Assembly (NCBI RefSeq): GCF_038025025.1
Contig: NW_027117343.1
Coordinates: 186,001 to 250,000 of the forward strand
DNA: 64,000 nt
Direction: 5' to 3'
Origin: Phyllosticta citribraziliensis
Lineage: Eukaryota
The position numbers and the translations under genes are program-made. How positions within the stretch are numbered: the first letter of the stretch is position 1; every line of letters starts with the position of its first letter. Below, one piece after another: positions 1 through 64,000 of this stretch. Under the pieces are notes generated by a model, which worked only from the letters and a program-made list of their open reading frames with translations, was not told the origin of the DNA and made no database searches.

Positions 1-1039
1 GGGGGGGGGGGGGGGGGGGTTGTTGAAGGCGGCGGGACCCGCGGTTGCGTTGCCTCGGAGAAAGCCCCTAACGGACTACCATGCCAATCACAACTGACGT
101 CACGTCACCTACATCGGACGGGAGTGAAGCGAGGGCCAGCATCTGAAAAAGGGGTGTCAGTATACGGGCAGCCTTTCTGGACGGTTGATGGTCAGGAACG
201 GGCAAGGTACCTGGTAGTTTGCGGTCGGATTTCGCCACATTCAGTGGTGGTTTCTCCGCACGCTGAGTTGGTGCTCAGGTCAGGGACGGTGCAGGTCAGG
301 CTTTTCGCGGTTTGCGGTCACGTCTCGCACGCTCGACGATGCCCAGGAACGGCGTCAAGTCTCAGATGTCGGTGACGGGGCTCGGTGCAGTGCTGAGTCC
401 CTCTCAGGGCCAGTCACGCTCAGGAGCGAAGGAGCGCGACTCGTCGAACGTGGTAGAAGTGACGGCGGCGGCGAGATGCGGCGAGCGGCGACGGTGCTGG
501 CGAGAGAGGATTGCTGCACTGACTGAGAGGCGCCAGGTTGCTCAAGTGGAGCGGAAGACATTCGCGGGAGGGCTTATAGTCAGGTGGGAGGTGTGCGGTG
601 TGCTATGGCAAGGTGGATGAGTCGAGAGTTCGTGTTATGACACCAAGCGGCGGCGAAGATGTTGATGGGAGGTGTGCTGCGCGCCGGCGACGACGACAAG
701 ACGTGCCGGTGACTTGCGGGGTTTGGCGAGCGCGCGGTCAGCACATCGCCCTGGGCACCAGGCTCACTACTTCAGATGTCTGGTCTGGCAGTGCGCAGTT
801 GGGCGAGTAGGTAGGCGCGGTGGTGTGTCAGTTCTTCCAAAACGGGGGTCATTCTTTGCGAGGAGGGTAAGGGGTCAGGGGGCAGGCATTCAGCGGCGCA
901 GTCTCAGTGAAAGCAAGCAACACTACCATTGCACACACCTTGCTTTTGCGAATCTGTATTGTTTCTTACAGGTAGGCTTGATTGTCGCGCAACGCGTAGG
1001 ACACGCCTCTCCTCTCGCAAACGCTAGAATCTGTCCTGC

Positions 1040-1450
1040 AATGTAGAGCGCCGGGCACTCCCGCCGTTCTGCAATATGTTTTGCGATGTGAGCCTGAAGG
1101 CTTGTAGACCCATGCGCAGACCCATGCGCAGTATGCTGTCGACCAGTTCGACAATCGTGGTAAAGGGCTGCGATGGCATGGCTCCGGACAGTTCAAGAAT
1201 ACCGCTGCGCTATACTCTTCGACATGGAAAAAGGGGGGTTTCCGTTGGATGCGGGAGTCGCCCTCGTAGACCATGTGGATGATGGCCCGCACCGCAGCAG
1301 GCTGTGCTGCGTGTAGGTCAATGCCGTTCGTGTCGACTACTTCGCCTTCTATCAGCAGCCATCAGGACAATGTTCGACGAAAAGGAAGGACTGGTTGCAA
1401 ACCGTGGCTCTATTCGCGGAGTCTAAAGCCTTGCAGAGAACGTCGTTCCG
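1040..1450 (-). pseudogene. Degenerate BTB/POZ gene relic (array locus 1)
   Basis: Minus strand reads ...NRATVCNQSFLF... then IDLHAAQPAAVRAIIHMVYEGD..PPFFHVEEYSAAVFLNCPE. This matches paralog motifs HKAIVCxQSxFF and IELHEADPAVVRAIVQFLY..LFHVxxYxAA. It has stops and frameshifts; boundaries are approximate. Confidence 0.6.
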
Positions 1451-2393
1451 AGAAGTTCTGAAAATAAACGATTGCTCCAGGAGGCCAGGTACGCTCTTCA
1501 TGAAAGGGAAAAGGCATATTGGTGGAGCTGACCGACCGACCTGAGAAAAGGCGCCTAGCCGGTTCCTCTGTTGACCAGGATGCACGCATGGCGCAGATCA
1601 ATGATCCTGGAAAGAGTTATTGCCCCCTGAACGACCAACGGCTCCGGTCAACGACCTTGCATCAACGACAGCTTAATTCACAGAATTTGCAGAGGCATGG
1701 GCCGTATGGCAAGCTTTCTGCCGCTGTTGAAAGCATGATAGGGGAGAATACGGTTTGGCCCTACAGTACTGGATGCAGAGTGAGTGGCTTGAAAGGGGTG
1801 CATGCGAGCGAGCATCTTTCGCTTCCTCCCGCGAGGCTTGCAGGGGGCTACCTAGCACCGGACTTCCGCGGAAAAGCCAAACCTCAACGTCAACGGGCAT
1901 GGCACAGTGGAGGCCGGACTCACGGACGCTAGGCACGGTCGAAGCAGCAAAAACAGCCACAGTGGGAGACAGAGGACGCGAGCGCAGTGATGAGGGCGTT
2001 GCTGATGGCGTGCACCGCGCTCGTGCGTGGTGGACTGACTGATGACGGACGAACTGCACACGACGCACCCGGTGGAGGAACTGCATCATAGCCGTTGGGG
2101 TGCGGGCGGATGTTGAGTGCGTGGAGATAGCGATGAGTCAATTCCGCGCGGGGAATAAGAAAACGCTCTGCTTGGAAGCTTGATCCCTGGGGAATTCCCT
2201 TGCCATTTCGAGGCGCCACCCGAATGTATTGTACGGGCTTTGCTGAACTCATAATCCAGACGTTCGACCTGGGCTCCTGTGCCTTACTTTGCTGTCCACC
2301 GTTCAATTCCAGAATGACTAATCTTTTTCCTCCTGTCAAACGGGCGAGAGGAGCTCCTGCCTGTTGCCATGCATCGTCGGAGCAAGCTAATAT

Positions 2394-3313
2394 TCATCTC
2401 TGCCTATGAATTTTGTCCCAATGTTCCCTATAGCTACTCCTATTGCAGATATCGCAGGTGAAGCTTGTGTCTTTCTGGTATGTCGTCACGTCCATGATTT
2501 TGAGGCTTTGGCAGTAGAAAATGGGGCACCAAAGTGTCACCACAGACGCAGATCCAGCGGCTGCGGGCGCTTTATGTTGCGCGTGCATGGCATGGACCAC
2601 GTCTTTGGCGAACGCGGGAACATCGCCCAGAGTATCGTTGAAAGCCGGGTCATCGACGATGTCATCCATCTTGCGCACCGCCGCGTCCACAATAACGTCG
2701 CGCAGACCGCGGTCCTGTTCAACAGTGCCTTCATAGATGCTCTTCACGGCGACGCGTAGCATGGGCAAGTGAAACATGCCGTCTGCGCCTTCTTTGAAAC
2801 GCGACACAGCGGCGTCCTTCAGGTTCGTTAGCTGGTACATCTCGGCCGCGGCGAATACGTTGATGCTGGCCATGAGCTCTTCATTTGGGTCTGGGCTTTT
2901 GGGGCAGACGCCGTGGTACATGTATTCGAGGATGGAGCGGACGACGGAAGGGCTGATATCTTGCAGTTCAATCGTGTTGGTGCGTGCTTCCTGTGTCGGT
3001 CCGCCGCTGGTCAGTGACTTGAATGAGTGCGGCGGCGCATGGGTGAGGCCGCGTAAGGAGGGAGCACGTGCCTTGAAGCCGTTGATGTCGTCAAAGGCGC
3101 GGGAGAAGTACTCGCTCTGTGTGCACACGACTGCTTTGTGTATGTGGAAGGTCTGATCACCGCAAACGATCTTCGCATCTGAGTAGCGGCCGGACTCGAG
3201 CAATCTGGGCGGGCAAGGTCAGTCAAACCGCCTTGTGGAGGGGCTGCTCCACATTCTGCTTACCCGCTGATAGACTGACGAACATGGCGATCTCCAGGAG
3301 TTGAAGACTCCAT
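2394..3313 (-). CDS. BTB/POZ protein with C-terminal zinc ribbon (locus 2), 3 exons
   Basis: Exon 1 3313-3264 (MESSTPGDRHVRQSISG), GT-AG intron 3263-3205, exon 2 LLESGRYSDAKIVCGDQTFHIHKAVVCTQSEYFSRAF..GFK, GC-AG intron 3071-2991, exon 3 to stop. C-terminus CPIFYC..CDIC..W. Confidence 0.9.
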
Positions 3314-4270
3314 GATGTTGATTTGGGATGGTGAGTGGATGGGGCAAGGGTGGGAGGTGACTGATGGACAGTGATGGGCAGTTGAAGAGGTGACGCGAGC
3401 CTGCGCTCTCTGCAGGTGCTTTTCCTTTGGCACGGTTGCGTGCTGCAACGACCAAAGAAAAGAGAGTGCCAATTTGGCGTTGGGCGCAGCGGGCGGTGCT
3501 TGTGCCGTGGGCGTTGGCTCCCCTGTCTCGTGCTGGCAGCGCCTGAGCTCGCTTGGTTTCTCTCGCGACCGAGACTACGCAACCTGAAGCGGAGTTGACT
3601 GCAAACAGAGAAAGGCAAACAACAAACACGATCTTTTTGGTAAATCTGCTCTGCACGAGAGGAAGCTCCCAGAACAGTGACAACGACCTTTTCGCTTTGT
3701 GCGCTCCTTTCTTACTGAAAAGAAGCCTTCAGAAAGTCATCCAGCCGATCCTCGGAACAGCCAAAAAACAGCAACAACAGCCCGCCCTATGCTCTGCAGC
3801 CTTTGTGTTTGGCGCTCCTCCATCCTTCTCCAAACTGTTGAATAAGGATGTGTTTGGCTGATGAGCTTTGGCGAGCGCGCCGCCCAAAACATCGACCCTG
3901 AAATCTGCTCCTCCATCATCGTTCAAAGCCCTAGCTGCTGTGAGCCTCAACGGAAAGGAAAAAACGTGGAGAACGCATACAGGGTATTGTAACGATCGAT
4001 CGGCTACCCCCTTAGTAACGGGAGTGTATTAATGCTCTTCCAGACAACAGTCGACTAAAGACAGCAAATCCGAGCCCGTAAAGGTTTTCTAATAGCAGGG
4101 GGGATGTCAGAACAAGCAACCTGCGCAACCATGCGCCTAGCCCGCAGAGTAGAATACCTTGAACCTGGGATTCTTAGCCCAGCAACTGATGGAGTCCCTC
4201 CACAGGTGAGTCGTGCGCAGCTAGTCCATAGTCCAGGCACGTCCGCGGTGCGCGCCATTAGCAACGGAAC

Positions 4271-4537
4271 TGTTGGTGGTCCTATATAACAACACCAAGC
4301 AGTCTCCTGTCACGTCATCTCAGCTACAGTTTACCTAGATAACTATAGCTTATCTAGATAATAACTTACTACTTTAGTTAAGATATACTTATCTATTAGC
4401 TTTACACATCTTAATAAGTTTAGGACTTATTAGTAGTTAGTACTAGCTACTACTCCCCCTAGCAGTTTTAGTAGTATATAGATAGCTCTTAAAGTAGCCT
4501 TAAATAGAGTCTTTAGTTCTCTTATCTTACTTTATCA
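4271..4537 (+). repeat. 5' LTR of copia copy A
   Basis: Begins TGTTGG and ends ATCA. Direct repeat of 9193-9459, 31396-31662 and 36318-36584. The first ~55 bp are not RIP-mutated. Confidence 0.95.
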
Positions 4538-7500
4538 GGTTATAAGCCCTTATATTATATATATAAATTACTTATCTAGCTTATTTTAGTATTATACTAT
4601 AATACTATCTATATAATTATTACTAATAGTTATTTTATTATTTTATTATTTTATCTTTTATTATCTTATATAATTCCTACTCTTTAGTAAATTTATTAGT
4701 ATTATCTATTTCTATAACTCTAAATAATATACTAATAGTTATTATTTTTATTATAACTTTACCTTCCCTTCCTCCCTTATTATCTAGTAGTTTAGGCTTT
4801 ACTACTACCTCATCTTCTATACTAGCTAAGTAGGCTAAGGCTAAAGAAGAGGTAGATCTAACTATAAATAATAGTAAGTTTAATATCCCTTTAAAGAATA
4901 TCTAGCTACTTAAAGGCCCTACTAACTAGGTAACCTTTAAGATAATAGTTAAGATAAGGCTTAGTCTATTCTATTATACCTATCTACTTAAGAATAAGCT
5001 AAAAAATACTACTAATTATAAGAAGGATATATATATTATCTACTAGTTTATAATAATTATTATACTTCCTATTATAATAGTACTATAGGGGTATACTAGT
5101 TTAGCTTACTCTATATAGTAGAAGCTTTATAATATATATAATACTAAGGGTATCTTCTCTAAGGCTAATATTATTAAGGACTTTATCTTCTATTAATATA
5201 GTAATTTTATAATAGTAAAGGAATTCTATAATACCCTATATAAATAAAGGTAAGCCTATATTAGCTATATCTAATAGTAAGTTAAGGACTAGATTCTCTA
5301 TATTCTACTTTTAGAAAACTTATAGGATAATATTCCTATCTAGTATATAACTTAGTATATAAATTAGTATAATAAGAAGGAGATACCTAAGTTTAAGGAT
5401 CTCTTCTATACTATAACTAATAAGATTAAATATACTAGTAAGAATAGTACTATAGCTCTTATTATTTATACTAGTTAGTAGTCTACTAAGTAGTCTAAGT
5501 CTAACTATACTACCTATAATTACTATAGAAAGAAGGGGTATATTAAGGCTAAGTATAGCTATTTTTACCTTAAATACTATCCTACCTATTAGAAGCTAGT
5601 ATTAGGGGTATTCTATATACTAGATAATTAAGTCTCTAAACTACTAATAGTAGTAATAGTAATAATAATATTAATAACTAACCCTCTAGTATAAGGTATA
5701 AACTACTTTACTACCCTATACCTATATCTAGCTTTAATAAAGGATAAATAGATTATTAATACTAGGGCTAATACCTACTATATACTAAATTTAACTAAGC
5801 TAATAAACTACTTATAGTTTATATAGCTAGTCTAGATATATAGTTTAGGTATAGTAATAGCTATTAGCTATAGTAATACTATACTCTACTATCCTATAAA
5901 TAGTATAGTTAATACTCTTATAATAGAGGGTATTCTATATATTCTAGTACTAATAGTTAGTCTTATCTTAGCTTTAAAACTTAAGTAGAAGGGACTATAC
6001 CTAGATTAGCTTATCTCTATATTATAAATATAAAACTATAGAATAGCTATTATAGCTTACTCTAATAGTTTAGGGGTAAATATTCTAATAGTTATTAATA
6101 ATAATTATATAGTATAAGTATTTACTATAGCAACTCCTCCTATAGTAATATATAAGATATAGTACTAGTAATTAGGGTATATCTATACTAGCGCGCTTAA
6201 TAAGCTCTAGTACTAGGGATAACTTATTATTACTAGTAACTAAGACTTCTATTATAAATCCTACTATATAGCTAAGTCCTACTAGATAGTATTATATAAA
6301 CTAATACCTTAAGTAGATATACCCTTTAGACGCGTCTATATTAATATATTTAGACTACTTATAGTTAGCTATAATAGCTACTATTAGGAGGTGGTATTTA
6401 TAGATAACTACTTATATCTATAATACTTATTAGTTATAAAGACTAAGGGCAACGCCTTTAATAGTATTTAAAACTTTAGTAAATAGACTAAAACCTAGTT
6501 CTAATATAAGATCTAAGCCCTCTAAATAGATAATAGCATAGAGTTTAGCGGCTAAAAGCTACTAGTATAGGTAAAGATAGAGGGTATTAAGGTTAAAAAG
6601 ATAGTACTATACTTATCTAAGTAAAATAGTATTAGTAAGTTATCTATATACCTTATTACTAATATAGCCTACTCTATAAGTATTATATTAAATATACCTT
6701 AATTATTATAGATAGAAGCCTATTAATATATAGTATATCTTCTTAACTATCTTCCTACTTATATACTTAATAGTAAGATACTAGTTAATATTTTTAATAA
6801 TACTATTAGTAGGTATAAGGATATCTAGTTACTAGTACTAGTCTTTAGTATTACTATATATACTTATATTCTAGCTAAGAAGCGTCTTAAGAGCGCTAAA
6901 TTTAATATAAGAGTAAAGAAAGGATAGTTTATTAGCTATAACTATAAGTATATCTTCTAGGTATATCTCCCTTAAATAAACTAGGTTATCTATACTTAGG
7001 ATATATATTTTAGACCTCCTTAGTAGCTAGACTTAATAGCTACTATAAATAATATAGAAGATAGAAAAGTTAAGAATAGTAATAATAAGATACTTATTAT
7101 ATATTTTATATTAAAAATAGTTTAAGATACTCTTAAAGGCAATACTAAAGTAATCTATAATATAGTAGAATAAGTAATTAAAGTAGTAGAGAGGTCTAAT
7201 ATAGGTAGTATAAATATTAGTAGTAGAGGTAAGGAGGATGTATTTATAGATATTATACTATTAATAGATAAAATAGATTAGATTAATATCTCTCTAGCTA
7301 ATAAATATACTAGATTTAATAATTTAGTACTTACTAATCTAACTTTAACTCTACTACTACCCTTACTATCTCTATTACCTATACCTACTCTATTACTAAT
7401 AGCACTATTATAATACCCTTAGTAGATTTATACTAAGATATAATTCTTTAATAAGAAATATAGTTTAGATAATACTTAACCTCCTTAATTATCTACTTAC

Positions 7501-9192
7501 TATATATATACCTTTACTACTATAGAAAATACTACTTATTACTAATAAGATACTATCTCTACTAATAAGGTTCTACCTTACTTATAGTATAAGGCCCTTA
7601 TAGGGCTAAAATCTATCTATTAGAGACCCTCTATAGATAAGTAGATATAGGAGTTAACTAATACTAGTACCTTTAAAGAGACTAACTATCTATTAGATAG
7701 CTCTTAGGTACTACTACTATAATAGGTCTAGGTCTATAAGCTTAATAAGCTAGGTAAGAAGGTTATCTATAAGAGCTATATTATAGTTTTAGGTAATCTT
7801 TAATATAAGGGATTTAATATATCTAAAGTATTATTATTAGTTATTATATTTCCTACTTTTATACTATTTTTAGTAATTAATATCTATTATTACCTATTTT
7901 ATAAGTAAGGGGATATTAAGATAGCCTTCCTTAATATACTACTAAAAGACCTAGTCTATACCTATATACCTCCTAGATACTAGGTCCTATAATAAGTTTA
8001 GCATCTCTAAAGAGCCTTATATAGCTTATACTAGTTACTACTTACTTAGTTTTAGTACCTCTATAATTTCTTATACTACCTAGGTTTCTACTCTCTCCCT
8101 TTAGAACCCTATATTATAAGATACTAGGATAAGCTTATATTTATCCTTATCTATATTAATAATCTCTATATTACTACTAAAACTAAGTCTAAAGTTAATA
8201 AAATTATCTTACTACTTAATACTAAGTTCTACTTTAAAGATATAGGCTAATTATATTACTTCCTTAGTCTTTATATTAATTAATATATAAATAGTATAAT
8301 TATACTATTCTAAGGTAGATATATTTAAAACGTTCTTATATAGTTTAGTATAAGTAATACTATATATATTCTTATACTAATAGATTCCTATAAATTACAC
8401 GCATATAATAGTAAGAACGACCTAGACTATTAATAGCTTTATAGTAAGATTATTAGCTTACTTATATAGTATATAATAAGATACTACCTAGCTATTCTTT
8501 TCCCTACTACTTATCTCTTATAATATACCTATAACCTATTAAATAAATACCTTACTACTACTTACTAAGTCCTTTAATACTTATAGGGTATATATAATTA
8601 TAGAATTATTCTATATCCTAGTAATAATAGCACTCTTAGCTTATAAATCTATATAGATACTACTTTTACTAATAATCTAGATACTTATTAGTCCTTATTA
8701 GGCTATATTATTATAGCTTTAGGTGGTTTACTATATATAAAGAGTAGGAGATAGAAGCTTATTAGTATATCTATAATAGAAGCTAAGTTTATTAACCTTA
8801 CTCTTACTATTAAATAAGCTATCTAGATAACTTAAGTTCTTATTAAAATAGGTTATAAGGGCCCTAATACTTAACTAATCTAGCTCTATAATAATAATAA
8901 GAACGCTATCTAATTTACTAATAGTATAGAGTTTAATACTACTATAAAATATATTAATCTATACTACTAGTATATTAAGTAGGTAGTTATAGATAGAACT
9001 ATAACTATCTCTTATATCTCTACTAATAAGATAATTATAGATAGGCTTACTAAAGTATTAGTAATAGTTAAGTACTACTACTTTTATAACCTTATTAGGT
9101 ATAGACTAATATAGTAAGTTTTCTATTTAGTTAATATAACTACTTATATATCTACTTTACTATAACTATCTCTTTTCTTATCCTAGGGGGTG

Positions 9193-9459
9193 TATTAGTA
9201 GTCCTATATAATAATACTAAGTAGTCTCCTATTATATCATCTTAGCTATAGTTTACCTAGATAACTATAGCTTATCTAGATAATAACTTACTACTTTAGT
9301 TAAGATATACTTATCTATTAGCTTTATATATCTTAATAAGTTTAGGACTTATTAGTAGTTAGCACTAGCTACTACTCCTCCTAGTAGTTTTAGTAGTATA
9401 TAGATAGCTCTTAGAGTAGCCTTAAATAGAGTCTTTAGTTCTCTTATCTTACTTTATTA
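9193..9459 (+). repeat. 3' LTR of copia copy A
   Basis: RIP-mutated copy (TATTAG...ATTA) of the 5' LTR, preceded by the TAGGGGGTG PPT. Confidence 0.95.
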
Positions 9460-12271
9460 GGAACTCCATCATCGCGTGCGCGTCCTCTACTTATATAATA
9501 TAACTAATGCTGCTCTAACTAATACTGCTCTATCTAGACCTGCCTGGCATTTATTAGTAACTCGTTTACATCGTTCCGCACTTTAGTAAAGGAGTTTACT
9601 GCTACCATTCTCCAACTCCTTCTTATATTCGTCGACTAAAAGAAGGCCGGCCAAGAAAGAGCGGCGGAGCAAGCCATTGTCTTTCTACGCAATTACGGTG
9701 GTGGTGGGACTATACTTCTCGGGCAACGGCTTCTAGGACGATAGTACCAGGAATATCCTTGCGAGCTTGAGGCCAATTCAAACCTCCCTTCGTCGCCGTC
9801 CGTGTTAGAAATCCTCACATCAGGCCTATGGCGTGTCTAGGTCATGATATCTCTTGCATGGGCTTACAGTTATCTCTTGCTTGCACGGAGAAAAATGATG
9901 TCATTGCATCTTTTCGAAAAGTGCCTCACCTCGCCGCCGCGCGTGTGACTCGCCTCCATTTCTCGCCAGTTCTCCACCGCAGTCCTTGCTCCAGCCCTGC
10001 TCCCAGTCCACCGTCCACAGACGGTAGCCCGGGGAAAAGTCAAGTCCAAACATTTTACGCCACACCCGACCAGGGCATTCTAGCATCGAGTCTCTATCCA
10101 ACCGAAAGCGCATAACTAGCAGCTCTCTAATCAAATCACTGCTGCGTCTCACTTCCGGCAACGCCCTGAGCTCCTCCAAAAATGCCGCATCTCACAGCTA
10201 ATGCGACGGACTATCCTATGGACTTACATTGAAAACAGCGTGCAGCTCCCCCGTACACTGGAACTCCTCCTACATGAGCTCCGCATCCGCACCGAGTCGG
10301 CCGCTCGCTGGAGCTGTCATTTGTAAACCACAATGGTAATCGGCTACTCGTATTATATTCTAATGCATTGCGTAGCAGTCCGTTGCGAATTATAGACTCC
10401 CCTATCCCAGGATTATGCCTCCAAACGCTGAGCTTTTTCAGACATCTCCACACGCCGGTTTCGAATCCTGGACGTCGGCGGATTCTCCCCCACAGTTCTG
10501 AATCGGGACTCTGCGCGATACTTCTACCGCTATCCACTTAGTATAGCAAACACCGACAGACTCGCGCTAATGCAAGCCGTGTAGCACTATATCGCTATCC
10601 CACTAACGCCGCCTATGAGCTGTCCACACTGCATCCATGCCTCGGGCTTTGCTAAGGCAATCGGCTCCTGAACCGACTATATTTTTAGAGAAGTAACGTC
10701 TCTTTTTAGGTTTCCTCCGTTCTAACGCACCGCCGATGATCCGATCTGCTTCTTGAAGGGGCGGGGTATCTCAGGTTATACCATATGGCGAATCAATCAC
10801 CTATGGCCGCTAACTATTTAAATCAGGTCTCCCATCAGGTCGTTCTACAGCTCGGCCTCTCTTCTTTACTTCCACCCCACCATTCTTTGATATCCGCTTC
10901 TTGTCTTTGTTTAGCTCCTGTTGCGGACCCTCGATGGCCTTACGGGAGACAATGGTATCCGTACAGGGGAGAGTCCCCTCGGTGAATCCACGGTTGTGCA
11001 CCGAGTATTTCAAGTTAAACTTCCATGAATATTGCGACTATTGCAATAAGGAAGACTTGGGTTGAGGGGTCCGGCCTGAAAGCTTGACATGCGTTAGTAT
11101 CCCACTTCGGCGTTGGTTTTAGGAGTCGACTAATTTTCTCAAGGTTTCTCGTGTCGTGTGGACCGAAAAAGAATGATGTCAGCAGTCAGGCCACGCCGGT
11201 TGTCCCACTGCATCCGCTTCTCTCGGAAGGATGCAACCCAACACTTGGTATTCAGGTTCGTGGATGGACGGCGCCTTCACCTGGATCATCAGAACGCATG
11301 TGGACGACCAATACTGTGGTACTCAAATATCTCCAAAGAAACGACGGTCGAAACAGACCACTGCATCATCAGCAGACTTTGGAAGGTCCAGCGCCCACCC
11401 AGTGTTCACACTGCAAGCCGACCAAGCGCGTTCACTTCTGAGAAGAAAACCAAGAATCCCGCTGCGATTCTTGCATGGAATATTGCAAAAGGAACAATGG
11501 TCGGGACAGACCGCTGCACTACGAGCAGAAGTTGCAGCATCAGGCTTCAATCCAGTAGCCGCAGTGCGCACGCTGCGACTCGATCAGGCGCGCCAAGCAG
11601 AGGAGCTGTCGAAACTCCGGGCCCGGCACGTAAATACTTGTGCTTCTTGGCCTTGCCCGTCTTCATGGTCGCTGCGATTTCCCGCTCTGTCTTCCACCAA
11701 TCCACTTGGACGAGTAACGTACCAGCGTTGCCACCTGGTTGTCGAGCTTATCGGTGAGCCTCACCTCGGCGGCGTTCTTGGTTCGCCGTAGAAACTCCCA
11801 CGAAGCGAAGTATCGCGTCCATGTTCGACTTGGAACCGCTCTGGCCAAGACTGCGTATCTTCAGCATTGCGTTCTGCGAACCCTGAGCCACGTCCTTCCC
11901 ACGGGGTATCCACACTGTGCCCGGCATGCGAATATGCACGGTTCCAATCCCAAATTGCTCAAAGATTGCTGGGCTCGAACGTTCCTCCGGCCGCCCTACG
12001 CCCTGTCTCGTCCATTTGGGTATAGCGCGAATGACAAACGGCAGTTCGTGGCAAAGCCTTGCCTAGGGGACAAGCACCGGTGGTTGAATGTTCGATCTCC
12101 AGTTCGGGATTGATCTGGACCCACCAGGTCGACTCGCCACTCCCGGCGTCTTCAGCTGCCGATGCTGCCGTTGTCTCCTCTTCATTCCGTACGGTTGCTC
12201 GTCGGTGGTGAAGACTCGCTGCTGCTTCAGGGGTCTGTCTCGACCGTTATGCTACCGCCGGTAGCCGTCGT

Positions 12272-12728
12272 ATGGGTCGGCATGTCATAGACGCGAGAGG
12301 GAAAGGTGAAGACCGGGTGGAGAGATTTAGGCAGGCAGTCGAGGCCTGGGAGCAGATCTGCGTCGACTGCCTAAGGGCGAGAGCATTCATGCTGGATGTT
12401 ATCCCTGAGGCCAAGCCACCTACATCAACCATTTCAATCGGGTGTAATGAAATTCGAGCAGTACTCGGCCTGCTTCACCAACGGTTTACCACAGAGATTC
12501 TGTCGTAAGTTCAAGCGGCGTGACAGGTCCGGGTATGGGCCGGTCTACGGTGCGGGTAGAGGGTGGGTTAATGCCAAGTGCAACTTCCTCCACGCCTTCA
12601 AGATGGTCGTGTCGGCCGTCATTGATGACAACGAGATGAGGAAATGGTTGCAACAGGTCATGACTTGCAACTTCTGCTATCAATACCGCAAAGATCATCA
12701 TGTACTACACAGCATCACATGTAATTAG
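12272..12728 (+). pseudogene. Frameshifted fragment resembling the Cys-rich C-terminus of fungal RecQ/telomere-linked-helicase-like proteins
   Basis: Two overlapping frames: ERFRQAVEAWEQICVDC... and KFEQYSACFTNGLPQRFCRKF...KCNF..VVSAV. The resemblance to the YSxCFxCGxPQxxC motif is from memory only, and no helicase core is visible. Confidence 0.3.
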
Positions 12729-13218
12729 TTCACTTCGGCCCCCCAAAAAATGAAAAACTTATTCAAAAGCTTCACATGTGCATACCGAGGTGAGAGTTTC
12801 ATATGAGTATTCCACAGTGGAAAAGCAGCTGTCGTACGTAGATCAGCAGAGTTGAGGCACAGAGCCAGTTCTGTACGTCGCAGCGAGCGGAGGAACAGAC
12901 CGGGGGGTGTCTCGCTAGGGATCATCGTCGTGCAAGACCCAAGTTATACACACGATTCTGACCTCCCGCAGATCATATCCATCCACGCAATATTGAACGC
13001 GGCGCTTTGAACGAGGATTTTCTTGCCCACTTGATCATCGAATAAAGGCAAACAATCAAAAAGCTAGACAGACAGGCAGAATGACGTGTCATGGGCTACA
13101 TCACATTTGGGATATCTCGGAAAGTGGACGCGGACTCTCGCTTGCCGGCTCGTCTCTGCTCATAACGAAAAGAAAGAAAACATCATCACAGATATACCAC
13201 CCAGCCATACCCAGCTTA

Positions 13219-14969
13219 CTAAACCTCCGCCTCAACCACTCTCGTCACGCCCGTCGCCTTCGCAACGTCCTGAATAGTCTTCTCATCCGCAAACCGGTCG
13301 TGCGGCACCCACTTGGAACTATTCTGTGGCGTCGTCTCCTGGAGCATCTGATCGACCTGCTCCAAACTCAGGCCCTTGGTCTCGGGAACCATGAAGTAGG
13401 CAAACAGCGCGCACAGCGTGCACGTGCTGCCCCAGACGAAGAAGACTTTGGGGCCAAGATTCCCCTGGTCGGCGTCGACCATGTACGGCGTGACGTAGCC
13501 GAGCACGAAGTTCCAGAGCCAGTTGCTTGCCGTGGCCAGCGCGACGCCCTTGGCGCGGATGGGCAGCGGATACACCTCGCCGATGACGACCCACGCCGCG
13601 GGACCCCACGTCGAGGCGAAGAAGAAGATGTAGATGCACACGAAGACGATGAGCACAATACCGGCGGCGTTGGAGCCCGGCGCCGCCGTGCCGACGATGG
13701 CCACGATGAATTCTGCGAACAGCATGCCGACGGCGCCCCAGATGAGCAGCGGGCGGCGGCCGAACTTTTCGATGGTCCAGAAGGAGACGGGCGTCGAGAC
13801 GACGTTGACGACGTTGGTGATGACGCTGTAGAGGAACGAGTTGTCCATGCCGACTTGCTGGAAGAAGGTCGTACCATAGTACCTGCAGCGATTGTCAGTC
13901 CATTGATATTCTCCGGTGAAGTCAGGGGGTGCTTACATGATAAAATTGATACCAGTAAACTGTTGGAAGCACTGCATGGCTGTACCCAGGACAACACGGC
14001 GCAGGTTACCACCGGGGCTCCAGCCGCCGCTGAAGCAGTCCGCCCACGACGTCTTCATGAACTCCATTTCGTGGCGGTAGTTGGCAATGAGCTCGGCCAG
14101 CTCGGCCTGCACGTATTCCGAATCGGCCGGCTGTCCGCGCAGCGTCGCCAGTGACTTGGCCGCCGCCTCAATGCGGTCTTTCTTGACGTAGTAGCGCGGC
14201 GACTCGGGGAGTAAAGCAAGACCACCAGCCAGGATGATGGCCCATAGGAATTGGATGGCAATGGGAATTCGATAGCTTCCCGAGTCCATGCGGTTGTGCG
14301 TGCCTTGTGCGACGCAGGAGGCGAGCAAGAGACCAATAGTGATGGCGAATTGGTAGCCAGAGACGATCGCTCCCCTCACGGCTTTAGGGGCAATCTCGGA
14401 CATGTACATGATGATGGTGGCAGAGACGAAACCGACGCCAAGGCCTGCGATGATGCGGCCAGCAACAAGGAGACCGACTTCGGTCGAGGCGACTTGGAGA
14501 ATGACACCGACGGAAAAGATGCCGCATCCAGCAATGACAGTGTCACGGCGGCCTATCCAGTCCGAGACTGAACCAGCGAAGAGAGCACCAAAGAAGGTTC
14601 CGGCTGACAGGATGGAGGTGATGAGAGATTTCTCCCAGGTATGATAGAGATATCCGTTGTATGCGTTCGTTGTGTCGGTTGAGCCTGGGTGGCCAAATTC
14701 TTGCTTGAAATAGTCCATTGCGAGGACACCGCTAATATAACCCTGCACGCCGTCAGGATGATTTCCATCACGACAACAGTGAATTTACCGAGTCATATCC
14801 AAAGAGAATACCACCAAAGGCGGCGAAAGCGCAAAGCAGGTAGGCCTTGACAGTGACAGGAGCTGGGAAAGGTCAGCGCAGCCCCAACATGGTCATTCCC
14901 AAGCGTAAACATACCCTCCACTCGGGCATTGAGCCCCTGGTCGCGGTTCGACTTTGGCGAGAACTTCAT
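13219..14969 (-). CDS. Sugar porter (MFS hexose transporter, MstA/Rco-3/Rgt2-like), 4 exons
   Basis: Spliced MKFSPK..VEAPVTVKAYLLCAFAAFGGILFGYDSGYISGV. Contains DWIGRR, PESPRY, QQFTGINFI, FGRRPLL and VPETKGLSLEQ sugar-porter signatures. Confidence 0.95.
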
Positions 14970-17840
14970 GATTGCAGAGAAAGTCTCACGACACTTGATG
15001 GTGGAAAAGACAAAGGACAAGGTCTGAATTTAAAGCAGAGAACAAGACTTCCAGGCCGACCGGCACACGACATGCGCCTTCGCAGTGGACGGCTTTGGAC
15101 GCACAACACCTGACAGGGGTCTGTGCGGGCGACTCGGTGCATTGTGGTCTCGAACACAGGGCAAAACCTCACGTACGGACAAGTGTAGCGACTGTGGCTT
15201 TGGGAGTAGGCCCTTCAATCGCTCGCAAGTGGCACAGGGCGCCAGCGGCACCTGTTGATCTGGACGCGCGCGGGGCAATTGGAATGGTAGCAGCGGCGAT
15301 GTTGTCTTTTCATGGCCGGCGCCGCGCGCCACAGCCTCGTCGGATAGGCCGAACGTGGCCCCCAGGCGCGCCCGAGCCGATGTTCTCGAGCAAAGAGACA
15401 TGGCGATTTGCCGTGCAACCTTCCGTGTCAGGTCATACGGGCTCTTTTGGCCCGCCGTCAGCAGCGCTGAAGACAGCCGGACGAGGAGGTACTGTACGGT
15501 GGTGTGGATGGTGGGTCAACAGGGTGGTGGATCCTTTGACAACGACTCAGATGTAGCCTTGTGAGACATTCTTTCGACCTGAATGCGTTTGTCCCCGGGT
15601 CAATTCCAATTTTTCGCTGCTCTTGTGAAGGACAATACTCTCTCTGACGTGGAGGGTGATGCCGTGACGTCGTCGTCGCATGATGTCGAGATAAAGGAGT
15701 CTTTGTTCGGGGACGGAGCGAGCGACGTCGAGGGACGACGTCGTCAACGAGGGCTGGTCCGTGCTGCGGGGAAGCTAGCTCTCCACGGGGAAGAAATCCG
15801 GGTCTGGGGCAGCCGCTGCACAGGCCACCCACTCCAACGACACCTCGCCCCTCGTCCCCGTCTCTCGTCACTCAATCAATCCCAAATGCCGACCTGTCGG
15901 CACTACCCGCCCCTCTGCTCCTCTCTCGCCACGTGTGGTCCGTATCTACCTTCTTTCTGGTCGCCACGGCCGGCCCAAGAGGCATGACCAATCCTTCCGC
16001 CTATTTCATCCCAATCCGTGTCGTCTTTAACTCCTCATCTTTGCGGCCATTCTTTCTTTCCCCCGCCTCTCCGCCTTTGCTTCCCCTGTCATCTCCAGTT
16101 TCTCGTCCTCGACCGGCCTTCATGCGACTCAGCTATTAATAGCCAAGTCGGTTCCTGGCCCAATCATGTCTTCCACGGAGTCTCTCTTGCCACCGCTGTC
16201 GGCCTTCTGCCAAATGACCACCGCGCCGCGCTTCGAACTGCTTTCTAGAAGCTGACGCTCCCCGTAAGCAATAAATCTTTGCACCACCCACCGCCGACGT
16301 GGATCAATACACGATCTCCTGAGCACAGCACGCGGCTTGTATGACCCGTCGACCCCAGCAGCTCCTCAGCTCGAAAGCTGTTCGCCCCCTTCTGTTCGCT
16401 TGCAAGCGGCCAAATTCCAGCGCCAGATCCGGCTCGCCGCGCAAAAACGCAAGCCAAAAGATGAACGCGTGACCTGTCACGCAGTCTCGTGATGGCCTCT
16501 GCTGCCTTTCTTTGTCGCGTTTCTGCTCCCATTGGTCCCGGGCTACAACCAGTCCAGCGAATCAGGGAAAAGGTAGCCTGTTATTGTCCGGCCCCCAGCC
16601 ATGGCCTCGGAGCCTGACTCGGCTTTAGGCTCGGCCCTGAGGTGATACGACAGCTTCTCAGTCGCCGCAGACACATGTGAAGAGGGGTAGGTCGGTTCTC
16701 GTTTTCGTATTGCCTTGCTCGTCGAATGGTTCTGCGATTGCTTTGGAATTGTGGAGAGCTTTCGAATATTTCTTGGACTTGCTGTCGAAAGCCGTGGAAT
16801 ACATGTCAAAGCCTCTTCGTGCGCCGCGTGAAGCTAGTACATGGAGCGCTGAAATACCTGTCATCCAACACTCGAAGACAATCCGCGAGCCATTTTCAGT
16901 CTGAAAAGAGAGGGGAATATTCATTCGCTTGCTTGCTTACTCATGGGCCTAATGTGGCGTACGCGATGACTCTCTTGGTCCAGCTTCCAATCGGTCAGGG
17001 ACCTACCTGCTCATGAACACTCCTCGCTTCCGCTCTGTGGTGCAGCAAACACTGAGGCCGTCGCCGCCGCCGTCGTCTTGGGTAATTTTCAAGAAACGGA
17101 GACGCGTTTTGGCTGTTTGGTAGGTTGCTGATTGAACTTTGCGCAGCGTTCATTGTTTGGCGATCTTCTTCATCCAAGAGCAGGAAGGATACGACATCGG
17201 GGTTCTGGTTCGAGGTACGAGGGCATTGACGCTCTTGATGTTGTTTCCCGAGCTTGACGGGTGGGGAAAGACGCCGCCTTGGGCAGTGATACCGGAGTGT
17301 TCTGAAAAATGTCAGCTTCGCAATCACCTCCCAGCACAAGCAATTGAGCCTCTCGCCCCATGGAAAGAAACTCCTCGCTTGCCAGTGCAAGCCTTTGGTA
17401 CGTATGAGCAAGCTGATGGACACGTTGGCGCGGCGATGGGGTAGTTGTGGCTAAAGAAGCGTGTGTGAGAGGGGGAAGTCAGTTAAAGGTACGTTGGCTT
17501 CCGTGTTATCCAGCTCTTCAGGCGCTTATCCACTTGTTGTGGCAATCTTTTTGGGTGTTTTTCCCCGCCAAATTAACACCTTTGCGTGTGAAAACTGGCA
17601 ACATTTGTCTGGTGCAAGCGAGTGCGGGCGTATATATGGCGAATGGTGAGTACTTTGCCGTGGCGCCCGCATTTCCAAATGCAGCCTTCCATGCCCCCTG
17701 TGCCTTCTGCACTGTTGGTCGATCGCTTGCCGAAGGCGCGTGTAGTTTTTCCGACGACGCGTCGTGCCTCTAAGCAAAACACCACCGCCCGCGACCATCA
17801 ACTCAAAAAGCTGACGGCACCCTCTCTTCAACTCAAAATC

Positions 17841-18706
17841 ATGGCGCTCTCAAAGGATGGAGATGACTTCCGCAAGTCGATTGGAAAGTATGAGCTCACA
17901 GATCTGCCCGTTCACAGCCTTTGCTAAGCATCCAGGCTTTTTGACACCGGCCTATACTCTGACGCCCAGGTTGTCGTCGGCACAACCATCTTCAACGTGC
18001 ACAAATCTGTCCTTTGTACGCAGAATGCCTACTTCGCTCACGCCTTCGATGTGGCCCATGGATTCAAAGTATGTCCCCTGTAACGCAGCTCCGGCTACCT
18101 GTCTGAGAAGTTGCATGAGCTAATCAGACGAATACACAGGAATCCTACACCAGCGTCATCACCATCGAGGAGCCCGCAAACGTTGAAGTCATCAAAGCAA
18201 TGCTCGAGTATATTTACAAGGGAGATTACACGGTTGCCAGCGATACCGAGGCCCAGCTTGTAGTCGACACCGGCGTTTATGCGGCGGCAGAGATGTTCCG
18301 AGTTGAAGGTCTCAAGCAGCTGGCAGCTGAGCGCATCAGCTCGAATATTGACAAAGTCTTCTCATCCTCTAACCTGGCCATCGTTCTCGATAATGTCTAC
18401 GAGTACACCCCGGAGCACGACCGCCAGGTTCGTGACCTTTTCGCTAAAGCCGCAACAACCAAGATTGAGAGGGAGGGTCTTCTTGGCAGCGCTACCTTCC
18501 GCGAGGCAATTAAGGAGAACGGAAACTTCGCGGCGGACATCGTGCTCGCCATGCACAAGACAGTCAACATTCAGGCCGAGGTCACATGCCGGATCTGCAC
18601 CTCCACGACATTGGTCCCGACGAAGGCCGTGGAGGAGGAGAGGGCTATCCTCTGCGACGGTTGTAACCGCGTCTACGGCTTCCAGTACTGGAACATCAAA
18701 GAGTGA
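17841..18706 (+). CDS. BTB/POZ protein with C-terminal zinc ribbon (locus 3), 3 exons
   Basis: Exon 1 MALSKDGDDFRKSIG(K), intron 17888-17935, exon 2 LFDTGLYSDAQVVVGTTIFNVHKSVLCTQNAYF..GFK, intron, exon 3 ESYTSVITIEEP..MLEYIYKGDY..CRIC..CDGC..W. Confidence 0.9.
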
Positions 18707-19134
18707 TCCGCTGCAATCACCAACTGGCTCCGCAACTCGACATTGGCAAAGTCTAGGGAGAGAGTGAGGGACTGGAGGTGAGTCAGCTTTCATAAAGCTT
18801 TTCTACAACTGACTAACAAACTTGCAAGTTCTTCGGGCTCTCGGGGGAGCTTGCTGCTCCAGCGTACCTCAGACAGCTTCCCGCACCGGTTCTGTATTCG
18901 AAGAGTGATTGCATTGGGATGGGACAAAATGGGGCTACAGACAGGCATCGGGGTATAGGTGGTAGATAAAATGGAACTTCTCCATCTGCATTCATTACTG
19001 TCTATAATTTGGGGTAGGGCCCAAGAGCACAGCCTGCCTTGGGGGCTTGCTGGTTGACGCGCTCACGTCATGGACGAACGACCTCCTTCGCCGCCATGAG
19101 TTCAACGTCGCCACAACGTAGCGAACGACGTTGA

Positions 19135-19525
19135 GACACCGAGAGCCAGCTTTGAATCTACACTGCCGTCTACGGGATCGCAGAAATACTCCAGATCCAT
19201 GGTCTGAAGAAACTCGCAGCTGAGCGCGCTTTCGTTCTCCAACCTCGCATCTGTCGTTGCACTCGTCTACGACTCCACCCCGGACACCGACCGTCGTCTC
19301 CGGGACATGCTGGTCAAGTCCGAGAAGCTCAAGATAGAGAAGGAGAACCTTCTCGGCAGCGACACGTTCAACTCATCTATGGAGGAGAATGACACTTTCT
19401 CGGCAGACCTGGTTCACGTCCTGTTCGATTGGGTCCAGATAAACTCTGTCAGGGCACTACTGTTGCTCCTTCGCACGCTCGGAAAACAAGGCAGTCAGAG
19501 AACAAGGGGCGCTGTGGGTGGATAA
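19135..19525 (+). pseudogene. 5'-truncated BTB family relic (locus 4)
   Basis: DTESQL*IYTAVYGIAEILQIHGLKKLAAER / FSNLASVVALVYDSTPDTDRRLRDMLVK..KIEKENLLGSDTF..FSADLVHVL. Collinear with exon 3 of 17841-18706, with a stop and a deletion/frameshift. Confidence 0.8.
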
Positions 19526-19890
19526 GTAAGAAAATGATCACGGCGGCTGGAGGAAGAAGGTAGAAACCAAGCTGCTGCTGAATGGGGACGTATGACAACA
19601 TAAGTGAGAAGGCGATGGGTGAGCTTGTTGAGACCAGCATTGATGAAGTTCCCTTCTCCTTCTCGCTATTCACATTTTTGAACAAGTCTGTATTTTTGTT
19701 TTGAAGCACTACCGAGGACTCAGTGCCAAATGCGGCCGCGCCTGCCTCCTGCGCCTTCGGAGCTTTTGCACCGGAGCCGAAGTCGCGTATATTTTTCCGT
19801 CGGCGCGTCGTCTTCCTAACCAAAACAACCACCGCACACCACGGAAACCTCCAAGCTTCAACGAAAATTTCACCGCGCAACCCCAAAACC

Positions 19891-20645
19891 ATGGGGACCT
19901 CCGCGGATAATCTCTTTCGCAAGAGCATCGGCGAGTACGTATTGCAAGCAGAACCCCCAGCTCTCGAACAAGTCACTGAAGGCGCTCAGGTTGCTCGATT
20001 CGGGTCTCTACGCCGACGTGGAGGTGAAGGTCGGGACTACTACTTTCAAGGCCCACAAGGCCATCCTCTGCACTCAGTGCGACTTCTTTCGTCACGCATT
20101 CGACAAAAGCAATGGCTTCAAGGTACGTCCTTTACAAATCTGCCTCAGGTACCCTCGCTCTCCCCAGAGATCAGCTGCTAACCTGAGACGGTGCCGTGCA
20201 GGAGGCTGAAACCAACGTCATCGCTCTCGGAGAGCCGACCACTCCCGAGGTTACGCGCGCGATGCTTGAGTTCCTGTACCGTGGCAATTATACCAAGACT
20301 CAAGACGCCGAGAGCCAGTTCGTCATCGACGTGGGCGTCTTCATTGCCGGCGAGATGTACATCATCCCTGGCCTGAAGGAAATCGCCTTCACGCGTATCC
20401 AAGAAGTTCTCAACAACGTCGTCTACTATTCAACTTTCCCGACCGGCATCGCAAAAATATACGATTTCACCCCAGAAAACGACCGCAGCCTCCGCAACTT
20501 GCTGGTTGACACTGCCAAGCTCAAGATCGAGACTGGGGGTCTCCTGCAAAACCAAGGCTTCAACGAGGCCTTGGAGACTTGCAGTGGTTTCGGCAAAGAT
20601 CTAGTCCATGCGCTCGGCACTTACACAGTCATCTGGGAAGAGTGA
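19891..20645 (+). CDS. BTB/POZ protein lacking the zinc ribbon (locus 5), 3 exons
   Basis: MGTSADNLFRKSIGE | LLDSGLYADVEVKVGTTTFKAHKAILCTQCDFF..GFK | EAETNVIAL..MLEFLYRGNY..TVIWEE*. Canonical splice sites at the family positions. Confidence 0.85.
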
Positions 20646-20844
20646 TGGACGTCTGTTGGGTTCCCAAGACTAAAACATATACGGCGCTGTTGGCCGGTTG
20701 GCAGGATCAGGGCGGCGTACGTTGGGAGTAGCTTACACGAATGAATTTTGCTTCTCTTTCACATCTGGAATCGTGTTTTCCTCTTTGATTCAAAAACACC
20801 GCAAGAAATATCTCAGTAGTGGTGGGCCTCCGTGGCAGCGTAAG

Positions 20845-21412
20845 GAGCCCAGCGAACTCAATCACGCTGGAAGATCCCGCCACTCCCGACGTCGTCCGCT
20901 CCGTTCTAGCATTCCTACACTGCGGCGAATAAAACACGTGTGAAGACGTTGAGAAGCACTTTTTAATTGGTCTTGGGGTCATGGTGGTCGCGGAAATGTA
21001 CATGATCCCGAGTCTCAAGGAGCTTGCATTCAGCTACCTTTACGACAATATCGACTAGGCAATGCGATACTCGAGTCTGTCGTCTGCTATGAACAACATC
21101 TATAACTTCACTCCCGAGGACGACCACGGCCTCCGCGACCTGCTTGTCCAGACGGCAGTCGCGAAGATTGAGAACGAGAACCTTTTAGCAAGTCAGTCCT
21201 TCAACGACGTTCTTGAAGCCTACGGCAAATTCGCGAAGGACATCATCCATGCCCTGCATAAGGCTACCGTCGTCATCTGGGAGATCGACCTTGAGTGCAA
21301 GGTCTGCGCGCAAGTCGCCACCATCCCGATCAAGGCCAGGTAGGAGGGCAAGGCTACGTGCTCCTACGGTTGCGATAGGGTGTACGACGCAAAGTATTGG
21401 ATTTGGATCTGA
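20845..21412 (+). pseudogene. BTB family exon-3 relic with three in-frame stops (locus 6)
   Basis: NSITLEDPATPDVVRSVLAFLHCGE*..AEMYMIPSLKELAF..NID*AMRY..GLRDLLV..VIWEIDLECKVC..AR*EGKATCSYGC..YW. Closest to locus 5; exons 1-2 not found. Confidence 0.85.
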
Positions 21413-22028
21413 GGGAGACATCGCCTTTGTGGGTGGTTCTAGAGAATGCAGTCATAAAAATCAACCTCTTCCAATCGGCCTGTCATCAAAGCTGCCTGTG
21501 ACTGTGCCAGGGCGTGGCCGAGAGGCCGTTGTTTTTCCCGTCGCACCTGCGATGTCCAAGCGCCAACGAAAACCTGCTCGACCAAGCGACTCTTAACGAG
21601 GCGGTGAAGAGCAACATTGGATCCACCGAGGGCCTCGCTGACGCCCCTCAGAAATCAAAGAACCAGGAGGAAGCCTCAAGAAGCTGAAGATCGCGTGTAA
21701 TGTATTGTCCAGGAGGGAACGTGCCAGGAAACTGAAGCGGGCCGTTCAAATGACCACCTCAACTACTCACCAATTACGTCACTCCGCTTGCCTTCGGTCG
21801 GTTTCTGGTTCATTCAAACCAGTCCGGAAGGTAGGTGATTTCGCCTCTGAGCAGTTTTCAATTTCCAGCCAGGTCGCTCGCCCTATTTTCACTCAACATG
21901 CAATTTGTCGCTGCCCTTGTTGTGTGCGAAGCTCGTCGAATGCCTCGATGTGGTTGGCTCTGACCTATGACGCTTACGTACTATGCTGGATGCGGTGTCC
22001 AAAAGGAAAGAGGAAAGAACGAAACATC

Positions 22029-22070
22029 ATTGTTTGTCGACTATTGTTTGTCGACTATTGTTTGTCGACT
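22029..22070 (+). repeat. 14-bp tandem repeat x3 (ATTGTTTGTCGACT)
   Basis: Read directly from the sequence; overlaps the end of the 22041-23675 ORF. Confidence 0.9.
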
Positions 22071-23675
22071 CCCCATCCCTCCAGCGTTCCCGTCATCCCC
22101 ACCCCGAATTCCCTCCCACACATTCTGTGCTACACAATCCAGGTTTTTTAACTTGTCCAGATCATTCTTTTCGACCGCTTCAGGTCCGTTTATCATTTCC
22201 CAGCACCTTTCCCCGGCTTGCTTCCAGTTAGTTGGAAGCTGTTCCTTGGCCATCTGGGAAAATACCCTCCGCACGTTCATTGTTTGACGTTCCAGCCAAT
22301 GCACAGTAGGCCGGGTGTTCGGGTCAAAGAACAGGACCCCGTGCCCAAGCTCCTCCACCATATGCCTCCACCTCCTTGCGATACTCAACTCGTTATGAAC
22401 CAGAAGCCTCGGGCTCATACTGGACCGTCTTTTGCGCCGCAGCTCGCCGCCCGTGATATGGTACAAATCCACCAGGGCCGTGGTTACCAGGGCGGCAGCT
22501 TTACTGCTCCCACCTCTTGACCTTTGGCCACCGCCGTCCAGTTCCCTCTGGCGCAAAACCTCCTCGACTTGGTCGTCAAAATGATTTGCCAACATGAGGT
22601 AACTGACTTTTTGCCTCACGGCTGCTGCGTTGGCTGAGACATTGGCCTTGAAAGACATATCGAACAGTTGGATGAACAGTCGCTGCTTTTCCTCGGTAAG
22701 ACAAGCCGCGTCGAAGTTGGCCATCTGGTTTTGGTCGAAGTGGATACTTGCAGCCATTGCCGGTTCATTTGCTGTGTCGGCGGGTGTAGATCTGATACCG
22801 GGGTCGCTGAGCGTGTTTAATGTCGAGTTGATCAGGCAGATCGTCATTTTAAACTCCTCGGCCTTTCTGAGCAGGACCTTGCCCATCTCCGCCTCCATCA
22901 TTACCAACCCCTGTGCATTCTTTTTAGTAGTCCTCTTTGTTCTTGATACCGCATCGCCCCTACCGCGCAGACGGGTCTCCGTCTCGGACTTCCTGATCCA
23001 TTCAATGTCCGGACTTACCGCCCGGAGCTTTGTCAAAAGCCTTTCTTCCTTTTGGGCTTCGTCGTCGAGGTCCTCAGCGGGTCTGGTGGCAGACGGACCA
23101 CTCCGAGCGCGGAAAGGGGCATTCCTGGAAGGCGAACAGGACCCGGATGACTCGTTGGAGTCGTCGGAATTGTCGGACAAAGAGATTACTTCGACCTTCT
23201 TGGATTGACCGGCTGTTGCGGCCTGTTTGTCCGTCTCGACACCATCGATGTTGTCGGGCCCCGCCGATGAAGACACCTCCGCCGCCGTTACATCCTTTCT
23301 CGCTCGCTTCCGTTGCGTTTCCTCTTCCTCGTTCTCTCGACATCGCTTTCCCAAAGCAGCCGAGGTGGCCTTTGTCAGAGCAGGCCCCGGTTCTTCACGC
23401 ACTCCAGATCCGTTGACGTCACTTTTCCTGGTCACCCTAAGCAGCTGGTCCCATTGACCGAATCCGAAGACACCGTCGAAGCCAGGAGTAGTGTCCTTGA
23501 GAAACTTCAGAACTGAAACTCTGGAGGCGGCGACAAGGAGGCAAGGCGCCGTCGATGGATCCCCGTCCCCGTCTTCGGTCCTTGGACCAAGCACTACTGC
23601 ACCCCGAGAGACAGGGTTTGCCGCTTTCCTTAAGGACTTCGCGATCGCAAGAAGGGATTCGTTTGGAAAAGGCAC
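22041..23675 (-). CDS. Hypothetical protein (544-codon exon, probably with further upstream exons to ~24800)
   Basis: Long open frame with NLS-like segments (KRCRE..RKRARK), a low-complexity middle and a helical C-terminal part (HNELSIARRWRHMVEELGHGVLFF). No ATG at the ORF start. Protein-like upstream frames at 23714-24007 and 24391-24790. Confidence 0.6.
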   Translation of the reverse strand: MPFPNESLLAIAKSLRKAANPVSRGAVVLGPRTEDGDGDPSTAPCLLVAASRVSVLKFLKDTTPGFDGVFGFGQWDQLLRVTRKSDVNGSGVREEPGPALTKATSAALGKRCRENEEEETQRKRARKDVTAAEVSSSAGPDNIDGVETDKQAATAGQSKKVEVISLSDNSDDSNESSGSCSPSRNAPFRARSGPSATRPAEDLDDEAQKEERLLTKLRAVSPDIEWIRKSETETRLRGRGDAVSRTKRTTKKNAQGLVMMEAEMGKVLLRKAEEFKMTICLINSTLNTLSDPGIRSTPADTANEPAMAASIHFDQNQMANFDAACLTEEKQRLFIQLFDMSFKANVSANAAAVRQKVSYLMLANHFDDQVEEVLRQRELDGGGQRSRGGSSKAAALVTTALVDLYHITGGELRRKRRSSMSPRLLVHNELSIARRWRHMVEELGHGVLFFDPNTRPTVHWLERQTMNVRRVFSQMAKEQLPTNWKQAGERCWEMINGPEAVEKNDLDKLKNLDCVAQNVWEGIRGGDDGNAGGMGSRQTIVDKQ

Positions 23676-25343
23676 AAAGTAGCCGCTGTCTCTAAGTTTG
23701 AAACTGCTGCTTGTCAGCTGACAATCACGTCAAGATCGAGATGGCGCGCAGACCCATCGTGGAAACGAAGACCCCTGATGTCTCTTACTCTTCCGTTCAA
23801 TGCAGCGGCTGAAATCTCCCCCAATGGAGCCTGTCCCGTTTCGTTTCCAATGGCGGAGGGGCATCTTCTGGAAGCTCCGGAGTCACTGGCCTCGAGACCA
23901 ACAGGTTGGCAAGGGGACTTTTGAGAGACATTTCGCTCCGAGGCATCAGGACTGGCAGACGATCGGAGGGGTGGATTTAGATTTGAACGCCCAACACAGG
24001 GGAGCATTTTCTGAAAGACTTTCTTGAATAAATTCAGTTCAGAGCAATTAGTGAGGATTTTTCAAAGACCGCTCAAGAGGGGCGCGAGCTGGAAATTTTG
24101 GATTGCTCGGGGCGGCTGCCGGGGCTCCTTGAGGTAATTTGGAAAAAGGTATTCCTCAGGATTGGCTGGGGACAGAGAGAGGCGGAAAACCACTTGCTCG
24201 GGAAGAGACAACCGACAGAGTGTTTATCTTCTTCATTCGCGGCCAAGAGTATCTGCGACTCGCTATACGCGCCAGAGCATAACATTTGTCCTCAAAGCTT
24301 ACTGGCCGACGCGCTTACGGCCCGGGTGCGCGAGGAATTCCAGGGTACGCGATGGCTGCCAGGGTGCGCGATAACTTTCAGGGTACGCGTTCACTTCCAG
24401 AATACGCGCCGACGCCCAAGATACGCGCCAACATCCAGGGCACGCGCCTGCATCCAAAGTGAACAAGCGCCGTTAGCGCCAGGACTTCGACGACACCGCT
24501 TCAGATATGGTACGACGGCTCCGAAACCCAATTGCTCATACCACTCATCAATGTTGCTGTCGTTGTCCCGGTCGAATCGGATATTCATCATCCAAGGAGT
24601 TGGTGTTTCCTCGCGCCTGGAGCGCCGTCGGGTGGTCTTCGAGTTTCTCTTCCGGAATTAGCACCTGCTTGCCGAAGCCACTAAAACAGAGTTTGATCCG
24701 GAGAGTAACCTGCAAAGTGCGTCGTTCAATAAGGCGATTGAGGGATACAGAATCGGGGAGGTCGAAGCCATATGCGAGGTCGGCTCTCATACAACGATGA
24801 TCCCAGCAAGACTATGTGCAGAGAAGTAAGCTTTCTTTTACGATGGCTTTTGTGACTCCAGAAAAGACTTGCATTTCGTGCGGGGTGTAGAAGACGCATG
24901 TGCAATAATCCAAACAAACAACTCTCGCGCGCTACAAGCGCTGATGGCCCTTGCGCATCTGCAGCAGCTGCTGCAAATCGAGATGAGGCGGAGGAAGCAA
25001 GGGACATACAGTAGCAGGGGTGGATAGGCTGCGGGTCTCGGAGCAGAGCGCACACAGCACTTCCATCATGCAAGCATGTTTTCTTCCCTCACCAAGTCAT
25101 GGAGGACGGAGTCTCCTGTAGGCAGTAGAGTCGGCAGACAGCCGAGGCGCTAGTCCGTAGTTAGTCCAGCGTGGTGCTGCGCAGGCGTCGCCCAGGGCGA
25201 TATCTCAGTCTCGCACTCACCTACTCAATCAATACACCTGATTTCGCACCTTCGTCGGCCCTGACCTCCTTCACCAAGCCCATAATACTCGTTCTCGGTC
25301 TCCTTCCTACTGTCCTCCGTTCTCAAGATTGCAGTAGTGGAAC

Positions 25344-26061
25344 ATGACAGACTACGCGGATAACGGAGCAATAGGGGCGGGGCCGTTGCAAATACCAGCT
25401 GCCTACGCCGACGTCGAAATCGTCTGTCTAGATACATTGGGAATCAGAGCACACAAATCAGTCATTTAAGACCGCAGCATCTACTTCATGGATCAGTTGG
25501 ATCTTCTGGAGACTAAAAAGGAGTATGAGGTGCGTCACCTGCCAAAATCCAAAGCTTCAGGCCCGCTGGTACTAATGGTAGAAGCGAACGCATGTCCTGA
25601 ACGAGCCTTTGGTCACCGAACTTCACACCTTGTACAGGGACTCTGTTGTCGTCCGCGCAGTCGTTGAGCACATGTACTTTATGGATTATAACGAGCCAAA
25701 ATACGCCAAATGGCACGAGATGATGCTGTTCCAAGTTGGGGTATTCGACGCAGCGTTCTTCCTGGATGTTCCCTCCACTCAGGAATTGGCGAGCAGCCGG
25801 TTTGAAGCACTCGTTCGAAAACACTGGAAAGACCCGGGCTTTGGGGACGTCGTCGGGCGTATGGCGTACAGCTTCCAGTACATTCAACCGCTCCGCGCCG
25901 TTTGCTTTCAGGTCATGCGCGACAACGGTTGGAGCTTGCTGGAAGATGCTGGATTCTGTGAGGAGCTGAGAATGTTTCTGGGCAAGTGGGGTGGAGATCG
26001 TCTGATTGGGCAGCTGAAAGATGTGCGCTTGCAAATGGAGGGACAACCAAAAGACAACTGA
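25344..26061 (+). pseudogene. Divergent BTB/POZ gene with one premature stop (locus 7)
   Basis: ATG 25344 MTDY..YADVEIVCLDTLGIRAHKSVI*DRSIYF (TAA at 25467-25469), then GTGCGT intron, then ELHTLYRDSVVVRAVVEHMYFMDY..LFQVGVFDAAFFLDVPSTQELASSRF. Confidence 0.75.
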
Positions 26062-26582
26062 AACTTTGGGTGTCGACGTTGGAATCTCCGGGCTTGATGC
26101 AGTTTGGGCAAAATAAAAGCGGATTTTTTCAGGATTCACTGCCTAGTGAGTAGTCCAATTTGAAAGACGAGCTCAGAGCTGGAGCGAGGATTCAAGTCTC
26201 GAAAACTGGCTGTGCTGTTGGAAAGCCAGTTGAAGTGGCTCGCGCACGCAGCAGCAGCAGCACCGACAACGTGCACGGCGAGCAGTGAGGTGAATGGAAT
26301 GTCGCAAAGCATCCACACGCGACAGTTTGCGTCGATTGAGAGCGATGCAATGCGGAACTTGCAAGACGGCTTCCGGCCTGGGGAAGTCTCCAAGTCGTGG
26401 TGTTCTGTTGTCTCAGAAGTGGCTGGTTAGGTAGGTCGTTGGTCGCGTCTCCGGGCGCGTCCTCTTCTGGCAGCTTTACCTCCCACATCCTGGCCACAAC
26501 GTGCCGTTTCCTCTTCAACCTCCCAAAACAGCGTGCAAGTCACAGCTTATACCTGCGCCAACCAGCCCAGAGCATCTTCAAA

Positions 26583-27461
26583 ATGCCGGCCTCAGAAGGT
26601 GACCACCGCCTTCGCAAGTCCATCGCCAGGTGAGTCTCGCAACCAGCTAGCTTCCACTTCAAGGTATCGAGTTGACCCGCCTCAGCCTACTGGACTCTGG
26701 CCGTTTCGCAGATGCGAAGATCGAGTGCGACGGCCAGACATTCCACGTCCATAAGTCCGTCATCTGCACTCAGAGCGAGTACTTTTCCCGCGCGTTTGAT
26801 GAGAAAAACGGCTTCAAGGTAAGTTTTACTGCCTGTGTCGCCCCATTTTGTGCTTCCTGTACTCACTGATGACGCGTCGCAGGAGGCAAACACCAGCACC
26901 ATTCAGCTCCAAGAGATCGAAGCTTCCACCGTCCGCGCAATCATCGAATTCATGTACCATGGCGACTACAAAACTACTGCCGAGGACAACGATCTGCTGC
27001 TGAGCATCGACGTCTACGCCGCCGCTGAGATGTACCAGGTTGGAGGCTTGAAGGAAGCTGCTACGCGTCATTTCAAGGAAGTAGCTCCCAGCATGTTCGA
27101 TATCCCTACTTTCCCTGATGCCATTCATGCGATTTACCAGAGTACCATGGAGGAAGATCGTGGTCTACGCGACATCCTTGTCGATACAGCTGTTCCTCAG
27201 ATTCACGACCTTGTCAAAGCAACGAAATTCAATAATACCCTCGTCCAAAATGGAGAGTTCGGAAAGGATCTCGTTCACGCCATGAACATGAAGTTTGAGG
27301 ATGACGTCTTGGTGACGATCACTTGCCCTGGCCTTGGTTACCCGGGCTGCCTAGGCCAAGAGAATGTCAAAGGGGCGTTGCTTAGATCTGGAAAGCCGCT
27401 CCTCTGTAATTACTGCGGAAACGCTGCGCCATATTCCAGATGGTTCCGGGTCAACCACTGA
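26583..27461 (+). CDS. BTB/POZ protein with C-terminal zinc ribbon (locus 8), 3 exons
   Basis: MPASEGDHRLRKSIAS | LLDSGRFADAKIECDGQTFHVHKSVICTQSEYFSRAF..GFK | EANTSTIQL..CPGLGYPGC..CNYC..W. Closest to locus 2. Confidence 0.9.
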
Positions 27462-28351
27462 ATGATGTGTCCAGGACTCACGAGTCGCGAATCACAGAGC
27501 AGTCCGGGGTCAAGATGGTATGTGGGCACTGGAAACAGGAGCGGAAAGGAAGCACAACGACAAATGGATGGCTGTCAATGTTGGCGCAGGACTGACACCA
27601 ACTCCATGGATAGACTGGGTAGTGGGTACATGGCCCAAGTCAAAACAGGTACACATTGAGCATCTCCCAGAAGAGCTTCAGAACACTCCCGCGCGAGCAT
27701 ATCAAACTAGCAAGAAAGTTTTCCTTGCACGAGGCTTGAAGCAATGTCGCACTCCTGCATTCTCCGCGAGTCGATTTTCAACACTCCACAAGTCCTTCAG
27801 AAGCTAGACTGCTAACTTTCTTTTCCATTGACTCATCGCACCCACGTCTCCGCTCAATGCGCTCGACATCCGCTCACGGAATTGGAGCCCGCCCGTATTG
27901 TTCCGTGCCTGGGTTTGTGCATCAAGCTTTAACGGGAATGCCGTTGTGTCTAGGAAGCCCCTGCAAGCACGGCGGGAGGAAGCGAAACATGGCCGCATGC
28001 GCAGCTTTCTTGTCGTCAGCCTTTCTGCATATTCAAACCGCTTGTCTCTTATCATGCTTTTGAATGCGGCACAAGGTTTGCTTCCTCTTTCCGCACCTCT
28101 GATGGCTCTGCGGATTGAGTTATTTTTCGCGCAAGCTCGTTGACCGGAGTCGTTCATTGGGAAGTCGAAACCTTTTCAGGGATTGCCTCCATGCGCGGAT
28201 CCTGGTCGATTTGATCGACTTGGAAGCTGCCCAGCTAGAATCTCCAGTGCATGGAACCGCTTCTCGTCCTGATGCCAGCCAAAAAAGCAGCGAGGGGACG
28301 GACAGGCTGGCTCTCCACGCCAATCCACTTCTTGCGTCTTTCCACGGCAGG

Positions 28352-29239
28352 ATGTCCACGATGGACCACGATTCGAAAGCAGAGGAACCAATCCAGGCCC
28401 CTTTTCTCAGGTCAGCTGCGCCGAGACATGGTTTCATGAAGACCTTCCTTTCCTGCTGACGAGCTCCAGCCTCTTGGAATCAGGCCAGTTTTCCGACCTC
28501 AAAATACGATGCAAGGAAGACGAGTACAACGTACACAAGGCGATCGTTTGTCCACAGAGCGACTTTTTCGGCACGGCTCTGAATTCCGTAGGTGGATTCA
28601 AGGTTTGCAATCAGTGTCTTGCGTCGAGTATTCTCCTAACAGAAGACGAAGGAGTCGAAGACAAACGTCATCGAACTACACGAGGCGGATCCTGCCGTGG
28701 TGCGAGCCATCGTTCAATTCCTTTACCGGAGTGACTATCAGATGGATCCCGAATCCGATGAGAACCGTACGGTTTTCCATGTCAGCATGTACAGTGCGGC
28801 GGAAATGTACCAAATCGAAGGCCTGAAAAGCAAAGCCTTACGTCACTTCGAGTCCCGATTCTCAAAGTTTCCGGATACATCTGAGCCATTCGCCAAGATT
28901 GTTGAAATGGTCTACAGCTCTACTGTGGACCATGATCGAAGTCTCCGGGATCATGTCGCAAGACATGTGGCCCAGAGCTTTGATGAATTTCGCAAGAGCT
29001 CGGAGCTCTCTACGATTGCAGAAGATACTCCAGGTTTCGCGAGAGATCTATCCTATGCTTTGCACGATAATTATCTACAGCAGTTGAAAGTACTTGATAA
29101 GCTTGAAGGCTTGGAGATGACATGTCCGCACTGTAAAAGGAGCCAGTTCATGCCTATTCGGGATCTTTTGAACAACACTATGGAGTGGTGCGGGTCATGC
29201 CACAAGTATAAGTATGCGCAGGCTTGGACCCGTTACTAA
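28352..29239 (+). CDS. BTB/POZ protein with C-terminal zinc ribbon (locus 9), 3 exons
   Basis: MSTMDHDSKAEEPIQAPFLS | LLESGQFSDLKIRCKEDEYNVHKAIVCPQSDFF..GFK | ESKTNVIELHEADPAVVRAIVQFLY..CPHC..CGSC..W. The start could instead be 28361. Confidence 0.9.
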
Positions 29240-29796
29240 GTGGATCGTAAGCAGGTAACACTTGCTTTCCTCCATGATCTAAGAGGATATTTCATTCAAA
29301 ATGAGATTGTGGCATTCAGCCTGACGAATCCAACGTCCGGTCAAACGGAAAATATTGAAAACTCAAGCTTCCTATTGAAATGCCACACAGAGCTGTCTGG
29401 TGGTGTCGAGTACTACATCTATTGCCTATTGCCATCAAGAATCAGTCTCCACAAATACGTTTGTTGCTTTGCCGCCATTGGCAAGATCCGAGCTCCACTA
29501 ATTGCGACTTTTTTAAACGCTGGCGGCTTGAGCAGGGGGGCGAAGTGAAAAGGTTCTGGAGTTTATTTGCGGTTCTGGACAGTAGGTAGTCATTTTCCTG
29601 CGAACCGCGTGTCTGTCCATCCGTTTCCACAATTCTCAGTAAAGTTACTTTACCTTTCCCAGGGGGTCCTTGCTATTCTGTTCAGCTGCAAAGACCCAGT
29701 CCACATAACTAACTGCCCGTCTCGCACCGCTGGGCCGTCACTTCGACAGTCTTTTGCAAGGCCTTGTCAACTCGGACCCTGAAGATTGCAGCGACC

Positions 29797-30676
29797 ATGG
29801 GGCAACTAGAGGAAATACAAGCAATGAAAAGAGTCTCCTTCAACCAGTAAGCTCGATTGGAAACCTCATGCGCAAGGACCGCATCATGCGTGCTGACTTG
29901 ACTTGCCCAAGAATCTTGCAATCAGGCGAATTCTCCGACCTTGAGATACGTTGCAACGAAGACAGCTACAAGGTTCACAAAGCAATCGTCTTGCCATAAA
30001 GCGAGTTCTTCCGCGCAGCTTGTAAGGCTGAGCATGGCTTCAAGGTCGGACATTTTCCACCTTGCCCCCAGAGCAAAACTAATGAGTCGGCATCCAGGAG
30101 GCAACGTCTGGCGTTGTAGAGATGAATTAAGTAGACCGTCACGTTATGCGGGCCATTGTCCAACACCTATATGGAGATGATTACATCATGCCGGAACCCG
30201 AATCAGCCGAAGAGGCTGCGCTATTTCATGTCAACGTGTATGGCGCAGCTGAAATGTATCAGATCAACGGAATGAAGGAAGTTGCACTCGTACACTTCAA
30301 AAGATATTTCTCCGAGGCAATTACATGCAAGAAATTCGCCAGAGGCATCGCCGTGGCGTACAGCGTTACCGTGGAGCAAGACAGAGCCCTAAGAGACTTC
30401 ATTGTCGAACAGGCTGTCCAAAATATCGACACTTTAACGGAAACCGCACAGCTCGACACAGCACTGGACGAGACACCACCCTTTGGAAAAGAACTAGTTC
30501 ATGCGGTACACGTGTGCCATGTGACCTAACTAAAGAAAGTTGATCAGCTCCTATATATCGTCATGCAATATCCCCATTATAAGAAGGGCGTGCGTAAAGT
30601 TAAACTTAAGAGCCTGGTAGGTGATGACCTTTATAAATGCAACTCATATTGCTAGATAAGTATATTATAAATATAG
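29797..30676 (+). pseudogene. BTB/POZ gene inactivated by RIP-type mutations (locus 10)
   Basis: Family exon structure is intact, but there are TAA stops at 29997 (conserved Gln of xQS), 30128 and 30527. The zinc ribbon reads YPHY..CNSY where locus 9 has CPHC..CGSC. Confidence 0.9.
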
Positions 30677-31395
30677 AGCTAATATCACTAGACTCTATAT
30701 AGGGAGTTGGCACCTTATACTAGAAGTAGAAGGAAAGGCTTATATATACTAGAAGGCTTATATATTATCTCCTATATTTATTTTAATTTAATTAATAGAA
30801 CTAATATATATAGCATTTCTTAGTATCTTTATATACGTTTTTAAGGCAAGTAGTCAATCTTATAGCTATATATAAGGTATAAGTGCTGTCTAGTAAGATA
30901 GAAGAGTAGATAGGCACTGCTATTTTATTCTTAAAGCACGACTTTTAGGTATATTTATACTAAAGAGACCTTAAGGTAAAGATTTATTAAAGAAAATTAT
31001 ACTACCTAGTACTATAGCTGTATTTAGGGAGGATTTTTTACTACTATATTTACCCCTTTTCTATAGTTATACCTTAGGAGCTATTCTTTACTACCCTAAC
31101 TATACTTAGCTTATACTACTTTTAGACGTATAGCGTGCTAATTTAGGCCTAGAGCTAGTAACTATAAGGTATAAATATTTACCTATACTTGCTTATATTT
31201 CCTAATTAGGCAGTATATTATTACTTTATACTATTATATTATCTAGATTTCTTACCCTATACTAAATAATCCTCTTCTATAAAATTACAGTCTCTCTACT
31301 ATATTTATATTAGAAGTCTGCTTATAAATTACCTTAACTAGGCGGGTATAAGATGGCACCTCTATAGCTATTAGGCAGTATAAGGCATAGCTCTC

Positions 31396-31662
31396 TATTA
31401 GTAGTCCTATATAATAATACTAAGTAGTCTCCTATTATATTATCTTAGCTATAGTTTACCTAGATAACTATAGCTTATCTAGATAATAACTTGCTACTTT
31501 AGTTAAGATATACTTATCTATTAGCTTTATATATCTTAATAAGTTTAGGACTTATTAGTAGTTAGTACTAGCTACTACTTCCCCTAGTAGTTTTAGTAGT
31601 ATATAGATAGCTCTTAGAGTAGCCTTAAATAGAGTCTTTAGTTCTCTTATCTTACTTTATTA
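31396..31662 (+). repeat. 5' LTR of copia copy B
   Basis: 267-bp direct repeat followed by the GGTTATAAGCCC PBS-like site. Confidence 0.95.
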
Positions 31663-34600
31663 GGTTATAAGCCCTTATATTATATATATAAATTACTTAT
31701 CTAGCTTATTTTAGTATTATACTATAATACTATCTATATAATTATTACTAATAGTTATTTTATTATTTTATTATTTTATCTCTTATTATCTTATATAATT
31801 CCTACTCTTTAGTAAATTTATTAGTATTATCTATCTCTATAACTCTAAGTAATATACTAATAGTTATTATTTTTACTATAACTTTACCTTCCCTTCCTCC
31901 CTTATTATCTAGTAGTTTAGGCTTTACTGCTGCCTTATCTTCTATACTAGCTAAGTAGGCTAAGGCTAAAGAAGAGGTAGACCTAATTATAAATAATAGT
32001 AAGTTTAGTATCTCTTTAAAGAATATCTAGCTACTTAAAGGCCCTACTAACTAGGTAACCTTTAAGATAATAGTTAAGATAAGGCTTAGTCTATTCTATT
32101 ATACCTATCTACTTAAGGATAAGCTAAAAAATACTACTAATTATAAGAAGGATATATATATTATCTACTAGTTTATAATAATTATTATGCTTCCTATTAT
32201 AATAGTACTATAGGGGTATACTAGTTTAGCTTACTCTATATAGTAGAAGCTTTATAATATATATAATACTAAGGGTATCTTCTTTAAGGCTAATATTATT
32301 AAGGACTTTATCTTCTATTAATATAGTAATTTTATAATAGTAAAGGAATTCTATAATACTCTATATAAATAAAGGTAAGCCTATATTAGCTATATCTAAT
32401 AGTAAGTTAAGGACTAGATTCTCTATATTCTACTCTTAGAAAACTTATAGGATAATATTCCTATCTAGTATATAACTTAGTATATAAATTAGTATAATAA
32501 GAAGAAGATACCTAAGTTTAAGGATCTCTTCTATACTATAACTAATAAGATTAAATATACTAGTAAGAATAGTATTATAGCTCTTACTATTTATACTAGT
32601 TAGTAGTCTACTAAGTAGTCTAAGTCTAACTGTACTACCTATAATTACTATAGAAAGAAGGGGTATATTAAGGCTAAGTATAGCTATCTTTACCTTAAAT
32701 ACTATCCTACCTATTAGAAGCTAGTATTAGGGGTATTCTATATACTAGATAATTAAGTCTCTAAACTACTAATAGTAGTAATAGTAATAATAATATTAAT
32801 AACTAACCCTCTAGTATAAGGTATAAACTACTTTACTACCCTACACCTATATCTAGCTTTAATAAAGGATGAATAGATTGTTAATACTAGGGCTAATACC
32901 TACTATATACTAAATTTAACTAAGCTAATAAACTACTTATAGTTTATATAGCTAGTCTAGGTATGTAGTTTAGGTATAGTAATAGCTATTAGCTATAGTA
33001 ATACTATACTCTACTATTCTATAAATAGTATAGTTAATACTCTTATAATAGAGGGTATTCTATATATTTTAGTACTAATAGTTAGTCTTATCTTAGCTTT
33101 AAAACTTAAGTAGAAGGGACTATACCTAGATTAGCTTACCTCTATATTATAAATATAAAACTATAGAATAGCTATTATAGCTTGCCCTAATAGTTTAGGG
33201 GTAAATATTCTAATAGTTATTAATAATAATTATATAGTATAAGTATTTACTATAGTAACTCCTCCTATAGTAATATATAAGATATAGTACTAGTAATTAG
33301 GGTATATCTATACTGGTATACTTAATAAGCTCTAGTACTAGGGATAACTTATTATTACTAGTAACTAAGACTTCTATTATAAATCCTACTATATAGCTAA
33401 GTCCTACTAGATAGTATTATATAAACTAATACCTTAAGTAGATGCACCCTTTAGATACATCTATATTAATATATTTAGACTACTTATAGTTAGCTATAAT
33501 AGCTGCTATTAGGGAGTAGTATTTATAGATAACTACTTATATCTATAATACTTATTAGTTATAAAGACTAAGGGCGACGCCTTTAATAGTATTTAAAACT
33601 TTAGTAAATAGACTAAAACCTAGTTCTAATATAAGATCTAAGCCCTCTAAATAGATAATAGTATAGAGTTTAGTGGCTAAAAGCTACTAGTATAGGTAAA
33701 GATAGAGGGTATTAAGGTTAAAAAGATAGTACTATACTTACCTAAGTAAAATAGTATTAGTAAGTTATCTATATACCTTATTACTAGTATAGCCTACTCT
33801 ATAAGTATTGTGTTAAATATACCTTAATTATTATAGATAGAAGCCTATTAATATATAGTATATCTTCTTAACTATCTTCCTACTTATATACTTAATAGTA
33901 AGATACTAGTTAATATTTTTAATAATACTATTAGTAGGTATAAGGATATCTAGTTACTAGTACTAGTCTTTAGTATTACTATATATACTTATATCCTAGC
34001 TAAGAAGCGTCTTAAGAGCGCTAAATTTAATATAAGAGTAGAGAAAGGATAGTTTATTAGCTATAACTATAAGTATATCTTCTAGGTATATCTCCCTTAA
34101 ATAAACTAGGTTATCTATACTTAGGATGTATATTTTAGACCTCCTTAGTAGCTAGACTTAATAGCTACTATAAATAATATAGAAGATAGAAAAGTTAAGA
34201 ATAGTAATAATAAGATACTTATTATATATCTTATATTAAAAACAGTTTAAGATACTCTTAAAGGCAATACTAAAGTAATCTATAATATAGTAGAATAAGT
34301 AATTAAAGTAGTAGAGAGGTCTAATATAGGTAGTATAAATATTAGTAGTAGAGGTAAGGAGGATATATTTATAGATATTATACTATTAGTAGATAAAATA
34401 GATTAGATTAATATCTCTCTAGCTAATAAATATACTAGATCTAATAATTTAGTACTTACTAATCTAACTTTAACCCTACTACTACCCTTACTATCTCTAT
34501 TACCTATACCTACTCTACTACTAATAGTACTATTATAATACCCTTAGTAGATTTATACTAAGATATAATTCTTTAATAAGAAATATAGTTTAGATAATAC

Positions 34601-36317
34601 TTAACCTCCTTAACTATCTACTTACTATATATATACCTTTACTACTATAGAAAATACTACTTATTACTAATAAGACACCATCCCTACTAATAAGGTTCTA
34701 CCTTACTTATAGTATAAGGCCCTTATAGGGCTAAAATCTATCTATTAGAGACCCTTTATAGATAAGTAGATATAGGAGTTAACTAATACTAGTACCTTTA
34801 AAGAGACTAACTACTTATTAGATAGCTCTTAAGTACTACTACTATAATAGGTCTAGGTCTATAAGCTTAATAAGCTAGGTAAGAAGGTTATCTATAAGAG
34901 CTATATTATAGTTTTAGGTAATCTTTAATATAAGGGATTTAATATATCTAAAGTATTATTACTAGTTATTATATTTCCTACTTTTATACTATTTTTAGTA
35001 ATTAACATCTATTATTACCTATTTTATAAGTAAGGGGATATTAAGATAGCCTTCCTTAATATACTACTAAAAGACCTAGTCTATACCTATATACCTCCTA
35101 GATACCAGGTCCTATAATAAGTTTAGCATCTCTAAAGAGCCTTATATAGCTTATACTAGTTACTACTTACTTAGTTTTAGTACCTCTATAATTTCTTATA
35201 CTACCTAGGTTTCTACTCTCTCCCTTTAGAACCCTATATTATAAGATACTAGGATAAGCTTATATTTATCCTTATCTATATTAATAATCTCTATATTACT
35301 ACTAAAACTAAGTCTAAAGTTAATAAAATTATCTTACTACTTAATACTAAGTTCTACTTTAAAGATATAGGCTAACTATATTACTTCCTTAGTCTTTATA
35401 TTAATTAATATATAAATAGTATAATTATACTATTCTAAGGTAGATATATTTAAAATATTCTTATATAGTTTAGTATAAGTAATGCTGCATGTATCCTTAT
35501 ACTAATAGATTTCTATAAATTATATATATATAATAGTAAGAATAACCTAGACTATTAATAGCTTTATAGTAAGATTATTAGCTTACTTATATAGTATATA
35601 ATAAGATACTACCTAGCTATTCTTTTCCCTACTACTTATCTCTTATAATACACCTATAACCTATTAAATAAATACCTTACTACTGCTTACTAAGTCCTTT
35701 AATACTTATAGGGTATATATAATTATAGAATTATTCTATACCCTAGTAATAATAGCACTCTTAGCTTATAAATCTATATAGATGCTACTTTTACTAATAA
35801 TCTAGATACTTATTAGTCCTTATTAGGCTATATTATTATAGCTTTAGGCGGCTTACTATATATAAAGAGTAGGAGATAGAAGCTTATTAGTATATCTATA
35901 ATAGAAGCTAAGTTTATTAACCTTACTCCTACTATTAAATAAGCTATCTAGATAACTTAAGTTCTTACTAAAATAGGTTATAAGGGCCTTAATACTTAAC
36001 TAATCTAGCTCTATAATAATAATAAAAATGCCATCTAATTTACTAATAGTATAGAGTTTAATGCTACTATAAAATATATTAATCTGTACTACTAGTATAT
36101 TAAGTAGGTAGTTATAGATAGAACTATAACTATCTCTTATATCTCTACTAATAAGATGATTGCAGATGGGCTTATTAAAGTATTAGTAATAGTTAAGTAC
36201 TACTACTTTTATAACCTTATTAGGTATAGACTAATATAGTAAGTTTTCTATTTAGTTAATATAACTACTTATATATTTACTCTACTATAACTATCTCTTT
36301 TCTTATCCTAGGGGGTG

Positions 36318-36584
36318 TATTAGTAGTCCTATATAATAATACTAAGTAGTCTCCTATTATATTATCTTAGCTGTAGTTTGCCTGGATAACTGTAGCTTAT
36401 CTAGATAATGACTTGCTGCTTTAGTTAAGATATGCTTATCTATTAGCTTTGTGCGTCTTAATGAGTTTAGGACTTATTAGTAGTTGGTACTGGCTACTGC
36501 TCCCCCTGGCGGTTTTAGCAGTATATAGATAGCTCTTAGAGTAGCCTTGAATGGAGTCTTTAGTTCTCTCATCTTACTTCGTCA
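36318..36584 (+). repeat. 3' LTR of copia copy B (distal part only lightly RIPed)
   Basis: 267-bp direct repeat ending TTCGTCA. Retains TG/CG dinucleotides that are lost in the other LTR copies. Confidence 0.95.
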
Positions 36585-38317
36585 CTCTCTTGCTAGGTTC
36601 GTCAGGGCAAGGAACTCTTTGTGGCCATGCTGACCTTTTCAAGCGTACTGGAGTCTGGAGAGTACTCCGATCTTGAAATTCGCTGCAGTGACGACAAGTA
36701 CAAGGTCCACAAGGCCATTGTCTGCTCACAAAGCGAGTTCTTCCGCCTAGCGATCAAGCCTGAAACCGGCTTCAAGGTTGGTTACATCCCCACAACCGCC
36801 AAGCTCAATAAATCTAACAATGATTCCGCGCAGGAGGCCACTTCCAACGTCATCACCTTGCATGAGACAGATCCTGCCGTCGTTCGAGCCGTCATCCAGT
36901 ACTTGTACAGCGGCAGCTACGAATCAGCCGTCGATATTGAAGGCGCATTCGAAGTGCTGATGCGTCACGCCCATACGTACGCAGCCGGCGAAATGTATCA
37001 AATCCCTGGCCTTAAACGCGCCGTTTGCAAGAAGGTCGAACAGCTTTTTCCTCGCGTCCTGAGAGCGAAGAGCCTTGCCATCGACCAATTCTCAGGATTC
37101 ATCAGCGCGGTTTACGGCACCACAGTTGATACCGACATAGACCTCCGCGAGGTTGTTTTCAATCACATAGCTTACAACATGAAGCAGGTCTTTGGACCAG
37201 GCTTTACCAAAGCTGTGGAAGAGAACCCAAGGTTCGGAGTCGACATGGTTTGGCTGCTGTTTTATGATAGACGGCCGGAGATTCGCGCACTCGAAGACAA
37301 CCTGCCGACTATCAGCTATCGTTGTACGGCTTGCGCCGACGTGAATGACGTGGAATATGGAAAGGTCCTGCAGGATGGCGAATTGCGATGCAGTACCTGC
37401 GACGCCCCACGAGATATGCTTGTCTGGCGTCCCATCTGCCTCTAATAGAAGGCCTTCCAAAACGCAATCCTTCAAGGCTTGCTCCGCAAAAGGACTGGAA
37501 CCTACGATGTCAGTAGAAGTGATTCAGGTTCGACACCATTTCTCCAGAAAGTACTGGCTTTGACCATGTACACCCAAGTACAGTGCTTACAGATTTGTCA
37601 CAGACCTCATTACCGGACGTGGATGTTTCAACTTGCAGTTCAGCAACGCTGCTGGCTAAACTGTTGTGATGGCCGGCCAACTCAGGACAAGGGCTGTGCA
37701 TCGGGCAGGGTTCAGCACGGAAGGACGGGAGATGTCCAGAAACACATCGCAAGGGAACAGTTGGATGGCTCCCAAAAAGGAGTGAAACTTGCATTCAAGA
37801 GAGCTAGATATCATGAAGAAACAGTGAAGACTTGGGCGCAGATCATGCAGTGGTGATATGACTTGACCAGCGAAGACCAGGCTGTTTGGCCGCAATTCTC
37901 ATTCCGACACAACGCCGCTTCGTCGACTGTGGTCCACCTACATGACGCCCTTCGTTTCTGAGGCGCAAGAAACCGCCCCAAGCTTTTGGTAGTAGGATTC
38001 GAGGCTTTTGAGCACTCTGGTTTTCGAAGATCGCCACCCTGCCTACAATGTCCTTGTGAAAAAGCCAAACAACCCAGTACCTCGGCTGATCTGTTGATAA
38101 GACAAGGAGAATCTGCGCTTTTCGTCGAGTCGGACTTTCCTTGCACGTCTCGTAAAGCACGCGACATCGTGCCTGCATCCCTTCCTGACTCCAGAACGAG
38201 CCACCTCAGTCTTCATTGACAGCCAAGGCCCGCGTTTTATTCAACAGTCACCACAAAGAATCTATCAGCTTACCCATTGAAGCCACGGCAACATTCATTT
38301 AGCATCTCAGACCAGCC

Positions 38318-39119
38318 ATGACGCCTCCACCACTTGATCTCGTAATCGCCGCGCAGCAAAAGTTCCGCCGGTGAGCAGCGCCCCCACCGCATCCTCCACC
38401 CGCAGCTGACCAGAGCCAGTCTTTTGAGTCAGGGAATTGGTATGAATCTCGAGCTGAGGGTCGGGACTGGGAGGGCCACCGAGAGCGTGAAAATCCACAA
38501 GGAGCTTCTATTTCTGCAATGTCCCATCTTCAAATCGATCCTCCAATGGCGGAAAGAAAGCAACGTGCGCGCCAGTCTTTCGCGCTCGCCGCAACCGTGT
38601 CAGGGCTACTGCTGATCGAGACTGCAGAGAGATACCAAACTGCTCCACTTCGTCGAAGATCACCCGCTCATCATCAAAGCCCTGGTCAGCTATCTCTACG
38701 AAGGGAGGTACGACCCGCCGGCGCCAGACGCGACAGACTCGCCCCTCCTCTTCCACCTGGACCTCTCCGATGCGGCGGAGTTGTGGGGCTTGATCCGGCT
38801 CAAGTGCGTCGCTGATGAGTGCTTCATGAAAATACTCTTGGATGGCCCGAATGATTTTGGGTCCCTCAATGCCAAACTCTACGCGGCGCACATTTCGGCG
38901 AGGGAAAACCACGATCTCTATCGCCGAGTGGGGAAATGGATGGGTAACGAGCAGGTCAAGGAACTTGTGGACAACAAGGATTTCAGAGGGTTGCGCGAGA
39001 GAATGTGGGCAAATCTTGCTGTGCCAGTGCGCAAGGCGCTGCAGCAGGAAAGAGTCATTGTCTACCGGAGCTGTTTTTCCGTCAAAGCGAGTAGGCGAAC
39101 AGGCGGTCACTATTACTGA
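38318..39119 (+). CDS. Divergent BTB/POZ protein without zinc ribbon (locus 12), 3 exons
   Basis: MTPPPLDLVIAAQQKFRR | LLSQGIGMNLELRVG..VKIHKELLFLQCPIF..ESN | RDTKLLHFVEDHPLIIKALVSYLYEGRY..LLFHLDLSDAAELWGLIRLK. Introns lie at family-equivalent positions. Confidence 0.8.
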
Positions 39120-39430
39120 AAATCAATCGTTAGCGCAATCAAGAAAATCTGTGGATGGAAGGACTTTTGATTCTCTGCCTCCCTGATGTCTTTGCTACAG
39201 AGAATCCGGACCTCATTGTTATCCACGCGCCCGGTATACCCAGACGCCATACCCACAATAGAACCACGGAGAAAGCAAGACAGAAGCGATGAACAGGGCA
39301 GGTGCCAGCACCACCTCCTCAAACACCCATGTCCAAAGAAACAACAAATTTGGAGTTTCGCTTGCGGTAGTGACAGTCCGGTGCATCGTCGCCTTTTCAA
39401 GATGCAGGTCGAGGGAGCAGCATATTCGTC

Positions 39431-41737
39431 TTAGCAAGGGACCTCTGTGGTAACGTTGACAGCTTTAGCTTTGCTCTTCTTCTTCTTGCTAGAAGACTTG
39501 CCTTTCTGATTGCCTGACGGCATAGGGACGCTTTGGCTGCCCTTTCCAAAGAGCAACTCGTAAGCTTCCTTCTGAGATTGAGTGGATGACACGGAGTTGC
39601 TCCTCTTGCTCTTTCCCGAGGGCTTGTCGCCAGAGGACTGGCCCTGCAAGCAGCTGGGCAGCGCAGGTGTACTTTCAGGGCCTGTTGCGGGCCGAGGTGT
39701 GCCAGAGAATAGGCCAGTCGTGCGGTTGGGTGCTGCGATGGTGCCTCCAAAGCTAGATCCGAGGACCAAGCCAGAAGTTGATTGACCCTGTGGGTTGGTT
39801 GATGCCGTGGGGTCACTCCCAAAGGGCACCCCGAAGGGCGAAGAAGATTGGCCTTGGGTGCTGGTCGACGCCTCGGGTGCACTTCCAAACCTCGTTCCGA
39901 AGAGTGGTTTGGAAGAAGATTGGGGTTGCGTGCTGGTTGATGCCGTAGGGTCACTTCCAAAGGGCACCCCGAAGGGCGAAGAAGATCGGCCTTGGGTGCT
40001 GGTCGACGCCTTGGGTGCACTTCCAAATCTCGTTCCGAAGAGTGGTTTGGAAGAAGATTGGGCTTGCGTGCTGGTCGACGTCGTGGGGGCACTTCCAATT
40101 CCCGCTCCGAAGAGCGACTTGGAGGAAGATTGGCCTTGCGTGCCGGTCGATGCCGTGGGGGCATTTCCAAATCTCGTTCCGAAGAGCGGTTTGGGAGAGG
40201 ATTGGCTCTGCGTGTTGGTCAATGTCGTGGGGGCGCTTCCAAAACTCGCTCCGAAAGGCGCTTCGGAGGGAAATTGGACCTGTGAATTGGTGGGTGCCGT
40301 GACACAACTTGGGAGCCCGATTCCAAAGAGCATTGATCCCGACCGAGAAGAATAATCGGACAACCTGATCTCTTCTCGAGAGAATCCTTGATAGCTAGTT
40401 TGGAACTCAATGTCCTCGAAATGAGACATGACATCTTTCCCAAACGTGTCCTTTTCTTTCTCAGTGTGCGGTATGAAGTTAAAATCCCGACTGAATGCGC
40501 CAAGTTTGCTCCTTGGAGCGAAAGTCAACCCAGGTACGTTGACGTGTCCAAGCACTGATATGGACTTTGGAGCGGTTGCAGGCTGCGAGACAGCAGTGGG
40601 GTTCGGGTTGGTCATTGGAAGGCTACCGATGGAAGGTGGGTGACTCTGTGAAGGCCTAGGAGCATGAGAAGTAGTCGTGGCCGCCATTTTTCCAGTGCTG
40701 TCATGTGTGCTTTGGATGGGCGGCGGTGCCGGAAAAGTTGAATTCGAAGCGCTTGCGCCGTGGCTATTGAAAATATCGCGCGTGGGTACTTGAGCCTTCC
40801 GTTTTTCTTGGCCACCAGATGTTGAAATGCCTTCGCTGACTTTCCCAATACCGCCTGCGCGTTTTCCTGAGCGGTGGACATCCCTGGTGCATCTACAGCG
40901 GAGGCGCGCGTGTTGGAGTGGGCGGAAGCACCATGACTGGGTCCTTTGATGGCCAAAGGTATAGATACATCCGAGGCGGAGGCCGCGCTCTTGGGCGTAG
41001 TGAGGGCCGTGGAGGGCGGCAGCGTGCTCACCAGCGCCCGAACGAGATCGTTGCCGAAGCACCCAACGGCGTCCATCGCTTCGCTGAATTCTCCTATTTC
41101 CAGCAACTCATGTATTTTCCCCGTGCAGAGCTCGACGATGAGATGACGCAATCCACTATCACTCGCCACGTCCATCTCGTAGATGGCCTTGATCGCAAGG
41201 TCCATGCGCAAGTCTTTGACAGTCGCCGCGTTTTCGAATACAATCTTGGCCCGATCGATCGCTTGGTCTCGGAGGCCCTTGACACCATAGGCCTCTCCAA
41301 TGGCACAGACCTTGATGTGGAAGAGGAAGAGGGCTCCTTTGTCGTTGTCGCGGGGAACGTCGTATTCGAATCGGTAGAGGTACTCCAGGAGAGCCCTCAC
41401 AGCGGCGGGTTCGTCCTTGTCGAGTCTAATCCTGTTAGAATACGGATCCTGCGTAATACGTTAGGCGCGACAGAAATGCTTCACGTGGACCGGTGGTACC
41501 GAGAAGTTGTTGCGAGGATCGACAGCGCTCTTAAAGAATGCGCTCTGCGAGCACAAGACCATCTTGTGCACATTGTAAAAGCTCCCGTCACTGCAGTGGA
41601 GTTGAAGATCTGCATACAGCCCTGACTCTAGCATCCTTTTGAAGTCAGCGAGACAGATCTGGCAGATGGCGTGCAAGGAATGGGGCTTACTCTCTGAGGC
41701 CAGCTTTGAGCGGGCCAAGCGCCGTGTCCTCTGCCAT
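39431..41737 (-). CDS. BTB/POZ protein fused to a Nup98-like GLEBS motif and FG repeats (locus 13)
   Basis: MAEDTALGPLKAGLRE | MLESGLYADLQLHCSDGSFYNVHKMVLCSQSAFF | ..VRALLEYLYRFEY... A frame change near 40840-40764 is repaired by a candidate 77-nt GTCAGC..AATAG intron. Then FIPHTEKEK..SHFEDIEFQTSYQGFSREEIRLSDY, LFG/PFG/RFG repeats and a basic tail KKKKSKAK. Confidence 0.7.
39780..40300 (-). repeat. Coding tandem repeat (66/72-bp units, 138-bp higher-order duplication) encoding FG repeats
   Basis: GATGCCGTRGGGTCACTYCCAAAGGGCACC recurs at 39801 and 39939. Units encode STQxQSSSKPLFGTRFGSAP..AST and STQGxSSSPFGVPFGSDPTAST. Confidence 0.9.
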
Positions 41738-42594
41738 AGCGAACGGTGCTCAGGTTTCCGGCGACGAAAAGCGTCAGAAAGCGGTGGAACGGTTTTTTTC
41801 TTTTGCGAGGAATGCTCGAAGGTAGTTGCTGCAGGAAGGCTGGAGAAGATGATGGGTGTGAGCGGAATGTCGACGTGGAGGACAGCGGCACGTTGCGGAA
41901 CAATGCCAGTGCCCGATTCGCGTCGGCTCCCGCGTTAATCCCAGACGCGAGGTCAGCTGATCGCTTGGAAAGCTGGACCTGGAGGTAATTCATTACACCG
42001 GCGCGACTGTATCCGCAAGCTGATGAGTATTCCTCATCATTTCTATCTTCCAGCAATTTTTAGTTTATCTGGTAAGTAGCCTCTGAAGCGCATGTGCTCT
42101 GATGCATTGTGGCTTCTCGTCAGGAAAGTGCTGGCCGTCTTGATGATATCTGGGGGAATCCTGGGCCCTCCAATGAACAGCACCCAGCGCATCTCCTCCA
42201 ACAAATCTTGCTTACCTCCAGAAAGTCGCGACTTGTTCTGTGAGGCCGCCTCTCAAGATTGAAGTTTTGAGCTATACGGAGAGGTACGGTTCATCGACTC
42301 GCCAGGGCTCCACGGTATATGGCACGTGCGACACAGTCAAAGCTACCAGCTGGCCCATTATGAGGAACCATGGAGGCGGAAAGCATGTTGCGCAGCGTGT
42401 GCAGAAAAACTTGAATGATTTGAAAGCGCAGAAACGTGCCCTGGTGACGAGAGGAGGTCGAGTCGGCAGCGGAGGTGCCATTCCCAATTGGGAACCATAA
42501 GCGAGCTCAAGGGGCAGACCTCACTGAAAACCGACACCCCTGACGACATTTTGATCCTGTAACTAATTTGAATCATTATTTACAGGCCTATACA

Positions 42595-44394
42595 TTAATC
42601 AGTCATGAAATCCTTCAGAAATTCGTTGCGAGCGATCCAACTGCGATTCCTTTTGCCATAAATCCAAAGAGGGATCGTTAGGAGGCAGACAGCTAGGAAA
42701 CATGACCCTAGGACGTTAAATACCGACAAAACACCCGAAGTTTTTATCCAAGCATTCACGAAGAAGGTTAGTCCGAACGTTAAGAAGTTCCGAGCATTGA
42801 TAGCGACGAATGCTTCCTCTGCGAGGTTGGGGAACGAGTCCAGGATATATCCGAAAACGCATACTCCGGCAAACGCTAGCGTGGCATTGGCGATTCCGTA
42901 TGTCAACACCGGACCAGCCCAGTGTGTTTGATCATGGAAAGTAATTCCGAAGCCATAGAATCCGATGCATCCTATAAAAACCACCACAAGCATGAGCGGA
43001 AGTCGAAACTCGGGCTCGTACACTCCGTGGTTGCGATGCGCCAATTTCAAGCATATCCAGTCGTTCAAGGGGCCGGATATGACTTCCGAGATGAGAACCA
43101 GGATAAATGGAGAAAGACCCGTAAGTCCAACGTGTGAGACGGAGAAGTTGTACGGTGGCTGCACAAACAATACTCCGTTGACGACGGAAAAGACCACAAT
43201 CCAGGTCAAAGTGGTGCCGTAAATGAGGAAGCCCCAGATGACCGCCGGGTAGTAGAAGAACATTACGACCGGTCGGCTGAAGACCTTCCAAACTGGTGCC
43301 CGGGAGTATCTCTGTCCGGTCCAAGGGAGGACAGTGCGCCAGTATGACATCTTGGGCTCGGCTGATCCAGGGAACTCTACGGCCAGCTCCTCCGTGTGCT
43401 CTGGCAGAGCGCCTTTTTTTGTGCCGAGATCCTCGTCGCTGTTGTATTTTTCTTCCCTGGCAATGGCGTTCAAGTTGACACGCGGCCTGTTGTAGGACGT
43501 TTCCGGAACGAAGAAGACGATGCCGATCAAGGATGCTCCGAAGAGGATTCCACACACACCAAAAGTCCAATGCCAACCTAGGTACTCTATGATGTACCCT
43601 GAAATGAAGGACGCGCCGCAGATACCGCAGGTCAGGAACAAATTCCAAACGGCGATTCGAGTTGCGCGCTCGTGGACGAAGTACATGTCTCCGATGGTTG
43701 CTTGCACCAACACCTCATATGGAGCCATGCCTATCGCTATCAGTGAAGCCCTGGAGATTATATCCAGTCAGTAACTCACCTATTCCACCGATGATTCGGC
43801 TTCCGAGGAATGAATTGTATGTTTGAGCTTCGGCGCCCCAGATGGAAACAATCACAAGAAGCACAATGGTCAGCAAGTACATTGGCCTCTTCCCGAAGAG
43901 CTTGGCGAAAGGATTTATCAGAAAGACGCAAAGTCCGAGTGTCAGAATGACCCAAGCCGTGGCTTGCGAGAGCGTGTCGACGGAAACACCCAGCTCTTTC
44001 GAGATCGGCACGAATCCAGGTCCAAGCATTGGGCCATACGCTCCGACCACCGCGGAGGCGAAGCCAACGATGAGGAGGATGGCATCCTTTTTCCAGGTGG
44101 GCCACTTTGCACGCGATCAGTTTAAGGAGCATTCGTGGGCAGACACAATACTTACGTTGAGGGGGTCGTTGGGAGAGTCTGAAGGCTGTGGGACCAACAG
44201 AATGTGCGAGTATTTTCCCTTTCCGTGCTTGAGACGCTCAGCTGGAACATCTTGAAGTTCAGGCGGCAAGTCCCCCTGATCTCTCATCGCCGCTGTCACG
44301 ACCAGTCAGCGCTGCTTTCTCAACTGGCGAGCGGCAACGAACCCGTCCCCGGCACAACCTCCATCTTGTGGTCTTCAAGAATCCCGAAAGGCAT
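42595..44394 (-). CDS. MFS transporter (DHA1/HOL1-like), multi-exon
   Basis: MPFGILEDHKMEVVPGT.., ILLVPQPSDSPNDPLN, FGKRP, IGDMYFVHER, VPETSY and EPEFRL motifs; many hydrophobic helices. Confidence 0.92.
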
Positions 44395-45041
44395 ATTGAC
44401 GATTGACAGGTGAAATTCTGGTGATGCAAACACAGACTGTGTCTCGAAGGGAGCAGACTTTCTTTTTCAAAGACCGTCCCCGCCAGCGGCACTTGAACTA
44501 GCTCCTTGCCGTTTCCCACTCGCTGCAGACTGCTCATCATTTCATGGCACCAGATGTATGGTGGCAGACCAAGCCCGAAGTGCGGAGACCCTGGCAAAAC
44601 ATGGTACAGCTCAAAATGTGGGGAAGCTTAACTGGCCGGACAAGGATCAGCCGCCCACTCCTCAGGTCCACTCTTCCCATTGCCAGATTGACTCGCGGCC
44701 GCAGGCTCTTCGGCAAGAACCGTGACCAAAATAATGCCTAAATTGTGTCTGCACGACGCGACCTTGATGCGATTGGGCAAAGCGGGACGAAGCGTCCAGG
44801 TGACCGGCAACACTTGACGCAGCCGCGTCGTCTCGATACACGGTTCGCGAAGCAACGAATCTTTCAAACTTGCGAAGCTTATACTGACTTTTTGGCAGAC
44901 TCTGCTGACCAACCGCATGCTTTGCGGAGCAATGGTGATGTCAAGCAGCGCGGACCCACGGCCGTCCGTCAAAATGGATAACGTCCACATTTGATTACTC
45001 GATTTGAATCTACATCTGGTCCGAATCCAATCACGACGCAC

Positions 45042-46432
45042 TTACAAAGACGCTTTGACTTCCTTGAAATCCCTTCGAATCGAAGCCACTGTCTTCGGGT
45101 ACACTTCGTACGCGTGAGTTACGGCATCATGAGCAAGCAGCCATCCTTCACGAGGCAACTTGATGGCTTCAGGATTAGCCTTGATGGCTTCAAAGTCTGC
45201 CTTGTGCCACTTGTCGCGCGTCGTGAAGCCCGTCTGTTGCGCTGCTCTAACGCGATCATACCGAATGCGCTCATAGGCAAGAAGTGCCTCCTGGACGTTA
45301 CTCTTCCCGCTCAGTTCGAGACAGATGGCGACAGTAACACCGTCCTCCATTGCCTGGCTTGCGCCCTGGATGCTAGTCGGTAGGAATGGATGCGCCTAGG
45401 AATGATCAGCCTCAGGGAAAGTTTGAGAATTAGAAGTGATGTTCTTACCGAGTCTCCCAAGAGCGCGATTCTTCGCCTCGGGGACACCCATTTGGGCAAC
45501 GCGTCGCGGTAAACAAGCTTCCAGTCAACCAGGCGATCAGGAGGGGTTGCTTTCACCAATGCATGAACGACTGGAGACCAGCCATCGAGGGTCTTGATGA
45601 CATCCTCAATCTTCCCCGGTGTCGACCAACTTTCTTCAATGTCCGCCTCATCCTGCAACACTGTTAGCCAGCCATACAAAGAGCTTTCAGCAACACGACT
45701 TACAATGTGAGTGCAAACCCAACTCATCTCCTTGCCACCCTTGGTGGAAGCAGCGAGGAAGTGAATGTCTGGGCCTAGGAACCCAGTGTGGGTGTCGCCG
45801 TTGACCACAAGGGGAGCAGTGAGTGGATTCTTGGCTAGTTCCTCTGAGCTGAACCAGGTTCTCCAAACGGCGTATCCAGACGACTTTGGCTTGTCCTCGT
45901 ATCCGAGAACTGCAAGCCTCGCGGTGGAACGAACGCCATCGGCGGCCAGAACAACGTCCGCAACAAACCGCTCTCCGTTGCAGACTACGCCCGCTTCGCG
46001 ATCAGACTCAAAATATTCTTCCACTTTCATCCCGAGCTTGATCTCGACTCCGACGCTCTTTGCGTGATCCCAGACAATCTTGTGGATCTCCGCTCGGTGC
46101 CCGTTGAACTTCTTTCCATTGTTCTTCTCGAATTCTTTCTCGTCCAACTCCCAGATCTGGTCGAAGAGCAACTCACCGTCCCATTTGTACAGCGTGAGAC
46201 GATCCGTGTTCTGGCAAATTGCGGTTAATTGTTCCTCGACGCCGGGCCAGCGCCTGAAAATGCGGCCTGCATTGTGGCCAAAACTGATGATATCGCCGAG
46301 TGGTTTGAGCTCGCTGAACGCTTCGAGCAGCAGGACTTCGTGGCCGTGTGCGATGCACTCAATGGCTGCCGTAAGTCCAGCAAAACCAGCGCCGATGATG
46401 ATGACTTTGATGCCGGAAGGTTCTGGCGCCAT
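45042..46432 (-). CDS. FAD-dependent monooxygenase (salicylate-hydroxylase/MAK1-like), 3 exons
   Basis: GAGFAG dinucleotide-binding motif, ADGVRS (DG motif) and LLGDS|AHPFLPTSIQGASQAMEDG (GD motif across an intron). Confidence 0.93.
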
Positions 46433-47058
46433 TTCGACCGTGAATTGAAGAAAAAAGATGGAGAGACTTGAACGTCGGAATCAACAAGAGGGCCCCGAGT
46501 ACCTTTTTCTCTGCGCGTCCGCCTTGCTAAGGCTGATGACCTGCAGGCCGAACCCGAACGTGGACTCGAGACGGGATAGCCGATAGTCAATCACCGGCAG
46601 CCGCCGACCTCGATGCTTACCAATGCTGGGATAAGCAGATGGGGGATCTTCAATGCAGTTTGCCTCCTCTCTGTGAGGCTTTTCCCCACAATAGCTAACT
46701 TCATGACGTTGGTTAAAATCTGGGGTAAGTGTGGAGAGGGAAACAGGGGTACCCCACACAGCATCCCTGCTCGTGACGGGAGCGAGCGCTTCGATCTGGG
46801 CATCATCTCGACCCCACATCTTCTTCTGTCGTCGCGCGCGACTCCACCGAATCAGCAAATCAACACTCTCAGTCGGGGCATCATCACCGAAACGTTTAGA
46901 GAGTTGTTCCAAGCACGAACCACAGAGCCCGTTGGGTCTCGAAACAGGATCCCGGCGCTTGTCGGAGCACCACCACCATCCAGCTGTCCAATAGAGTCTT
47001 TGCCTCTTCAAACATCTATCGCCGTCCAGCCGTCTTCTTTGTGGCTTACGCTGCTCCA

Positions 47059-48656
47059 ATGGCTGTTGCGGAATTTCTCACGCTCGAATTTTCGTATCTC
47101 GCGTTTTCTATCCTCGTACTCCTGGCCGTCCCTTTGCTGACAGTGCTTCATGACTTTCTCATCTGGCAACGCATGCCCCCGGGGCCACTCCCACTCCCCT
47201 TCATAGGGAACAAGCACCAAATCCGGCGGTCGAAACCATGGCTGCAGTTCGAGGAGTGGTCGCACAAGTACGGGCCCATCTTCACGGTTTGGATCGGCCG
47301 CCAACCGCAACTGGTCGTCAGCGACGCCGAGATTGCCTCTGAGCTGTTGGAAAAGCGCAGCTCCATATTTTCAAATCGACCGCGGATGGTGGTGCTCTCC
47401 GAGATATTCTGGAATGGCGCTGGCATTGTCACGTCGCCGTACAGCAAGGAGTTGGTCCTGCGGCGCAGATTGCTACATCAGGCAATGACAGCGAAAGCGC
47501 TGGAATCGTACAAATCGGCGCAGACGGCGGAGGCGAGCCGGATGTGTGGAAACTTGCTGCGCCAGCCCGACGACTGGGAGAGGCTGTTTGAGTGGTTTGT
47601 TGGCAGCACCACTTTCTCCATCGCGTATGGACATCGCGTCGACAGTCTGGATGCCCGCGTCGCAACGTGCCGGGCAAATACCTCGTCGAGACTCTTCCCA
47701 TCTTGAAGCACCTGCCGGATGCGCTCGCCCCGTGGAAGCGAGAGATCAAAGAGAACGGCAAACGCTTCGTTGGTTTCGCCATTCGGCGGCTGGAGACCGT
47801 GGAGAAAGAGCTGGCCCAGGACAAACAATCAGGATCTATTCCGCCCAGCTTGACCAAACACCTCATCGAACGCCGCGAAGCGCAGCCTGACCTTCCTCTC
47901 TCCCGGACCAACTTTGCCTTTATCCCTGCAGCGCTTTTCGGTGGCGGCACAGATACCACGGTCGGCATGCTTTGCACTGTGGTCCTCGCGCTTGTCACGA
48001 ATCCTTCAGTGCAGCGCATCGCGCAAGCCGAGATCGACGCCATGGTGGGCTCTTCGCGCTCCCCGACCTTTGACGATTATCCAAACCTGCCATACACGCG
48101 CGCCCTGATCCACGAAGCGCTGCGCTGGCGGCCCGTTTCCGTCCTCGGCGGCGCACCGCATGCCAGCACTGCACCAAGTTCCTTTGGTCCCTGGCATATC
48201 CCGCGCGGCACGCCCGTCATCGGCAACGTGTGGGCCATCAACAACAACGAGGCGTACTTTCCAGACCCGCAGCGCTTCGACCCGACTCGCTTCCTGCCAG
48301 AGACGATGGCGCTTCGACATTCCGGTGATTCAAAGGCGCGCGCTGAGCTGGGGAAACCACATACTTCGACCGCGCATGGACACTCCGCTTTTGGCTGGGG
48401 CCGTCGCATCTGTCCCGGCTCCGAATTGGCGCTGAATACGCTCTTCATCGGTGTGGCAAAGATGTTGTGGGCTTTTGACGTGTTTCCAAGGGAGGGCCAC
48501 AGCTACGACACTATGGCATACACCGACGGCTTCAACATGAGGCCACGGCGCTTCGAGTGCGACATCGAGGTCCGCAGCGAGAAGCACAGGGAGGTGTTGC
48601 TGGCCGAAGAGCAGGAAGCGTGGGAGGTGTTGACGCAGTTCCCGGCCTTTGACTGA
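47059..48656 (+). pseudogene. Cytochrome P450 with a frameshift near 47660 (pseudogene or assembly error)
   Basis: N-terminal TM helix, PPGPLPLPFIGN, GGTDTT I-helix, EALRWRP, FDPTRF and heme motif FGWGRRICPG. The frame switches between GHRVDSLDARV and NVPGKYLVETLP with no plausible intron. Confidence 0.8.
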
Positions 48657-49876
48657 GTCCCTGTTTCAATGGGGTAAAATTTGGACCGGCGGTAGACCAC
48701 AATTGAAGTTTTTGGACTTTTGAATTTCGGGCGCTGTAGAGGCGGCGGCGGCGACGATGGTGAGAGAAGTTATCCGGTGTCTCCGCTCGATCAAATTGCA
48801 AACGGGCACAAAACCTTCCAGAAGTTGTTTCCTCCCACTCTGGCCTCAAACGCTTCATCCCTTAGAAAGAAACATAAATGCAGATGCCATGGATCCATCT
48901 TTACAACATCAAGCGCTTTGGATTCTCGATCGTGAGGAGTTGCATAGCAAAGTGTCGATCCGGAGAGTTCGAAGGGCCGAGGCCAATGAGGCGACAGGCT
49001 GGAAGAGCGCTCCGACGCACTGAGTTGCTTCAGAAGGACAGATGAGAGAGTTCATGCACCAACGCGTCTTGTCGTGACAAGTGAGGTCGTTGAGCCGCTC
49101 GGAACAAGTTGAAAGCCCGAGCGGCTCCGACAGGGATCCCGACTTCTCCCGCGCCCGTCCCCGCCGCATCCTCCTCTCCCCATCTCTGCCTTCGGCCTCC
49201 TCCGACCGCGACAGCTAATCATTCATTCGGCCAACGAGGCACGAGGCATTGCAAGCATTGCCCACTTTGCTGGAAGAAGCCGACCGCTCACGCCCACAGC
49301 TTTCGGCCCCGACAGAAGCGTCGCTGCTCGGAAAAGCCGGTCGCGTCATGATGAGCAGGGGAACGAACGGCGGTAGAAACTTCTCCAAGTCGCGCTTCTC
49401 CCTACGGAGAACCCCGAGCGATGAAAACAGAAGCGATCAGAGGCTCGTTGCCAATCCTTCCTCGCGGAAAAGAGATGAGTCAGATGGTGTTGGGGGCAGT
49501 AGGTCTGCTTTGGTCGAAAGGGCTGAGCAGTGGTGTGACGGTCACCAGCTGCGAGAGCTGCCCTTTCGCTTGCTCCCAAATCCTTTTCCCAAACGGGCAA
49601 CTATTGAATAGCTCAGCCAGTTTCTTCATGTAGCCCTCACGAGACCGTCAGGCGCAACGGTTCAAACGGTTTGGACACATGACGATGCTCGAGTCCCTTT
49701 CTTCAACGTCTTCTCCTTATAAAATGTCGTGTCGCGGATGGATGATGCCGCATCTCAGGCTCAATCACACAAGTCGCAGCAACAAACACTCCACTCAATC
49801 TTCCTTCTTGTCGATATTACATCCACCTTGACTTACCTTTTACTTGTGCATTCACATCACCACTCCATCCACCGTA

Positions 49877-50301
49877 ATGTTTTCAACGCGATCTTCGCTT
49901 GGCGCAAAGCCCTTGTCCGGCCTCCTCAAGGCACGGCCAGCGGCCAGAATGTTCCACCAAGGTCAAACAATGCGGATACAGCCCACCGCAAGAGCAATGA
50001 GGCAAATGACTGTAAGCGCAATCTTCCAGAAAGCCCATCATGCCAGAAACTCATTGTTTGTTCAGGTGGAAGGACAAAAAGCACACACGGCATCCCAGCG
50101 TCTTCGGGCAATAGGAAGAAACATCCCAGTCGAAATTTACCCTCTGATTGCCGTCATGGTGTAGGTATCCTTGCTCCTGCTTTCCTGAGCTCACGCAGCT
50201 GACATGCGCGAAGCTGCTCTCTTTCTTTCGGGGTCTACTCTTTCATTCGGCCGGCGTACCAAGACCCCACGCTGCGCCTTCATCGCCGCGGCCACAACTG
50301 A
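49877..50301 (+). CDS. Small mitochondrial MLRQ-subunit (NDUFA4/B12D-like) protein, 3 exons
   Basis: Arg/Ser-rich presequence MFSTRSSLGAKPL.. | VEGQKAHTASQRLRAIGRNIPVEIYPLIAVMV | CSLSFGVYSFIRPAYQDPTLRLHRRGHN*. The IPxExxPL-TM-DxTLRL pattern is recalled from fungal MLRQ-family proteins. Confidence 0.7.
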
Positions 50302-50833
50302 GCTCGCGGGCAGTTTCTCGTTCGGCAGGGTCGGAGTTTGCGATTTGGGCGCTTCGGCAGGGCAAATGTGCCGGGCTCTTGGAGGAGTCCTTCGATTGTT
50401 CATATTCCTGGCTTCAAAAATACATCAGTTAATTGCACCTTTTCGTTTGGGGCTAGATACCTGAGCTCACCGTAGGACTGACGAATGCGCCTGATTGTAG
50501 CAAAAAGAGGCTCGTAGAGGGCGTCGAAGTGTTTGCTCCCAAACGATGGGCAGGGACGGCGAAGGGACGGCGAAGTTGGCCGCACTAGCTGGTCTTCGGA
50601 GCCGTTTTGTGCGCTGAGTCGCTGCAAGCATGTCGCTGCAAGCATGTCGCTGAGCCGACAGCTGGGTCCAGTCCTGGGCGGTCTCGGTGGCAGTCTTGTT
50701 GTGCCGGTGGTCGTGCCGTGGCGGCGGCAGTCGCGCTGTAGGTGGCGCCTTGGAAAGGTTCGCGTCAAAATCTCGTTGCGCCCACGCTCCATCTTCACAC
50801 AACCTCCTTCGCCCCACAGTAACGACCGCTGCC

Positions 50834-51967
50834 ATGGCGGACGACGACGACAAGCTTGGTCCGCTCAAGACCGGCTTGAGCGAGTAAGTTCCCTCAAACT
50901 TTCCTCCAAGATCTCTGTTGACGATCATCAGCCTACTCGAATCCGGCCTCTTTTCCGACCTCAAGATTTGTTGTCGCGACGGCACTGTCTACAACGTGCA
51001 CAAGAATATCCTTTGCGCTCAGAGTCTGTTCTTCAAGAATGCGCTCAATCCCTCCAGCAATTTCTTGGTAAGTCCACTTGAAGCTCAGTGCTTTCTTGGC
51101 TTCGCTGCTTGTGGTCTTCCAACAACTCACTGCCCTGTTCACTCTTTCAAAAGCTAATGCCCTCCTCTAGGAAGCCCGATCCAACACCATCAAGCTTGAA
51201 AACGACGACCCAGCGGCTGTGAAAGCTCTCGTCGAATACTTCTATCGCTTTAAATACACGACCTTGACGTAAGCGAAGATCAGCTTCTGATCTTCCATGC
51301 ACACGTCTTTGCTATTGGAGAGACATATCGCAAACCAGGTCTTAAAGACCTCGCCATACTTCGCTTTAAAGCCACCTTCATGGACGCCAAGTGCCTGAAA
51401 GACCTGGATTTTCCGAACGCTGTGAAGACGGTTTACAGAACTACCGTGGAAAGCGACAAAGGATTGCGCAATTTGGTCGTCGCTCTCACATATGCCTTCA
51501 TTCGCACATTCACGAAAAAGAAGGCTTTTCTGAGTATGATGGCGGAAGTCGGAGAGTTCAGCAAAGATCTCACCCTGGGAATCATCTCGTTGGGCGATGC
51601 AGATATGAGGTGGCTTTGCAAGCATTGTGAGCGGGAAGTTGAGATGGACCTTCCAATTGCAGCGAAGGACGCCTATTGTCCGTCCTGTGGGAAGGGGTCT
51701 AGGAAGTCCGCTTGGTTTGGCAAGGCCAAAAGCCACTGGACCGGTGTTGCAGAATACGACTGCCCTAATTGCAGAAGTATCGTGTGGATGGACCTGGAAA
51801 CCGATCTCCAGCCATCAGGTGATCCTCCTCAGACTTTTGCGCCTTGCTGCGGCGTTCCTCAAGCCAACGAAAAGTGGCAGCGTTCGAAAATCGAGGTCAA
51901 TTACAGCGACGAAGACGAAGCACCAAGCAGGGAGCCGAGCAGCACTTCGGATGAGGACCAAGTCTGA
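50834..51967 (+). pseudogene. BTB/POZ gene with tandem zinc ribbons and a 1-nt deletion near 51258 (locus 14)
   Basis: MADDDDKLGPLKTGLSD | LLESGLFSDLKICCRDGTVYNVHK.. | EARSNTIKL..YFYRFKYT, then a frameshift before DLDVSEDQLLIFHAHVFAIGETY. C-terminus CKHC..CPSC..W..CPNC..PCC..W plus an acidic tail. Confidence 0.8.
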
Positions 51968-52289
51968 GGCGAACATAGCCAGAATTTGTCTGTGGCGATT
52001 CGCCGACTGTAGTTGCATTCTGGTCCTGCGCCGAAGCTTCCGGTGGCACACGGCGCCTGGATAGATCCCCTTCCATAGTGAAATTAGACTTCACTTGAGA
52101 CCAGCTCTATGGGTGCATTTCTGTCACCTGTTGTGTACTGCCAATATCGAACAAGTTAGGCCGGCCCGCGTGCAACTTGACCGATTGTTTGCGCTTGCCC
52201 GCACGCCGCCAAAAAAGTGAATAAAGGCAGACATCTCGACCGCCCGCGCTCCATCCTTCTACAACCTCAACACACCGACCTCCAGCGCG

Positions 52290-53578
52290 ATGGCGATCGA
52301 CAGCGACCAGCCCTCTCTGCTCAAGAGCGGCCTCAGCCAGTAATTTTCCGAAGATAAACTCTCCCTAATATCTCTCTGACCTTCTCTCGGTAGGCTGCTT
52401 GAGTCCGGCTACTTCTCAGACCTTCAGATCTCATGCAATGACGGCACGGTGTACAACGTCCACAAGAGCATCCTGTGTGCTCAAAGTGCATTCTTCATGA
52501 ACGCCCTCAATCCTGACAGCAACTTCAAGGTTAGAGGCGCTTGGTGGACTTTTCTCTCGGGCTTGCTTGAAGACTCTGGGTGTTTCGCTTGCTCGCCAAC
52601 ACGCTTGCTCGCCAACACGCTTGCTCGCCAACACGCTTGCTCGGAGTCTCCATGACCTCTGCCTGCCGACCTTACTCACCTGAATGTCCTGCCTTCCTTC
52701 TTCGTCGCACGCTCTTAGTTCTTTCTCTGCCCCGCCGAAAAACACCTTCCCCCACAGTCACTTGTCACTGCAGACCCAATTCTAACTTCTTATCACAGGA
52801 GGCTCAGACCAACAAGGTCCCGCTGGAACACCATGAGCCGTTTGCAGTCAAGGCTCTTATTGAGTACTTCTATCGATTCGAGTACACCGAGATCGACGCC
52901 CCGATCAACGAAACTCTGCTGTTTCACGTGCACATCTACGCCATTGGCGAGACCTACGACGTAAAAGGCTTGAAGAAGCTGGCCTGCGACCGATTTGAAG
53001 CCATCGTTGCAAACAAATCCTTCAGAGAGCTTGACCTGCCTTCCGCCATCAAGGCCATTTACAACACGACCGTCGAAATCGACAAGGGCTTGCGCGGAAA
53101 GGCCATTGCTATTGCTAGAGCCGACATCAAAGCTGTCATGGAGTCGAAAGAATTCTCAGAGATGATGGATGAATGCGCGCAGTTCAGCAAGGACTTGGCT
53201 CGCTCGTTGGTCGAGGATCCCCTCACTGCGCCTTGGTACAAATGTACAGGCTGTTGTGTTGCTATTCGAATGGAACTTCCAGATGGCACTAAGAGAATCC
53301 ATTGTCCACGCTGCCCTAGGTCCTTCACTAGAGAGGTTTGGGTGGGCTCAATGGCGGCGTCCAATTTGTCGCGTCTGTGCAGGTACAGTTGCCCGCAGTG
53401 CAAAACGATCATTGCAATGGATATCCTCTCCGTTGGATCTATTGGTCCCCAGACTTACTGCCCTTGCTGCGGAATTCCTCGTCAAAACACAAGCTGGCAG
53501 AACAACAAGGTGCTTAGCGAGAGCGAGGGTGACGAGGAGGAACATGACGAAGAGGAGGAAGGCGAAGACGAATACTGA
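52290..53578 (+). CDS. BTB/POZ protein with tandem zinc ribbons and acidic tail (locus 15), 3 exons
   Basis: MAIDSDQPSLLKSGLSQ | LLESGYFSDLQISCNDGTVYNVHKSILCAQSAFF..NFK | ~270-nt intron | EAQTNKVPL..CTGC..CPRC..W..CPQC..CPCC..W..EEEEGEDEY. Confidence 0.9.
52586..52643 (+). repeat. 16-bp tandem repeat x3.6 (CGCTTGCTCGCCAACA) in intron 2 of locus 15
   Basis: Read directly from the sequence. Confidence 0.9.
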
Positions 53579-54752
53579 GGTACGGTTCAATGGAAATTGA
53601 GAATCAAAATGGCGCTACCCCTCACGAATGGAGCTTCTCAAAGGCCCGAGGGTTGGTAGCGAAAGTCATGGCATACACAGTTTCCTAATCACTGCACTCA
53701 TGGGCGCTTGAATGCTCCCTATCACCGCTCTCTCAGACTCCTAAATGATCCTGAGCACATGCTCTAGTCCAGAGCGGCTTGAATGCTCCCAGTCAGGTGT
53801 CTATTAGAGTCAATGGATAATCCCTGAGGGCGAGACTGATTCCCTGCTCGTGTTGTGTCCCACGAATTTTGTCACCAAGTCTCATTCCAAGTCTGTTGTT
53901 CTGCCCCTCCTGCGCATCACGAGTATTCCCAATTTCTCTGTACAAAGTTTCAGCTGTCCATATTTCCTGTATGATCACTCAATGACACGCCAATTCCTTT
54001 TGTCCACATGGCACGCCGGTCTTCAGTGCGTAGCGGCGATATGCGGCGCGCCGCAAAGGTACATGTAGGTAATTGTGCAAACTTGGGTGCTATCGACTTG
54101 CTGCTCGAGGTTCACAAGTAGCGATTCGTAGCACTTGCCGTTCACCACGCACCGTGGGCCGAAGCCAGATAAAACCCTTCGCCCTCCACCTTCGGCGCCG
54201 CCCTTCTGACAACCCTCAACCTCTCCATCCTCAACCTTTTCATCCTCAACCGCCATCCTGTACCTCTTCATTGTTTGAATCCATCCTCAACAACCCACCG
54301 CGCTGCTGGCCACCGAAATTGACGCCATCAGCACTCCATTATCTAACCATCTCCTCGCGCCGATCAAATATACCTCACCTTGCACCTTTGCTCTCGCCTC
54401 CAGGTCGCCCAAGACGCCCATGATCTGCGGCTGCCAGCTCAGCATCATCTTCACCTGAACATCGGTGATCTGCCGCTAGTTGCCGAGTGTAGCTCCTAAG
54501 CCCGTCGCAGACAAACGTCGACTCTGAAGTCTAAGGCTACTCGACCAGCTCACATTCGAGAGCGTTTTCACTCCTTCGGCAAACATACGGCAAGGCTTAG
54601 AGCCATTCCTTCATCATCCTTCGAGGAACATTGGACGATTGACGTCTTTGTTTCGACCGTGGTGCACCAATCGGTCGGCTTCAGCGACACGTTGAGATCC
54701 CGAGCATGAATCGAACCTAGCCTTCAACAACCACGGTATCTCGTTCTTCATC

Positions 54753-55773
54753 ATGGATGACGGAACAAAGGCTGGTCTTTCCGCTTTTGGCGAGTGAGTA
54801 CCACCTTTTTTGCCCACCAAATCAATCACTGACCCATTGCAAGCCTACTTGATTCCGGCCTTTTCTCCGATCTCGAAGTCCTCACTGGCGATGGAACAAA
54901 GTACAATGTGCACAAGGCGATTCTTTGCGCTCAAAGCTCGTTCTTCCGGAATGCTCTCAGCCTCCAAAGCGGCTTCTTGGTATGTTTTATGTTCCGGACA
55001 ACTGGACCAAAGGTGAAGCTAATTTTAAGCGATAGGAAGCAAGAACCAACGTCATCAGGCTTGAAAAAGATGAACCCGCTGTGGTGAGAGCTCTTCTTGA
55101 GTACTGCTATCGGTTCAACTACGAGCATAATGTCGAGGAACTCAACGACGCGTTCCATTTCCACATATGCGTCTATGCCCTTGGAGAAACCAGCTGCGTG
55201 CAAGGCTTGAAGGACCGAGCCAAGGAGCGGGTTGAATTCTTCGAGTGGGCCCATTACGACTTAGAGCAACTGGACTTTACACTTGCGGTGAAGACCATCT
55301 ACAACACAACGAAGGCCAGCGATAGAGGCCTCCGCGACCTTGCTGTCCGAATGACCCGAAGGTCATTTGATCAGGCCATGGAACTGGACGGATTTCAAGA
55401 AATGATGGGCGAAGTTGGCCAATTCTCAAAGGACCTCTGCCACTCGTTGCAAAAGGATCTCAAAGCATTTGAAGATGCGCCCAGGTACAGCTGTCAGGGT
55501 TGCCGCTCTTACATCCGCATGGAACTTCAACCTGAGAACGACTTGTCAATGTTCTATTGTCCTTACTGCAAGTTCCTCAACTTGGCCTCTGAGTGGGAAC
55601 TTGGCAAGTCAAAATACCCTGGAAAGCTACCAACGTACAAATGCCCCGACTGCAATAAACGAGTTGCAATGGATCTTTGCGCAGGTGGTCGCAAGGCGAA
55701 AACATCGTGCTATCACTGCGCGACTTCTCTCACGAATGAGAAATGGAAGTGCCGTGAGTCAAAGTGCGACTGA
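54753..55773 (+). CDS. BTB/POZ protein with tandem zinc ribbons (locus 16), 3 exons
   Basis: MDDGTKAGLSAFGD | LLDSGLFSDLEVLTGDGTKYNVHKAILCAQSSFF..GFL | EARTNVIRLEKDEPAVVRALLEYCY..CQGC..CPYC..W..CPDC..CYHC..W. Confidence 0.9.
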
Positions 55774-56156
55774 TCGGCCAGCCCTGATCGCTGAGATGAC
55801 GAGGGTGGCCACCAATGGCTGCTTTGAAATATTCAAACCGACCAGTCAGACGAGGGGAGGATCGTTTGAATGGTGATTTTCAAAAGAAACTTTGACGACT
55901 GCCTGGGGAGGGAAGTTTTGAAATGCTTCTTATTTCAAGTTTAAGATCTCCCCTGCGCACTTCTACAACCGCCATGAGTCTTTCAGCCCTTGAATTCCAG
56001 ACCGATAGAGATTTAGGTACAAAAACAGCTGCCGTCGCAACCAAAATCAGCCAGGAAACCCTAAGTCCAACAGTCACCATATCACGCACTCGTCGACGAA
56101 AATATCCAAAAGTGGCTCACCGTCAACCGCCTAGTCATCTTGACTGTGGAGGACAC

Positions 56157-57215
56157 CTATGGCTCATAATCCTCCTCTACTAATTCATTCCCTTCCCAAA
56201 CCCGATTCCTCCTTGGAGCTCCGCACAGATAGCAAGTAGTCTCGCTCAATAGACCCCCCGGGCAAAGCTCTAGACGGTTGACCCCCCCACAAACATCACA
56301 GGCGTACTCCTTCAGTGGTGCGTGCAAAGTCGAAGTCACCCTGTAAGCCTGCCACATCTCGCTGTCTTGAATCTCTCCACAAATGGGACAGTAGAATTCA
56401 TCGTCTTCCTCGAGGGGAAAGTCCACAAACATGGTAGCGGTGCACCACCGGCAGGTGTATCGAGGGAGGGACTTGAGCTGGTGGAGCTCGCTCGTGGAGG
56501 AATCCGACAAGTCTCTGAAAAATTGCGTGATATCCTCCAGCTCGTCCTCGAAGCCCTCAGTGTTTCTTGCCTCGTCGATTCGGTCTCTTGTGAGCTGGAC
56601 GACAACGTCGCGTAGGCCCCTGTCGCTGTGGACTGTGGACGCGTAGATTTCCTGGACAAGCCGGGGAAAGTTGATCTCGTCGAAACTCAATGGATGCAAG
56701 GCATCAATGAAGTGTTGTTTCGCTGCATCCTTGAGGCCTGGTACGCGAAACGTTTCCCCGGCAGCATATACGAGTATGTGGAAGAGCAGCTTGCTGTGGT
56801 CGTCATCCATGTCCTCATCGCTGTAATCCAACCTATAGAAATAATTGACAACCGCTTCAATGACGTTCGGGGGCTCGTCTTTAAGTTCGACGACGCCGTT
56901 TCGTAACTCCTACCGCCAAACGTCAGCGCCACCTTTTGCAAAACGCGTTGCTGACCGGAGTGTTTGCGTACTGTGTAGTTTCTGGCTGGATTCAGCATGC
57001 GTTCAAAGTACTCGCTCTGCAAACAGAGTATGATCTTGTGGACCAACCATTCGCTCCCATCGCGATCACGAATCCGAAAGTCAGAGTGAGAACCGTTAGC
57101 TAGGTAGCTTGCAAATTGTTAGCAAAAGACGCTGTTGAAGACGGTCGTTTGGTTGAGTTTACTCGTAGAGATTGCCCTGAGCCTGGAGCACAGGCAGCAC
57201 CGGGCGATTTGCCAT
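56157..57215 (-). CDS. BTB/POZ protein with tandem zinc ribbons (locus 17), 3 exons
   Basis: MANRPVLPVLQAQGNLYD | YLANGSHSDFRIRDRDGSEWLVHKIILCLQSEYF..NYT | ELRNGVVELKDEPPNVIEAVVNYFY..CRWC..CPIC..W..CDVC..CYLC..W. Confidence 0.9.
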
Positions 57216-57248
57216 GGCAAAATGAGAAATGTCCACACTAGCAGAAGA

Positions 57249-58076
57249 CTAGAGTGCCCGGAATGCGAATGTGTAATTAGCGAGATCAGTTCGCGAAGTG
57301 TGTCGATTTCGATTGATTGCAGGTTGTCCGAAGGTTGAATGATGTCGACGAAGCGCAGCGGAATGCCGTATGGTGCATCCAGCACTGGCTCTTCCTTTAT
57401 TGATATCACAGGAAAAATGTCCTCGAGCAAGATTTATCCGTTGTTCGAATGAAAGAGAACCTGCTTTGCTCAGCAGCGCGAGATAAAGCTCCTTGTCTTG
57501 AAAGTCCTTGATGCCATCTACAGTCGATCCGGAGTCCGGTCCCAAGAGAGAGGACAAAGTCTCCGCCGGGAGCAGTCGAACGAAGCCACCATGTTTTTCA
57601 AGCCGGGGCTCAAAAGTCAACAAGACTTCGTTTCGGCTCGAACAGACGCCGCCAATGCCTGCGGCGCGACCGCGGTGGTCCTCCGGATACAAGATACGCG
57701 AAAGTCCTAGACGACTTACCCTGGCAGCTTCGAGAATTGCATTGGAAATCTGTCGTTGGTCAGGACTTTGTCGTAGGGATTGATTAGTCAAACAAAGAAA
57801 AGGTCGTTTTGTTGCCTGCACCACTGCTTTCGGCCGGGTAAATGGCACAAGACAAAGAGGGCAAATTTACGTTGACGAATCGGCATATTTCTGTCTGCTT
57901 GCTCTGGAATCATCCCAGAAGCGATGATGAGTCTTCTCAAGCAGACTGGTTGGCTGAAAGCCCGAAGGTGACATTTCCATGATGCAGGCGTTCAGTGTCA
58001 TGAGTCCGCATTGAGGTATCTCGAGGCGAGGCAGAACGAAAATGTTAATGCTGCGGAACTTGATCTCTTGGTTCAA
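57249..58076 (-). pseudogene. Possible fragmented gene of unknown function
   Basis: Three consecutive protein-like minus-strand frames (57867-58076, 57249-57848, 57119-57430); no recognised domain. Confidence 0.3.
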
Positions 58077-58516
58077 GGACAGCAGAGCTGGCGATAGTGA
58101 CAGGTAGTACCGTGTAGGAAAATATGGCGGTAGTAGGACTGCACCGCCGAAGCTGAAGCACAGCGCGCTGTCGTCGAAGCCGCTTAAAGCCCGCGCAATA
58201 TCCTAGCCTCTACCAAAAATCCACAACACCACCTCAACACGCAGACTCGAACTCGAACTCGAAAAACCAAATCGTCTTCCTCGGATCTCTACAGCATCAT
58301 CGTTCATCTGCTTGCTGGCCGCAGCCTCTTGCAGCGCGCATCGGCAAGCTCACACTGACCCGGAAGGCGAAGGCCAAGCAGTCGTCCGCGCCATCTCCCA
58401 CTGCCATCGTCGCAAAGCCTTGAAACCCGGCCCCATCACCGAAAGACAATCCAAAAGACAAAGAAAAGGACAAAGAGCGGTCCAGAAGATTCAAAATCTC
58501 AGAAGAATCGACAGCC

Positions 58517-60031
58517 ATGCCGTCGGCTGCCGAGAAGTTGCCTTATCCTACCAACTTCCAGAAATGGAACTGGGGCGACGACTTGCCCCCACCTGCAATC
58601 GCGAAACGCAAGCAAGACGGGGGTGTCAAGACGGCGGCCGTCAGCGTTACATCTCTACACAATGCCAAATGGTCCATCTACAACGCCAAGATCGAGATTT
58701 CCGAAGACGTTCTGCCTCCCGCTAACGTCGTTCTTTCTGATCGGATTGCGTATGATCTGTCTCAATTCCTAGCCGACAATCCGATAATCGTGAAATCCAA
58801 GCTCTGTAAGTACTGGCCGGGCAACTACGATACGCGGGGCAACCTCATCAAATCTCTGCATCCCGTGGGATCACCGGCTCTCCACAACGTTGATGGCAAG
58901 CCTGCCTACGCAGTTTCTGCTGGCAGGATCTGGATCGGGGAGCCAGGCCTGATAGAAGCTGAGAAAGAAGCCGAATCCGGTTCGGTGGCAATGGTACGCC
59001 AAACGGCGCCATGGTGGAAGCCTACTGACGAGGAGATGACTTCGGGATACTCGTTTCGTTGGAGCCCAGGCAAAGCAAAGCCGCACTTGCTTTCGCCTGA
59101 CTGGGACCGTTTGCCCTCTTCGCTGCTCAATGAAGCTGAGCTCCAGCCTCTGCTCCAGAGCTATGATGTTGACCAGCTTCGCGCAAGCAACGGCAAAGTC
59201 TTTGGAAAGAACGTCAGGAGCCCATCGCACCCCGATCGCCAGGCATACAAGTCAGTCGTGGACCAATACAAAATAGAAGCCCGCAATAAGAGACAGGCCG
59301 TAACAGCGGCTTCTGACCCAACATTCCTGGAACAGCACATTCGCACCGCTACGAATCTCATAGTATTGGATGCAGATGTCGGCCCCCGCCCATTCGCGTC
59401 GAACACCGCTCCTGTTCAGTCCCAAATAATCGTTCCAACGCCGCACGTTGATCGCCTCAGCCGTCACGACAGCTTCGACAGCGAGCCTAGTGTCGGTGGA
59501 TCCAGCAGCTTCCTTGGGTCTAACACAGCCACTGCTTCATCCAACACCCTGAGCCGTTCCGTCCAGCAGGCTCACCACATCACCGGAGCACCAGACAAGC
59601 CAAACGAAGAGACCCTTGCCTCCCTGGACGAGATCTCTGCGATAATCCAGACCACGCTGCGCGAGAACACGAACGCGGTTGCGAAGCTCGAGCGCGCCTG
59701 CTCGGGCAACATCCCGGACACCGAAGCGATCCTCAAGGACATAACCGATGGGCGAGAGCAGGCGAGCGGTCTTTGGAGCAAGTTCAACGAGCTCGGCGCT
59801 TCCGTTGATCGACTGAACGACCTCCAGGAAGAAGTGAATGCTGTCAAGGAGCAAATGGAAAAGTCAAACGACGTGCTCCGCAAGGTGCAAATTCAACTCA
59901 CTTCCCAAGCGAACACTGGCAATGAGAAGAACACCGGCAATGAGACTACGTCGAACAGGTCCTTGAAGCGCAAGTCAAGGTTCTCGTACATCGAGGCCCA
60001 GAGCCCTCCTCACCAGCGGCCCCGGCACTGA
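58517..60031 (+). CDS. Hypothetical 504-aa intronless protein with C-terminal coiled coil
   Basis: Long ATG-initiated ORF in a good context (GCCATGC). Trp/Pro-rich N-terminal half, heptad-like segment (LGASVDRLNDLQEEVNAVKEQMEKSNDVLRKVQIQL) and a basic tail. Confidence 0.75.
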   Translation: MPSAAEKLPYPTNFQKWNWGDDLPPPAIAKRKQDGGVKTAAVSVTSLHNAKWSIYNAKIEISEDVLPPANVVLSDRIAYDLSQFLADNPIIVKSKLCKYWPGNYDTRGNLIKSLHPVGSPALHNVDGKPAYAVSAGRIWIGEPGLIEAEKEAESGSVAMVRQTAPWWKPTDEEMTSGYSFRWSPGKAKPHLLSPDWDRLPSSLLNEAELQPLLQSYDVDQLRASNGKVFGKNVRSPSHPDRQAYKSVVDQYKIEARNKRQAVTAASDPTFLEQHIRTATNLIVLDADVGPRPFASNTAPVQSQIIVPTPHVDRLSRHDSFDSEPSVGGSSSFLGSNTATASSNTLSRSVQQAHHITGAPDKPNEETLASLDEISAIIQTTLRENTNAVAKLERACSGNIPDTEAILKDITDGREQASGLWSKFNELGASVDRLNDLQEEVNAVKEQMEKSNDVLRKVQIQLTSQANTGNEKNTGNETTSNRSLKRKSRFSYIEAQSPPHQRPRH

Positions 60032-61333
60032 GCTACGCCCAGCCTCTTGCGAGTTGCGTTGCCACTGCGAACACAACACCACGATTGCGCCGCCTCATTC
60101 GTACAGTCTTTGCGCGACAACATGGTCTTGTTCCTCATGACTACGATACTCAGAGTTTCTGAATCCGAGAAGGACGACATTGGGAGCTGGATCCCACAGG
60201 AACGGTAATGTCTTGTGGATTTTGCGTTTTCAGTTCATCCACATCCAGCTCGACGTTTTGCATTTCCTTCGGTTCGGCAATCTCGACATCGGCACCGTCG
60301 ACTCTCATGTGCGACAAAATGCTCCAGCCATCGGGAGTGACTTATTGAATGGCGATGGCTAGTACCACCGGCTTGTGAGTTTATGCTGCGGCAGAAACTT
60401 TTCCTTCTTCTTCTTCCCTTCCGCTCCCCTGATCTTCCACGCGCTTCCCCCGTTGTCAGGTTCCTCTAGTAAAATGAGAACGCAGCGGCTTCTGTGGAGT
60501 AGTATCAGGGCAGTCAGTAGTACGTTTCCCTCCGCTTGGATTCATCTTGGCACTGCGACCAGATCCATGGTTGAAACGGGCATCAAAAGCGTGCGAACGT
60601 ACTGTCGTTACCCCTTAGATAGGACGAATTCCAGAAATACATCCCAGAGCTTGAGACCACAGTAAGAATCATCAGGTGATGGAGGTAGCGGCTGCAGTAC
60701 GTAAATGATGAGCAAGCAACTCATGACAAAGGAAAAGCCGGTACAGCTCTCAAAGTGGCGGAGCATGGTGTTGAGCTGAAAGCACGCAACGAAGGGCAAA
60801 GCAATTTCCTCCCTCGACGGCCGTACCAATCCAATTGCTCGGTTGACTGGCTTGTCCAAGGCTAGAGTTGATCGACTTCGCAACGTCGGTCATGCTCACT
60901 TTTTCCACTGGTCTTCATCTCTCTTTCTCATTACTGTCAATGGCCTGTTTGACTAGCCAGTTTTCATTTCGTACGTTCAAGTTCTTTGCACACCACCCTT
61001 TTCCGGTTCTTTCAAGGTCTTGGACATCTCCCGTGTCTTATCACCGCCCTTACTCTCTCGAGTCTGCACATGCGTATGTAATACGCGTGGCAACACCATA
61101 CCGACAACCTTGCCATCCTGTCATTTATTCGGTTATCTGACTCCCTCTTTCAGGCCGCTGGAAAACAAAGGGAAGGCCTCGGACCAAACTCGTGGTGGAC
61201 CATCAAGCTTCATCGAGGACTTTCTTGTGTAGTCGGAGCGCCCCTTTATGCTCTTTTTTGTATCTGAAGTAAACCCTGCAGACATAGCTATTTATGAATG
61301 CGTCAAGGAGTCTCCTGAGATGAGAGCAAATGT

Positions 61334-62814
61334 TCAGCAAGAAAGAAACATTTGTGATGACCTTCGCGGGGAGAAAAGCCGGAGCGGTGATATTTGCAAT
61401 GCGAAAAAGAAAGACCGAAGAGCAAAAATTGTCGGTAGAGAGTTTCCGGAAAAGCGTAATTTGAAAAGTGTCTTAAGCAATGTATCGGACGGCGCTGGCC
61501 AGTCTTGGATAGTGGTCTCAGAGGTCGCCCCGGGTATAGCCCCCCTTTTCGGCATATTAGCGGTGGTGCTCGCACCACCACACATTCTCCTTTGTATGTG
61601 GGTGCGGCCATCTTCCCAACTTCCCCTTGACGCCTGTACAGCCTCACGAGGCGCAATAGCTATCGACGACCTCGTGGTGTTTTCTTTCCTCGGCATGCTT
61701 TGCGTGACGACGTTCCTCCCTGGTCTGTCGGGCATAGTTCGCCCAGAAGCATTGAAGAAAATTCGTCTCTGGGTGATTATGCGGAGAGATACGTGGGCGG
61801 CCGCAATCAGTGAATGAACTCTCCGTTGGTCGCTCTTCCACTGGCTCCATTTTCTTGATGGGGCCAAAGACAGGACGCTTGGATTTATCTGCTCCCTGTG
61901 CGTTGCACAGAGCCACTGCTTGACACTGTTGGGATTGATAGCGCGGCTGACAGCCTCCATACTGGCATTCTTTGGGGCGATCTGATTTCAGCTCAAGGCC
62001 CATGGTCGCTTAAGTGCTATTGGGACGCTTGAGGTGGCTTTTGCAGTATCATGAGCATGAAGCACTCGTCACGTCCAGGTCGGCCTCCGCATCTTCCCAT
62101 CATCCGTATGGCTTTTTCTTGCAGCCGTTCATGGAACATTTCTCAGGCCTCTCGTTGCGGAAACCGTCTTTATTTGCCTGTTTGTATGGTCTCAGGGCCC
62201 CGTCGGTTCATTTGCGTATTTGCAGCACCATCGACAGACCCAGCTATCGGGAAAGGCGTTGATTCTCTTCTTTTGCTTGCAGAACTTGGCCGGTTTAGCG
62301 CAGCTTGGGTTGGCGCAACGATCTTCTGACAAGAACAGGGCTCTTGGCACTTCTTCTCTGGGGTCAAGGTCAAGCTCCCCTGGTGGCTCCGCGAAGAAAG
62401 CGGATGCTCCTCCGGTCTTCTCAGGAGACCAGATGTGATCCAAGCCCTTTCCGTGCCACGGGCGCTCGGGTAAGATCTTTTGGGCCTCTGACAAGACCTT
62501 GCCGTACCATTCTGCATGGAGCGGCGTGGTGGAGACGTTGCGATGAGTTGGGTTGATTTGTGTCAAGGCGGGGAGAATCATGATGACAGAATTATGATGA
62601 CAGTCTCAAGGAGCAGGGCTCGGGTGATGCGCACCATGTACACGAGCGACGCCATGACCTGCAGCTGTGAGCCTTCAGACGATACAGAGTCTGGGGAAGT
62701 CCGTAAAAGCTGTGGCACACCCACGAGGCTTGACGGACTATGCTTCGAATGCTTTGAATGCTCCTTGGTACTACCACTCATGGGCGCTTGCAACCTCCTC
62801 AGTACTCTGGTCAA
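61334..62814 (-). pseudogene. Possible degraded Cys-rich gene
   Basis: Protein-like fragments in several frames, e.g. RCANPSC..WVCRWCCKY and ECQYGGC..CQAVALC. No consistent splice model was found. Confidence 0.25.
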
Positions 62815-63046
62815 GGACAGCTTGAAGGTTTTATTATTTGTGCGGCGGAATACTTAAAAATGTCACGAGTCTCGTCGGGACGTCTTTTTCAAGCTAGGAT
62901 TGTATTCTTATTTGCACAAAAGAAAGAGGCTGAGGGATGACGGGGAACATTTGCGTCCGTAGACTGGCAGTCAGCGGGGAACAATCAGTCAAAGTTTGAG
63001 GTCCCAGGAAGCTCGGGGGCATTCGACTCTCGCGACTTCTCCTCCA

Positions 63047-63721
63047 ATGAAACCCCCTGCAACCTCTCAGTCTTTGAAGAGGAATTTTGACCATGAATCT
63101 CCTTATGACGATGTTTCCCGCCGACCTTACAAGAAGCAAAGGTCGACACCAATTGATGATGAGGATGACCTGATCCTATGCCTTTGCCACCGTCCATCAA
63201 AGGCTCCAGCAATCGGAAAGACTACCGAACGCGTGGTCTTCATAGACGACATCAAGCATCTCAACATAGGGAAGAAGCTGAGCGGAAAGTCCAAATCCGT
63301 GTCAACTAATGTCGACGACTCCTCCCGCGAAATCCTGACAGTCATTACCGATGGAATCCAGCAATTGATCCTCCGCGCTCTCAAGGAAAAGAAGACTATG
63401 GGCTGCTCCGGCCGATTCGTTTCGGTGCCCGCAGACGAATGCTCCCTATCGCTCGCGTCGGCACGAGTCCAACCTTTCTCCCCCCTTCTCATCTTAGAGC
63501 TTGAATGCTCCCTGCCCACGTCATTTGCTTTTGGCCACACGCGTTTCTCCTGTCACCCTTCTTGTATGGTGCAAGTCACGCTACGTCTGACTTTCTCGAG
63601 CCTCGTGCTCTGGCCCAGCTTGCGACGGTCGTCATGGCAGTGGATGTCGCAAAGGTTGGCATGGTGGCAGCGAAAATGCTGCCCTGAAGCCCGGCACCTC
63701 GCGAGGGAAAGTCGCCCGTGA
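63047..63721 (+). CDS. Hypothetical protein
   Basis: ATG 63047 ORF with NLS-like LKR..RRPYKKQR and a protein-like first ~130 aa; the 3' part is less convincing. Confidence 0.4.
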   Translation: MKPPATSQSLKRNFDHESPYDDVSRRPYKKQRSTPIDDEDDLILCLCHRPSKAPAIGKTTERVVFIDDIKHLNIGKKLSGKSKSVSTNVDDSSREILTVITDGIQQLILRALKEKKTMGCSGRFVSVPADECSLSLASARVQPFSPLLILELECSLPTSFAFGHTRFSCHPSCMVQVTLRLTFSSLVLWPSLRRSSWQWMSQRLAWWQRKCCPEARHLARESRP

Positions 63722-64000
63722 GTCTGCCCAGGGGGGTGGGAGGTCTTGAATGCTCCCTATCAATCGGCCGTTCCAGTGGATGAATGACCCCCATCTACTA
63801 CACTACCTCTTTTTGCTGCGGGGAAAGAGGTGGCAGCGCGGACGGGTGCCGGTGGGCATTGTTTTATGCATTCCTCGAGATGTTGTTGATAATTTTTTCA
63901 CCCTACGTAATATTAGTACCAAAACTAATGTTGGATCATTGTACTTACATTGGCGCCGTCATGCAAATTCATGTCTGGCTCGACTTTCTGGTAGAGCTGG

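Follow-up and report, generated by a model that had tools for sequence, protein, structure and literature searches.

The 64,000-nucleotide window analysed here, from the genome of the citrus-leaf fungus Phyllosticta citribraziliensis (contig NW_027117343.1, positions 186,001 to 250,000) holds 17 separate BTB loci, which we read, with somewhat better than even confidence, as an old tandem array of genes from a little-studied Ascomycota BTB-BACK-ribbon family, whose products would be Cul3 adaptors with substrate-choosing ribbons. In a full member the BTB domain resembles that of SPOP, is followed by a short BACK extension and leads on to one or two four-cysteine zinc ribbons at the C-terminus. 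The copies arose by DNA-level tandem duplications before the radiation of the genus, after which the array has mainly shed genes. The BTB domain, an F/Y-x-E triad and the 3-box would together dock on Cul3, the proteins would probably dimerise, and the ribbons, as the fastest-changing part, would pick the substrates.

The loci were delimited with a profile seeded from one array copy, then iterated, and compared with all 1475 six-frame open reading frames (ORFs) of at least 25 amino acids. They lie on both strands, from 969-1361(-) through 56157-57215(-), with E-values of 7e-93 to 5e-9 for the individual pieces, and no further array member occurs in the window at the reporting limit of E<=1. The sequence-only reading had counted at least 17 BTB paralogs in 56 kb, and the profile gives exactly that number. 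Among the 115 ORFs with 120 aa or more, 9, distributed over 8 loci, score above the cut-off for Pfam BTB (PF00651). Eight of the 17 loci have the full architecture, 3 lack a ribbon (L5, L12, and L13, all with open frames) and 6 are dead or relics (L4, L6, L7, L10, and L14 with stops or frameshifts in conserved exons, L1 degenerate), so that about a third of the array is dead rather than the half first estimated. The loci are as follows:

L1, 969..1361, minus strand: degenerate relic that lacks the helical core and the ribbon and in which just the second half of the BTB can be recognised (profile positions 59-109, E 4.6e-9).
L2, 2394..3313, minus strand: intact, 259 aa, one ribbon (Pfam BTB E 2e-19); intron 2 begins at a GC donor, and its 81 nt are in frame and stop-free.
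L3, 17841..18706, plus strand: intact, 248 aa, one ribbon; public protein P0007 has the same sequence.
L4, 19156..19522, plus strand: pseudogene, 5' half absent and the rest frameshifted (two profile pieces in different frames).
L5, 19891..20645, plus strand: open frame of 206 aa with BTB and helical core, stopping short of the ribbon; public protein P0035 has the same sequence.
L6, 20855..21340, plus strand: pseudogene without exons 1-2, with three in-frame stops and a ribbon remnant; its sister in the tree is P. citrichinensis P0053.
L7, 25344..26058, plus strand: pseudogene that lacks a ribbon and is interrupted by a stop within its first BTB exon (profile E 4.9e-27).
L8, 26583..27461, plus strand: intact, 252 aa, one ribbon; nearest homologue P. 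capitalensis P0032 (56% identity).
L9, 28352..29239, plus strand: intact, 259 aa, one ribbon; nearest homologue P. capitalensis P0046 (52% identity).
L10, 29797..30526, plus strand: pseudogene with several in-frame stops and a Tyr at the position of a ribbon Cys of L9.
L11, 36551..37445, plus strand: open frame, one ribbon; its P. citrichinensis orthologue P0009 is 88% identical.
L12, 38318..39119, plus strand: very divergent (profile E 3e-16), with three exons and both intron positions readable open, and neither F-x-E triad nor ribbon.
L13, 40612..41737, minus strand: BTB and helical core followed by a tail that is not a ribbon (339 aa as read); orthologues P0174 and P0031 are 79-86% identical.
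L14, 50834..51967, plus strand: gene with two ribbons whose frame is lost through the deletion of one base near 51258.
L15, 52290..53578, plus strand: intact, 321 aa, with an acidic tail in addition to its two ribbons, and with a second intron of 269 nt; the nearest homologues (60-62% identity) are those of P. citricarpa, P. paracitricarpa, and P. citriasiana.
L16, 54753..55773, plus strand: intact, 304 aa, two ribbons (two-ribbon model pLDDT 88.9).
L17, 56157..57215, minus strand: intact, 313 aa, two ribbons.

The intron positions noticed at the outset hold in all 13 gene models (12 near-full-length, plus L12 read by eye): intron 1 is phase 2 and directly precedes L-[LF]-x-S-G, and intron 2 is phase 0 and follows G/N-F/Y-x. 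Since these positions and phases are shared, the copies arose by DNA-level tandem duplication, as had been proposed. Contigs from two runs of separate studies (X2 and X3), neither recorded as RNA and both taken as RNA-like because their contigs show spliced joints, are spliced exactly at the predicted introns 1 and 2 of L13 and at those of L14. L14 is a pseudogene, yet it is transcribed and spliced. In a related organism (organism B), one extra base at the L14 deletion site keeps the frame. The only contig over L12, which may or may not be a live gene, is unspliced and of low depth, and the stretch with L16 and L17 (53976-57300) has no contig from either run; these blanks say nothing on expression. 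The public model of L11, P0008, has its start codon at an internal Met close to 36628, and the N-terminus of this gene is doubtful because its predicted exon 1 overlaps the end of a retrotransposon long terminal repeat (36579). The analysis corrects several public gene models in addition to revealing the still-spliced pseudogene.

Two copies of an LTR retrotransposon accompany the array:

4270..9461, unstranded: copy 1, RIP-saturated, with terminal repeats of about 265 bp.
31395..36579, unstranded: copy 2, RIP-saturated, between L10 and L11; it shares a 5185-bp match of 97% with copy 1.

RIP-type composition continues on the 3' side of L10 (30601-31394), and near the array RIP reaches only this flank and the 5' end of L11. 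One gene loss involves RIP spill-over from the retrotransposon. As a source of the divergence among paralogues RIP was ruled out, the RIP indices being normal in 17 of 17 loci.

The proteins begin about 16 residues upstream of the BTB domain, with an N-terminal helix preceding it, and the BACK or "3-box" extension behind the domain carries a D-R-G-L-R-D motif. In the AlphaFold2 model of L3 (pLDDT 93.8), four helices follow the BTB domain (residues 139-201), and the top Foldseek match of this model is the SPOP BTB-BACK structure 4j8z (E 1.4e-7, TM by target 0.71, 190 columns), with KLHL11-Cul3 and KBTBD2/4 entries ranking next; matches to SPOP, KLHL11, and KBTBD proteins span E 1e-7 to 1e-5. 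The family profile matches residues 191-358 of SPOP (E 4e-14), and structural neighbors in the Atlas carry Pfam BACK_BPM_SPOP. A homodimer prediction for L3 (score 0.02, mark 0.32) is not evidence either way. Pfam scans of the window ORFs gave no MATH domain, no C2H2 or other DNA-binding family, and zinc-ribbon matches that were sub-threshold only. The number of zinc ribbons varies, with none, one or two per locus. Each ribbon spans 45 residues with the pattern CxxC...CxxC-x8-W, including an invariant Trp after the second Cys pair, and is modelled confidently by AlphaFold2 (pLDDT 88-97). The searches for structural relatives of the ribbon gave none that was significant (best Foldseek E 0.05, to Rpb9; best VIA Z 4.8, to the Vps36 NZF), and therefore the fold gives no clue to the ligand.

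BTB adaptors set which proteins Cul3 ligases degrade, and some BTB-domain proteins do not bind Cul3. In KLHL11 the contact triad consists of Phe130-Ser-Glu132 in the alpha3-beta4 loop, and either SPOP Met233 or KLHL11 Phe130 enters a pocket of Cul3 while KLHL11 Glu132 bonds to Cul3 (PMC3597819). In profile alignment, the f-k-E triad of the array family falls on SPOP Met233-Glu-Glu235, and F/Y-x-E is kept in 11 of the 13 modelled loci, L13 having F-x-D and L12 no triad. With the best fold and sequence matches lying in SPOP BTB-BACK, KLHL11, and KBTBD2/4, the core proves to be of the Cul3-adaptor type, as the sequence-only reading had it, and the array proteins are probably Cul3 substrate adaptors, predicted from alignment and modelling to select proteins for ubiquitin tagging.

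The tail had been described as highly divergent behind a conserved BTB and helical core. This stands for sequence (among paralogues, identity is 0.17 in the tail and 0.38 in the BTB domain), but the tail keeps its four-Cys and Trp fold. Between species, too, the ribbon proves to be the least conserved part. In 4 of the 6 closest-homologue pairs with ribbons its conservation is below half that of the BTB domain (ribbon identity is 0.17-0.43 and BTB identity 0.57-0.82 in four pairs), with BTB, helical and ribbon identities of 0.82, 0.67, and 0.31 for L15, 0.74, 0.59, and 0.17 for L8, and 0.64, 0.45, and 0.29 for L9. L11 and its P. citrichinensis homologue show no gradient (0.83, 0.89, and 0.88).

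Copies within the array are only 23-41% identical in protein, the youngest duplicates being about 46% identical, and paralogue DNA identity of about 52-57% is saturated. In a tree of BTB homologues, built with FastTree only and leaving three loci unplaced, 14 of the 17 loci fall in two clades that together have 33 rows, every one of them from Phyllosticta; counterparts in P. capitalensis, P. citrichinensis, P. citricarpa, P. paracitricarpa, and P. citriasiana are among them. The array is lineage-specific, and most loci pair with a congener protein in the tree. Accession order, rather than coordinates, suggests that collinear orthologues exist in four other Phyllosticta species, and in P. citrichinensis and P. 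capitalensis this order matches the gene order of the window. Some "orthologue" pairs may be paralogues left after differential loss. Low paralogue identity, Phyllosticta-only clades and apparently collinear counterparts together imply that turnover is slow and mostly by loss. Judged by these sequence comparisons the duplications are older than the radiation of the genus, and since its origin the array has undergone mostly gene loss. Nonsense mutations, the deletion of a single base, the disappearance of ribbons and damage next to a RIP-mutated retrotransposon are the causes observed. The rapid birth-and-death turnover proposed earlier is not borne out, since the closest duplicates share only about 46% identity and counterparts are kept across congeners. 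At E<=1e-10 the family comprises 3334 representatives, and named members occur in Dothideomycetes, Sordariomycetes, Eurotiomycetes, and Arthoniomycetes. A metagenome pattern scan for relatives returned 325 pattern matches and no relative.

The proposal that a Cul3-based system holds its ribbons under diversifying selection for mycovirus, transposon, meiotic-driver or non-self proteins could appeal to the low conservation of the ribbons between species, the lineage-specific expansion with its two Phyllosticta-only clades, the 6 dead loci among 17, the RIP-mutated retrotransposons around the array and an analogy with the nematode and grass MATH-BTB expansions. We nevertheless consider it quite improbable: young duplicates are absent, the most distant congener sampled keeps counterparts of most loci in apparently the same order, the BTB loci diverge from organism B by 6-7% in nucleotides versus 3-13% over neighboring genes (with about 1400 differences from the window in all), and relaxed constraint alone can give such divergence in a small four-Cys zinc module. 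Because the array is old and common across the genus, a fast-changing "immune" role remains speculation. The bolder claim that the hypervariable ribbons of a genus-wide Cul3 adaptor array mark foreign or selfish proteins (mycovirus, transposon, non-self) for degradation appears very improbable; if true, it would provide a fungal counterpart of the adaptor-based surveillance proposed in nematodes and plants, and the Ascomycota family, with its more than 3000 representative clusters, would be an unrecognised branch of fungal innate immunity.

Relaxed selection is also central to a tentative explanation by genomic drift, which we think possible though on the unlikely side, and in which the loci are largely redundant, weakly constrained adaptors whose ribbon divergence and pseudogenes reflect slow decay. 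Drift has already been proposed for plant F-box genes (PMC3030570), and the record since the genus arose consists only of losses: the L14 deletion absent in organism B, the stops in L6, L7, and L10, and the ribbons lost in L5, L12, and L13, with the broken L14 still being transcribed and spliced. Against simple decay, eight full-length frames remain open although the copies have diverged to 23-41% identity, the Trp and all four Cys are retained throughout, and BTB identity with the closest congener homologues is 57-92%, which together argue for purifying selection on the fold. A different function altogether, to which we give little credence, would make these proteins BTB oligomers with ribbons binding nucleic acid or chromatin, like animal BTB-zinc-finger regulators, rather than ligase adaptors. 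Transcription and ribosome proteins often carry zinc ribbons, Rpb9 and ribosomal ribbons head the weak structural matches of the ribbon, and BTB-zinc-finger chains are also among the PDB matches of the array proteins; however, these ribbon matches are not significant, a C2H2 or other DNA-binding Pfam match is missing from the window ORFs, the Cul3-contact triad is conserved, and the best sequence and fold matches are BACK-bearing Cul3 adaptors and not BTB-zinc-finger proteins.

The old array of putative Cul3 adaptors defines a large architecture that has so far gone undescribed, in which a SPOP-like BTB-BACK core bears one or two zinc ribbons at its C-terminal end. Filamentous ascomycetes have many BTB genes annotated merely as "BTB domain-containing protein", and the literature search found no description of the Ascomycota BTB-BACK-zinc-ribbon architecture or of the array. 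The single-ribbon, double-ribbon, ribbon-less and dead copies form a compact natural series with counterparts in six sequenced species, which makes the drivers of fungal adaptor expansion directly testable.

Among known systems, SPOP and the plant BPM (MATH-BTB) proteins are the best fold and sequence match, sharing the BTB domain followed by a short BACK/3-box and an F/M-x-E Cul3-contact triad that aligns with the array family, and nematode and grass genes of this kind are likewise tandem, lineage-specific expansions. They differ in having an N-terminal MATH domain, whereas the array proteins have no MATH and their presumed recognition module is C-terminal. The nematode MATH-BTB expansion was reportedly described by Thomas; that of grasses is treated in PMC4091423. 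The 17 loci in 56 kb resemble these MATH-BTB and F-box expansions in being tandem and lineage-specific, but those families turn over rapidly, while the Phyllosticta array is old and apparently collinear across the genus. The BTB-BACK-Kelch proteins (KLHL11, KBTBD2, KBTBD4, and KEAP1), which are among the top structural matches, also have a BTB domain with a helical extension packing on Cul3; the array BACK is much shorter, with four helices, and has no Kelch propeller behind it. BTB-zinc-finger transcription factors carry a C2H2 array in place of four-Cys ribbons. Within fungi, a parallel in kind is the expansion of BTB/POZ, F-box, and RING genes in Agaricomycetes, which is reported for mushrooms as genome-wide family counts (PMC10282164), and in which ubiquitin-ligase specificity factors have likewise expanded.

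The analysis confirms the array and its anatomy. The sequence has a G+C content of about 53%, two blocks at about 25% and spliceosomal introns, all fungal features. A family profile, iterated from the open reading frame (ORF) at 2394-3218 (-) and then run on the complete set of 1475 six-frame ORFs with 25 or more amino acids, matched 17 separate loci (L1 to L17, in window order) from 969 to 57215 and no ORF outside them at E<=1, in agreement with the number of loci and the array ends reported by the sequence-only reading. Among the 115 ORFs with 120 or more amino acids, Pfam BTB scored above its cut-off in 9, belonging to 8 loci. The product of one locus has 100% identity to a Phyllosticta citribraziliensis protein.

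Introns of the gene models were placed by coordinates on the window sequence, or by eye for L12. Intron 1 is in phase 2, directly 5' of L-[LF]-x-S-G, and intron 2 is in phase 0, following G/N-F/Y-x, in all 12 near-full-length loci, and the by-eye reading of L12 has both introns in the same way. The L3 and L5 models match the public proteins P0007 and P0035 letter for letter, and contigs from two studies (runs X2 and X3, taken as RNA-like) have canonical GT..AG joints, with splicing of L13 and L14 exactly at predicted introns 1 and 2. Because the introns are common to the copies and the models are matched by public proteins and RNA-like joints, the earlier proposal that the copies arose by DNA-level duplication is confirmed. 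Two copies of intron 2 are unusual. In L2 (2991-3071, -) it starts with GC, not GT, and its 81 nt keep the frame and contain no stop, so that the gene would be open whether spliced or not. In L15 it is 269 nt long, compared with 49-103 nt in the other copies, and a 16-nt unit in three tandem copies (about 52560-52620, +) adds to this length.

Eight loci have the full architecture (L2, L3, L8, L9, L11, L15, L16, and L17), 3 have an open frame without the C-terminal zinc ribbon, and 6 are dead or relic, so that 6 of 17, instead of the "about half" first estimated, are dead.

State of the loci without full architecture
L1: relic; only profile positions 59-109 recognisable
L4: dead; 5'-truncated and frameshifted
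L5: open, ribbon-less; truncation after the helical core
L6: dead; without exons 1-2, three stops
L7: dead; first BTB exon with a stop
L10: dead; several stops
L12: open, ribbon-less; very divergent, without the F-x-E triad
L13: open, ribbon-less; long non-ribbon tail
L14: dead; one-base deletion, still spliced

The deletion in L14 is a real and recent lesion: RNA-like contigs are identical to the window there, and in the related organism B (run X4) a single additional base behind 51258 keeps the frame.

The two AT-rich blocks (4270-9461 and 31395-36579) are copies of one LTR retrotransposon of about 5.2 kb, whose terminal repeats measure about 265 bp; the two share 97% identity over 5185 bp. 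Both are RIP-saturated (TpA/ApT 1.7-1.85; (CpA+TpG)/(ApC+GpT) about 0.05), and RIP indices gave no such signature in any of the 17 BTB loci. RIP-type composition occurs in the 800 bp separating L10 from the second retrotransposon, and L10 has Tyr at the positions of the ribbon Cys in its relative L9. There is also an overlap between the predicted exon 1 of L11 and the LTR end at 36579.

Two of the ribbon cysteines are invariant and two nearly invariant in 71 family members. Members with two ribbons keep three Cys and the first Trp without exception; the second Trp and another three Cys are nearly invariant. The two-ribbon unit of L16 was modelled with a pLDDT of 88.9, and searches for its structural relatives gave no significant match (Foldseek best E 0.05; VIA best Z 4.8). 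The tail is a conserved scaffold carrying variable surface residues. In the public models P0030 (L15, 52290-53578), P0005 (L16, 54753-55773), and P0023 (L17, 56157-57215), a late intron or a changed end removes or cuts the ribbons; read without interruption, the frames are predicted to encode two complete ribbons each, like the proteins of other Phyllosticta species.

Identity of each locus to its closest congener homologue, by region
L15: BTB 0.82; helical 0.67; ribbons 0.31, 0.43
L8: BTB 0.74; helical 0.59; ribbon 0.17
L9: BTB 0.64; helical 0.45; ribbon 0.29
L16: BTB 0.57; helical 0.59; ribbons 0.42, 0.50
L11: BTB 0.83; helical 0.89; ribbon 0.88

For the neighbouring P450, identity is 65% to its homologue in P. 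citriasiana and 74% to a Logan protein of probable P. capitalensis origin. Set beside these values, the BTB domains change at about the pace of the neighbouring gene and the ribbons faster. Organism B differs from the window at 7.1% of nucleotides in L13 and 6.4% in the L15-L16 stretch, with 3.0% (MFS) and 10-13% (P450) in neighbouring genes. The quicker change of the ribbons would fit relaxed constraint or diversifying selection alike.

An exhaustive profile search returned 8924 cluster representatives at E<=1e-3, 3334 at 1e-10, and 88 at 1e-30; the strict ribbon-plus-Trp pattern occurs in 53 of the best 150 and a looser four-Cys pattern in 89. Named members come from Aspergillus, Fusarium, Coniochaeta, Exserohilum, Venturia, Cryoendolithus, Zalerion, Alyxoria, Meristemomyces, and Aplosporella, and several are annotated with two to four family units per protein, which suggests either neighbouring copies in other genomes or genuine multi-unit proteins.

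A FastTree phylogeny of 130 rows (excluding proteins of >345 or <170 amino acids, database copies of the window's proteins, and cluster members that are nearly identical) placed nine loci (L2-L6, L8-L11) in one clade of 20 rows with support 90 and five (L13-L17) in another of 13 rows with support 98; L1, L7, and L12 sat unplaced on long branches. Phyllosticta is the source of all 19 non-window rows of the two clades. In congeners, the NCBI protein accession numbers follow the window's gene order, each species' series lying on one contig: ...883 (L16-like), 885, 890 (L13), 892 (L11), 893 (L10 clade), and 896 (L5/L6 clade) in P. citrichinensis, and ...887 (L2-like), 889, 891 (L8), 892 (L9), 894 (L10 clade), 895 (L11 clade), and 904 (two-ribbon) in P. 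capitalensis. From this order we infer that the array is collinear in congeners. Window paralogues are only 23-41% identical, which, with the Phyllosticta-only clades and the accession order, indicates that the duplications predate the genus, young duplicates being absent. The idea of a Cul3-based surveillance array directed at foreign or selfish proteins is speculative and is weakened, because the array is old and its counterparts in congeners are apparently collinear.

Other genes lie in and around the array. A 558-codon frame (39434-41107, -) directly downstream of L13 overlaps part of the L13 tail in a different frame. Its product has FG-type repeats, a short motif that presumably resembles the end of the Nup98/Nup116 GLEBS region, and a C-terminus that P. 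citrichinensis (P0174) shares. Public model P0027 joins this frame to L13 via an intron, but RNA-like contigs of two runs cross 40034-41447 unspliced. A small gene (49052-50640, +) with two introns (50012-50065 and 50161-50213) and no Pfam match carries the RNA-like contigs of greatest depth in the aligned stretch (about 25,000 in X2 and 1,781 in X3). Long frames at 22044-23729 (-; 562 codons), within the array between L6 and L7, and at 58424-60028 (+; 535 codons) matched no Pfam family at E<=1e-3. Run X1, a surface metagenome by its label, contributed low-depth DNA contigs on 37301-57300; because 44 of 54 aligned at >=99% identity to the window, P. citribraziliensis is present in that sample.

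A search of the available literature found no account of a BTB-BACK-zinc-ribbon architecture or of the array; as a general phenomenon, expansion of BTB genes in fungi is described for mushrooms (PMC10282164). An AlphaFold model of L3, built from a 71-sequence alignment (pLDDT 93.8), consists of an N-terminal helix crossing the exon 1/2 junction, a BTB fold, four helices bearing the D-R-G-L-R-D motif (residues 139-201), and a small beta ribbon. Its top Foldseek match was the SPOP BTB-BACK structure 4j8z (E 1.4e-7, TM by target 0.71, 190 columns), with KLHL11, with and without Cul3, and KBTBD2/4 among the other top matches. The family profile aligned to SPOP residues 191-358 (E 4e-14), the family f-k-E triad falling on SPOP M-E-E 233-235. 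In work on these complexes, SPOP Met233 or KLHL11 Phe130 enters a Cul3 pocket, KLHL11 Ser131 and Glu132 form bonds to Cul3, and high Cul3 affinity requires the 3-box (PMC3597819). Of the 13 modelled loci, 11 keep the triad as F/Y-x-E; intron 2 falls between its x and E. By fold and contact motif, a putative Cul3-adaptor mechanism is well supported.

Follow-up and report, generated by a model that had tools for sequence, protein, structure and literature searches.

A Phyllosticta BTB gene with a Nup98-like GLEBS and FG-repeat tail that lies out of frame in Phyllosticta citribraziliensis

The GLEBS of the checkpoint proteins Bub1, Mad3, and BubR1 is a short Bub3-binding motif that contains a Glu-Glu pair and binds a WD40 propeller like that of Rae1, and in Nup98-type GLEBS motifs the sequence RL.DY is typical. 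To our knowledge, the only natural proteins known to carry a GLEBS are nucleoporins of the Nup98 type and the checkpoint proteins Bub1/Mad3. In the nucleoporins, the Glu-Glu pair (E201/E202 in human, E154/E155 in yeast Nup116) is described as crucial for the binding of Rae1/Gle2, with which it forms salt bridges (PMC3783196). Cohesive FG domains of the Nup98 type are reported to have one FG per 12.5 residues, 13 to 17% FILVM, and spacers of G, T, S, A, N, Q, and P, with a median length of about 549 amino acids and about 2.5% charged residues (PMC4283134). Among the papers listed by full-text literature searches, none was found to describe a natural BTB-GLEBS protein, and the abstracts that touch both terms deal with leukaemia fusion proteins.

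The locus described here lies on the minus strand of a 64,000-nucleotide stretch of the P. citribraziliensis genome (the window, meaning all of the DNA that was analysed). It consists of a BTB gene and a Nup98-like tail, and in this genome the two are set apart by a frameshift of one base, which is still present after splicing. Exon 1 (41691..41737) contains the start codon (41737-41735) and encodes MAEDTALGPLKAGLR plus 2 nt. Intron 1 (41636..41690; 55 nt, GTAAGC..AAAAG) is removed by a joint (41634/41690) seen in the contigs of both transcript runs, X1 and X2, and leads to exon 2 (41500..41635), which holds the N-terminal half of the BTB domain. The joint of intron 2 (41449..41499; 51 nt, GTACCA..CGCAG) is found in X1 record 6. 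From there, frame A follows the ancestral reading over 40859..41448, comprising the remainder of the BTB domain, a BACK-like extension made of helices, and the first part of a disordered linker. At the far end, a 57-nt GC..AG intron (39445..39501, ends GCAAGT..CACAG), which is in frame, is spliced in contigs of X1 and X2, and the sequence places the end of frame C (..EVPC) at 39431..39444, with its stop codon at 39433-39431. A Lys-rich tail had been proposed in the first-pass annotation and is present in the DNA, but the joint 39501-39445 removes the Lys-rich GKSSSKKKKSKAKAVNVTT in both runs, even though both annotated models count it as coding. The three splice joints come from spliced transcript contigs of two studies, and the runs are taken as transcript-derived solely on these three joints with splice-site ends.

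The position of the frameshift is given by comparison with Phyllosticta citrichinensis, whose protein P0006 reads continuously from the BTB part into the tail. The alignment of P0006 follows frame A through AVLGK (ending at 40840) and frame C beginning with GIGK (at 40852), which places a 1-nt indel near 40853..40858, an approximate site deduced from protein alignments alone, where the ancestral reading switches from frame A to frame C. The GLEBS-FG part is consequently in the −1 frame relative to the BTB frame. Upstream of this site, the product of 40859..41448 is 84% identical (171/203) to P0006 residues 41 to 243. Beyond it, frame A encodes approximately 75 out-of-frame residues (SAKAFQHLVAKKNGRLKYPRAIF...VAFQ; 40612..40839, stop codon 40614-40612) with no similarity to P0006, and the ancestral linker continues in frame C (VSEGISTSGG...NSHGASASNST...VLGHVNVPGL; 40484..40852), where it aligns with P0006 residues 242 to 360. 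Frame C stays open for about 474 codons past the shift, to 39431.

In both runs, neither a joint nor an indel interrupts the contigs over 40871-40034. Unbroken cover extends over 41447-40034 in X1 record 6 and over 40871-40033 in X2 record 10; X2 has no cover over 40939-41505. When the mRNA is assembled from the observed joints and translated, its open reading frame comes to 339 aa, with the BTB frame stopping at 40612, and the contigs show that this mRNA covers frame C to its end, with the last intron still spliced. Since the mature mRNA contains no repairing intron, the main product should be a 339-aa BTB/BACK-like protein that ends in the out-of-frame residues. The BTB and GLEBS-FG parts, which the first-pass annotation had joined in frame, are never so joined in the assembled contigs; such contigs can lose rare isoforms, and a product that is spliced or frameshifted may exist in minor amounts. 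That the frame changes owing to an assembly error was rejected, because the contigs of two runs match the letters of the window without an indel and because the gene models of both strains also need a frame jump.

A BTB N-terminus had been read from the start codon at 41737, and profile searches bear this out. With the Pfam BTB/POZ model (PF00651), the annotated protein P0002 scores 45.7 bits, against a gathering score of 20.5 (E 8.6e-12, residues 15 to 101), and the 45-aa piece encoded by exon 2 reaches 28.3 bits by itself (E 2.2e-6). Residues 1 to 207 are confidently predicted by AlphaFold2, with pLDDT values mostly of 70 to 93 over residues 20 to 207 and helices through residue 202. With the predicted residues 1 to 207 as the query, Foldseek returned 85 matches at an E value of ≤0.001, the best being SPOP (4j8z_A; E 2e-6, TM 0.68 on the target), KBTBD4, KBTBD2-CUL3, and A55-Cul3. 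The predicted fold thus supports an N-terminal part made of a BTB domain, as first proposed, followed by a helical extension, both of the Cul3-adaptor BTB/3-box/BACK type, with Cul3 binding being putative.

The gene belongs to an array of fungal BTB-zinc-ribbon paralogues, examples of which lie at 51254-51967, 52571-53578, 55036-55773, and 56157-56909 of the window. These have the same BTB plus helical domain, at 21 to 31% identity, and share with the gene the invariant columns F, H, G, E, G-L, D-x-G-L-R, and F..DL. Beyond the F..DL helix, Cys-rich CxxC...CPxC zinc-ribbon tails follow in the paralogues, whereas the gene continues with a linker rich in S, T, and P, then with the GLEBS-like motif and the FG units. 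The replacement of the zinc-ribbon tail reported at first pass is therefore confirmed.

Relatives came to light in just two other Phyllosticta species, P. citrichinensis and P. capitalensis. When 1.84 billion representative proteins were searched exhaustively with phmmer, four proteins came out at an E value of ≤0.001, all from Phyllosticta, including P. capitalensis P0004 (E 1.3e-9 against the window stretch). Word-index homologue searches retrieved only the protein itself, among 24 and, in a second search, among 487 candidates. These searches were insensitive, for the second missed P0003, P0006, and P0004, which are in the length range and are real phmmer relatives. A word-index search with the P0004 motif among longer proteins (784 to 2,235 aa) gave 0 of 20 candidates at an E value of ≤10 and no Nup98 or Nup145, which is weak evidence. 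No true Nup98 or Nup145 protein was among the matches of the phmmer search of 1.84 billion proteins or of the word-index searches.

The GLEBS-like stretch FNFIPHTEKEKDTFGKDVMSHFEDIEFQTSYQGFSREEIRLSDY (FNFIPHTEKEK...SREEIRLSDY) occupies 40352..40483, with its core, SREEIRLSDY, at 40381-40352. The core pattern S.EE.RL.DY, which begins at 40381, has a single match when the window is translated in all six frames and none in 200 shuffled windows, and the F.P..EK of the N-terminal half is taken by us to resemble a GLEBS as well. Such a likeness might also have arisen by chance or convergence in a fast-evolving, disordered, low-complexity tail that never bound Gle2, and several results would fit this unlikely origin. 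By itself, the motif of the window is not significantly GLEBS-like: the 71-aa stretch matches no Pfam family at an E value of ≤10, Nup98_GLEBS (PF21240) included, and PF21240 is also unmatched at an E value of ≤1 by the tail (P0001) and by P0002. In phmmer searches of the PDB, the tail and the 71-aa stretch found no Nup98 at an E value of ≤10, the only matches being weak and unrelated (CpcJ, Glr2806, and FBXL5). A two-species profile, built from the motifs of the window and of P. citrichinensis, reaches Nup98 only at an E value of 1.5, equal to that of a chance match to HIV integrase. No match extends beyond the C-terminal half of the GLEBS, which has 57 residues in all (profile positions 33 to 62 and Pfam positions 16 to 39 of 39). 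An atlas search, useful for leads only, stayed below 0.9, with a top score of 0.85 for an unrelated chordate family and scores of 0.81 to 0.83 for Nucleoporin FG, NUP98A, and Nup42 clusters.

Other results argue against a chance resemblance. P0004 passes the curated Pfam cut-off of PF21240 (33.4 bits versus 27) with two separate stretches; P0015 of the same species, P. capitalensis, stays under it at 15.3 bits. A profile of four Phyllosticta motifs matches seven PDB chains at an E value of ≤10, and all seven are Nup98 GLEBS chains (best E 7.8e-4). In the alignment of these four motifs (A1), ten columns (D, I, Y, S, E, E, R, L, D, and Y) are invariant while the flanks diverge, and the invariant S, E, E, R, L, D, and Y line up with SLEELRLEDY of 3mmy_B. 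Because P0004 passes the Pfam model and the four-motif profile matches only Nup98 GLEBS chains, the GLEBS reading stands at the level of the family, and Gle2 binding is putative. The GLEBS motif claimed in the first-pass annotation is accordingly upheld for the family and not for the copy in the window taken alone. The density of FG around the motif, one per 13.3 residues, is also close to the one per 12.5 of Nup98 (PMC4283134).

The FG-repeat region (39743..40339) has 199 aa and 15 FG, which corresponds to 7.5 FG per 100 aa, with 17% FILVM and 6.5% charged residues. It includes seven S/T/Q-rich units of 22 to 24 aa at 40261-39770, each with PLFG, SLFG, PFG, or RFG, in agreement with the approximately seven units counted before. 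TRF describes the array as 5.9 copies of a 72-nt period (76% matches), with a higher order of 138 to 144 nt at 84 to 86%. The Pfam model Nucleoporin_FG (PF13634) gave no match for P0001 at an E value of ≤1. Among the repeat units, pN/pS is 0.50 in frame C versus 1.22 and 1.06 in the other frames, which indicates that the tail was formerly coding.

The reading that we favour, with confidence that is evenly balanced, is that a Phyllosticta-specific BTB gene of the array had gained an ancestral GLEBS-FG tail, which was then disabled by the 1-nt indel in P. citribraziliensis. An ancestor within the local BTB array would have swapped its zinc-ribbon tail for a disordered tail with a Nup98-type GLEBS and FG repeats. 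The indel near 40853-40858 would later have moved this tail into the −1 frame, leaving the GLEBS-FG part as a recently disabled relic within a long 3′ region. In the intact form, the BTB domain may have dimerised and bound Cul3, while the GLEBS hairpin may have used its Glu-Glu pair to dock on the Gle2/Rae1 propeller, at the top face, and the FG units could have given affinity for transport receptors or for the FG phase of the pore. Such a protein might have brought Cul3 to Gle2 or competed with the nucleoporin for Gle2. Recruitment of Cul3 to Gle2 had been suggested at first pass, as had a decoy role, which would be equally hypothetical. Recent disabling, with a presumed loss of function, is the most likely state of the tail. 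The following observations count against a relic: frame C is open for its whole length, the mRNA spans it, the last intron is still spliced, and a slippery-type heptamer lies exactly at the frame junction.

This heptamer, G GGA AAG (40840..40846), is in the X XXY YYZ phase of frame A and bears on the view that the fusion is still made at a low level, by a compensatory −1 frameshift at this site or from a minor splice isoform, which we regard as unlikely. It is the sole in-phase XXXYYYZ heptamer among the 279 codons of frame A (41448-40612) and lies 7 to 12 nt downstream of the inferred indel. Slippage at this heptamer would alter only about three residues relative to the ancestral reading and would enter the open frame C, and compensatory frameshifting following indels is described as a known class (PMC5009743). 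The same source reports G_GGA_AAG as highly shift-prone in Escherichia coli and its second codon, AAG, as being of the bacterial type and not the mammalian-like AAC (PMC5009743), both of which speak against slippage here. Nor does a downstream stimulatory structure appear in the fold, which covers no pseudoknots: the 100 nt that follow the heptamer fold at −17.6 kcal/mol versus a shuffle mean of −21.5 (z +1.31), and 188 of 200 shuffles fold at least as well. The letters GGG AAA G are probably ancestral (GIGK), so the coincidence of heptamer and junction may reflect only where the indel fell. The contigs of the two runs, moreover, show no spliced form.

It is quite improbable that the GLEBS-FG part is translated separately, from the first AUG of frame C (approximately 40687, MAATTTSH...), as a soluble protein that titrates Gle2. 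The P. capitalensis models P0004, P0007, P0009, and P0010 (447 aa) do lack a BTB domain and carry two GLEBS motifs, and overexpression of the Nup98 GLEBS is reported to mislocalise Rae1 and to block poly(A)+ RNA export in HeLa cells (PMC3783196, citing earlier work). However, the AUG lies about 1 kb into the mRNA, behind a 339-codon open reading frame, and contigs cannot reveal a separate transcript start. P. capitalensis P0015, in addition, retains the end of the BTB-back domain upstream of its motif (14/16 identical), so the stand-alone models of this species may be truncated gene calls.

Very unlikely is a history in which a Cul3-type BTB adaptor captured the GLEBS and FG repeats of Nup98 and the fusion survives the 1-nt deletion through low-level −1 frameshifting. 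One mRNA would then yield, by way of G GGA AAG, two proteins, one with the BTB part alone and the other a rare BTB-GLEBS-FG fusion, and the ancestral adaptor might have delivered Gle2/Rae1 or pore-bound cargo to ubiquitylation or competed with the pore for Gle2.

Least probable of all, and by now hardly tenable, is a normal intron that joins the two parts in frame to make a fusion of approximately 700 aa the main product: the 77-nt stretch 40840-40764, the intron of the first-pass annotation, has GT..AG ends and restores the frame, and the NCBI models P0002 and P0016 likewise join both parts, but the contigs of both runs, which show three other introns, run uninterrupted through it, the three models disagree with each other, one of them needing an intron of 26 nt, and the supposed intron aligns as coding sequence with the P. 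citrichinensis protein, which is also why an ancestral intron at this place was rejected. All three proposed introns (40840-40764, 40789-40656, and 40789-40764) fall within the linker at 40484..40852, and no joint is present in the contigs at any of them. The gene models of both strains require introns of 134 nt and 26 nt to join the frames, and P0002, a hypothetical protein of P. citribraziliensis, is 100% identical to the tail exon. As both public gene models use introns that are absent from the contigs, the main product in the cell is probably neither of the annotated fusion proteins of 688 aa and 724 aa.

Should the motif bind Gle2, this family from Phyllosticta would offer a natural ubiquitin-ligase adaptor that borrows the docking peptide of a nucleoporin, and it could also act as a ready-made competitor for Gle2.

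Compared with the GLEBS of Nup98, Nup116, and Nup145N (PF21240; PDB 3mmy, 4owr, and 7vpg), the family has the C-terminal half, I..Y...S.EE.RL.DY, including the Glu-Glu pair, and its motif is likewise set within FG repeats. In contrast to these nucleoporins, the carrier has neither the Nucleoporin2 autoprotease domain nor a Nup96 part and is not itself a nucleoporin; the autoprotease domain, whose absence had been noted at first pass, has no Pfam match in P0001, P0002, P0004, P0006, or P0015. The copy in the window also differs in failing the Pfam model, and the N-terminal half of the hairpin is unaligned in every match. A further difference is that the motif is out of frame here, downstream of the BTB gene. 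With respect to the GLEBS of Bub1, Mad3, and BubR1, none of these chains is among the seven PDB matches at an E value of ≤10, and no Mad3/BUB1 Pfam family was matched.

The FG region resembles the cohesive FG domains of Nup98 in its FG density, in its 17% FILVM, and in spacers rich in S, T, P, A, Q, and G. It is shorter than these domains (199 aa versus about 549) and more charged (6.5% versus about 2.5%), and its 72-nt units form a young tandem array, with the contexts PLFG, SLFG, PFG, and RFG in place of GLFG.

The N-terminal part resembles the Cul3 adaptors SPOP, KBTBD2, KBTBD4, and vaccinia A55, as it matches the Pfam BTB model and its predicted fold is closest to theirs, the matched structures including the complexes KBTBD2-CUL3 (8h37) and A55-Cul3 (6i2m). 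Its sequence identity to these adaptors is only 14 to 18%, and it has no MATH or Kelch substrate domain. The presumed substrate-binding part would instead be a linear motif in a disordered tail, which in P. citribraziliensis is out of frame.

The BTB gene lies on the minus strand (39431 to 41737, with its start at 41737), and the tail exon shares 100% identity with the annotated 688-aa model P0002 ("hypothetical protein," Phyllosticta citribraziliensis); a second strain of the species has a 724-aa model, P0016. BTB is the sole Pfam family in P0002, scoring 45.7 bits (cut-off, 20.5). An AlphaFold2 model of the BTB protein, with a 13-row alignment as input, is confident for residues 1 to 207 and predicts disorder from residue 215 on. 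With this predicted fold as the query, Foldseek retrieved 85 PDB matches at E values of ≤0.001. The best of these come from the BTB or BTB-BACK regions of Cul3 adaptors, with SPOP (4j8z_A, E = 2e-6) at the top and KBTBD4, KBTBD2-CUL3, and vaccinia A55-Cul3 also among them.

By-eye reading of the open reading frame (ORF) list gives ~13 BTB loci in the window. About a dozen paralogues are dispersed through it, on the plus strand (18119-18706, 20187-20645, 25582-26061, 26823-27461, 28273-29239, 36597-37445, 38616-39119, 51254-51967, 52571-53578, and 55036-55773) and on the minus strand (2394-3218 and 56157-56909), and most appear to carry Cys-rich CxxC zinc-ribbon tails, doubled in some. Paralogues were aligned in two sets, of four and of nine. 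The BTB and helical part common to the gene and the four close aligned paralogues is 21 to 31% identical; beyond it these four carry CxxC zinc-ribbon tails, whereas the gene has an S/T/P-rich tail at the same place, which bears out the first-pass annotation in that the zinc ribbon has been replaced. The BTB-like ORF at 38616-39119, which contains HPLIIKALVSYLYEGRYDPP, stands tail-to-tail with the gene, ~300 nt from its stop codon, and as listed has no zinc-ribbon tail. Judged by eye from translations only, four neighboring genes (13219-14784, 42595-43767, and 45311-46480 on the minus strand and 46900-48656 on the plus strand) resemble two membrane transporters, a flavin monooxygenase-like protein, and a cytochrome P450-like protein.

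The BTB part lies in frame A and the GLEBS-FG part in frame C. Transcript contigs from two public runs (X1 and X2), each from a different study, match the gene with zero differing letters and zero indels. They carry three minus-strand joints with splice-site ends, at 41690-41636 (55 nt, both runs), 41499-41449 (51 nt, X1), and 39501-39445 (57 nt, GC..AG, both runs), and therefore derive from spliced RNA. Contig cover is unbroken over 41447 to 40034 in a 1717-nt X1 record and over 40871 to 40033 in X2. Three minus-strand introns had been proposed to join the two parts, namely, 40840-40764 (77 nt) in the first-pass annotation, 40789-40656 (134 nt) in P0002, and a 26-nt "intron" at 40789-40764 in P0016; none of the three is seen in the X1 and X2 contigs crossing the region. 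An mRNA reconstructed with these joints has a frame A reading of 339 aa that stops at 40614-40612. As far as the contigs show, the BTB and GLEBS-FG parts do not share a frame in the mature mRNA, contrary to the proposed in-frame joining. P0006, from the sister species P. citrichinensis, aligns with frame A (84% identity, the BTB part) up to AVLGK, ending at 40840, and with frame C (48% identity, the linker-to-motif stretch) from GIGK on, starting at 40852. The reading is thus continuous in P. citrichinensis, whereas a 1-nt indel near 40853-40858 interrupts it in P. citribraziliensis. By the same alignment, 40840-40764 is ancestral coding sequence and was rejected as an intron.

A fusion protein could still be made by a −1 frameshift at G GGA AAG (40846-40840) or by rare splicing. 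This heptamer is the sole in-phase X XXY YYZ site in 279 codons of frame A and sits at the frame junction, where a −1 slip would restore the ancestral reading. However, the 100 nt downstream folds worse than shuffles (z = +1.31), and G_GGA_AAG is listed as shift-prone in E. coli, with AAG a bacterial-type second codon, in a review (PMC5009743). We consider frameshifting and rare splicing, taken together, improbable. The 39501-39445 joint removes 19 codons in frame (GKSSSKKKKSKAKAVNVTT), counted as protein in both annotations. This stretch is Lys-rich and NLS-like, and it is coding in both NCBI models and in the P. citrichinensis model; retention or removal of the intron would toggle it.

The GLEBS-like stretch FNFIPHTEKEK...SREEIRLSDY occupies 40483-40352 (minus strand, frame C). 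Taken alone, the window motif gave no Pfam match at E values of ≤10 and no Nup98 in the PDB by phmmer. With the 111 aa surrounding the motif as the query, phmmer was run exhaustively against 1.84 billion representative proteins and returned no nucleoporins at E values of ≤0.001 and four proteins, all from Phyllosticta: the gene's own product, P0003 (P. citrichinensis, E = 3.8e-10), and P0004 (E = 1.3e-9) and P0005 (E = 2e-5), both from P. capitalensis. P0004 contains the motif twice and passes Pfam PF21240 (Nup98_GLEBS) with 33.4 bits against 27, whereas P0015 (P. capitalensis) stays under the cut-off at 15.3 bits. Across four aligned Phyllosticta motifs, D, I, Y, S, E, E, R, L, D, and Y are invariant, and the Glu-Glu pair aligns with human SLEELRLEDY; crucial salt bridges of this pair with Rae1/Gle2 are reported in a portion of PMC3783196. 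At E values of ≤10, the four-motif profile matches seven PDB sequences, every one a Nup98 GLEBS chain (3mmy_B ranks first, E = 7.8e-4), and all GLEBS matches are confined to the C-terminal half of the 57-residue motif. With a profile of the window and P. citrichinensis motifs, Nup98 ranks first, but at an E value of 1.5, equal to a chance HIV integrase match. We conclude that a Nup98-type GLEBS motif is present in the Phyllosticta family and that the copy in the window is a diverged member, by transitive homology and not by its own score; the GLEBS assignment made at first pass holds for the family and fails for the window copy alone.

In the 447-aa P0004, the motifs lie at residues about 60-95 and 270-300, with ..SLEELRLADY twice, and the models from four strains all lack BTB. 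Within the family, P0004 is the best candidate for Gle2 binding. Most P. capitalensis models are without BTB, but P0015 retains, ahead of the motif, the final helix of the BTB-back domain (14 of 16 residues identical). P. citrichinensis has about one FG unit, and its tail may be interrupted too, because the models of two strains disagree just past the motif: P0003 ends 18 residues on, and P0006 has an intron placed inside the motif (between SREE and GEF), reaching the conserved C-terminal end. The gene looks young, fast-changing, and possibly decaying.

The frame C tail comprises seven units of 22 to 24 aa with PLFG, SLFG, PFG, or RFG and ends Lys-rich, in agreement with the ~7 S/T/Q-rich units and Lys-rich tail first described. 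Pfam Nucleoporin_FG has no match in it. At the DNA level, the units form a tandem array (period of 72 nt, 5.9 copies, 76% matches) with a higher-order period of 138 to 144 nt (84 to 86% matches). Among the units, the third codon positions of frame C are the most variable (15 of 22, versus 10 and 10), and pN/pS is 0.50 in frame C, versus 1.22 and 1.06 in the other two frames; the array therefore diverged while read in frame C. The 72-nt repeats also keep open 39786-40355 (plus strand) and 39397-40218 and 39951-40394 (minus strand), of 189, 273, and 147 codons; since several frames are held open on both strands, long ORFs there are on their own no evidence of coding.

The BTB domain, the family-level GLEBS-type motif, and the FG array are all real, a combination for which we know of no precedent, and no natural fusion of BTB with GLEBS-FG was found among the matches listed in the full-text literature. 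The first-pass observation is partly confirmed and its interpretation partly supported; what the gene's product may bind, we infer throughout. Its FG region, with 15 FG dipeptides in 199 aa, compares with the Nup98 FG domains described in part of PMC4283134 as follows: one FG per 13.3 residues versus one per about 12.5, 17% FILVM versus 13 to 17%, 6.5% charged residues versus about 2.5%, and 199 aa versus about 549 aa in length.
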